Source: Chiloscyllium plagiosum
Lineage: Eukaryota
Direction of reading: 5' to 3'
DNA length: 46,000 nt
Assembly (NCBI RefSeq): GCF_004010195.1
Contig: NC_057718.1
Span: 72,482,165 to 72,528,164 of the forward strand
Shown one piece after another: positions 1 to 46,000 of the stretch (within the stretch, counting starts at the first letter, position 1; every line of letters begins with the position of its first letter). Made by a program: the position numbers and the translations under genes. The notes below the pieces were generated by a model. That model had not been told where the DNA came from and ran no database searches. It saw nothing but the letters and a program-made list of their open reading frames with translations.

Positions 1-901
1 CCCTGCAGCTACAATCTGGGTTCCCATGCCCCTGCAGAGTTAGTTTAAACCCCCCCGAAGAGCACTAGCGAACCTCCCCCCAAGGATACTGGTGCCCCTC
101 AGGTTCAGGTGTCGACCATCCTGTTTATAGAGGTCCCACCGTCCCCAGAAAGAACCCCAGTTATCCAAAAACCGGATTCCCTCCCTCCTGCACCATCCCT
201 GTAGCCACGCATTTAAGTGTTCTCTTTCCCTATTCCTCGAATCTCTATCACGTGGCACGGGTAACAAACCAGAGACAACAACTCTGTTCGTTCTAACTTT
301 GAGCTTCCAACCTAGCTCCCTGAAAGCCTGTCTAACATCCTCGGCACTCCTCTTACCTATGTCGTTGGTGCCAATATGGACCACGACTTCGGGCTGGTCC
401 CCCTCCCCCTCCAGGACCCGGGAAACACGATCAGAGACATCACGTACCCTTGCACCTGGGTGGCAACATACCAATCGTGAGTCTCTCTCGTTCCCACAAA
501 ACCGCCTATCTGTGCTCCGAACTATCGAGTCCCCAATTACTATTGCTCTGATTTTCTCCACCCTTCCCTTCTGAGTAATGGGGACAGGCTCTGTGCCAGA
601 GGCCTGAGCCCCGTTACTTACCCCTGGTAAGTCATCCCCCCCACAAGTATCCAAAACGGTATACTTGTTCTTGAGGGGAACGGCCGCAGGGGGTCCCTGC
701 ACTGGCTGCTTCCTCCCAGTCCCCCTCACTGTCACCCATCTATCTGCCATCTTTGGAGTTACTACTTCCCTAAAGCTCCGATCTATGACCCCCTCTGCCT
801 CCCGAATGATCCTAAGTTCATCCAACTCCAGCTCCAGTTCCCTAACACGGTCTTGGAGGAGCTGGAGATGGGTGCACTTCCTGCAAGTGTTATCAGCAGG
901 G
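1..901 (-). mobile_element. CR1-clade LINE, 5'-truncated, with an open ORF1 esterase region (40..825); continues beyond the window start
   Basis: 261-aa ORF with SGNH-type blocks IVIGDSIVR, HIGTNDIG and DGRHLN, preceded by a coiled-coil (RVRELELELDELRIIRE), typical of CR1 ORF1p. Confidence 0.9.
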
Positions 902-904
902 ATT

Positions 905-3000
905 CTTGAAGAAGAAATATGCTGCCTTCAGCATCCTCCTAAATCAGCCAGTTGAACAACATATCATTGGTGTATGCTGAAAGAACCACCCCTGTGAGTG
1001 GCCTGTGCAGAACCAATTCCAACAACCTACTCCGCAGGAGACACAGGTAAGGCTTTCCTGCTTTCGTTCTTTTGAGGAACCGGATCTGCAACCCCACGTC
1101 TGCACCTCTGGAACCCGACAAGTTGCCAGACACTCAGTATGCCTTTCCTCTTTTCGTATACAGCTAACAAAAGCCAGGTCCGCATCAAGCTGACTGAAAC
1201 CCTTCTCCAATTCCTCAATTCCGGATTTCCGCTGTTTGTTAACTCTCTTGCATACTCCTGACAAAAGATGCTGAGGTCAGTCTTGTCCATGACCCACCAT
1301 AATCACAAGTAATTCCCCCTCTCCCTGACTCCCAAACTCACCGCTGTTGGCCCAAAACCAACAGAATGAATCCTGGAATTTTTCATCCTCCAGCAGCAGG
1401 TTGTTAAAATGCTATTATGCAGCGCCCCATTTGGGTGCAGAATTGGGTAAGCTGTACACTGCACCTGCTACATGGAAGTCTGTGTTACAATGCAGGCTTG
1501 ACATTTTGACCCTAGGTCTCTCAAAAGTGAAAGTCATGGAATTCGGATGGCGATTTTGTCAAATGTGAACTAGGTCGAAGGCTTTGACCTTAAACCAGTC
1601 TGGGAACTACCATGGTCCCACTCCTTGAGAGTGCAGTTAAAATTAAACTCCTGCTCTCCCCCAAAGATAATGCGCTGACCTTTATCAATGGAGGCAAGAT
1701 TAACAGACACATCTTCAAAGTACATTTGCCTGGTTCCAACCAAAAGAGTGTACATACTAATGAAGTGAAGTATCACAGTTCTTAGTTGGACTGTCAGATG
1801 AAGCAAATGGCCAGATCTTCTCCTTGACCTCCATAATCTCTGGCTGAAAATGTGGGGCCAACAAGATGATCACCCCACCAAAAATAGAGGTGAGGTGACT
1901 CATGTAGACCCTCCCTGCCACTCCAGCTGGCTCTAGAAGTGATGTGGGTTTCCTGCAGGAAACATAACCCATGTCCTGGAGGAATGAGAATTTCTGGAAC
2001 CTGCATTGTGACTCCCTGCTGTTGTTGATGTTGAGGTGTCTATGGTTGTTACATTATCAATTGCAATTGTCAACAACACCCTCTGTGTGTGGAAAGAGGA
2101 AGGGGAAACATAGGGCCCTTGCCTTCTTTAGGAACTTACTGAGGAATGTTAGTGCATCTGGAGTGTCCCAGATGACCAAGTTCCACATGGACCAGAAGGC
2201 CAATTCAAAGTTGTACCGGGATCCAAACCAAACTGAACCCTGGATAACTGAAGCGCTTGTCAGAAAAGCTTTACTCAGTGGGGGACACTAGGGGATCCAT
2301 AATCTGGCTGAAGATAGACATTCTGTCATTCCAAGCATCTGCTACCTGCTTCGTCTGGGTAGTCAATCTCAGCTTCTGACCCCTTCACCAGTGTGGAAGG
2401 ACGTGGTCCAGCACCATCAGTCAGCTTCATTCCTCCAGTGTTACCACTTCCAGGATCACTGGCAGAGGGTCCCTCGGTGAACTCCATCCAGGTAGGTTCT
2501 GGGGCATCGATTGGCAGTGACTTGGTCCCGTCCCCTCTTGACATCTAGCCTCTCAGAAAAAGGTCCTCTCCGAGAACTTAGGCACTTGCTGGGAGTGAAG
2601 AAAAGACCCTGTCACCACCATCTAGTGACCCAGTACATGCACCGCAGCCCTTGCAGGTTCTGCTTTGTCCCTGGGGTGCATGGTTGCTCAACAGCGTGAG
2701 TACAAGCTGCAACCTGACGCACTGAAGCTGCTAGGCTGTAACATGGGACCGGGGGAGTTGTAAAAGAACTCATTCTGCTACTGGTGAAGTCCACTCCTTG
2801 TGGGGACTTTTCTCCACTTTAATGGCAGCCTCCTGTTTCCTAAGACCCTTTCTCTTTGGTGGGTCCCTGAGCCTCTTGGTAAAAACAGTGGGCTGGGGGT
2901 AAGAGCAGGGAAGAGCATCTTCATCATTTTTGACCCTGAATCAAGTTCCCCATGGTCATGTGACAAAAGGCAAGTCCAGTGGGTATATTACAGGATCATT
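905..3000 (-). mobile_element. Decayed, internally deleted Tx1/L1-clade LINE
   Basis: Frameshifted ORF2 pieces: LNIN...FLQETH (endonuclease start, about 2050-1950), VYMSHLTSIFGGVIILL, FNCTL, IFCQEY, and RT-like VVLSAYTND (about 960-990); the upstream region is taken as an ORF1 remnant. Confidence 0.7.
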
Positions 3001-3281
3001 GCATTTGGGTGCAGAGGTGAGGGGTCAGATGAGAAAGCTAGAATGTCATAGAAAGCTTTCAAGAGATCTTTGATTAGATTGTACTCTAACTGGTATGCCA
3101 TAATGAATAAAAAAACTATTGCTAGTTTTTCCACTCTACCATAAATGAATTGTTTCTGGAAATTGGATTGTCACTTCCATATTTGTAAGGATGTACTTGA
3201 TGTCGTTTCCTTTCCAGTAGTGGTTCCACACATTATTAACACACTGTTTTTCAAAGACTGGTAATAGATATTAAAGATGTT

Positions 3282-3340
3282 CTGAAGGAGGTCAGTGGAC
3301 CTGAAACGTTAACTCTGCTTTCTGTCCATAGATGCAGTTT
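3282..3340 (+). ncRNA. Degenerate hammerhead-like motif in a PLE terminal-repeat fragment (family D)
   Basis: CUGAAGG-AGGUC-agug-GACCU-GAAA-CG-UUA; core imperfect; related to the minus-strand copy at 42528-42560. Confidence 0.45.
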
Positions 3341-3929
3341 ATGTCTGCTTTGCCTACAGCACAGAATTGCACTTCCAGAAGATGTACAGAACACACTTCT
3401 AGGAATTTTCTTTTACCTGGAGGAAGGCATGGCAGTTTCTGGTGCCATCTTATTTTTCATAGTATGTAAAATGGTGTTTCCTTTAATCCCTTTATTGTTT
3501 ACTGACTCCACACCCAATTTTATGTAATATTTGCTTCAACTATTACAGCTACAAGTTCCCAAACGTCATGATTCACTGCAGCAGTGCATTGGAAATCCAG
3601 CCCCACTACTCTTGCAGGCATTAGAAACATGAAAAAGTTTCTCTGTCCAAAATCCCTGATTTTTCTTACTGATCAGCTCAGGACAAAAGAAAACTTACAC
3701 TATGTTTACTACTTAACAACGAGATAGTTTATTTGTAATAAAGTTGTCTTCAATCAATTGTTAATTTATAATTCTGTGACAGATTCTACACCTCTTGAAT
3801 GCCCCCTCCCCACCTCATTTACAGACAAATGCACAATGACAGAAAAGACTTGGATGTTAAGTGTGGAAAAAAAATCAAAGAACTAGTGCAATAGCATCAG
3901 TCTGGACCACGGGTTGATGAGCTATTTTA

Positions 3930-5705
3930 GAATATAGATCACATGAATTATGCCAAATTAAATTAATCCCTCCATTCCTTGCATACTCATGTGCTTAGCT
4001 AAAAGCAGTTAAACACCCCTAATGTGTCTGCCTCCACCAATAGTCCTGGCAGCACATTCCAGACTTCCATCACTGTGTAAAAAGACTTGCCCCTCCCATC
4101 TTTCCACCGCCTCACCTTAAATGCATGTCCCATAGTATTAGACATTTGAACTTAGGGTTGACAGTCAGAATCTTTTTCCCAATCTGTGCATCTCATAATT
4201 TTATAAACTTATACCTAGTCTCCCCACTGCTTCACCGAAAACAATCTTGAGTTTTTCTAGCCTCTCCTTGTATCTCATATTCCCTAATCCAGGCAGAATC
4301 TGATAAACCTCTCTACACCCTCTCTAATGTCTCCACATTCTTCATGTCACATGGTGACCAGAACGGAATGCAGTACTGTTTTAAGTGTGGCCTAACCAAA
4401 GTCTTATAAAGCTGCAACATGACTCTTATACTCAATTCCTAGGCCAATAATGGCAAGCCTTCTTTACTACTTGTGCGGCCACTTTCAGGGAGTTATGGCT
4501 TAGGACTCTAAGATTCCTCTGCACATCAATGCTGTTAAGGGTCCTAGCATTAACTGTTAACTCTCCCTTAATTTTTTTTGATCTCCCTAGTGCAACACCT
4601 CACACTTGCCCAGATTAAATTCCATCTACCATTTCTCCGCTCATTTCTGCAACTGATCTATATCCTTTGACAACACCATCCACAACTCCCCTGACCTTTG
4701 TGTCACCTGCAAACTTACTAACCCATCCATCTATGTTTTCATCCAACTCATTTGTATATATTACAAACAGCAGGACTCCCAGTATGGATCCCTGCGGAAC
4801 TCCAGCCTGAAAAACACCTTTCGATCACCACTCTTATTTGGGAAAACCAATTCTGATCCTAAGTGGCCAAGTTATCATAGATCCCAGGCATCTTAATTTT
4901 TTGGATGAGCCTATCATGAGAGATCTTGTTGAAAGCCAGACTAAAATCCATGTAGACATGTACTGCTCAACGCTAATTGATCATCTTAGTCACCTCCTCA
5001 AAAATTTCTATCAATTTAATAAGACATGATCTGCCCTGCACAAAGCCATACTGACTGCCCCTCATTAGGCTAAGCTTTTCCAAATGCACATAGATCCTAA
5101 CCCCAAGAATCCTCCCCAGTGACTAGTGAAGATACAAAGATCTTGGTCAAGGCCCCAGTAATGTTCTCTCTGGTCTCTCTCAAAACTTAGGGCAAATACC
5201 ATCGGTCCTTGGGGACATATTCACCTTAATGCTCTTCAAGAGACCCAACACTTTCTTCCTTGATCTCAAAATGCCCTAACATATTAATATGCTCCACAGT
5301 AGTCTCACTAACCTCCATATTCTTCTCCGGGGTAAACACATATGCAAAGTCCTCATTTAGGTTCTCATCCACACCCTCTGCCTCCAAGTACAAGTTCCCT
5401 CCTTTTTCCTTCTATGGTCCTACCTAGTTTTGCCTAGTTATCCTCTTGTTTTGATGTATAGATTGCCTTGGAATTCTAACCCTTCTTTCCAAGGTCATTT
5501 CATGCCCTCTTCTTGCTCTCCTAATTCCTTGCTTGAGTACTTTACTGCTTTCTTTATATTTTTCCTGTGCCTGGTCCTATCTTAGCTTCTTAAAACTTAC
5601 ATTTGCTTCTTTTTTGATTATATTCACAACCTTCCTCAGTATCCAAGGGTCCTTTACTTTGTCCTTCCTCCTTAATGGAACATGCTAGTCTTGAACTCTC
5701 ATCAG
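3930..5705 (-). mobile_element. Decayed CR1 LINE (RT region to 3' end)
   Basis: Homologous to other CR1 copies in the window, e.g. tgtgtcacctgcaaactt (KFA.DT on the minus strand) and the 3' UTR. Confidence 0.8.
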
Positions 5706-5825
5706 TGGAAACAGTGCTCACGATAGCTATGAATAAGGATAAATCGAGACCTTGCAGGCAAGTACTAAATGGGGGATGGCAGACAATGTTAGGCAGAAAT
5801 TAGGGAGTGTTAATTGGGAGGAACT
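5706..5825 (+). mobile_element. Inverted CR1 segment abutting the previous element
   Basis: Matches 13744-13885 of the plus-strand CR1 (ggaaacagtg...ctatgaataaggataa...gttaa.tgggag). Confidence 0.65.
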
Positions 5826-6304
5826 CTTTTATTTGACACGTTTTCTTTCAGTTTCTTCCAATTCCTTCAGTGCTTTGCTGTTGCTACAAGTTTGCTTGCA
5901 CAGGAATGCTGACTTTCATTTGCTGCTTGAGAATTCATCCTTTTATTATCTTTGGAGATGTTTTATTCCTTCTTCAACAGGATGAATGGAAATGTAGCTG
6001 TCACTACATAAATTCTAGTACCCAAGAAAGAGATAAAAATTATTTGATGTTCTCCCTTTTCAGGTTGGATGTTCTGTGCTGCACTGGCCCAACACAAGCC
6101 ATTGCTACCTGGGTCAGGGGCTAATCAAAACATTAATGATAAGCACTTGGCCCTTAGTTCAGAAACCATTGGCTCTGTGGTGTTTGTTTTTGCTCTTACT
6201 GTTCTGGGGAAAACTGTAACATTATGAGTTGCGTACAATGTGCTCCAGTAATATGATTTTTAAAACTGCAGTCATCTCTTATACACCGTCACCTTGGATT
6301 AAGA

Positions 6305-6509
6305 TATGATTCGGAGATGCCGGTGTTGGACTGGGGTGTACAAAGTTAAAAATCACACAACACCAGGTTATAGTCCAACAGGTTTAATTGGAAGCACACG
6401 AGCTTTCGGAGCGACAATCACCTGATGACGGAGCTTTGCTCCGAAAGCTAGTGTGCTTTCAATTAAACCTGTTGGACTATAACCTGGTGTTGTGTGATTT
6501 TTAACTTTG
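6305..6509 (+). mobile_element. About 200-bp fold-back mini-element carrying a hammerhead ribozyme (family B), probably PLE-derived
   Basis: 72-bp inverted arms 6341-6412 and 6438-6509 (2 mismatches); direct repeat TTGGATTAAGA at 6294-6304 and 6507-6517. Confidence 0.8.
6419..6453 (+). ncRNA. Minimal type-I hammerhead ribozyme, intact core
   Basis: CAC-CUGAUGA-C-GGAGC-uuu-GCUCC-GAAA-GC-UA^GUG; stem I CAC/GUG; palindromic AGCU stem III. Confidence 0.8.
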
Positions 6510-6959
6510 GATTAAGACAGTATTTTCCTTGGGTAATCCATAGGCTATGCAATAGGACTACTTAAATGCCAAACAGCATAAATAGCAAGGGACAGAGAGA
6601 TCAAAACAATTCCAGAATGAACAAATCAAAGTGAAAACCAAATGAACTGTGGATGCTGTAAATCAGAAACAATAACAGAAGTTGCTGGAAAAGCTCAGCA
6701 GGTCTGGCAGCATATTTTATACTGATGAACTGGCTTCCCCCTTGTGGATATAGATACTTGTGGAGCCCTTTCCTGCAGGGAGTTGTTTATTTGCCCAATT
6801 GGATGTGACAGGATTGCAGAGCTCGATATTATATGATTTCAGAAACAGAAGTTGCTGGAAAAGCTTGTGGCGAGATCTGTGAAGAGAAAAACTGGAGAAG
6901 GCTCCACAAGTATCTACATCCACAAGGGGGAACTCAGCACAATAAACAATAAAACAGCA

Positions 6960-8370
6960 GCATTTTTAACATGCTTCAGCCAGAAGTGCTTGTTAGATTA
7001 TCTATCTTAGCTTCCTCCAGAGGTCCCCAGAATCAAAAATGCCAATTCTATTTTGCTACAAGTGATATCAAGAAATGGCTGGAAACATTGGATCCTGCAA
7101 AGGCTATGGGCTTTGACAACATTCCAGGAAGAATTGTTTTTAAGAACTTGTCATTCACTGGCATCTACCTGACAAAGTGGAAAATTGCTGAGGAATGTCC
7201 TGTAAACAAAAAAAAGACAAATCTGAACCAGCCAGTTACTGCCGCATAATTCTACTCTTGATCATTAGCTAAGTGATGGCAAGTAAATGCTGTTATAAAA
7301 CAGCATTTACTTCGTAATAACCTGATCACTGATGCTCAGCTTGGGTTCCTCCAGGTCCACTCATCAGGCCGTAGTTCAAACATGGCAAAAAAGCTGAATT
7401 CCAGAGAAGAGATGTGAGTGATCAGACTGAACATCAGGGCCACATTTTACAGTGTAGCAAACAGGCTGTGGTACTTTGAGGTTAGTCTGTAGGTGTTCCA
7501 CAGTAAAGTGTTTGTGGCCCAGCTGCTTCATCAATGACCTTCTCTCCATCTTAAGGACAAAAGTGGGCATGTTGCTGATGATTACATAATATTTAGCACT
7601 TTACCACACCTCAGATCATAAAGTAACTCACGTGCAAAAGGCCTAGACAAAATCCAGGTCTGAACTAACAAATGACAGGCGATATTCATGTCACATAAGT
7701 GCCAGGCAATGACCATCACCAACGAGAGAATTTAACCATCACCCTTTGATATTCAATGGCATTACCATGACTGAATACTTCACTATCAACATCCTGGAGG
7801 TTAGGATTGACCAGAAACTGAACTTGATTCACCATATAAATCCTGTAGCTACAATAGCAGGTCAGAGGATAGGAATCCTGCAGAGAGCCTGACTTCCAAA
7901 ATCTGTCTACCATCAACAAGGTACAAGTCAGGAGTGTGGTGGAATATTCCCCAATAGCCTGGATAATTGTGGCTCCAATAACACTCAGGACATAGCTGTC
8001 ACTTGGTTGGCACCACATTGAACATTCACTCCCTCCACCACTGACAATAAGTAGTAGCAGTACAAGATACACTGCAGAAATTCACCAAAGCTCCTTAGAG
8101 AGTATCTTCCAAACTTGTATGACCACCAACATTGAGAAACAGGGGCAGTAGAAGTTTCTCTCCAAACTAACATGTCCTGTCTTGGAAGGACATGTTAGTT
8201 TCTTCAGTGATGCTGAAATCCAGAAATTCTCTTCCTAATAGCATTGTGAATGTACAATAAACAAATGGATTTACAACTGTTTAAGAAAGTAGCTCATCAC
8301 CATTGTCACAAAAGGTAATTAGGGATGGGCTATATGGCAATGCCCACATCCCATGAGTGAACTTAAAAGG
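6960..8370 (+). mobile_element. Old CR1/L2-group LINE, RT to 3' tail
   Basis: KKWLETLDPAKAMGFDNIP, WKIAEECPVNKK, gctgatgat (ADD); tail gggatgggc...gcccacatcccatga; minus-strand 3' pieces of the same family near 10440-10680 and 33960-34220. Confidence 0.7.
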
Positions 8371-8539
8371 AAGTCAAATAAAGTCACAATAGATCTATTC
8401 AAAGTCTGTCTTATTGACATAGGCAGATGCATCTGTGATGGATGTTTCCTTTTATTGATTTCTTCACCCCCCTGCCACAGCTATATATTTTAGGATTCAG
8501 CAAACATGGTCAGCAGTGCACCTGGGCCACCTCTACCAC

Positions 8540-9022
8540 TAAATCTTAGCCACCCGACGACTGGAGGAAGAACACCTCATCTTCCACTTGGGACCCTTCA
8601 ACCACATGGAATCAATGTCAATTTCACCAGTTTCCTCATCTTCCCTCCCCCCACCACCTTATCCCAGATCCAACCCTTGAACTCCGCAGCACCCTCTTGA
8701 ACAGTCCTACATGTCCACCTTTCTTCCTACCTATCTGTTCCACCCTCCACTCCAACCTATTGCCATCACCCCTCACCTTCATCTACCTATTGCACTCCTA
8801 GCTACCTTCCCCACAGCTCCTCCCATCTCCCATTTATCTCTCAACCCAACCCCCTTGGGCCACCTGCGCCTCCCCCTCCCCACACCCCCACAATTCCTGA
8901 ATAAGAGCTTATGCTTGAAATCTTGACTCTCCTGCTCCTTGGATGCTGCTTGACCTGCTGTGCTTTTTCAGTGCCATACTTTTGATGCTGATCTCCAGCA
9001 TCTGCAGTCCTCACTTTCTCCT
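8540..9022 (+). mobile_element. PLE 3' fragment (GIY-YIG C-terminus plus terminal repeat with a degenerate hammerhead near 8897-8925)
   Basis: RLEEEHLIF.LGTLQPHGINVNF motif followed by the repeat ending ctccagcatctgcagtcctcactttctcc. Confidence 0.8.
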
Positions 9023-9104
9023 TTCACATTCAGCACTCATGATGAAAATTAACATTTTGTTTCTGAGGACCAGATGTTACTTATAACAGTAATGGATTAA
9101 TTGT

Positions 9105-9159
9105 GCACAAACAATCCATAAAATCACAACTGCAATTAAAAGGTACATGTACTTTTAAT
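9105..9159 (-). terminator. Candidate DOP1A polyadenylation signal
   Basis: Minus-strand ATTAAA at 9159-9154, about 265 nt after the stop; a CA about 20 nt further, then GU/U-rich gttgtgattttatggattgtttgtg; UGUA motifs upstream. Confidence 0.45.
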
Positions 9160-9421
9160 AATGGGTCATCACCTGTAGAATTGAGCATGAGTGCAATTAT
9201 TTGGAACCAAATGGAATAATACAGTAATTTATATTTTGGGCACCATAATTAATGAGTCAACATACTTGGACAAAATCAAATTCATAATTCAGTAATCAGA
9301 ACACAATCTGTACAAATAAAATTTAATATGATTACATTGTTGAAATTTGTTCCTTGTTCAAATACAAACAAATGTACACATTGCAGAATATTTGCTTTGA
9401 GTGATTACACTACCTCCAGTG

Positions 9422-9727
9422 TTATGTTTTTATAACACCTTCAAGGAAATCTCTCTCAAGCACTTCCTCTATTATTTGTCTGCCTTTGCTCCAGAATGTT
9501 TTCTGGTTGTCAGGTTTAAGGTCTTTGACTGAGAATGAGTTTGTCCACGGGATTGGACTCCCTGAGGATCCAGTAAATCTACTTGAGATTTTGTTGGAAA
9601 AAAACTGACTGAGCACATTGAAAAAGGGAAGCAACTGCTCAATGCTACGAACAGAGTAAAAGGTCAGCAGCAGATGACCAGGCTCCCATGCTAGTGTCTT
9701 CACCGAGTTGTCATCTTCCAGATTTTT
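9422..9727 (-). CDS. DOP1A: DOP1A terminal coding exon with stop codon
   Basis: Acceptor ttctgattacttacAG, phase 0; KNLEDDNSVKTLAWEPGHLLLTFYSVRSIEQLLPFFNVLSQ...ERDFLEGVIKT*, resembling the recalled human C-terminus (WEPGHLLLT...EKDFLEGMIKT). Confidence 0.95.
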   Translation of the reverse strand, partial: KNLEDDNSVKTLAWEPGHLLLTFYSVRSIEQLLPFFNVLSQFFSNKISSRFTGSSGSPIPWTNSFSVKDLKPDNQKTFWSKGRQIIEEVLERDFLEGVIKT

Positions 9728-10759
9728 CTGTAAGTAATCAGAATTCTTCCATTAATTAGGTTTCAGTTCTTTCTGTTTAAGATTGATTTCAAGCATAATA
9801 TTCAAGCTTATCCAAATCATAAATTTGAATTTTGATAGCTATTTCAAAAACAACTTCTATTTATACCAAGCCACAGAAGCAGATGTTAAGGGCAGATGAC
9901 CAAAAGCATGATCAAACAGTACTTAACGAATGTCTTAAAGGAAGCAAAAGATATAGTAGGCTTTAGGAGGCAACTCCAGGGCTAATTGCCTAGGTAACTA
10001 GAAGTGTAGACCCCCTCAATGGTGAAGCAAGTAAAATTAATGATGCTGTAAAGGCCAGAATTGAAGAAAAATAGATTCAGAGTTGTAGGATTGAAAGAGT
10101 CATTTATAGAGATGTAGAATCCCTCAATTTCATTCCTGAAGGTCTGTTTCTAATCTTTGGACAGTATCACTATGCAACCAAATTGCTTGAGAAATAAAGT
10201 ACTGACATTTTACAATACAACCATTGCTCATCCCAATTTACTTTCTAAAATATTCAAAAATTAAAAGGAGAAAAAGAAAATATAAGTACAAGGAAAAGTT
10301 TAGCCAATCTCTTTCACAAACTGCATACTATACTCCGATTCTGCCAGAGATTGATAATTACCACTACCTCTATTTCTGAACAAGGCTTTTGTTCCACTAT
10401 CCACTGACAGGCTTCGACAGTAATTTTGCTGATGGCTGGTTATTTTTAATTTATTCAAAGAGGATACAGACCAGCAAGGATAGCATTTATTGTCTATCTC
10501 TGCTTGTCTTTGAGATGATAGTAGTGAGCCTATTTTTGAACTGCAGCAGTTCAAGTGATATGATCACTTTCAGGATGCAGTTAGGGAAGGACTTATAAAA
10601 TTTTGACCCAATGTGATAGAACAATTTAGTTCCAAGTCAGGATAGTGTGAGACTTGTAGGTGATGGCATTCCCATAAGTCTGGAGTTGGAATGAAAGAAA
10701 AAGATCATTTGGCATTAGCACTGGTCAAAAACACATACTTATTTAAATTCCATATCAGG

Positions 10760-11400
10760 CACTTGGCCCATATCTTTGTATGCCTTGGCACTGCAAGTTA
10801 ACATTCAAATCATAAGTATTTTGAGTGTTTCTGCCTACACTACCATTACAGACTGAGCTGCAGATTTACTAGGTAAAAATGTTTTTCCTCATATCTCCCT
10901 CTAAACCATAAATTTATGCCCCAATTATTCATCCCACTACCAAAGGGAAAGTTTATTCCCTTCTACTCTGTCTATGCCCCATAATTTTAAATATCTCAAC
11001 CATGTCTCCCACAGTCTCTTCTGTTCCAAAAAACAATGCAGGGTCTTTCAATCTCCCTTCGTATCTGAACCTTTCCAGCCCAGGCAATAATATGGTAAAA
11101 TTCCACTACAGCCTCTCCAGTACTATCACATCCCTTGCTAATAACGTGGATTCCAGAACTGCGCTAACTGTGGCCTAACCATCATTTTATGCAGTTCCAG
11201 CATTGCCTCCCTGCTCAAACTCTCTGCCTCAGCTAATAAAGGCAAGTATTCCATATGTCTTGTTGAACACTTTATCTATCTGTCCTGCTATCCTAAGGGT
11301 GTACATGCACACTAACATCCTCCTGATCCTTGCTGCTTCCCAGGTTGTACCTGTACATTCATCATGTACTCCCTATTCTTGTTTGTCCTGCCCATGTGCA
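10760..11400 (-). mobile_element. Old CR1 3' fragment
   Basis: Diverged match to CR1 3' ends elsewhere in the window. Confidence 0.6.
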
Positions 11401-12582
11401 TTATCTCACTTTGAGTCATGAGGTAATCCACAGTGAACACATCTGATGCACATGTTTGTGGCTTATGCAATTGCAGGTCCAAGTTGAGAATCAGGTGTCT
11501 AAGCTGCAGACACTGCATTGCATCAGGCAAATGGAAAGTTATCTGGACACTTCACTCGAGGAGACAGACATACCCCTTAGATTAAGCAATTCAAACATGA
11601 GCTCTGATTGAAGACAGGAGAGCATGATTTTGGGAATGAGTACTCAAGGGGCAGTCCTTGAGGAGTTTCAGTCCCTGCAATCGTCCAACAGTTACAAGGT
11701 TCTTGCAAGCGAGGTGGTTGAGAGTAGGGCCTGCAGAAATTATAAGCGAACTGACCACAGCTCTGTGATGGAGGGAGCCATGCAAGTGGGGGTAGGAAAT
11801 AGAAACACTGAAGTTTAAGTGGACAGATATCGTTCTCTGCATTCATAACCATGAGTCATGAAGGCTTTGTTGCCCGGCAGGTTCCAGGATTAAGGGCATC
11901 TCCTCAGCCTGGACAGAAACTTGAAGAAGAGAGAACCTGTTGTCATCCATATTAGTACTAAGAACATTGATAAGATAGAAATTAAGTTCTGTTAAAAGAT
12001 TTTGAACATTAGGGACTACACAAAAAAGCCAAACCTCCAAAGGAACAATCTCAGTTTACTACCTGAGCCATGGTCAAACTGGCTCAGTGTAAATAAGGCA
12101 AGGAGTTCAGTGAAAAATTTAAAGATTGGTGTGGGTGGATGTGTTTCAGTTTGTGGAGCACTGGCATTTGTATCAGGGTAGAAGGGAGCTTTTCTGGTGG
12201 GATGGGCTTTATTTACTGGACCAGTATCCTGGCATTTGGATAACTTGGGCAGATAAATGTGTGGTTAAGGAGATGGTAGTTCTTGGATCATTGGGACCTC
12301 TTCTGGGGCAGGGGTGACCCGTACAGAAGAGACAGGTTGCACCAAAACTGGAGGGAAACCAATATCTTTACAGGGAGTTGGGTTAGTACTAAGTGGGACT
12401 GTTTAAATTAGAGTTGCGGGGGTTTGGAACCAGGGCAGCAGGTCAGCAAGTGGAGGGATTGAGGGGAAGGTAGATAATATGACCAGCATGTCTGAAAGGA
12501 GAGGCAGGCTAATGAATACAATGGGTTGATGGGCTGATGTGTGTTTATTTCAATGTAAGGAGTATTATGAGTAAGGCAGATG

Positions 12583-13021
12583 AGTCATAGAGTCATAGAG
12601 ATGTACAGCATGGAAACAGAACCTTCGGTCCAACCTGTCCATGCCGACCAGATATCCAAACCCAATCTAGTCCCACCTGCCAGCACCCTCCAAACCCTTC
12701 CTATTCATATACAAATGCCTCTTAAATGTTGCAATTGTACCAGCCTCCACCACTTTCTCTGGCAACTCATTCCATACACCTACCACCCTCTGTATGAAAA
12801 CGTTGCCCCTTAGGTCTCTTTTATATCTTTCCCCTCTCACCCTAAACCGATACCCTATAGTTCTGGACTCCCCAACCCCAGGGAAAAGACTTTGTCTATT
12901 TATCCTATCCATGCCCCTCAAAATTTTGTAAACCTCTATAAGGTCACCCCTCAGCCTTTGACCTTCCAGGGAAAACAGCCCCAGCCTGTTCAGCCTCTCC
13001 CTATAGCTCAAATCCTCCAAA
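12583..13021 (-). mobile_element. Young CR1 3' end inserted into the older CR1
   Basis: LSYRERLNRLGLFSLEGQRLRGDLIEVYKILRG in ORF 12667..13089; tandem tail (gagtcata)2. Confidence 0.9.
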
Positions 13022-13033
13022 CCTAGCTTAGAG

Positions 13034-13184
13034 AAAGTGAGGACTGCAGATGCTGGAGTACCAGAGTTGAAAAATGTTGTTTCAGGCATAAGCTGAAGGA
13101 GGGCTTATGCCCGAAACGTCGATTCTCCTGCTCCTCGGATGCTGCCCTGGCCTGCTGTGTTTTTCCAGCATGACATTTTTCAAC
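13034..13184 (+). mobile_element. About 150-bp PLE-derived mini-insertion: inverted 5' part plus hammerhead motif (13093-13120)
   Basis: TSD CCTAGCTTAGAG at 13022-13033 and 13185-13196; CUGAAGGA-GGGC-uuau-GCCC-GAAA-CGUC (variant core). Confidence 0.8.
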
Positions 13185-14065
13185 CCTAGCTTAGAGCCTG
13201 GATCTGTACATGGGACATCATGTCTTGGCCATTACTGAGACCTGGTTGTTAGAGGTACTGTATTAGCTGCTCGACGTTTCAGGGTTTTAGTGGTTTAGAC
13301 AAGATAGAGGGGGATATGAAAGAGGTGGAGGAATTGCATTACTAATGAGGGAGAATGTCATACCTGCATTCAGAGAGAACATACTGGAAGGTTCATCCAC
13401 TGTAACAATATGGATAGAGCTCAAAAATAAGCAAAGTTCAATCACTCTGCTTGGATTATACTATAGGCCACCTCATCAGCCACCAAAACATTGAGGATAG
13501 ATATGTGGGCAGATTATGGAAAGATTTCCAAAAAAATGGTTGTTATAGTGCGCAATTTTAACTTCCTCAACATTCACTAGGACTTCCTTACAACAAAAGG
13601 CTGAGGGCAGAATTTGTTAGATACATCCAAGAGGATTTCTTGAAACAGTATGTGGACAGTTCAACTAAAGGAAGGGCCAAACTGGACTTAGTATTGGCAA
13701 ATGAGCCTGACCAGATGACTGACCTTACAGTGGGAAAGCATTTTGGAAACAGTGATCACAACTCCTTAAGTTTTAAAATATCTATGAATAAGGATAAGTC
13801 CGGAACTTGTGGGAAGATACTTAATTGGGGAAGGGCAAATTATTATAGTAGTAGACAGGTGCTAGGGAGAGTTAACTGGGAGCAGTTGCTATTGAATTAG
13901 TCCACATTTGACATGTGGGAGTTATTCAAAGACCTACTGATTAGAGTTCAGGCTGGCATGCTTCAGTAAGGGGGAAGGACAAGGATGGCAAGATATGAGA
14001 CCCTTGGATGATGATAATGTTGTGAATGTAGTCAAAAAGTAAAAGCAAGTGTAAGGTTTAGGTAG

Positions 14066-14407
14066 CTGAAAATGTGTTGCTGGAAAAGCGCAGCAGGTCA
14101 GGCAGCATCCAAGGAGCAGGAGAATCGACGTTTTGGGCAAGAGTCCTTCTTCAGGAAGGATTTCACCAGTTTCCTCATTTCCCCTCCCCCCCAACCATAC
14201 CCCAGTTTCAACCTCCCAGCTCAACACCATCCTCATGACCTGCCCTACCTGCCAATCATCCTCTTCTCCGACCTATCACCTTTACCCCTTCCTCCATCCA
14301 CCTATTGCACTTAGCTACTTTCTTGCTGGCCTCAGCCCCCTCCCATTTATCTCTCCACCCCTGAGGCTCCCTGCCTCATTCCTGATGACGGACATTTGCC
14401 CGAAATG
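14066..14407. mobile_element. PLE fragment: inverted terminal repeat (minus) joined to a plus-strand 3' region
   Basis: Family A terminal repeat 14066-14155 (minus), then 14158-14407 (plus) ending in ctgatgacggacatttgcccgaaatg. Confidence 0.8.
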
Positions 14408-14854
14408 GACAGGGTCCATGAGGAATAGAAAGAAAACAGGAAATAACTCTAGCAGGAAATTAGGAGAGCATGGAAGAAGGGTGGAAGAAAATCCCGTGGC
14501 ATTTTATACAAACATTAAAAGCGAGAGGTTAAATAGGGAGAGGGTAGGACCAGTCAAGGTTAAATGAGAGAACTTATGCTTGGAGGCACAGTATATGGAC
14601 GAGACCCTAAATGAGTACATCAATGTTCACCAAGCACAGATTAGTGTGCATGGGCATTTTGAGGTCAAGAAAGAAGTGGCATTGGATTTCTTGAAGAGTC
14701 TTAAGCTGGATACATCCCCTGTCCCAGATGGGACATAACCCAGGTTATGGAGAGAAGCAAGAGAGGAGATTGTGGGGGCCTCAATCAAGATCTTGGTATC
14801 TTTTCTATTCACTGGAGAGGTCATGGAGGACTGGCACTCTAATCTTGAGCTAAT

Positions 14855-15420
14855 AGCCAAGATTAGAGTGGCACTGGAAAAGCACAGCAGGTCAGTCAGC
14901 ATCCAAGGAGCAGGAAAATTGACATTTCGGGCAAATGTCCGTCATCAGGAATGAGGCAGGTAGCCTCAGGGGTGGAGAGATAAATGGGAGGGGGCTGAGG
15001 CTAGCGAGAAAGTAGCTAAGTGCAATAGGTGGATGGAGGAAGGGGTAAAGGTGATAGGTCGGAGAGGAGGGAAGGACGATTGGCAGGGAGGACAGGTCAT
15101 GAGGATGGTGTTGAGTTGGGAGGTTGGAACTGGGGTAAGATGGGTGGGGAAGGGGGGGGGGAGGGGAAATGAGGAAACTGGTGAAATCCACATTGATGCC
15201 CTGGGGTTGAAGTGTTCTGAGGCAGAAGATGAGATGTTCTTCCTCCGGGCGTCGGGTGGTGAGGTAGTGGCGGTGGAGAGGGCCCAGGACCTCCTCCACC
15301 CCATGTCCTCGGCAGAGTGGGAGGGGGAATTGAAATGTTTGGCCATGGAGAGGTGGGTTTGATTGGTGTGGGTGTACCGGAGATGTTCCCTAAAGCACTC
15401 TGCGATAGGCGTCTTGCAGT
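14855..15420 (-). mobile_element. PLE 3' fragment with GIY-YIG endonuclease C-terminus
   Basis: AECFREHL...AKHFNSPSH...EEEHLIFCLRTLQPQGINVDF in ORFs 14966..15427 and 14892..15299, then the terminal repeat. Confidence 0.85.
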
Positions 15421-15423
15421 TAC

Positions 15424-15554
15424 GCATTTAAGAGCTATTCATTTTGAATTTTTACCATTTTTCTTCCTTTGACCTTATTTGCTGCTGTTCACTCATGCAA
15501 ATAGGGTCAAAGGAGGAAAAATGGAAAAATTCAAAATGAACACCTCTTAAATGC
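15424..15554. repeat. Inverted repeat/hairpin, about 58-bp arms with a 14-nt loop
   Basis: Arms 15424-15482 and 15497-15554; 2 mismatches, 1 bulge and 2 U.G wobbles on the plus strand. Confidence 0.85.
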
Positions 15555-15569
15555 ATGTAGTATTCTGAG

Positions 15570-16330
15570 AAAAATAAATGAATTAGTGGCACAAATAAAA
15601 ATTAATGGATATGAACTTACAGAGACATGATTACAAGGCGATAAAAGTTTGGGACTAAATATTCAAGGGTATGAGAGTTTTTGAAAGGGCAAGCGGGAAA
15701 GGAAGGGTGATTGGGTAGCTTTATCAGTACAAATTAGAATAATTATGATAGTAAGAAATTATCTTGGGTTGGATGATGTTGAATTCAAATAAGTGATGGT
15801 AAGAAATAACAAGGGCAAGGAAGCACTAGTGGGAGTAGTCAAGGTCCCCCATAAGTCACACTTTTGTAGCACACAGAATAAATCAAGAGGTAATCAGGGC
15901 ATGTTAAAAAAGCTGTACACAAACCATAGGTGATCTTCATGGAGAGTGGGAAAACAAAATTAGCTAAGATAGCCATAAAAAAGAATTCACAGAGTGTATT
16001 CTAGAGAATTGTCTAGAACAAAATGTTAAGGGTGCATCAGGAATCAAGGTATTCTGTACCTGGTGACGTGTGATAAGGCAGGTTTAATTAAGGATCTTAG
16101 AGGTCCCCGGGGAAACAGTGTCCATAACATGATAGAATTTAGCATTCAGCTTGAGAGTGCAAAGTTTTGGTCAGAAACTTAAATAAGGATAATTACATCA
16201 CGGTAAGGGCAGAGTTGGCTGGAGTGGACTGGGAAACAAGCTTACCAGAATAAAATGATTAAGGACCAAGGATTCCAGGAAGGAATAGCAACACATTGAA
16301 AGAAAAAAAACATTAGGATTGGAAAAATGG
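15570..16330 (+). mobile_element. Decayed CR1 endonuclease fragment
   Basis: Diverged homology to the CR1 endonuclease region (attcaagggtat..., ggggaaacagtgtccataacatgatagaattt). Confidence 0.6.
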
Positions 16331-16389
16331 TAAAAACCAACAAAAGATGACCAAAAGAAATGAAGAAAATAAACTGAGGGCAAGTTGGA

Positions 16390-16680
16390 CCGCATCCCAG
16401 GTCCAATTCCCCAACTCGAGACCAATCTCTTGACATGTCCCACCTGTTCATCTTCCTTCTCCTCTATCCGCTCCTAACTATCACTATCACCTCCACCTGC
16501 ACCTACCTATCGCCATCCAAACTACCTTCTCCCATTACCTACCTTCTCCCATTTATCTCTCAGCATCCTCTCATCACCCTGAAATTCTTGATGAAGGGCT
16601 CATGCCGAAACATCAATTCTCCTGCTCCTCAGATGCTGCCTGACCTGCTGAGCTTTTCCAGCGCCACACTTTTCGAATCT
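16390..16680 (+). mobile_element. PLE 3' terminal fragment with a degenerate hammerhead
   Basis: ttgatgaagggctcatgccgaaacatcaattctcctgctcctcagatgctgcc. Confidence 0.7.
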
Positions 16681-17265
16681 AAGGGGTGTGACTGCCTTCT
16701 GAAACACAGCATTAAGGTAAGTCTCCCCCCTGTCTGATGAGTCACTGTATTCTAAGTTCAGATTTCAGCTCATCAAATCTGAGCCGGAGTTTTTCAAGCA
16801 ACCAAGATGTGATTAGCACGAACAGCAGTGGGGTCCACCAACTCCCATATTACGCAGGCATAACACATGGCCTGGCTAGCATCTCTACTTTAACTATTTA
16901 GTTCTTGATTTGACTTTTAAAACTTTCATACTGGTCTTTCAGCTTGTAGCCTCTAAATCTTTCCCCTATTTATCTTTAATCTGAAAGTAACCTAAAATAT
17001 ATGGACAAATTAGTAGCTATCACCGGAAAACAAACTTACAATTTATCGGTGAAGTCACTATTTTATGCTGGCTCCTTGACCCTTGATTTCAATTTAGTCT
17101 GTTGAAAACAAACCTATAAACTCATGAGCCAAAAAAGTCAAGCAAAAAGCACCTCTTTCCCCTCTGCACTGACTGCCTTCAAATTCCCCAAGCTAGGAGT
17201 ATATCTTCTCCTAGCGAGCTTTGAGAAGATATACTCACTCCAGATGAGGTCCCTCCTTCTTGACC

Positions 17266-18101
17266 ATGGATAAAGTAGATGACATTTGTGGAAGCAAGGT
17301 AAATGTCTGTCAGATGTGGAAGGATGCTTTGGGGCCTTGGATGGAGGTGAGGGGAGAAAGGTACTAACATTATTAATGGTCAAAATCTTCTACCTGTTGA
17401 AACACCAGGGTCGCTGTGTCTGGTATAGAAATATTGAATCCCTACAGAGTGGAAAGAGTGAAGCTAGTCTAGCCAGTATTAGTATCTTTTTTGTTTATTC
17501 CTGAATGTGTTTATTCTGTTGTCAATTTTGAATTGAGCTGGAAATGGCTTGTGAATTTTGGGACAGCTTGTAGTAAAAGGCAAAGAACAGATCTTGTTTG
17601 TTAGGTCAGGCCTGGAGGCTAATTGCAGGCTGCTCCTTGATTAAAAAGGTTCTATGGGTTTCACTGTGGCTCAGTGGCAAGCTGCCTCACAATGCCAGGG
17701 ACCCACATTTGATTCCAGCTTTGGATTAAAGTCTGTGTGGAGTTTGCATGTGTCTGTGTGGGTTTCCTCCATGTGTTCAGGTTTCCTCCCACAGTCCAAA
17801 GATTTATAGGTTTGGTGGGTTGACCATGATAAATGTGATGTTATAAGGATAGGGCCTGGGTGGGATGTTATTAGGACGGTTGATGAGGTCATGATGGGCC
17901 AAATAGCCTCTTTCCACTCTGTAGGGATTCAATATTTCTATACCAGACACAGCGACCCTGGTGTTTTCAACAGGTAGAAGATTTTGACCATTAATAATGT
18001 TAGTACCTTTCTCCCCTCACCTCCATCCAAGGCCCCAAAGGATCCTTCCACATCTGACAGAAATTTATCTTGCTTCCACAAATGTCATCTACGTTATCCA
18101 T
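17266..18101. repeat. Inverted duplication, arms about 193 bp (17266-17458 and 17908-18101)
   Basis: Near-identical reverse complements; ORFs 17138..17383(-) and 17984..18349(+) both begin MTINNVSTFLPSPPSKAPK. Confidence 0.9.
17655..17930 (+). mobile_element. tRNA-derived SINE (HE1-like), diverged
   Basis: A-box-like gtggctcagtgg; body tgtgtggagtttgca...gggtttcctcc; tail ctgtagggattc. Confidence 0.75.
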
Positions 18102-18460
18102 TGCATCCGATGTGGTCTCCTCTACATCAGGGAGACAGGACGCCAACTTGCAAATCATTTCAGAGCATATCTTTGGGACACCTGCACCAACCAATCCCAC
18201 CGTCTGTGGCTGAACACTTCAACACTCCCTCCCTCCACCAAGGACATGCAAGTCCTGGGCCTCCTCCTGGGCCAAATCCTAACCACCTGACACTTGGAGG
18301 AGGAACGTCTCATCTTCCGCCTTGGGACCCTGCAACCACATGGAATTAATGTGGATTTCACCAGTTTCCGTCAGTCCCACATTCCCCACCATTTATCTCT
18401 CAGCTCCTGGCCCACAATCCTCATTTCTGATGAAGGGCTTACACCCGAAACATCGATTTT
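18005..18460 (+). mobile_element. PLE (Neptune-like) GIY-YIG fragment plus terminal repeat
   Basis: STNVIYVIHCIRCGLLYIRETGRQLANHF (GIY-YIG motif with CxxC), EEERLIFRLGTLQPHGINVDF, hammerhead-like ctgatgaagggcttacacccgaaacatc at 18427. Confidence 0.85.
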
Positions 18461-18539
18461 CTGGAGTCTGGAAGAGACCCTATGTTCAAGCAGATAGTAT
18501 TTGTTGAATGATAATTGAGGCCTTGGGATAATCGAAGCC

Positions 18540-18760
18540 ATGGCTAATCCACCTAGCCTGCACAACCCTGGAAACTATGGGAAATTCAATATTGCCAATC
18601 CATCTAATCTGCACATCTTTGGACTGTGGGAGGAAACCGATGCACCCAGCAGAAACTCTCGTATACATGGGGCAAACGTGCAAACTCTGTAGTCACCTAA
18701 ACATGGAATTAAACCTGGGTCACTGGCACTGTAAGGCAGTAGCACAGTGTACCACCCAGG
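18540..18760 (-). mobile_element. tRNA-derived SINE fragment (HE1-like)
   Basis: ctgcacatctttggactgtgggaggaaacc is the reverse complement of the SINE body. Confidence 0.7.
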
Positions 18761-18914
18761 ATTGTTCATTCACAAGTCTGGCAGGAACAAATGAAGTGAG
18801 TATTTAGCAGTCTTTGACAGTTTAATTTTACCATATTGCAACTAAAGAGGTGGAAAGGCAGATTTGATTCAGCTGTCTGACTCCGTGTCATAACAAAACT
18901 GAGAAAAACTGTGG

Positions 18915-19730
18915 CAATCCAAACAGACATTGACAGATTGGTGGAGTGGATAGTTGGCAGCTGAGGTTCAATGCAGAGAAATGTGAAGTAATGTACTTTG
19001 GTTGGAAGAACACCAAGAGACAATATAAGGGGTATAATTCTAAAGAGGGTATAGGAGCAGAGGCATCTGAGAGTACCCAAGTCCACAGATCATTGAAAGT
19101 GGCAAGACAGATGGAAGAGCAGTAAAACAAAAATACCATCTTCTCGGTTTTATTAACAGGTTATAAAGTTCAACAGCAAGAATATGATGTTGAACTTGTA
19201 CAATTCATTTGTTGGACCTCAGCTGAAGTACTGCATACAGTTGTAGGCATCACATTCTAGGAAAGGTGCAAAGGTGCATAACACGCAGATGCAATTTACT
19301 AGAATGGTTCCAGTTATGCGAAACCTTAGTTATGCAGAATGATTGAAAAAGTTGGTCCTGTTCTCCTTGGAGAAAAGAAGGCTGAAATGAGATCTGACTG
19401 AGGTTTTCAATAACAGATTAGATAAAGTAGATGGGGCAGGTGTTCCCACTTGTAAAAGAAACAAGAATGAAAGGGCATAGATTTAAAGTGATGTGCAATT
19501 GAAACAAGGGCGATATGAGAAAAAACATTTTCACATACCGAGTTGTTAGGATGGAATGTACTGCCTGGAAATGTGATGGAGGCAGGTTTAACTGAGATAC
19601 TTAAGAGACATTGCATTGTTATTTGGATTGCAATGGTGTGCAGGGATGTGAGGAAAATGCAGGAGATTGGCACTGGGTAATATAGCTGGCGCAGGCACAA
19701 TGGTCTGAATTGTATCCTCCTTCTCCTTCT
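18915..19730 (+). mobile_element. Old CR1 3' fragment
   Basis: ttcaatgcagagaaatgtgaagta (FNAEKCEV) and later CR1 RT C-terminal motifs. Confidence 0.7.
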
Positions 19731-19951
19731 AATAATCCTGAGAGATCAGGCTGTAAATTTTGATGGAATTCAGCAGCAATACTGTCTGTAGTTGACTAGC
19801 TTGCTGTTGGTCACAATCAAGGGTCACATTTGGATGTTGATCATTTGTCTGACCTATTGGAGAGTGCCTGTTGAAACCTACCCAGGAAAGAGGTCAATGT
19901 CTTTAGAAGAATTTGAGTAAGGAGGAAGTAGAGATGATAAAAACAAAATAC

Positions 19952-20081
19952 CTTTGTTCTTTTCCTCAGCAGTTTGGCTAATCGAACAACATAAGGTTTG
20001 AATTCTCGTTGATGTGTCCCCTGCCTGCGAACTTCCAAACCTGAATCATCAGATATTTCTGGAATGAAAGCCCAACGATAC
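19952..20081 (-). CDS. DOP1A: DOP1A penultimate coding exon
   Basis: Acceptor ttctatacgtttAG, donor GTattt; 130 nt; YRWAFIPEISDDSGLEVRRQGTHQREFKPYVVRLAKLLRKRTK. Confidence 0.95.
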
Positions 20082-20281
20082 CTAAACGTATAGAATAAAT
20101 TAAAGCTTGTTGTACTTATATAGTTGCATCACAGACATTTTAACGAAGTGTCCACAAATTCATAGGATGAAAATGTATAAGCAGCAACAACACGAACACC
20201 AACAATAGTTAAGGTACTCACTTTTATCAAAATGCATCACTAATAGCCATATTTGGAAACAGGGCTCTAACTATCATTCTG

Positions 20282-20791
20282 AAAATGTGTTGCTGGAAAA
20301 GCACAGCAGGTCAGGCAGCATCCAAGGAGCAGGAGAATCGACGTTTCAGGCATGAACCCTTCTTCAGGAATCTGCAGTCTTCACTTTCTCCTCGAATATC
20401 TGCAGTCCTCACTTTCTCCTTGAATCTCCTGCTCCTTGGATGCTGCCTGACCTGCTGCGCTATTCCAGCAACACATTTTCAGCTCTGATCGCCAACATCT
20501 GCAGTCCTCACTTTCTCCTCGAAGATTTTAGCCTACTGCGAATCCTCTTGCAAGGATGCCTTCCTTGAAGAAGCTCTCTTCCTCCCTCTACAAGGATTTC
20601 AGTGAGTCCCTTTCTCACTGCACACCCCAGGTCATCTCCTCTGCCCAGAAGCTCTTCAGCCACATTCCTGAAGAAGGGCTCATGCCCGAAACGTTGAGTC
20701 TCCTGCTCCTCGGATGCTGCCTGACCTGCTGCGCTTTTCCAGCAACACATTTTCAGCTCTGATCTCCAGCATCTGCAGTCCTCACTTTCTC
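20282..20791 (+). mobile_element. About 510-bp PLE-derived insertion: inverted terminal repeat, tandem terminal repeats and two opposed hammerhead motifs
   Basis: 17-bp TSD CTCTAACTATCATTCTG at 20265-20281 and 20792-20808; hammerhead minus about 20340-20367 (CUGAAGA-A-GGGU-ucau-GCCU-GAAA-CGUC), plus 20668-20695 (CUGAAGA-A-GGGC-ucau-GCCC-GAAA-CGUU). Confidence 0.85.
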
Positions 20792-21031
20792 CTCTAACTA
20801 TCATTCTGTTTAGATAGAGGAGACTGTTTAGAAAAGCACCAATTAAAATTTGATCCATCTTAAGTAAACATTCAAGAGTTAACTAGAATTTATATCAATC
20901 CACAACACATAGCTGGATTTTTCATGACAAATTGTACAATGCATTTATACTCTGAAGGAAATCCAAAGCCTAAATACACATTAATGTGAAAGATCTTGCA
21001 GATTTTAATAAACCTATTCTTCCACACCTCT

Positions 21032-22680
21032 CAATAGACAATAGGTGTAGGAGTAGACCATTCAGCCCTTCGAGCCAGCACCACCATTCATTATAATCAT
21101 GACTGATCATCCACAATCAGTATCCTGTTCCTGCCTTATCCCCATAACCCTTGATTCTACTATCTTTAAGAGATCCATCTCTTTTTTGGACGTATCCAGA
21201 GACTTGGTCTCCACTACTTTCTGGAGCAGAGCATTCCATATGTCTACCACTCTCTGGGTGAAGAAGTTTCTCCTTAACTCAGTTTAAACATAAGGAGTAG
21301 GCCATTTAGAACAGTGTCCTCTGGTTCTAGACTCACCCATCAGCGGAAACTGCCTCCAGAGTGTCCAATCCTTTAATAATCTTATAATGTCTCAATCAGA
21401 TCCCCTCTCATCCTTCTAAACTTGTGTCTAGAAGCTCCAATCTTTCAACATATGATAGTCTCACCATTCCGGGAATTGACCTTGTGATCCTATGCTGCAC
21501 CCCCTCAATAGCCAGAATGTCCTTCCTCAAATTTGGAGACCAAAACTGCACACAATACTCCAGGTGCAGTTTCACCAGTGCCCTGTACAGCTGCGGAAGG
21601 ACCTCTATGCTCCTATACGCAATTTCTCTTGATTTGAAGGCCAGCATGCCACTAGCTTTCTTCACTGTCTGCTGTACCTGTACGCTTGGTTTCATTCATT
21701 GATGTACAAGAACATCTAGATCTCGTTGTACTTCCCCTTTATCTAACTTTACTCTATTTAGATAGTAATCTGCCTTCCTGTTCTTGCCACCAAAGCTGAT
21801 AACCACACATTTATCCACATAAACTGCATCTGTCATGCATCCGTCCACTCACCTACCCTGCCCAAGTCACCCTGCATTCACATAACATCCTCCTCACATT
21901 TCACCCTGCCATCCAGCTTTGTGTCATCAGCAAATTTGCCAGTATTACTTTTAGTACCTTTATCTATATCATTAATGTATATTCTAAATAGCTGGGTGGA
22001 AGTGTGTTGTACCCCACTGCTCACCGTCTGCCATTCCGAAATGGACCGGTTCACCACAACTCTTTGCTTACTGTCAGCCAGCCAATTTTCAATCCAAGTC
22101 AGCATTTTGCCCTGAGTACCGTGTGCCCTAATTTTGTTCACTAATCTCCTATGTGGGACTTTATCAAAGGCTTTTTGAAAGTCCAGGTACATGACATCCA
22201 CTGGCTCTCCCTTGTCCATCTTCATAGTTACATCCTCAAAAAATTCCAAAAGATTAGTCAAGCACGATTTCCCCTTCATAAATACATGCTGACTCTGACC
22301 TATCCTGTTACTGCTAACCAAATGAGTTGTAATTTCATCTTTTATAATTGACTCCAGCATCTTTCTCACCACTGACTTCAGGCTAACTGGTCTATAATTC
22401 CCTGTTTTCACTCTCCCTCCTTTCTTGAAAAGTGGGACAACATTAGCCACCCTCCAATCTACAAGAACTGATCCTGAATGTATAGAATATTGGAAAATGA
22501 TTACCAATGCATCCACGATTTCTAGAGCCAACTCCTTATGTACCCTGGAAGCAGGCCATCAGGTCCTGGGGGCTTATCAGCCTTCAGACCTAACAGTCTT
22601 TCCAACACCATTTCCTGTCTAAAATAAATTCCCTTCGGTTCATCCATTACCCTAAATCCTTCAGTCACTATTACATCTTT
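21032..22680 (-). mobile_element. CR1 LINE, RT domain to 3' end, fairly young
   Basis: ORF 21878..22531 with NYRPVSL, YLDFQKAFDKVPH and KFADDTK; tail (caataga)n. Confidence 0.92.
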
Positions 22681-22859
22681 CGATGGTGGGCCTTGAATCT
22701 GGGTTCCCCGTTCAGAAGGTGGGTTACACAACCACTGTATCACATGGGCCCCAATAAAGGACTTGCATAATTCATGATAATACTAGCTGTACCCATCCAC
22801 AATTTGGTGAGTGAAGTTACAACAGCTCATCAGTACAGATGCCACAGTGATATTTAAAC

Positions 22860-24650
22860 CTTTGTGTCCTGTCAACATCCTGTTAAATCTTTTCTACACT
22901 TCCTCCAATTTAATAATATCCTTCCTAAAGGAGGGTGACCAGAACTGTACACAGTACTCCAAAAGTGGCTTCACCAACATCCTGCACAACCTCAACGTGA
23001 CATCCCAACACCTATACTCAGTGGTCTGAAAATGAAGGCAAGCATGCTAAATGCCTTTTTAACCACCCAGTCTACCTGTGACACCAACTTTCAGTGAACA
23101 ACGTACCTGAATCTTTAAGTCTCTCTGTTCAACAGGTGTACCCAATGCCATTACCATTAAATGTATAAGCCCTGCCCTTGTTTGCTTTACTAAAATGCAA
23201 TACCTTCTATTTATCCAAATTAAACTCCACCTGCTACTCCTCAGCCCATTGGCTAAATTGATCAAGTTCCCTTTGTAATGTGAGATAACCTCTTTATTGT
23301 TGACTACACAACCAAATTTTGGTGTCACCCATAAACGTATTAACCATTCTTCCTAAATTCTCATCCAAATCATTTACATAAACGATGAACAACAGTGGAC
23401 CCAATCTTTACAGAACACAGCTGGTCACAGGTCTCAAGTCCAAAACTCAACCTTCCACTACCTCTGTCTCCTACTATCAAAAATGTGGAACCTTGTCAAA
23501 GGTTATACTAAATTCCACGTAGATATCTACTACCCTGCCCTCATCAATCTTTTTGATTACTTTCTCAAAAACCTCAATCAAGTTTGTGAGACATAATTTC
23601 CCACACACAAACTGAAGAAGGGCCTGTGCCCGAAACGTCGAATCTCCTGTTCCCTGGATGCTGCCTGACCTGCGGTGCTGTTCCAGCAATAAAGTTTCAA
23701 CTTTGATCTCCAGCATCTGCAGACCTCACTTTCTCCCTACACACAAAGCCTTGGTGACTACCCCTTAACAGTCTTTGCCTCTCCAAATGCAGATAAATCC
23801 TATCTCTCAGAATCCCCTCCAACAACTTACCTAATATTGAAATACTGATATTAGGATCACCAGACTTCTTCTTACAGCCTTTCTTAAATAAAGACACAAC
23901 AGTAACCACTCTCTGATCCTCTGGCACCTCACCCATGGGTATAGGTGATACAAATATCTCCGCTAGGGGCCCTGCAATTTCTTCCCTGACTTCCCACAAC
24001 TTCCTGGAGTGCACTTGATCAGGTCCCAAAGACTTATCCACCTTTGATTTTTAAGACGTCCAGCTCCTCCTCTTCTGTAATGTGGACTGTTTACAAGACA
24101 TCAGTATTTCTTTCCCAGAGTTCTCTAGCCTCCTTTTCTTTCTCCACAGTAAAAACTGATGCAAAATATTTGTTTCGCATCTCTCACATCTCCTGTGGCT
24201 CCAGACATAGGTGACCTCATTGATCTATTCTCTCCCCTGTTGCTCTTTTATTCTTATAGAATCTTTTTGGATTATCCTTAACCTTATCTGCCAAGGCTAT
24301 TGCACATCCCCTTTTAGCCCTCCTGATGTCCCTGTTAAGAATGTCCCTATACTCCTGATGCAGTTCAAGAGATTCACTTGATCCCAGTTGTCTTTTCCTA
24401 ACATATGCTTACTCCTCATTTTGACCAGAGCTCCAATATCTTTATTCTTCCATTGTTCCCTACTCTTACCAGCTTTACCCTTCACTTTAACAGGTACAAA
24501 ATGTTTTGAATTATAGTTATCTCACCTTTGAAAGTCTCCCACTTGCCAGTTGTCCTTTTACCTGTAAACAGACTACCCCAGTCAACTCTTAGAAGTTCCT
24601 GTCTCATATAGTCAAGGTTTGCTTTACTCCAATTAAGAACTTTAACTTTA
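22860..24650 (-). mobile_element. Decayed CR1 RT fragment
   Basis: DKSLGPDQVHSRKL, GKLCLTNLIEVFEKV and FDKVPH in ORFs 23697..24041 and 23477..23716. Confidence 0.85.
23612..23738 (+). mobile_element. 127-bp solo terminal repeat starting at an intact hammerhead core
   Basis: TSD ACACACAAA at 23603-23611 and 23739-23747; CUGAAGA-A-GGGC-cugu-GCCC-GAAA-CGUC; splits the CR1 motif GFVC/GKLCLTN. Confidence 0.85.
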
Positions 24651-24789
24651 TTCCTTTTAAATATTTAATTGTACATAACTGATTCTTGTAGAATCTCACC
24701 AGTTACAGCCTGCCAACTTCAAAATGGCTTTTTATTTTTGTTTTCTATTTGCTATCCTTATTCCATGGCTAGAAGGTGCCACGAAATGT

Positions 24790-27700
24790 CCTTGGCAAGT
24801 AGGATTAAGTAGAGCCTCAAGGCATTTTATACATATATTAGGAAAAAGAGGGTAACTTGGGAAATGGTAGGTCCACTCAAGGACAAAGGAGGAAATTTGT
24901 GTGCAGAGCCAGTCAAAGTGTGTGAAGTCCTTAATGATTACTTCTCATCGGCATTAACCAAGGAAGACATACATGATGGTAAATTTAGATGGAGTTTGTT
25001 AATATTCTGAGGCATGTCGATATTAAGAAGGTGAAGGTGTTGGGTGTCTTGGAAAACATTAAGGTAGGCAAATCCTCAGTACCTGATGGGCCTTTCCAGG
25101 ATACTGAGGGAGGTAAGGGAGGACATTGCTAGGCCTTGATAGATACGTATCCTCTTTTGCCACAGGAAAAGCTCTCAAAAGACTAGAGAATAGCTACTGT
25201 TGTCCCTTTGTTCAAGATGGGCAACAGGGACAATCCAGGAAATTATAAGCTGTTGAGCCTTACATCAGTGCGGCGAAATTATTGAAAAGATCCTTAGGGA
25301 CAGGATTTACTTGCATTTGGAGAAGATTGGACTTATTAGGGATAGTCAGCATCGCTTTATGCAGGAGTGTCTTGTCTCACAAACTCGATTGAGTTTTTCG
25401 AGGAAGTGACCAAGATGATCGATGAGGGTAAGGCAGTAGATGTTGTCCACGTGGACATGGTAGGTTGGTCCAGAAGATCAAATCATATGGAATCCTCCAT
25501 GGTGAGTTGAAAGATGGAAACAAAATTGGCTTGGCCATAAAAGACTAACTGTAGTTTTTGAGGAGTTTTTTTCCCCTGACTGGAGGTCTGTGACCAGTGG
25601 TGTCCTGCAAGTATCAGTGCTGGGATCTTGGTCATTTGTAACTTACATAAATAATTTGGATGAAAACATCAGTGGTCTGATTAGTAAGTTTGCAGACAAA
25701 ACTAAAACTAGAGAAGTTGTGGATAGTGAGAGGTTATCAAAGAATGCACCAGGATATTGATCAGTTAGAAAGTTGGGTGAAGAAGTGGAAGATGGAGTTT
25801 AATCTGGACAAATGTGGGGTGAAGCATTTTGGGAGGTCAAGAGGAAAGTATACTGTAAAATGACTGGAGCATTGATACATGGAGGGACTTTTGAGTCCTA
25901 GTCCATGGCTCTCTGACACAGCATGGGTTCATGAAAAGCAGGCCATGTTTAATGGGCGGCACGGTGGCACAGTGGTTAGCACTGCTGCCTCACAGCGCCA
26001 GAGACCCGGGTTCAATTCCCACCTCAGGCGACTGATTGTGCAAACTCCACACATTCTCCCAGTGTCTGCGTGGGTTTCCTCCGGGTGCTCCGGTTTTCTC
26101 CTGCAGTCCAAAAATGTGCAGGTTAGGTGAATTGGCCGTAGTGTTAGGTAGTGTTAGGTACCGGGGTAAATGTAGGGGAATGGGTCTGGGAGGGTTGCGC
26201 TTCAGCGGGTCGGTGTGGACTTGTTGGGCCGAAGGGCCTGTTTCCACACTAAGTAATCTAATCTAATCTAATTTACTGGAATTCTTGGAGGACATTCTGA
26301 GCACGGTAGACAACAGGAAATCAGTGGATGTGTATATCTGGATTTCCCGAAGGCATTTGACAAGGTGCTACACAAAAGATAGAGGGCCACAGCATTACAG
26401 GTGATATTAGCATGGATATAAGATTGGTTAACTAACAGAAAAATAAAGAGTGGCGATAGATGGTGTTTTTCTGGTTGGCATGTGCCTCAGGGATCAGTGT
26501 TGGGACTGCAATTGTTTGCAATTTACACAGACTATTTGGAGTTTGGCATCAAGTGTACTGTGTCAAAGTTTGTAGATGACACTAAGATGAGTGGTCAAGA
26601 AATGTGTGCAAAAATACAGAAAGTCTGCAGAAGGATGTAGATAGGCTAAGCGCGTGCGCAAGGGTCTGCCAGATGAAGTACAATGTTGGTAAAAGTGAGG
26701 TCATTCATTTTGGTAGAAGATATTTAAATGGCGAAAAATTGCAGCATGCTGCTGTGCAGAGAGACCTGGGTGTCCTTGTGCATGAATCACAAAAGGTTGG
26801 TTTGCGGGTGCAGCAGATAATTCAGCAGGCAAATGGAATATTGTCCTTCACTGTGAGAGGGATGGTGTTTAAAAACAGTGAGGTTATGCTGCAGCTGTGT
26901 AGGGTGCTGGTGAGGTCATACCTGGAGTACTGTGCGCAGTTTTGGTCTCCTTACTTGAGAAAGGATGTACTGGCACTGGAGGTAGTGCAGAGGAGGTTCA
27001 CTAGGTTTTTTCCAGAGTTGAAAGGGTTGGTTTATGAGGAGAGATTCACTAGACTTGTACCATATTCATTAGAATTTAGAAGAATGAGGGGGGTAGTCTT
27101 ATATAAACATATAAAATTATGAAGGGAATAGATAAAATAGAAACAGGGAAGTTATTTCCACTGACGGGGTCAAACTAGGCCTACGGGGCATAGTCTCAAA
27201 ACAAGGGGGAGCAGATGTAGGACCGAATTGAGGAGGAACTTCTTCACCCAAAGTGTTATGAGAGTCCCTGCCCAGTGAAGCAGTTGAGGGTACCTTGTTG
27301 AATGTTTTTAAGGCAAATATAGATAGATTTTTGAACAGTAAAGCTTTTAAGGGTTATGAAGAGCAGGCAGGTAAGTGGAGCGGAGTCTAAGAAAAGATCT
27401 TATTGAGGAGCCAGATGGTCTACTCCTGCTCCTATTTCTTATGTTCTTATGAAAGGGACAATGAAATAGATAAGGTGGTAATGAAGGCATATGATGCTTG
27501 CTTTCATCGGTTGGCACACTGCATATAAAAGCTGGTAAGTCATGTTGCCAGTTTAAGGCTTTGGGTCAAGCCATATTTGGAGTACTGTGCACCATTCTGG
27601 TTGCTGCACTATGGGATGGATGTGGAGGCTTTGGCAAGGATACAGATGAGGTTTCCAGAATGTTGACTGGATTGCAGTATATTAGCTATAAGGAGAGGTC

Positions 27701-28060
27701 AGACAAACTTGGATTGTTTTTTCTAGTGCATCACAGGCTGAAGTACATAAAGTTACGAGAAACATGGATAGGGTGGATAGTCTGAATCACTTTCCCAGGA
27801 TGGAAATGTCAAATACTTGGGGGTGTAGGTTTAAGGTAAGACAGGGCAAGTTTAAAGGAGATGTGGGAGGAACTTTTTTTTTTAAAAACACAGAGGGTAG
27901 TAGGTACCTGGAACATGTTCCAGTGGAGACAGTAGAACCAGATATGATAGCAAATTCTAAGAGGCATTTAGACAGACACATGAACAGGTAGGGAATGGAG
28001 GGATATGGACCATGAGCAGGGACATGGGATTAGTTGATTGGCACAGGCTGTATTATGTTC
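24790..28060 (+). mobile_element. CR1 LINE (RT to 3' end) containing a second nested CR1 (about 25918-27450)
   Basis: Outer copy breaks near 25915 and resumes near 27452; inner copy has ORF 26604..27122 and tail ttcttatgttcttatg. Confidence 0.85.
25954..26270 (+). mobile_element. Full-length tRNA-derived SINE (HE1-like)
   Basis: A box ggtggcacagtgg, B box gggttcaattccc, CR1-like 3' end and (taatc)n tail. Confidence 0.9.
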
Positions 28061-28465
28061 TAACATAGTACCCCCAATCCCTAATCTTCTACACGTAGAT
28101 GCTTATTTAGGTTTTATTTTGAAAATCTAAATAGTAACTTCCATTTGTATTCCCATATCAATCCTAATTTGTTTAACCTCAAAGCTTTCAACAGTTTCAT
28201 CTAACTTGACCTCTCTTTTTGTAAATGTCTCCGAAATGGATTTCCGAAATGCCTACATACTAAGGTCACATTAGCTAAAACAGCTGTCTGCAAAAGTATT
28301 GGTTACAGTTTAAAGAACAATGATTTGGACTTAAATCCTTCAAATATGTCTTTCTTTTCTCTCCTTTCTCTGCAAAGTATCACTGAGAAACAATCACAAT
28401 AACGCTAACAATTTTAGATTTGATATCATGTTTGAAAGAAAACAATAATACCTTCACTCACTTAC

Positions 28466-28630
28466 ATCTGAAATTGGGGAAGGTTTTCAGAGGGCAAGTT
28501 CAAAGCCAAATCCAGGAATTTGCATGCAGACAGGTATAGGCCAAGCCACCGCTGATTGTTGTAAGATGTGGAGACCCCATTACCTCCCATGTAGGTGGTT
28601 TCCAAGCCCGACACTGATGGTCCAGCAGTT
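28466..28630 (-). CDS. DOP1A: DOP1A coding exon
   Basis: Acceptor cttatcaacttcAG, donor GTaagt; 165 nt, phase 2/2; TAGPSVSGLETTYMGGNGVSTSYNNQRWLGLYLSACKFLDLALNLPSENLPQFQ(M). Confidence 0.95.
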
Positions 28631-29859
28631 CTGAAGTTGATAAGAGGATTAACAATGGTATATGCTTACTCTATATTTTGGAACTTTCCTGTCAGTAAAA
28701 TATTGTAAGTGATTCAAAAATGTGCTGACTCGTACATTCAGTGGTACACTTTAAGAGTATTGTTTTGGAAAAATGAGCACATCAACACTAGAGAGTAGAA
28801 CATTCCTAGGTCAGTACAGCATGACCTAAGAATAATGCATCCATCTATTGTACTTAACACAAGCTATAACTCCAACCTCATTGATATGCTTGTAAGTACA
28901 CATATAACTTTAATTTCTTCCAGTAGTCAGTTTGTGGTATGCCAGTATAGTGCCATCTGATGAAAATTGTGAATTTCATGCCCATTGGAAACCAAGTACA
29001 GATCATGCCAACACTTTCAATGTAGACTAGCACTTGCCATCATTCTGGCTTGCATATTCAGGTCCTAAATAAAAACAGTCACGTTTGAGTACACAAACCT
29101 CAGAAATCATGAAAGCTGCTCCAATCAGGAGTCTAACAATTGTGGCAACCAAACTTCTGCTGTCAACTACAGGAAGGATGGCTCCTCTATTGCAGCTTTA
29201 AGAAATTCATCTTTATCACTTAAGGAATAACAATATTCCTAGCTCTTATGATGCTACTGAAACAACATGAAACAAATTCCAAGCTTTGTTTTGATATACA
29301 GCTTGCTCCAAAATTATGCAGAGTATAACACTTGGAATTATAAGTATTAATAATATAATAAATAATAATCATCAGGCTTCAGAATTTGGAAAAATATTAG
29401 TGAAACACACAGTGACTCCACATTATATGTAAATCCAGTTCAAACGTGGGTGGAGATGAAAAAATGAAAGCAAGACATAGTGTAGGATCGAGTCGTGTGC
29501 AGCTCAAGTTTGATTTTTTAAAATATTCTTATTATGGGCGCTTCAGTCAAATTTAGTTAGGATTGACAAAGTGAAGTTGTAAGTTTTGTATGTAAGAAAT
29601 GTATGGTTTGTCTCAGGTTCTGATGAGCAATTCAGATTTTCAACTCAAGTAATTTAGCAGTAAAGTCTAAACCTCAGCCAAAGATACCACAGTAAAGTGA
29701 GAAGCTATTGTACTTGGGTTTGCTGAGGTTGTAACTTAAGATACCAGGATTTTAAAAACCTGGCATAGCAATTCCGAAGGGGTCACTGCATAAAGTTGAA
29801 ATTTACACTGTAATTAATAGTTAATTCTACATGTCAGTCTTGAAAAAGTGGTTCAGCAT

Positions 29860-32275
29860 CATAGAACATAACAGCGCAGTACAGGCTCTTCAGCCCTTGA
29901 CGTTGCGCTGATCTGTGGAACCAATCTGAAGCCCATCTACCCTACATTATTGCATCTTCATCCATATGTTTATCCAATGACCGTTTAAATGCCCTCAATG
30001 TTGGTGAGTCTATGTCTATCACCCCTCAATTTAAAGCTATGACCTCTCATGCTAGCGATCACTATCCAAGGAAAAAAAGCTCTCACTGTCTACCTTATCT
30101 AACCCTCTGATTATCTTATGTCTCAATTAAATCACCTCTCAACTTCCTTCTCTCTAACGAAAACAGCTTCAAGTCCCTCAGCTTTTCCTATTAAGACCTT
30201 TCCTCCATACTAAGCAACACCCTAGGAAATCTTCTCTGAACCCTTTCCAAAGCTTCCACGTCCTTCCTATAATGCGGTGACCAGAACTGTACACAATACC
30301 CCAAGTGTGGCCGAACTAGAGTTTTGTACAGTTGCAACGTAACCTCACGGCCCCTCTACTGATAAAAGCTAACACACCGTATGCCTTCTTAACAACCCTA
30401 TCAACTGAGGTGGCAACTTTCTGGCACTATTCCTGTAGACACGATGGCATAAAGATCAAAGCCAAAGGCTCTGCAATCTCTGCCCTGGCTTCCCAAGAAT
30501 CCTAGAATAAATCCCATTCGGCCCATGTGATATATCTATTTTCACACTTTCTAAAATTGCTAACACCTCCTCCTTTGTGAACCTCAATCCTGTATAGTCT
30601 AGTGGCCTGTATCTCAGTATTCTCCTCGACAAAATTGTCTTTTTCCAGTCTGAATACTGACGAAAAATATTAGATTAGATTAGATTCCCTACAGTGTGGA
30701 AACAGGCCCTTCTGTCCAACAAGTCCACACCGACCCTCCGAAGGGTAACCCACCCAGACCCACTTCCCTCTGACTAATGCACCTAACACTATGGGCAATT
30801 TAGCATGGCCAATTCACCTGACTTGCATATCTTTGGACTGTCAGAGGAAACCGGAACACCTGGAGGAAACCCACGCAGACATGGGGAGAATGTGCAAACT
30901 CCACACAGACAGTCGCCCGAGGCGAGAATTGAACCCGATACCCTGGCGCTGTGAGGCAGCACTGGCTCAGTGGTTATTAATTTAGCGCTTCTCCTATTTC
31001 CTCGGACTCCATGCACAACTTCCCACTACTATCCTTGATTGACTAAGGAAAGAATTCTTCTACTCCTGATATACTGATAGAAAGTTTTAGGGTTTTCCTT
31101 GATCCTATCTGCCAACAACTTCTCGTGTCCCCTCCTGGCTCTTCTTAGCTCTCTCTTTAGGTCCTTCCTGGCTAACTCGTAACTCTCAAGCGCCCTACCT
31201 GAGCCTTCACATCTCATCGAACATAAGCTTTCTTCTTCCTCTTGACAAAGAGATTCAACTTCTTTAGTAAACCACGGCTTCCTCGCTCAACCACTTCCTG
31301 CCTGCCTGACAGGTACATCAAGGGCACACAGTAGCTATTCCTTGAATAAGCTCCACATTTCAATTGTGCCCCTCCCCTGCAATTTCCTTCCCCATCCTAT
31401 GCATCCTAAATCTTGCCCAATTGCATCATAATTGCCTTTCCGCCAGCAATAACTCCTGCCCTACATTATATACCAATCACTTTCTGTCGCTAAAATAAAC
31501 AACCAAATTGTGTGGTTACTATCACCAAAGTGCTCACCTACCTCTAAATCTAACACCTTGCTAGGTTCGTTACCAAGTACCAAATCCAATGTGGCCTCAC
31601 CCCTTGTTGGCCTGTGTACACACTGTGTCAGGAAATCCTCCTGCAACACTGGACAAAAACTGACCCATCTAAAGTACTCAAACTATAGTATTTCCAGTCA
31701 ATATTTGGAAAGTTAAAGGCCCCATAACAACTACCATGTTACTCTCACTCCTATTCAGAATCATCTTTGCAATCCTTTCCTCTACATCTGTGGAACTATT
31801 CGGAGGCCTATAGAAAACTCCCAACAGGGTGACCTTTCCTTTCCTGTTTCTAATCTCAGCCCATATTACCTCAGTAGAAGAGTCCTCAGAAGTCCTGTCT
31901 GCCACCGTAATATTGTCCTTGACTAACAATGCCACACCTCCCCGTTTTACCATTTTCTCTGTTCTTACTGAAACATCTAAATCGCGGAACCTGCAACAAC
32001 TATTCCTGTTCCTGTTCTATCCATGTCTCTGAAGCGGCCACAATATCAAAGTCCCAGGTACTAATCCATGCTGCAAGTTCACCCACATTATTCTGGATGC
32101 TCCTGGCATTGAAGTAGACACACTTCAAACCACCTTCCTGCTTGTCAGTGCATTCTTACAACCTTGAAACCTTAGCTCTGATCTTGCTACTCTTAACCTC
32201 CTGGTCACTGAGAACTACAATTTAGGTTCTCATCCCCCTGCTTAATTAGTTTAAACCCTCCCGAAGAACATTAGC
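29860..32275 (-). mobile_element. CR1 LINE with internal deletions (end of ORF1, endonuclease, 3' end)
   Basis: KRGGVALLVKD, GVFYRPPNS and TLDLVLGNEP...GDSNH; 3' tail catagaacata. Confidence 0.88.
30670..30962 (-). mobile_element. tRNA-derived SINE (HE1-like) inserted in the CR1
   Basis: (tagat)3 tail and reverse-complement body matching 25954-26270. Confidence 0.9.
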
Positions 32276-32420
32276 ATCATCTTTTGAACCAGAGTTTTGC
32301 ACCTATTCGCTGAATCTTTATGGAATGAACAACCAGAACATTTTCCAACAACAGAAAGTAGGACCTTAGTTTTGGGAAATTGCAGTTAAATCATTAAGAT
32401 TAGCTGTAGAAACCCATTAC

Positions 32421-32476
32421 CTTGAAATGTCTTCATCTGCTGTCAGTTCTTGTTCAATCAGCAAAAATACTTGCAC
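32421..32476 (-). CDS. DOP1A: DOP1A short coding exon
   Basis: Acceptor ttcttcttctcaaatcttaaAG, donor GTaatg; 56 nt; VQVFLLIEQELTADEDIS(R). Confidence 0.93.
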
Positions 32477-33009
32477 CTTTAAGATTTGAGAAGAAGAATA
32501 TAATTGCTTAAGATCTAAAACAAAAATTGTTGGCCTTCAGAATGAGGTCTTATGCTGAGTAGATAGCAAACCCCCTGCTCCTGAGCCAGAGGCTCTCGGC
32601 TCAAGCCCCCTCTCCAAGGCTTGTTGGCCACTGAAGGCGCATTCATGATGCAGCCAAGCAGACTGATAATCAACCTGGCAGTTCTGCCAATACATCCATG
32701 GCAGGTGTTTAGAGAGGGAGAAATTCCATATTAGTTATTACCAATGTGTTTGACAGGGGATGAAATGCAGCAAAAATCCCTCATGGGAAAGACACGAGGA
32801 CGACAAATGCAATATTGGATGAGAACAGTAGAAGAAGCAGCTCTTCTCCAGAAGCACAATAGTTTTTTCTCATCAAATCTAGAAAAATAGCTCAGGACAA
32901 AAGATGAAAACATGCACAGTAAAGTCAGAGTAGAGATATTCATAGATAACTCTTTTCCATGATATGAAGATACCTGTAAGTTAACAGAGTTAATGTTTAT
33001 TCTTCCATG

Positions 33010-33335
33010 ATATGCAAGTGTTGCTGACAAGGCCAATATATTTCGTTTATTCCTAAATTTCCCTTGAATTGTGAGAATGCCATTTCAGAAAGCAGTTAAG
33101 AGTCAATTACATTATTGTGGAACTACAGTCAAAAATGGGTCAGACTGGGCAGAATAGCTGGTTTTCTTCTCTAAAGGACATAAGTGAATGAGATAGGTAT
33201 TTACAATTGATGGTTGTTTTATGGTCAGCTTTAGAGAGACGAGCTTTCAATACAAGGTTTTTCTAATTACTTGAATTTAACTCCACATTTTACATGATTA
33301 GAGTTGAAATTTGAACCTATGTCCCTCGAGCATTA
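33010..33335 (-). mobile_element. Old SINE-like repeat; a second copy lies at about 35365-35530
   Basis: Shared blocks (gga.at.agtgaa, atggtca, ttgaattt) in both copies. Confidence 0.5.
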
Positions 33336-33337
33336 GG

Positions 33338-33765
33338 CAAAAGTGAGAACTGCAGGTGCTGGAGATTAGAGTAGAGTGCATTGTGCTGGAAAAGCATAGC
33401 AGGTCAGGCTGCATCCAAGGAGCAGGAGAATCAATGCTTTAGGCAAAAGCCCTTCATCAGCAATGAGGCTGTGAGCCGAGAGGGTGGAGGGATAAATGAG
33501 AGGGGGTGTGGGGCTGGGGGCGGGGGGGGGAAGGTAGCTGAGAGTGTGATAGATAAATGGAGGAGAGGGTAATGATGATAGGCCGGAGAGGACGGTGGAG
33601 TGGATAGACAGGAAGGAAGATGGACAGGTGGGACCAGTTATGAGGGCAGTGCTGAGTTGGTAGGTTGGAATTGGGATAAGATGGGGGGAGGGGAAATGAG
33701 GAAACTGATGAAATCCACATTGATCCTGTGTGGTTGGAGAGCCCCAAGGTGGAAGATGAGAGCAT
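33338..33765 (-). mobile_element. PLE 3' fragment plus terminal repeat
   Basis: Reverse complement of the 8540-9022 type; degenerate hammerhead near 33430-33460. Confidence 0.8.
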
Positions 33766-34399
33766 TAGCCAGGGCTCTGGATGGTTAATCGAGTGATACT
33801 ACCTGTTGCTCTTACGACACTGCCACATGTACAAATTTTTCAAGGGAGCAAGTCTCATTTCCAACACCTATTCTTTATGTATAGGTGTAATAAATAAAAC
33901 ATCAGTTTAAGTTCTACAATTTTGTCCATGGACTCTTGAGTAATTTACGGCAGTTTAAAAAAAATTCATGGGATGTGGACATTACTGGCTCTGCCAGCAA
34001 ATACTGAAAATCTCTAATTGCTCTCGAAAGGTGGGGTGAGTTACCATCTCAAACAGTTGCAATGCAGGAAGAGGTGGAGTGAAGATGATACACCCACAGG
34101 GCTGTTAGGATCACGTGGGGCTTGGAAGGGAACTTGGAAGGTGATCCCATGTACCTCCTGTCCTTGTCATTCTAGGTGGTACAGATTGTGTGTTCGGAAA
34201 ATGCTGTCAAAAGAGATGAGATGAAGCACCAGAGGAAAAAAAGTAATCAAGTAGAAAATCAAGCCATTTGCGTGACCATTAAAAAATTGCAACATTGAGT
34301 GTCAAACACTTGCAATGACTTTCCTCTACTTCTATGAATTAATTGAACTGGGCTAATTCAAATACTTTTTACTTTTTCCTTCATATATTTTGGCATCAC

Positions 34400-35069
34400 C
34401 TGGGAGTACAGGTTCATGGTTTCTTGAAAGCAGAGTCCCAGGTAGACAGTAATAAAGAAGGTACATTTGCCTTTCTTGGTCAGTGCATTCAGTATAGGAG
34501 TTGGGATGTCAGATTGTGGCCATACAGGGCATTGGTTAAAACACTTTTAGAATACTGCATTCAATTCTGGTTTCCTTGCTATAAAGAAAAGATGTGTTTA
34601 ACTTGAAAGGATTCAGAAAAGATTTACAAAGATGTTGCTGAGGTTGGAGAGGCTGAATAGGTTGGGGCAAATTCCCTGGAACAAAGACTGAGGGGTGATC
34701 TTATAGATGTTTATAAAATCATGAGGGCATGGATAGGGCTAATAGCCAAGGTGTTTTTTTTTCCCCACAGGATAGGAAAGTCAAAAACTAGAGGGCATAG
34801 TTTAAGGAGAGAGAGGAAAGATTTTAAAGGGACCGAAGGAGCAACTTTTTCCCACAGAGGGTAGTGTATATGGAATAAACTGCCAAAGTAAACATAGGAG
34901 GTTGGTACAATTACAACACTTAAAAGCCATCTGGATGGGTACATGAACAGGAAGGGTTTAGAGGGATATGGGCCAAATGCTGGCAAATAGGGCTAGATTC
35001 AATATGTGGTCCGCATGGGCGAATTGGATTGAAGTGTCTGTTTCCTTGCTGTACAACTCTATGACTCTA
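34400..35069 (+). mobile_element. CR1 3' end
   Basis: LLEYCIQFWFP and RGDL motifs; tail ctctatgactcta. Confidence 0.88.
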
Positions 35070-35081
35070 CAGTCAACTTAC

Positions 35082-35218
35082 CAGTTCTGTGATCATAGTA
35101 GGCCACAGTGAGGTGAGATGGCGTGGAGACATCCGTAACAGCAATACCCGGAAAAATAGGAACACCTGGGCATGGAGTGTGGGGACTTGTGGTAGACGCA
35201 GACTTTCCACCAGGCGCT
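35082..35218 (-). CDS. DOP1A: DOP1A coding exon
   Basis: Acceptor ttttcactatttcAG, donor GTaagt; 137 nt; (E)[45 protein letters not shown], inside ORF 35073..35273; phase fits both neighbours. Confidence 0.95.
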
Positions 35219-35789
35219 CTGAAATAGTGAAAAATATAAAGATCAATAAGAAAAACGCCAAAATGAATGGCATTTACTGGCAAGGTAATTCTAAGATGAT
35301 GATTTACATACATTAATTATGAATAACTACAAATAATCTATCAGATCATTTGTTTTGATGTAAAGCATAAGCCAGACAGTATAAGGACGGCATTTTCCTA
35401 ATGGATATTAGTGAACCAGGTGGTTTTTTACAACAGTTGATGATTTCATGGTCATTTTTATTGAGACTACCTTTAAATTACAAATCTTATTAATGAATTG
35501 AATTTGAATTGCACCAGTGATTTGAATCGGTTTTCCCAAGAATGCAGAGGCTTTGCAAATTTAGAATGTAATTATTTTAAAATGCCACTTTCAAACACTT
35601 CAGTTTAGAAAATGCCCAAATGATAGAGCTTTCAAACCAAAACCATCAGTGAGATTTTAATACATTCCAAAGTATTTCAAAGAATAGTGACAGCTGTGCA
35701 TTGAAAAACAAAGAAACTAATGCTGTGGCAAGCAAGGAGAACTGCTTTGTGGTAACAATCAAACATAATGCTTTTGAGAGTTCAGTTTC

Positions 35790-36360
35790 TGGATGTAAGT
35801 TTGCTCGCTGAGCTGGAGGGTTTGTTTTCAGACATTTTGTCACCATAACTAGGTCACATCATCAGTGAAAACCTCCAGTGAAGCACTGGTGGTATGTCCT
35901 GCCTCTCTATTTATAAGTCTTGGTTTTTTAAGGTGAGTAATGTTATTTCCTTTTTTTTTTTACAAGGGAAGGTAGATGGGGTCTAAATCAATGTGTTTAT
36001 TGACGGATTTCCAGATAAAGAACACCACACACACCCTAGGACAAGCGAAACAAAGACACACACACACACGAGAATTCCTAGAGGCTTGGCATTCTAACCA
36101 GAACGCCATCAAAAAATGCATCGATTTAGACCCCATTTACCTTCCCTTGAGAAATAAAACCGGAAATGACATCACTCACCTTAAGAAACCAAGACCTATA
36201 AATAGAGAGGTGGGACATAATACCAGCGCTTCACCAGAGGCACTCACAGATGATGTTACCTAGTCATGGTGACGAAATGTCTGAAAACAAACCTTTTAGC
36301 TCACCAAGCAAACTTACATCCATATCCTCAACCTGAGCTACAAATCTTCTCAAAAATCGC
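35790..36360. mobile_element. Penelope/Poseidon-type PLE 3' end with an inverted copy (family C)
   Basis: REFLEAWHSNQNAIKKCIDLDPIYLPLR (GIY-YIG C-terminus); about 35790-36010 is an inverted copy of about 36090-36322; both arms carry degenerate hammerheads. Confidence 0.8.
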
Positions 36361-37009
36361 TAGTTTAGTTTCTGTTCAAAAGAAGAACAGATAGATGGAA
36401 CTTTCAAAGGTTTGAGGGTAGAAAGTTACTGAGGTTTGCCTTGCTTATGATAATTATATCTGAGAAATCTTGTGCAGAGTGGAATGATCATCAAGGGACA
36501 CTAAAGTTTCAACTTGAAATGGTGAGGAAATGAATTTCCACTAGACAGCTGATGTGGTTGTGGCTCTCATCCTTTTATTTTTGACAGAAACATATTTCAT
36601 TTTGAAAGGATATTGTAGACATATTTTATTTCATTTTATTGATACAAAAGAACCTTTACTTCAGTTTAACTCAGGAGTTAATATTTCTAAACTAAAAATC
36701 TTTTGCCTCTGTGGTCTGTACCTTTATTTTCCCTGCCTATTCATATACCTTATCAGGAAGCCTCTTAAATGTTCCCTTTGTATCCATTTCCACCATCTCC
36801 TCTGGCAGCATATTCTAGGCACTTACTACCTTGTGTAAAAAAAAAACTTACCTCTCACATCTCCTTTAAACTTACCCTCTTTTACCTTAAACCTAAGTCT
36901 TGTAGTACTTGACATTTTTACCCTGGGAAAAAGACTCCAACTTTAATTTATCAGGTCACCCCTCATCCTTTCACTTTCAAGTGAAAAAGACTTGTCAGGC
37001 TTGTCAGGC

Positions 37010-37520
37010 TCCTACTACAGCTGTGCCTTCAACACAATAATTCCAACCAAACTAATCGTTGAGACCCAGATCTCCGCTCAGCTGTCCACCACAGGATCCT
37101 CAACTTCCTGACCGACATCAGTGAGAATTGGCAACAACAGCTCCTCTGTGATAATGCTCAACATTAGCATCCTGCAAGGCTGTGTACTCAGCCCCTTACT
37201 ACATACACTCGTGACTGCGTGGCCACATTCCGTCCTAACTCCATCCACAAGTTTGCTGTTGAAACTACTGTTGTAGGTCAGATCTCAGAATGCTTGGTGG
37301 TGTGACGTAAATATAACAATCTCTCCCTTAATGTCAGCAAAATGAAAGAGCTGGTCATTGATTTCATTAAGCATGGTGGGGGCACGTCCCTGTCTACATC
37401 AATGGTGTTGAGATGGAGGTGGATGACAGGAGTGAAGATCACCAACAATCTGTCCTGGTCTACCCACGTTGATGTGATGGTCAAAAAACCTCAACAACGC
37501 CTCTACATCCTCAGGAGGCT
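37010..37520 (+). mobile_element. Rex1/Babar-type LINE RT fragment
   Basis: AFNTIIPTKLI, QGCVLSPLL, NNLSLNVSKMKELVIDF and KKPQQRLYILRRL. Confidence 0.75.
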
Positions 37521-37887
37521 ACTAACAATGATCAATATGCCTTTCTACCTTTGAAGATCCGCATACATGTACCCTCAGGTCCTTCTGTTGCTGCAGCTCT
37601 TTAGAATTGTGCTGTATACTGAAGTTTGGTTACTTCAGACTTGCTTTTTACATATTCACGTGTGGATGAAATGCCAAATTTTATGGGTAGAGGGTCACAA
37701 TGTTTTGAAGCCGTGCAGGCGTTCCAGGCTCCAACACCCACCATAGTTGAAAGGTAACCAGAAAGCACTTCACCCTCTGTAACCCAAGAAATCATTCAAC
37801 TTCTGCTTATCGCCCTTACCCATCCCTAGAGAAGTCAGAGATCAGACAAAAAGCAGCACCATGCTTTAGCAGGATCTCCCTACAGGC

Positions 37888-38080
37888 TAAATAAAAACCA
37901 AAAGAACTGCGAGTGCTGTAAATCAGAAACAATATAATAAAATTGTTGGGAAAGCTCAGCAGGTCTGGCTGCATCTATGGAGATTGATCCTTCCTCAGAA
38001 CTTCAGAAACATTAACTCAGATTTCTCTCCCCAGATGTTCCCAGACTTGCTCAGCTTTTCCAGCATTTTCTGTTTTTATC
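37888..38080. mobile_element. Fold-back PLE terminal-repeat fragment (family D); related pieces at 6627-6713, 6838-6890 and 42462-42563
   Basis: aaagctcagcaggtctggc pairs with ccagacttgctcagctttt. Confidence 0.65.
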
Positions 38081-38248
38081 TCCCAAAAGGCTGTCCAGAT
38101 AGAGGTGGGTATGGAGGCCAGCACCACGGCGGCTCAAGAGAACATGACTTCACCGCTGAAAGGGAATTAATGATCAACTGCACTCTACCAGGGTGCAGAC
38201 CACTACTTCAATGCTTCTTGTTCTTATAATTGAGAGTTAATACTGAAA

Positions 38249-38420
38249 CTGAAAATGTGTTGCTGGAACAGCGCAGCAGGTCAGGCAGCATCCAGGGAAC
38301 AGGAGAATCGACGTTTCGGGCATAAGCCTGTTCCCTGGATGCTGCCTGACCTGCTGCGCTGTTCCAGCAACACATTTTCAGCTCTGATCTCCAGCATCTG
38401 CAGACCTCACTTTCTCCTCC
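38249..38420. mobile_element. 172-bp fold-back PLE mini-insertion (family A)
   Basis: Perfect 55-bp inverted repeat 38249-38303 / 38327-38381; TSD AGTTAA(T/C)ACTGAAA at 38235-38248 and 38421-38434. Confidence 0.88.
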
Positions 38421-38758
38421 AGTTAACACTGAAAGCCTGTCACTGCAGAGAGTTGTCAACCAGAAGGTTGATGCCATCAGGTGCCTCATATGTAATTATT
38501 ATCTGTCACTTAATTGCAGCGACCAATGTAGCACTCCTGGCACCATCATGCTACTACCTCTCACAGAGCTGCCATAGTTCAAACAAATCACCATCAGTGG
38601 GGACATGACCTAATATGGTATTGCTATGCAGGGTTTCATGATATTCATTAATTAATTTATGTTTTACCAAGTTGACAATGTTATCTAAACATCTCAGAGA
38701 TAACCACTCTATCTTCGGTGCATGATGCTTTAATACACATTTGAATAGCGTTACTAAC

Positions 38759-38911
38759 CTTGTATGTCTGGTAGATACTTCTGGTATTGATCCACTTCAC
38801 TGCTAAAAATAGCAAAGGCCAACCTCTTTAGGAGCATTGCTCGCTGTTCCAATTCCGCCTCACGACTTGCAAACAAATTGAGTGAACTGCTTTGTGCCAC
38901 GGCAACTCGAG
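38759..38911 (-). CDS. DOP1A: DOP1A (DOPEY1) internal coding exon, the most 5' exon found in the window
   Basis: Acceptor ttttcacctcccacAG, donor GTtagt; 153 nt, phase 1/1; encodes [50 protein letters not shown], matching the recalled vertebrate DOP1A C-terminal region. Confidence 0.93.
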
Positions 38912-39759
38912 CTGTGGGAGGTGAAAATCACTACCTGGTTAGGGAAATGTCTCAAATACATTATAAGTCTTTACACTAACTTTTACACACTTACTTAAAT
39001 CGCATTCCTTTGTGCATTCAAGGCAAAGGGAGTGAATGCAGAAGGTGGTTGGCAGGGACCCAAACAATCAGAATGCTTTGTCTTGGATGGTGTCAAGCTT
39101 CTTGAGTGTTATTGGAGTTGAACCCAACCAGGGGAGGGCAATACATGGAAGAAACCCATGCAGACATGGGGAGAATGGTGACTGTCTGTGTGGTGTTTGC
39201 ACAACAGCTGGAATCAAAGTTGGGTCCATGGCACTGTGAGGCCAACCACCGATCCAGTGTGCCACCCAGGATTGTTTATTCAGAAGGGAACCATTGGAGT
39301 GACCATTTGGGAGTCTTTGATGGTTTAATTTTACTGTGTTGCAACTGACTGGGCTCAGCTATCTGACTCGGTGTCATAAAAATCTGAGCAAAAGGTAGTG
39401 GAAATCCACAGGGACATTGACAGGTTGGTGGATTGGATAGTTGGAGCAGCACTGAAGCAGCAGTGCTAACCACTGTGCTGCCCAAAACATATAGCATTTG
39501 GCTGAACTAATCTGTACCACTGTTTATGCATCACAAGTCGCCTTCCATTCCTCTTTAATGTAACTTTCCCCAAAAAGCAACAATGCTATTTGCCTCAATC
39601 ATTCCCTGAGGTGGGGAGTTCTAAATTGCTCTTGCTTTACTCTGGGTAAAGATGATTCTGCTGAATTCCCTAGTGGATTTATCAGTGATCACTGCAAGGT
39701 TTGTTGCTCAGATAGAGGTTTAGGGTGTAGTTTTGCTCTCTGAGCTGTAGGTTTGATAT

Positions 39760-39799
39760 CCAGACGTTTCATTACCTGGCTAGGTAACATCATCAGTGG
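39760..39799 (-). ncRNA. Minimal type-I hammerhead ribozyme, intact core (family C PLE repeat, about 39695-39900)
   Basis: CCA-CUGAUGA-U-GUUACCU-agcc-AGGUAAU-GAAA-CG-UC^UGG; stem I CCA/UGG; GUC triplet. Confidence 0.82.
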
Positions 39800-41457
39800 T
39801 GACCTCCAAGTGAAGCGAAGCTGTTGTCTCCTGGTTTGTCCTGGATGAGGACACAAACCCCAGGCACCCCACCCAGGACAAACATATAAATAGAAAGCAC
39901 TTTAGTCTGTTTTATTTTAGAGAAAAGAATCACATCTTTCAATCTTTCCAGCACTGTCTTCAGTGCCCATATATTCTTTTAGTAGTATTGAGACTAAGCG
40001 AGAGATTTGAAAATCATGACCGTGATAATTGGAGGCACAGTTTGGCACCAAGCCACACACTGGTTTTCTGCTACAACTCCTAATACTGAATAATTTCGAA
40101 GATGGTTGACTTGGGGTCAGATAGACTGCTACTGGCAAGTGGCAGGCAGCCAATTGAAAGCAATTAATTAAGTGCTTATTAAAGTCCTAGCTGCACAATA
40201 ACTAGGATTTCCAATCAGCAATGTGGGCTGCTCACGTGGTCTTGAACGCATTGGGGTCAATTTTACAGGGATTAACAGAGCCCAGCCCTTTTTGCACAAA
40301 AAGGAAGCTTCACATATCGGAGAGCAGATTCTGCCCAGGTGTCATTCAGAAATAGATAGAAATGCATTTTTTGTAGCTTGAAATTGTTAGGGGAAGGCAA
40401 GCCACATCCCCTTTTCAAGGTAATCAGTTTCTGCATTTTGAAATTTAGAGGACCTGACTGCAATATTGAAAACATCTGTTGTCAAAGCATAGAAGGTAAA
40501 CGTGATGTTAAGGTGCTGGGAGGGTGGGCTACCAGATTGGCAGGAGGTTAGGGTGTCATGTAAGTAGGGTTCCAGTTACGATGTATGTACAGTATCAGGT
40601 TGTATAAAGTTCCATGGGAAGCAAGAAAGCCTTTAATGTAGCCTGGGTGAGCAGGAGAAATTAGGTCTGGTGTGGGGTTGGGTTTAGTACAGTCTGGTGA
40701 GAGATCAACTGACAAGACAGAGTTTAGGGGTCTACTCAGTGGTGGGTTGGGTCAGAAGTTGTGGTCTCAGGTCCTGTGGTTGAGGTGTCAGGTCAGGGAT
40801 AGTGTAGGTGGGATATATGAGATAAGTATGGGTCAGTTTAACTGTTACTCACGAGTTAGAATATGCAATTAATAGTTGAACATTTCCTGAGTAACTATTT
40901 TACGTAATTTCATCAGAACCATTGAAGTCTCCGATTTTGAAACTTTTGCAGGGTTTCAGGCATAAAGAATTTGTCTGGAGGAACATTCAATTTTTCAGCA
41001 ATTGCTTTGGAGTCTGCTAACATGAGGATTCCACAGGGCCCTCATCTGCAACTCCTATTATGTTGGAATAGTGACTGTCCAGAATCAGAGAATCTGTTGC
41101 TCTGATAGATCAATTGAGAGAATCGACTTACACCCTGACCCATGCTAGCCACTGCAGCAGTCTGTTGGAGGACTTTTCTGACCAGGAACATGGCTATGCA
41201 GCTGTGATATTGGAAAAAGTAAAATTACCTTAATTGCCAGTCTCCTCTCTATTTACATCGTCATGTTAGCTCCCAATCTCAAAGTGTTTAGATGGTTCCC
41301 ATTGGCCCTTCATAATTGGGAACCTGCATATCATTCAGCAGCAAGTCCACTACAGCCTTTAGGGCCCTAGAGTAATTAATAATATTTGATTTTTAAGGGT
41401 TTAATTTAAAGGACAGTGAAATTTAAAGGGCTGTGGTGCACTCTCCCTGCTCTACTC

Positions 41458-42665
41458 TTAGAATCATACAGCATGGCCCAATTCATCCATGACCACGTTT
41501 CCTAAACTGAAATAGTCCCATTTGCCTGCATTTTGCTGATATCCCTCTAATCCTTTCCGAACTATATACCTGTCCAAATGTTTTTTAAATATTGTATTTG
41601 TAACTGCCTCTACCACTTCCTCTGGTCACTCATTTCATTTATGCACTACCCTCTCTGTGAAAATGTTGCCCTTCAGGTCCCTTTTAAATCTTTCCCCTCT
41701 CATCTTAAACCTATGCCCTCTATATTTGGACACCCCTTCCCTGGGAAAACACCTTGGCTAGTCCCTACCTTATCTATGCCCGCCATGATTTTATAAACCT
41801 CTATAAGGTCCCCCCTCAGCCTCCTATGCTCCAGGGAAAAAGTCTCAGGCTATTCAGCTTCTCCTTGTATCTTAAACATTCCAGTCTTGATAACATCCTT
41901 GTAAATCTTTTTTGCACCCTTTCCAATTTAATAACATCCTTCCTATAAGGTGGTGATCAGAACTGTACACAGTATTCCAAATGTGGTCTTATCAATGTCT
42001 TGTAAAGCTGTAACTTGATGTCCCAACTCCTGTACTCAGTGCTCTGACCGATGAAGGCAAGCATGCCAAATGACATCTTCACTACCCTGTCTACCTGTGA
42101 CACCACTTTCAAGGAACTATGTACCCACACCACTCTGTTTGACAACATTCCCCAGGACCCTACCATTAACTGTAATGTCTGTCTTACTAAAATGCAACAC
42201 CGTGTGTTTAGCTCAATTAAACTCAGTTTTTCCATTCCTTGACTCATTGACTCTGTTGATCACGATCCTGTTGTACTCTTACATAACCTTCTTTAATGTC
42301 CACTGTCCATCAATTTTGGTGTCAATTGCAAACTTACTAACTATGCCACCTATATTCTCGATATAAACGATGAACAAGCCTGGCAGGTATTGGGCCTCCA
42401 GTCTAAACAACAACCTTTACCATCACCTTCTGTCTCCTAACGTCAAGCCAATTGTATGTCCAAAACAAAAACAGAAATTGCTGGGAAATCTCAGCAGGTC
42501 TGGCAGCATCTGTGGAGGCAAATCAGAGTTAACATTTTGGGTCCAGTGACCCTTCTTCGGAACTTTGTATCTAATTGGTGAGCCCTCCTGGATCCTATGT
42601 AATCTAACTTTAATAATTTGTCTACCTCGTCAAAGGCCTTGCTAAATTCTATGTCTATCGCTCTG
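41458..42665 (-). mobile_element. CR1 3' fragment with a PLE repeat inserted at about 42462-42563
   Basis: LIRPHLEYCVQF and EFSKAFDEV; 3' tail region at 41458. Confidence 0.85.
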
Positions 42666-42699
42666 ACTGGGCATAGTTTTAGTGCTGAGAACCAGAACT

Positions 42700-43550
42700 T
42701 GTGCAGGATATGGCTCAAGATGCAGCTCCTGAAAACTTAGATTTCAGAGCTGGAATAGCAGCTGAGGGTGCTTTGAAGTGTATGGCTGAGAGTACTATGC
42801 ATAGCATGTACAGTAGGATAGCTACTCCACAGGCTAAGACTCCACAGGCAGGGCAGGAATGGATGATCACCAGGAATAAAAAGGTGATTAGGCAGGCAGT
42901 TCAGGCATCCCTGTGGCCATTCCTCTACAAAAGTGATAAGCTGCTCTGGATACTGTTCCAGGCAATCTCGTCTCAGAGGAATATAGCAACAACCAAATCT
43001 GTTGAATTATAATTGGCTCTCTGCACAAGAGAGGAGGACTAAATGTAGGAAGACTGTTGTAGTCGGAGAATCAGTAGTAAGGGGAATAGACAGATGTTTC
43101 GCTGGCTGCATATGAGACTCCCCAGGATGGTATGTTGCCTCCTGGGTGCCAGAGTCAAGAAAATCTCAAAGCAGCTACAGGACATTCTGAAGTGGGAAGG
43201 TGAAGAGCCAGTGATCATGTTATACATCAGAACCATTGACATAAGAATGAAAAGGTAAGAGGTCCTAAAAGCAAACTAAAGGGAGTTAGGAAACAAATAA
43301 AAAATAGGATCACAAATCTGACAACTGCTGCCAATCATATAGTAGTTAGAGGAGAAATAGCAGGATTATTTTGCTGGGGAAATGGTACAAGGGAGAGGGT
43401 TTTAAATCCCAGATGCATTGAGACCAGGTCTGAGGGAAGTGAGACTGGTACAAGCTGGATTGCACCTGAGTGGGACCAGAACTGATTTTGTAGGGGGTGT
43501 ATTTGCCAGTGTGGTCAGGAAGGGTTTAAACTAAAATTAAAGAGGGATGG
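42700..43550 (+). mobile_element. Decayed CR1 ORF1 (esterase) fragment
   Basis: tgttgcctcctgggtgccagagtc (CC.PGARV-like) and ggtttaaacta, homologous to ORF 40..825. Confidence 0.7.
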
Positions 43551-45409
43551 GAACATAGACAAGTTCATTTTATGTGAAGTTTGAAAATAGTAATGGGCGC
43601 ATTTAAAGCCAACTATGTGAGGATTAGACACAGAAATAGCCCCAAATTCTGGTTTATGACTGATTAAAATTCCAGTCCAAGAATTCTGCACAGTATTCCA
43701 TGTATGATCTAAACCAATGTTAACATAAATTCTGGCATCTGAAGAACCTTAATTGACACCAACTATTAATTTTCTTTTTCTCTTCAGTTGCAACCAGACC
43801 TGCACAGCTTTTGTCAACACTCTGTTTCTATTTATTTTAACTTCTCCAATTTTCAATTCTATCCATCCAAAAATGAAGAAAAATAATCTTGCAGGATTAT
43901 AGTGATAGGGTGGGGAAAGAATTAACTGGTTTGTTCCACAGAAACCTTGAATGAACTTGATGGGTCAAATGGTCTCCATTTATGCTACAAAGAGTTTATG
44001 AATCTATGGTCTCACACTTGTCAATATTGTAGTTAACGAACAGGGTTTTCCAAAATACTGCTATCCACAAATTCTGAAATTGGATTTCCAATTCTTGTAC
44101 CCAAATCTTTGTAAATCATGAATTACAGTTACCCCAGTACAATCCTTGTTCAAGCTTAATTTCAACTTTGTCCTTTGTTTTTTATCAATAGCCAGTTTGT
44201 TTTGTTTGTTTATCGAATATATTTCTCCAAACTCTACTTATCACCGTTCCAAATGTTTTCCACTTGTTTTCTGTCTCATTGTTTTCATTGTCGCACAATA
44301 TTATTTTCCAGGTAAATTTTCCCAAATTCTATTTTCATCCCCATAAGATCATTTCCCTTTCCAATCTATTAATCTTGGATTTTCAAAAATTTTTAAAGAT
44401 CTTATTATGCTGATTAGATACTTCATAAACCTTATTTCTCTCAGCTTCACTAACAATACAGGGTTCAGCAGTGGTACTTCCCCAATTGGACTTTTCATAC
44501 ATTGATTATTAAAGGTGTCCTGAACAGACTGTAAAATCTGTATTCCTTTTTCCTCTTTCCCTTAACTGATTCTTGCTGATATACTTTGAGTAGTTGAAAT
44601 ATTTCTTGATTATTATTTTAGTTCCTTCACTTATTTCATACTTAATGCATGTGTAAATATTTCTAATTCCACATCCTTTTCACTATCAGGTGAATCTCTT
44701 TAGAGTGCCAATCAAATCTTAAAATAATTTATTTAATTTACTGCCATTATATCATCTCTAATTAGTGCAACAACTCAACAGCCTTTCTTTATACACTGCC
44801 ATTTTCTTGCAAGGAACAAGAAAAATTTGACGTTTGAAGTATTTTTGTTAAAAAACAATGTATCAACTCAGAAAAATCAGGAAATTTATTATTCAAAATT
44901 GATTATGAAACAATTTTAAATGGTCACTTTAGAACATAGAACATAGAAAAGTACAGCACAGAGCAGGCCCTTTGGCCCACAATGTTGTACGGAGAATGAA
45001 TCCTAATGTAAAATAACTTGACCCATGCACCCCTTTTCTTACCATAAGTAATCGCTGTCAGTTTACAGCAGTAACATTTATCATTTGATCGTTGTATACA
45101 GGTACATGATTGATAAAAGTGTCTATCAACTTTGGGAAAGATAAATCCCGTTGAAGTCTTTTCTGTTAACACTGCTGGTGAGTCAGCTTCAGCAAAGCAA
45201 GTGTTTGATCCAAAACCTCAGGCAAAATGCTTGCAGCAAAATTGGAGAAAATGAGGCAGTGTAACTGTAAATAGACAGAGCCAGTAAGAAAAGCACAGCC
45301 AAAGAGAAAAATAGAATGGAGACAACTCCTTCCCCTCACCTTAAAAATGTGCCCTCTAGTCTTGAAATTACTCATCTTAGGGAAAAGACAACTATCAACT
45401 CTATCTATG

Positions 45410-45760
45410 CCTGTGGTTCGTTTTGGCAGTGGAGGAGGCCAAGGATGGTCATATCAGAAAGGGAGTGGGAAGGGGAATTAAAATGGCCAGGATGGGGGGG
45501 GGGGAAGGAAAGAGACTGAGAGGTCCTGTCGGCCTCTGTGGACCTGGCTGCAATGCTCGATGAACCATTCCCTAAGGTTATGTAGAGAAGACCACATCGG
45601 GAGCACCTGATGCAGTAAACCAGGTTAGAAGAGAAAGTGAGGACTGCAGATGCTGGAGATCAGAGCTTAAAAATGTGTTGCTGGAAAAGCGCAGCAGGTC
45701 AGGCAGCATCCAAGGAGAAGGAGAATCGACGTTTCAGGCATAAGCCCTTCTTCAGGAGGG
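45410..45760 (-). mobile_element. PLE GIY-YIG fragment plus terminal repeat with an intact hammerhead core at 45728-45755
   Basis: Minus strand CUGAAGA-A-GGGC-uuau-GCCU-GAAA-CGUC; 45410-45630 resembles the GIY-YIG region at 18100-18250. Confidence 0.75.
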
Positions 45761-45770
45761 CTTCCTGAAT

Positions 45771-46000
45771 ATAGAACATAGAAGAATACAGCGCAGTACA
45801 GGCCCTTTGGCCCTCGATGTTGCGCCGATCCAAGCCCACCTAACCTATACTAACCCACTATCCTCCATATACCTATCCAATGCCCGCTTAAATGCCCATA
45901 AAGAGGGAGAGTCCACCACTGCTACTGGCAGGGCATTCCATGAACTTACGACTCGCTGAGTGAAGAACCTACCCCTAATTCAGTCCTATATCTACCCACC
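45771..46000 (-). mobile_element. CR1 3' end continuing past the window
   Basis: atagaacatagaa tail and CR1 3' UTR similar to 29860-30000. Confidence 0.8.

What the first reader, a model, noticed from the sequence alone, without database searches (positions are those of the whole stretch)
3282..45755. About four families of minimal hammerhead ribozymes, many on tiny TSD-flanked non-coding insertions (retrozyme-like / non-autonomous PLE system)
Seen: more than 15 intact or decayed CUGANGA-stem II-GAAA-NN-UH motifs in 46 kb. Stem II differs by family yet stays paired: A GGGC/GCCC with variable tetraloops (uuau, ucau, cugu); B GGAGC/GCUCC; C GUUACCU/AGGUAAU; D GGGUC/GACCC versus AGGUC/GACCU, a compensatory change. 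Stem III is reduced to a palindrome (ACGU or AGCU). Five units of 127-510 bp with no RT or endonuclease sequence have their own 9-17 bp TSDs (6305, 13034, 20282, 23612, 38249). Established: Penelope-like elements carry minimal type-I hammerheads in their pseudo-LTRs that are thought to cleave as dimers, and retrozymes are non-autonomous hammerhead retroelements. Inference: this genome hosts several very high-copy, recently mobile ribozyme-bearing mini-elements mobilised by Neptune- or Poseidon-type PLEs. Whether these specific families are already catalogued cannot be told from the sequence.
Basis: partly seen in the sequence, partly recalled or inferred. Interest (0 to 1): 0.8.

Follow-up and report, generated by a model that had tools for sequence, protein, structure and literature searches.

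The report
Hammerhead-bearing stubs of Penelope retroelements
The small hammerhead-ribozyme motifs in this window are real, but they are the already described minimal hammerheads of Penelope-like jumping genes, and the tiny flanked insertions that carry them are most likely dead-end short copies of the front end of those elements' RNA, not a self-spreading ribozyme family.

Summary
The window has 5 intact and about 14 decayed minimal hammerhead motifs in four sequence families, against 0.03 intact expected by chance. The five small units have target-site duplications of 9-17 bp. Genome-wide the four patterns give 30,150 intact matches.

All four families lie just downstream of the GIY-YIG endonuclease end of Penelope-like elements (PLEs). 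Relatives of the upstream reverse transcriptase carry RT plus a C-terminal GIY-YIG domain.

The mini-units are not discrete replicating families. Every junction examined differs. Stubs carry no substitutions of their own. No tandem array holds a hammerhead.

Their sharp ends fit PLE biology. They start 0-15 nt upstream of the hammerhead, about 31 nt below a TATA-like box and often with an extra G. They stop at one of two sites about 34 nt apart, the known PLE "tail". Exactly one arm of a fold-back carries the tail.

The "compensatory" pair in family D is two independent transitions. This scan has already reported the same thing many times elsewhere in this genome.

The parts
3279..3335 (+). 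Family D stub fragment; hammerhead 3282-3306 with a core mutation (CTGAAGG), stem II AGGTC/GACCT
6305..6506 (.). Family B fold-back unit. The inverted arm (6306-6412) is 5'-truncated inside stem II and carries the tail. The direct arm (6419-6506) has the intact hammerhead at 6422-6446 and is preceded by G+ACAATCAC. TSD TTGGATTAAGA.
   Evidence: (I23)
8521..9022 (+). Older 5'-truncated family A-like PLE copy: EN C-terminus, 3'UTR, decayed hammerhead (8897-8920) and tail
13034..13184 (.). Family A fold-back unit: inverted tail fragment plus a direct stub whose hammerhead (13093-13116) has CTGAAGG. TSD CCTAGCTTAGAG.
14064..15394 (.). Composite: inverted family A stub (14064-14160, GAAA mutated to AAAA) next to an older PLE copy with inverted repeats (14260-14407 / 14923-15070), hammerheads at 14382+ and 14925-, and an EN C-terminal fragment read on the minus strand (14949-15440)
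   Evidence: (I2)
16584..16682 (+). Family A-like stub with a decayed hammerhead (CTTGATGA, 1-nt deletion before GAAA)
   Evidence: (D8)
17965..18450 (+). 5'-truncated PLE copy: GIY-YIG EN C-terminal part (..NVIYVIHCIRCGLLYIRETGRQLANHFR.. GINVDFTSF, with a frameshift), then hammerhead 18427-18450 (stem II weakened)
20282..20791 (.). Family A composite unit of 510 bp. It holds an inverted stub (20282-20371, hammerhead 20344-20367 minus strand), two 28-nt tail-end repeats (20370-20425), a partial tail (20422-20486), tail plus the first 147 nt of the PLE ORF (20479-20667), and a second 5'-end copy with the intact hammerhead 20668-20691 and tail. TSD of 17 bp.
23612..23738 (+). Family A simple stub of 127 bp, from the hammerhead (23612-23635, intact) to the tail end. 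TSD ACACACAAA.
33384..33760 (-). Older 5'-truncated PLE copy: EN C-terminus, 3'UTR and a decayed hammerhead
35780..36348 (.). Family C fold-back (arms 35780-36011 / 36101-36332) with decayed hammerheads at 35826-35865 (minus) and 36247-36277 (plus)
   Evidence: (I1)
38249..38421 (.). Family A fold-back unit. Both arms are 5'-truncated within or after the hammerhead, so no complete ribozyme remains. The direct arm carries the tail. TSD of 14 bp with 1 mismatch.
39641..39830 (-). Family C copy with the intact hammerhead 39767-39796 (stem II of 7 bp)
42441..42570 (-). Family D stub; hammerhead 42535-42553 decayed (CCGAAGA, CAAAA). Related D-type tails lie at 6667-6713(-), 37940-37982(-) and 38012-38077(+).
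45625..45757 (-). Family A simple stub with tail; hammerhead 45732-45755 intact with a G.U in stem II; no clear TSD

Best explanation
The motifs are the minimal hammerheads that sit in the terminal repeats of at least four lineages of endonuclease-bearing Penelope-like retroelements, and the tiny TSD-flanked units are most likely dead-end insertion products of those elements themselves.

Shown:
- Each hammerhead family lies a few hundred bases downstream of a GIY-YIG endonuclease reading frame.
- The short copies end at one of two fixed sites, about +95 and about +130 nt from the hammerhead start.
- In families A, B and D most short copies begin 0-15 nt upstream of the hammerhead.
- They occur as single stubs, as head-to-head fold-backs with the tail on exactly one arm, or as head-to-tail joins whose junction differs in every copy.

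Inferred:
- The fixed 5' boundary is the capped 5' end of the element's transcript.
- The two 3' boundaries are the internal start sites of the PLE reverse transcriptase.
- A stub is therefore a cDNA of only the first 95-130 nt of the RNA, made by target-primed reverse transcription.
- A fold-back is two such cDNAs primed from both sides of the cut.
- Head-to-tail joins come from template jumps after the enzyme reaches the cap.
- The hammerhead is carried along because it lies between cap and start site. The templates were uncleaved RNA, and the stubs lack promoter and coding capacity.
For: PLE identity. EN C-terminal frames sit directly upstream of hammerheads in the window (17965-18400+, 14949-15440-, 33472-33800-) and in genome copies. 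Family C has an EN motif in sense 310-400 nt upstream in 6 of 20 loci. Family B has it in L114, plus an EN C-terminus about 640 nt upstream in L107 and L126. Family D has it in 1 of 20. An RVT_1-like frame lies upstream of EN (L020, 28.4 bits against a cut-off of 29.6). Its relatives (best 82% identical) carry RVT_1 followed by a C-terminal GIY-YIG.

Ends, family A. I took the first 40 places of an exact 36-mer on one contig, giving 42 hammerhead-anchored segments. Of these, 21 are fold-backs and 8 are simple stubs starting 0-15 nt from the hammerhead, 1 is a head-to-tail join, 1 is masked and 11 are extended. The 3' ends fall in two groups: 25 of 42 at +71..110 and 17 of 42 at +125..133.

Ends, other families. 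Family B: 6 stubs, 8 fold-backs and 16 extended of 30, with 3' ends at 82-97 or 121-123. Family D: 20 of 20 start 4-15 nt upstream. In C and D the 3' ends also fall in two groups.

The 'unit' is element sequence. The 147 nt after the tail is the start of the PLE ORF, and 34 of 36 copies have the pLTR directly upstream.

Independent events. 11 different junctions occur in 12 loci, and the window's junction occurs 9 times genome-wide.

Cap and promoter. TATAAA (B, 10 of 13) or TTTATC (A, 9 of 10) lies 31-32 nt upstream of the usual stub start. At the modal family A start (ATTC, 20 copies) the preceding base is G in 11, A in 8 and T in 1, where the template has C.

Tail. It is on exactly one arm in 13 of 13 family A and 6 of 7 family B fold-back loci, and in 4 of 4 fold-back units of the window, read by eye.

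Literature read. Craig et al. 2021 (PMC8557442, passages) describe the tail, the inverted 5'-truncated copy and the pLTR. Frangieh et al. 2024 (PMC11167929, main text) report two internal RT start sites that bound the tail, cleavage and extension of both DNA strands, and uncleaved RNA as the template.
Against: - No RNA 5'-end data support the proposed transcription start. The only raw RNA run was a poly(A) single-cell library and showed no pile-up of read starts or ends.
- The TATA, initiator and cap-G readings rest on recalled consensus rules. A precedes the start in 8 of 20 copies.
- Family C does not show a discrete start near the hammerhead (5' extents 11-537), so the model as stated fits A, B and D only.
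- Full-length copies could not be read, because the stretches upstream of several long copies are withheld as N. Promoter position and ORF integrity of the parents are therefore unverified.
[quoted passage not shown] That does not predict the strict one-tail rule seen here.
- Samples are small (40, 30, 20 and 20 loci) and come from one end of one contig.
- The family D 5' result uses a coverage criterion that cannot see rare extended copies.
Confidence: 0.72

Rival explanations
1. The mini-units are discrete non-autonomous elements (non-LTR retrozyme or SINE-like). They would be transcribed, perhaps self-cleaved and circularised, and copied in trans by PLE enzymes.
For: - Both ends are sharp and copy numbers are huge.
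- Direct dimers with two hammerheads about 272 nt apart exist (5 or more of 12 loci).
- A 2026 preprint reports non-LTR retrozymes in the one chondrichthyan it sampled and derives them from PLE pLTRs (10.64898/2026.07.22.740005; abstract, Results part 1, one Methods section and the Discussion read).
Against: - Junctions differ from copy to copy (11 sequences in 12 loci; 9 genome-wide matches to the window's junction).
- The interior is the element's own ORF start, of variable length from 147 to more than 690 nt.
- Stubs and long copies have the same majority base in all 92 columns compared.
- Stubs start at the presumed +1 and so lack the upstream TATA-like box.
- No hammerhead-bearing tandem array is in the window.
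- Inverted pairs (21 of 42) far outnumber direct pairs (2-3 of 40 loci).
Confidence: 0.12
2. The short copies are ordinary, randomly 5'-truncated PLE insertions. The apparent fixed start is where reverse transcriptase stalls at the structured hammerhead, not an RNA end.
For: - PLE insertions are known for heavy 5' truncation (PMC8557442).
- Family C and 11 of 42 family A copies do show variable 5' extents.
- The boundary adjoins a stable hairpin (stem II forms in the predicted fold).
Against: - An enzyme moving 3' to 5' meets stem II before the CUGANGA strand, so a stall should fall inside or 3' of the hammerhead, not 0-10 nt beyond its 5' edge.
- The boundary lies 31-32 nt below a TATA(-like) box in two unrelated families.
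- The junction often has an untemplated G.
- Downstream pieces of head-to-tail joins begin at the same place.
Confidence: 0.1
3. The hammerheads are under selection at these loci for a host function, for example processing of host pre-mRNAs, rather than being passive cargo.
For: RNA reads cover the repeat on both strands and run on into varied flanks, so copies are embedded in host transcripts.
Against: - Among 57 copies chosen without regard to the hammerhead, non-CpG divergence of the core (0.018-0.021) is about that of the tail (0.026). CpG sites inside the ribozyme decay at 0.07-0.15.
- About 14 of about 19 copies in the window are already broken.
Confidence: 0.03

Closest known systems
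Minimal hammerheads (min-HHR) of metazoan Penelope-like elements (Cervera & de la Pena 2014, PMC4209133; passages read)
   Same: - Core of CUGANGA and GAAA.
- One unpaired nt at the 5' end of helix II.
- Helix II of 4-7 bp and a short helix I.
- No helix III of its own, only a palindrome that could pair in a dimer.
- Location in the PLE terminal repeat.
- Several sequence families per genome.
- Most motifs occur as solo copies or as pairs on opposite strands 100-700 bp apart.
   Different: - The host is a shark-type genome, which the passages I read do not list.
- The count is higher than the quoted examples: at least 30,150 intact matches to four patterns here, against about 4,000 in coelacanth and about 9,000 in Xenopus.
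- Cleavage was not tested here.
Insertion unit of endonuclease-bearing PLEs: pLTR, adjacent inverted 5'-truncated copy and a 30-40 bp tail at one end (Craig et al. 2021, PMC8557442, passages), with the internal RT start sites of the anole Poseidon element (Frangieh et al. 2024, PMC11167929, main text)
   Same: - TSD-flanked units, with head-to-head and partial-tandem layouts.
- A 34-35 nt tail present on one side only.
- Two 3' end points about 34 nt apart, some 65-100 nt beyond the hammerhead cleavage site.
- The insertions span the cleavage site, so uncleaved RNA was the template.
   Different: - Most copies here are extreme: 95-130 nt stubs with a fixed 5' start next to the hammerhead (30 of 42 in family A, 14 of 30 in B), rather than randomly truncated copies.
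- The one-tail rule is near absolute in vivo (13 of 13 and 6 of 7 loci). In vitro, no strand difference in start site was reported.
Animal non-LTR retrozymes (Cervera & de la Pena 2020, PMC7229834, abstract only; Li, Clavereau & Pollet 2026 preprint 10.64898/2026.07.22.740005, sections read)
   Same: Non-coding, PLE-related sequences that carry type-I hammerheads. Occasional direct dimers could in principle release a unit-length RNA.
   Different: - No tandem array has two or more consecutive complete hammerhead units in the window.
- Junctions are unique to each locus.
- The interior is the PLE's own ORF start.
- No circular RNA evidence was obtained.

Membership tests
min-HHR of PLEs | Conserved core CUGANGA ... 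GAAA with a paired helix II | tested here: met
   5 sites pass a strict descriptor against 0.03 expected. Genome counts are 6,858, 18,089, 3,538 and 1,665, with reversed-pattern controls of 0, 0, 0 and 1.
min-HHR of PLEs | Bulged nucleotide at the 5' end of helix II; helix III reduced to a short palindrome | tested here: met
   All 5 intact sites need the 1-nt bulge (column 'extra'=1). GAAA is followed by ACGT (A, C) or AGCT (B).
min-HHR of PLEs | Lies in the terminal repeat of a PLE, downstream of RT-EN | tested here: met
min-HHR of PLEs | Self-cleavage, expected only as a dimer | not testable with these tools
   Predicted minimum-energy dimers do not form the 4-bp helix III. RNA reads gave no end pile-ups. 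Neither is a test.
Canonical EN+ Penelope-like element | Single ORF with RT followed by a C-terminal GIY-YIG endonuclease | tested here: met
   EN motifs lie upstream of the hammerheads. An RVT_1-like frame lies upstream of EN. Relatives carry RVT_1 at 329-483 or 444-623 and GIY-YIG at 721-760 or 858-893. A full-length copy in this genome was not read, because those stretches are withheld as N.
Canonical EN+ Penelope-like element | pLTR or partial tandem, inverted 5'-truncated copy, and a 30-40 bp tail at one end | tested here: met
Neptune clade of PLEs | [quoted passage not shown] | tested here: inconclusive
   Present (C-HHRN-C-KT-C) in the one copy where the linker was read (L068). No RT phylogeny was made. 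Families B, C and D were not examined for it.
Non-LTR retrozyme | Tandem array with at least two consecutive units, each holding a complete hammerhead (operational rule of the 2026 preprint) | tested here: not met
   TRF finds only a 28-nt x2 repeat without a hammerhead in the window. Direct dimers exist elsewhere in the genome, but with locus-specific junctions.
Non-LTR retrozyme | Unit-length circular RNA made by self-cleavage and ligation | not testable with these tools
   Only a poly(A) single-cell RNA run was available as raw reads.
Rfam hammerhead families | Match to a curated covariance model | tested here: not met
   No hammerhead match at the gathering score or at E<=10. This is expected for motifs without helix III.

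The most novel reading that the evidence does not exclude
The tens of thousands of stubs would be a natural, nucleotide-resolution record of PLE replication intermediates. They would mark the capped transcription start 4-9 nt upstream of the hammerhead and two internal reverse-transcription start sites. They would also show that most integration events in this genome copy only the first 95-130 nt of the RNA. The near-absolute rule that a fold-back carries the 34-nt tail on exactly one arm implies that the two cDNAs made at one chromosomal break are coupled and asymmetric. One possible cause is a dimeric enzyme holding two RNA 5' regions, which the palindromic hammerhead helix III could pair. 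Under this reading the minimal hammerhead would act as an RNA dimerisation element in integration, not only as a cutter.
Probability: 0.2. Interest if true: 0.55.

Novelty: new member of a known kind. Interest (0 to 1): 0.25.

Why it matters
The kind is already known: minimal hammerheads in PLE terminal repeats, several families per genome, opposite-strand pairs, tails and fold-backs are all in print.

The genome adds scale. At least 30,150 intact motifs match four patterns, and a large sample of very short insertions has sharply defined ends. If the inferred cap position and the two start sites are right, these stubs give an in vivo counterpart to the in vitro mapping of internal RT initiation in the anole element. 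The strict one-tail asymmetry is a constraint that any model of PLE integration has to meet.

For annotation, it matters that these units are filed as PLE fragments and not as a new retrozyme or SINE family.

Tried and rejected
- Rfam at the gathering score and at E<=10: no hammerhead. The weak miRNA-model matches at 15427-15551 and 38267-38362 are long hairpins, and the second is the fold-back unit itself.
- Pfam GIY-YIG searched in the own genome: 1 weak match among 150 scored candidates, useless for finding PLEs.
- Pfam on 54 window ORFs: only a LINE-type RT and a GDSL-like domain. The EN fragments are too broken or divergent for Pfam.
The EN-like C-terminus in that locus belongs to a B-type element, recognised only later.
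- Treating the 147-nt 'linker' as private to a non-autonomous unit: local alignments to ten decayed EN-bearing copies gave nothing. The reading was dropped when 36 copies showed it to be the start of the PLE ORF.
- The query was an out-of-frame ORF over the EN region, noticed. Its hits are still homologous DNA, but its identity values do not describe the EN protein.
- MAFFT alignment of the four families mis-registers stem II, so I did not run the count of structure pairs. Between-family pairing was read by hand.
- Minimum-energy folds of monomer and dimer form stem II but not the dimeric helix III, so they are not informative.
- RNA: no RNA holder listed. One raw poly(A) single-cell run, laid at 90% likeness, covered the repeat on both strands, with about 1.4-2.2 times more reads on the strand that I would take for sense if this is a 3'-end single-cell library (the chemistry is not on record). 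96% of reads ran on into unlike flanks and there were no start or end pile-ups. A second raw run laid nothing. This says nothing about cleavage.
- Start of a partial tail at the predicted cleavage site (20422): no enrichment of such starts among the 5' ends listed, so I dropped it.

Full report

Yes. The loose pattern CTGANGA-N8-30-GAAA occurs 16 times against 4.95 +/- 2.24 expected, and none of 100 shuffles reaches 16.

A stricter descriptor of my own asks for CTGANGA, 0-1 bulged nt, a paired stem II of at least 4 bp, a 3-8 nt loop and GAAA. It finds 5 intact sites: 6422+, 20668+, 23612+, 39767-39796- and 45732-45755-. Thirty simulated sequences gave a mean of 0.03. With one mismatch it finds 10 sites against 1.5. 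Homology adds decayed copies, for about 19 in all.

Rfam sees none of them, at the gathering score or at E<=10. That is expected for hammerheads without a helix III.

**2. What carries the motifs?**

The window holds three reading-frame remnants of a GIY-YIG endonuclease directly upstream of hammerheads. One example is ..NVIYVIHCIRCGLLYIRETGRQLANHFR...GINVDFTSF, followed by the hammerhead at 18427.

- Genome copies show the same order, EN, then 3'UTR, then hammerhead, then tail.
- One copy (L068) shows a C-x4-C-x2-C linker before the GIY-YIG motif. Craig et al. 2021 name this feature for the Neptune and Nematis clades (PMC8557442, passages).
- A weak RVT_1 frame lies upstream of EN. Its database relatives, best 82% identical and named by their sources as elasmobranch proteins, carry RVT_1 followed by a C-terminal GIY-YIG.
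- Family C has the EN motif in sense 310-400 nt upstream in 6 of 20 loci. Family B has an EN C-terminus about 640 nt upstream. Family D shows it in 1 of 20.

So all four families belong to endonuclease-bearing Penelope-like elements. The only long RT frame in the window itself (21878-22558, minus strand) looks LINE-like to me, by motifs recalled and not tested, and is unrelated.

**3. Abundance.**

| Pattern | Intact matches |
|---|---|
| A (one exact 36-mer) | 6,858 |
| B | 18,089 |
| C | 3,538 |
| D | 1,665 |

Reversed-pattern controls gave 0, 0, 0 and 1. Cervera and de la Pena 2014 quote about 4,000 for coelacanth and about 9,000 for Xenopus (PMC4209133, passages).

**4. Are the mini-units a discrete non-autonomous family?**

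At first it looked so. Twelve genome copies resembled the 272-nt interior of the unit at 20282, in partial tandem. Thirty-six copies picked through the 'linker' alone changed that reading.

- The 147 nt after the tail are the start of the PLE ORF (ATG at about position 35, MPSLKKLSSSLYKDF...).
- 34 of 36 copies have the pLTR directly upstream.
- The ORF part runs on for anything from 147 to more than 690 nt before it is joined to another hammerhead piece.
- The 12 look-alikes have 11 different junction sequences, and the downstream piece always starts at (G/C)ATTC|CTGAAGA.
- The window's own junction occurs only 9 times in the genome at up to 2 mismatches.
- Stubs and long copies have the same majority base in all 92 columns compared.
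- TRF finds no hammerhead-bearing tandem array in the window.

The rule that the 2026 preprint uses for an active non-LTR retrozyme is therefore not met here.

**5. The ends are nevertheless not random.**

For family A I took the first 40 places of the exact 36-mer along one contig, which gave 42 anchored segments.

| Class | Segments of 42 |
|---|---|
| Fold-back with centre 0-10 nt upstream of the hammerhead | 21 |
| Simple stub starting 0-15 nt upstream | 8 |
| Head-to-tail join at the same point | 1 |
| Masked | 1 |
| Extended into 3'UTR or EN | 11 |

Of the 11 extended segments, 5 run into withheld N and 4 are joined to other parts of the element.

- The 3' ends fall in two groups, +71..110 (25 segments, most at 92-99) and +125..133 (17 segments).
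- Family B: 6 stubs, 8 fold-backs, 16 extended; ends at 82-97 or 121-123.
- Family D: 20 of 20 start 4-15 nt upstream, by a criterion that is blind to rare long copies. Family C: 5' extents spread from 11 to 537.
- The 3' ends fall in two groups in both C and D.

The 34-35 nt difference is the PLE 'tail'. In the anole element it is the stretch between two internal reverse-transcription start sites (Frangieh et al. 2024, PMC11167929, main text).

**6. What is the fixed 5' boundary?**

It is not the ribozyme cleavage site, which lies 28 nt further on.

- In extended copies a TATA-type box lies 31-32 nt upstream of the usual stub start: TATAAA in 10 of 13 family B copies and TTTATC in 9 of 10 family A copies.
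- The family A start, TC-A-TTC, fits the initiator consensus as I recall it.
- Among the 20 family A copies that start at ATTC, the preceding base is G in 11, A in 8 and T in 1, where the template has C.
- By eye, 6 of 14 family B stubs or fold-backs also have such a G.
- An untemplated G at the 5' junction is known to me, from memory, as the mark of reverse transcription running onto the cap in LINE insertions.

I therefore infer that the boundary is the capped transcript start. On that reading a stub is a complete cDNA of the first 95-130 nt of the element's RNA.

**7. Fold-backs and joins.**

The anole enzyme cuts and extends both DNA strands. Two cDNAs that each run to the RNA 5' end and are then joined would give the head-to-head layout.

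Here exactly one arm carries the tail in 13 of 13 family A loci and 6 of 7 family B loci, and in the four fold-back units of the window by eye. If each arm chose independently, with a tail in about 40% of arms, about half of the pairs would look like this. The two arms are therefore coupled.

[quoted passage not shown] The in vitro work saw no strand difference. I have no tested explanation for the coupling.

**8. Role of the hammerhead.**

The insertions span the cleavage site, so the templates were uncleaved, as reported in vitro.

Among 57 copies chosen through neighbouring sequence, non-CpG divergence is 0.018-0.021 in the core, 0.026 in the tail and 0.057 in loop II. CpG sites inside the motif decay at 0.07-0.15. 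This is neutral decay of dead copies.

Between families, stem II is fully different yet paired. Position 10.4-11.4 is C-G, G-C, A-U and U-A in A, B, C and D. This speaks for long-term constraint in the master elements and agrees with the literature.

In the 100 rows listed, counted by hand, the first and last stem letters are G..C 27, G..T 56, A..C 6 and A..T 11. T follows G in 67% and A in 65% of rows, so these are two independent transitions.

**9. RNA.**

No RNA holder was listed. One raw poly(A) single-cell run covers the repeat on both strands, almost always as part of longer unlike transcripts, with no pile-up of ends. This tests neither cleavage nor the start site.

**10. Verdict.**

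The kind is known: min-HHRs of PLEs and the PLE insertion unit with inverted copy and tail. The retrozyme-like reading is not supported.

What is worth keeping is the scale and the sharply defined stub ends, with the one-tail asymmetry.

Earlier notes of this scan reached the same general verdict on other DNA of this genome. I re-derived it from my own calls. Those notes gave me one lead, the EN upstream, and a reading of the stubs as copies of the RNA's front end that parallels mine.

Limits:
- samples are small and come from one contig end;
- full-length copies are withheld;
- supplements of the papers were not opened;
- the promoter, initiator and cap-G rules are recalled, not tested.

Noticed in passing
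window 40-927 (-): A 295-aa open frame with a GDSL-like lipase/acylhydrolase domain (Lipase_GDSL_2, E 3.1e-11). It may be the esterase-type ORF1 of a CR1/L2-like LINE or a host exon.
   Followed up: no
window 21878-22558 (-): A 226-aa RT fragment (RVT_1, E 6e-21) with motifs that I recall as CR1/L2-like (..NYRPVSLKSVV.., YLDFQKAFDKVPH). It is not a PLE. The CTGATGA...GAAA match at 21899-21930 lies inside it and is a chance hit.
   Followed up: partly
window 15427-15551: A near-perfect 125-nt hairpin, AT-rich, giving sub-threshold matches to several plant and animal miRNA precursor models on both strands (best 61 bits against a cut-off of 230). It looks like a small palindromic (MITE-like) repeat.
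   Followed up: no
window 32615-32688 (+): A weak match to the CPEB3 (HDV-like) ribozyme model: 22.6 bits against a gathering score of 35, E 0.12. Probably chance.
   Followed up: no
L033 (G000:C11:80511025-80511725): A 57-58-nt piece of the PLE ORF start (positions 83-141 of my unit) is amplified into a tandem array of ten or more copies next to a normal copy: a minisatellite born from the element's 5' region.
   Followed up: no
window 20370-20425: Two 28-nt head-to-tail repeats of the very end of the tail, inside the 510-bp unit (TRF 92% match). They look like repeated re-initiation or slippage at the second start site.
   Followed up: no
fold-back loci of families A and B (L061-L100, L102-L131); window 6305, 13034, 20282, 38249: Exactly one arm of a fold-back carries the 34-35-nt tail (13 of 13 and 6 of 7 loci). 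This is far from what independent choice would give, and it is not predicted by the published in vitro data.
   Followed up: partly
L063, L064, L066, L069, L080, L087, L097, L102, L109, L119: Runs of N begin about 200-310 nt upstream of hammerheads in long copies. These are withheld stretches, so no full-length element of this genome could be read.
   Followed up: no
L128 (G000:C1:4661038-4664065): A family B stub is joined directly to an inverted family A stub (..cttcattc|CTGATGAAGGAG). It is a chimeric insertion of two PLE lineages, or a nested hit.
   Followed up: no
window 17750-17825 and 26062-26137: A repeat with the string GGGTTTCCTCC..GGTTTCCTCCCACAGTCCAAAGA, which I recall as common in fish and shark SINE-like repeats. 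It is unrelated to the hammerhead elements.
   Followed up: no
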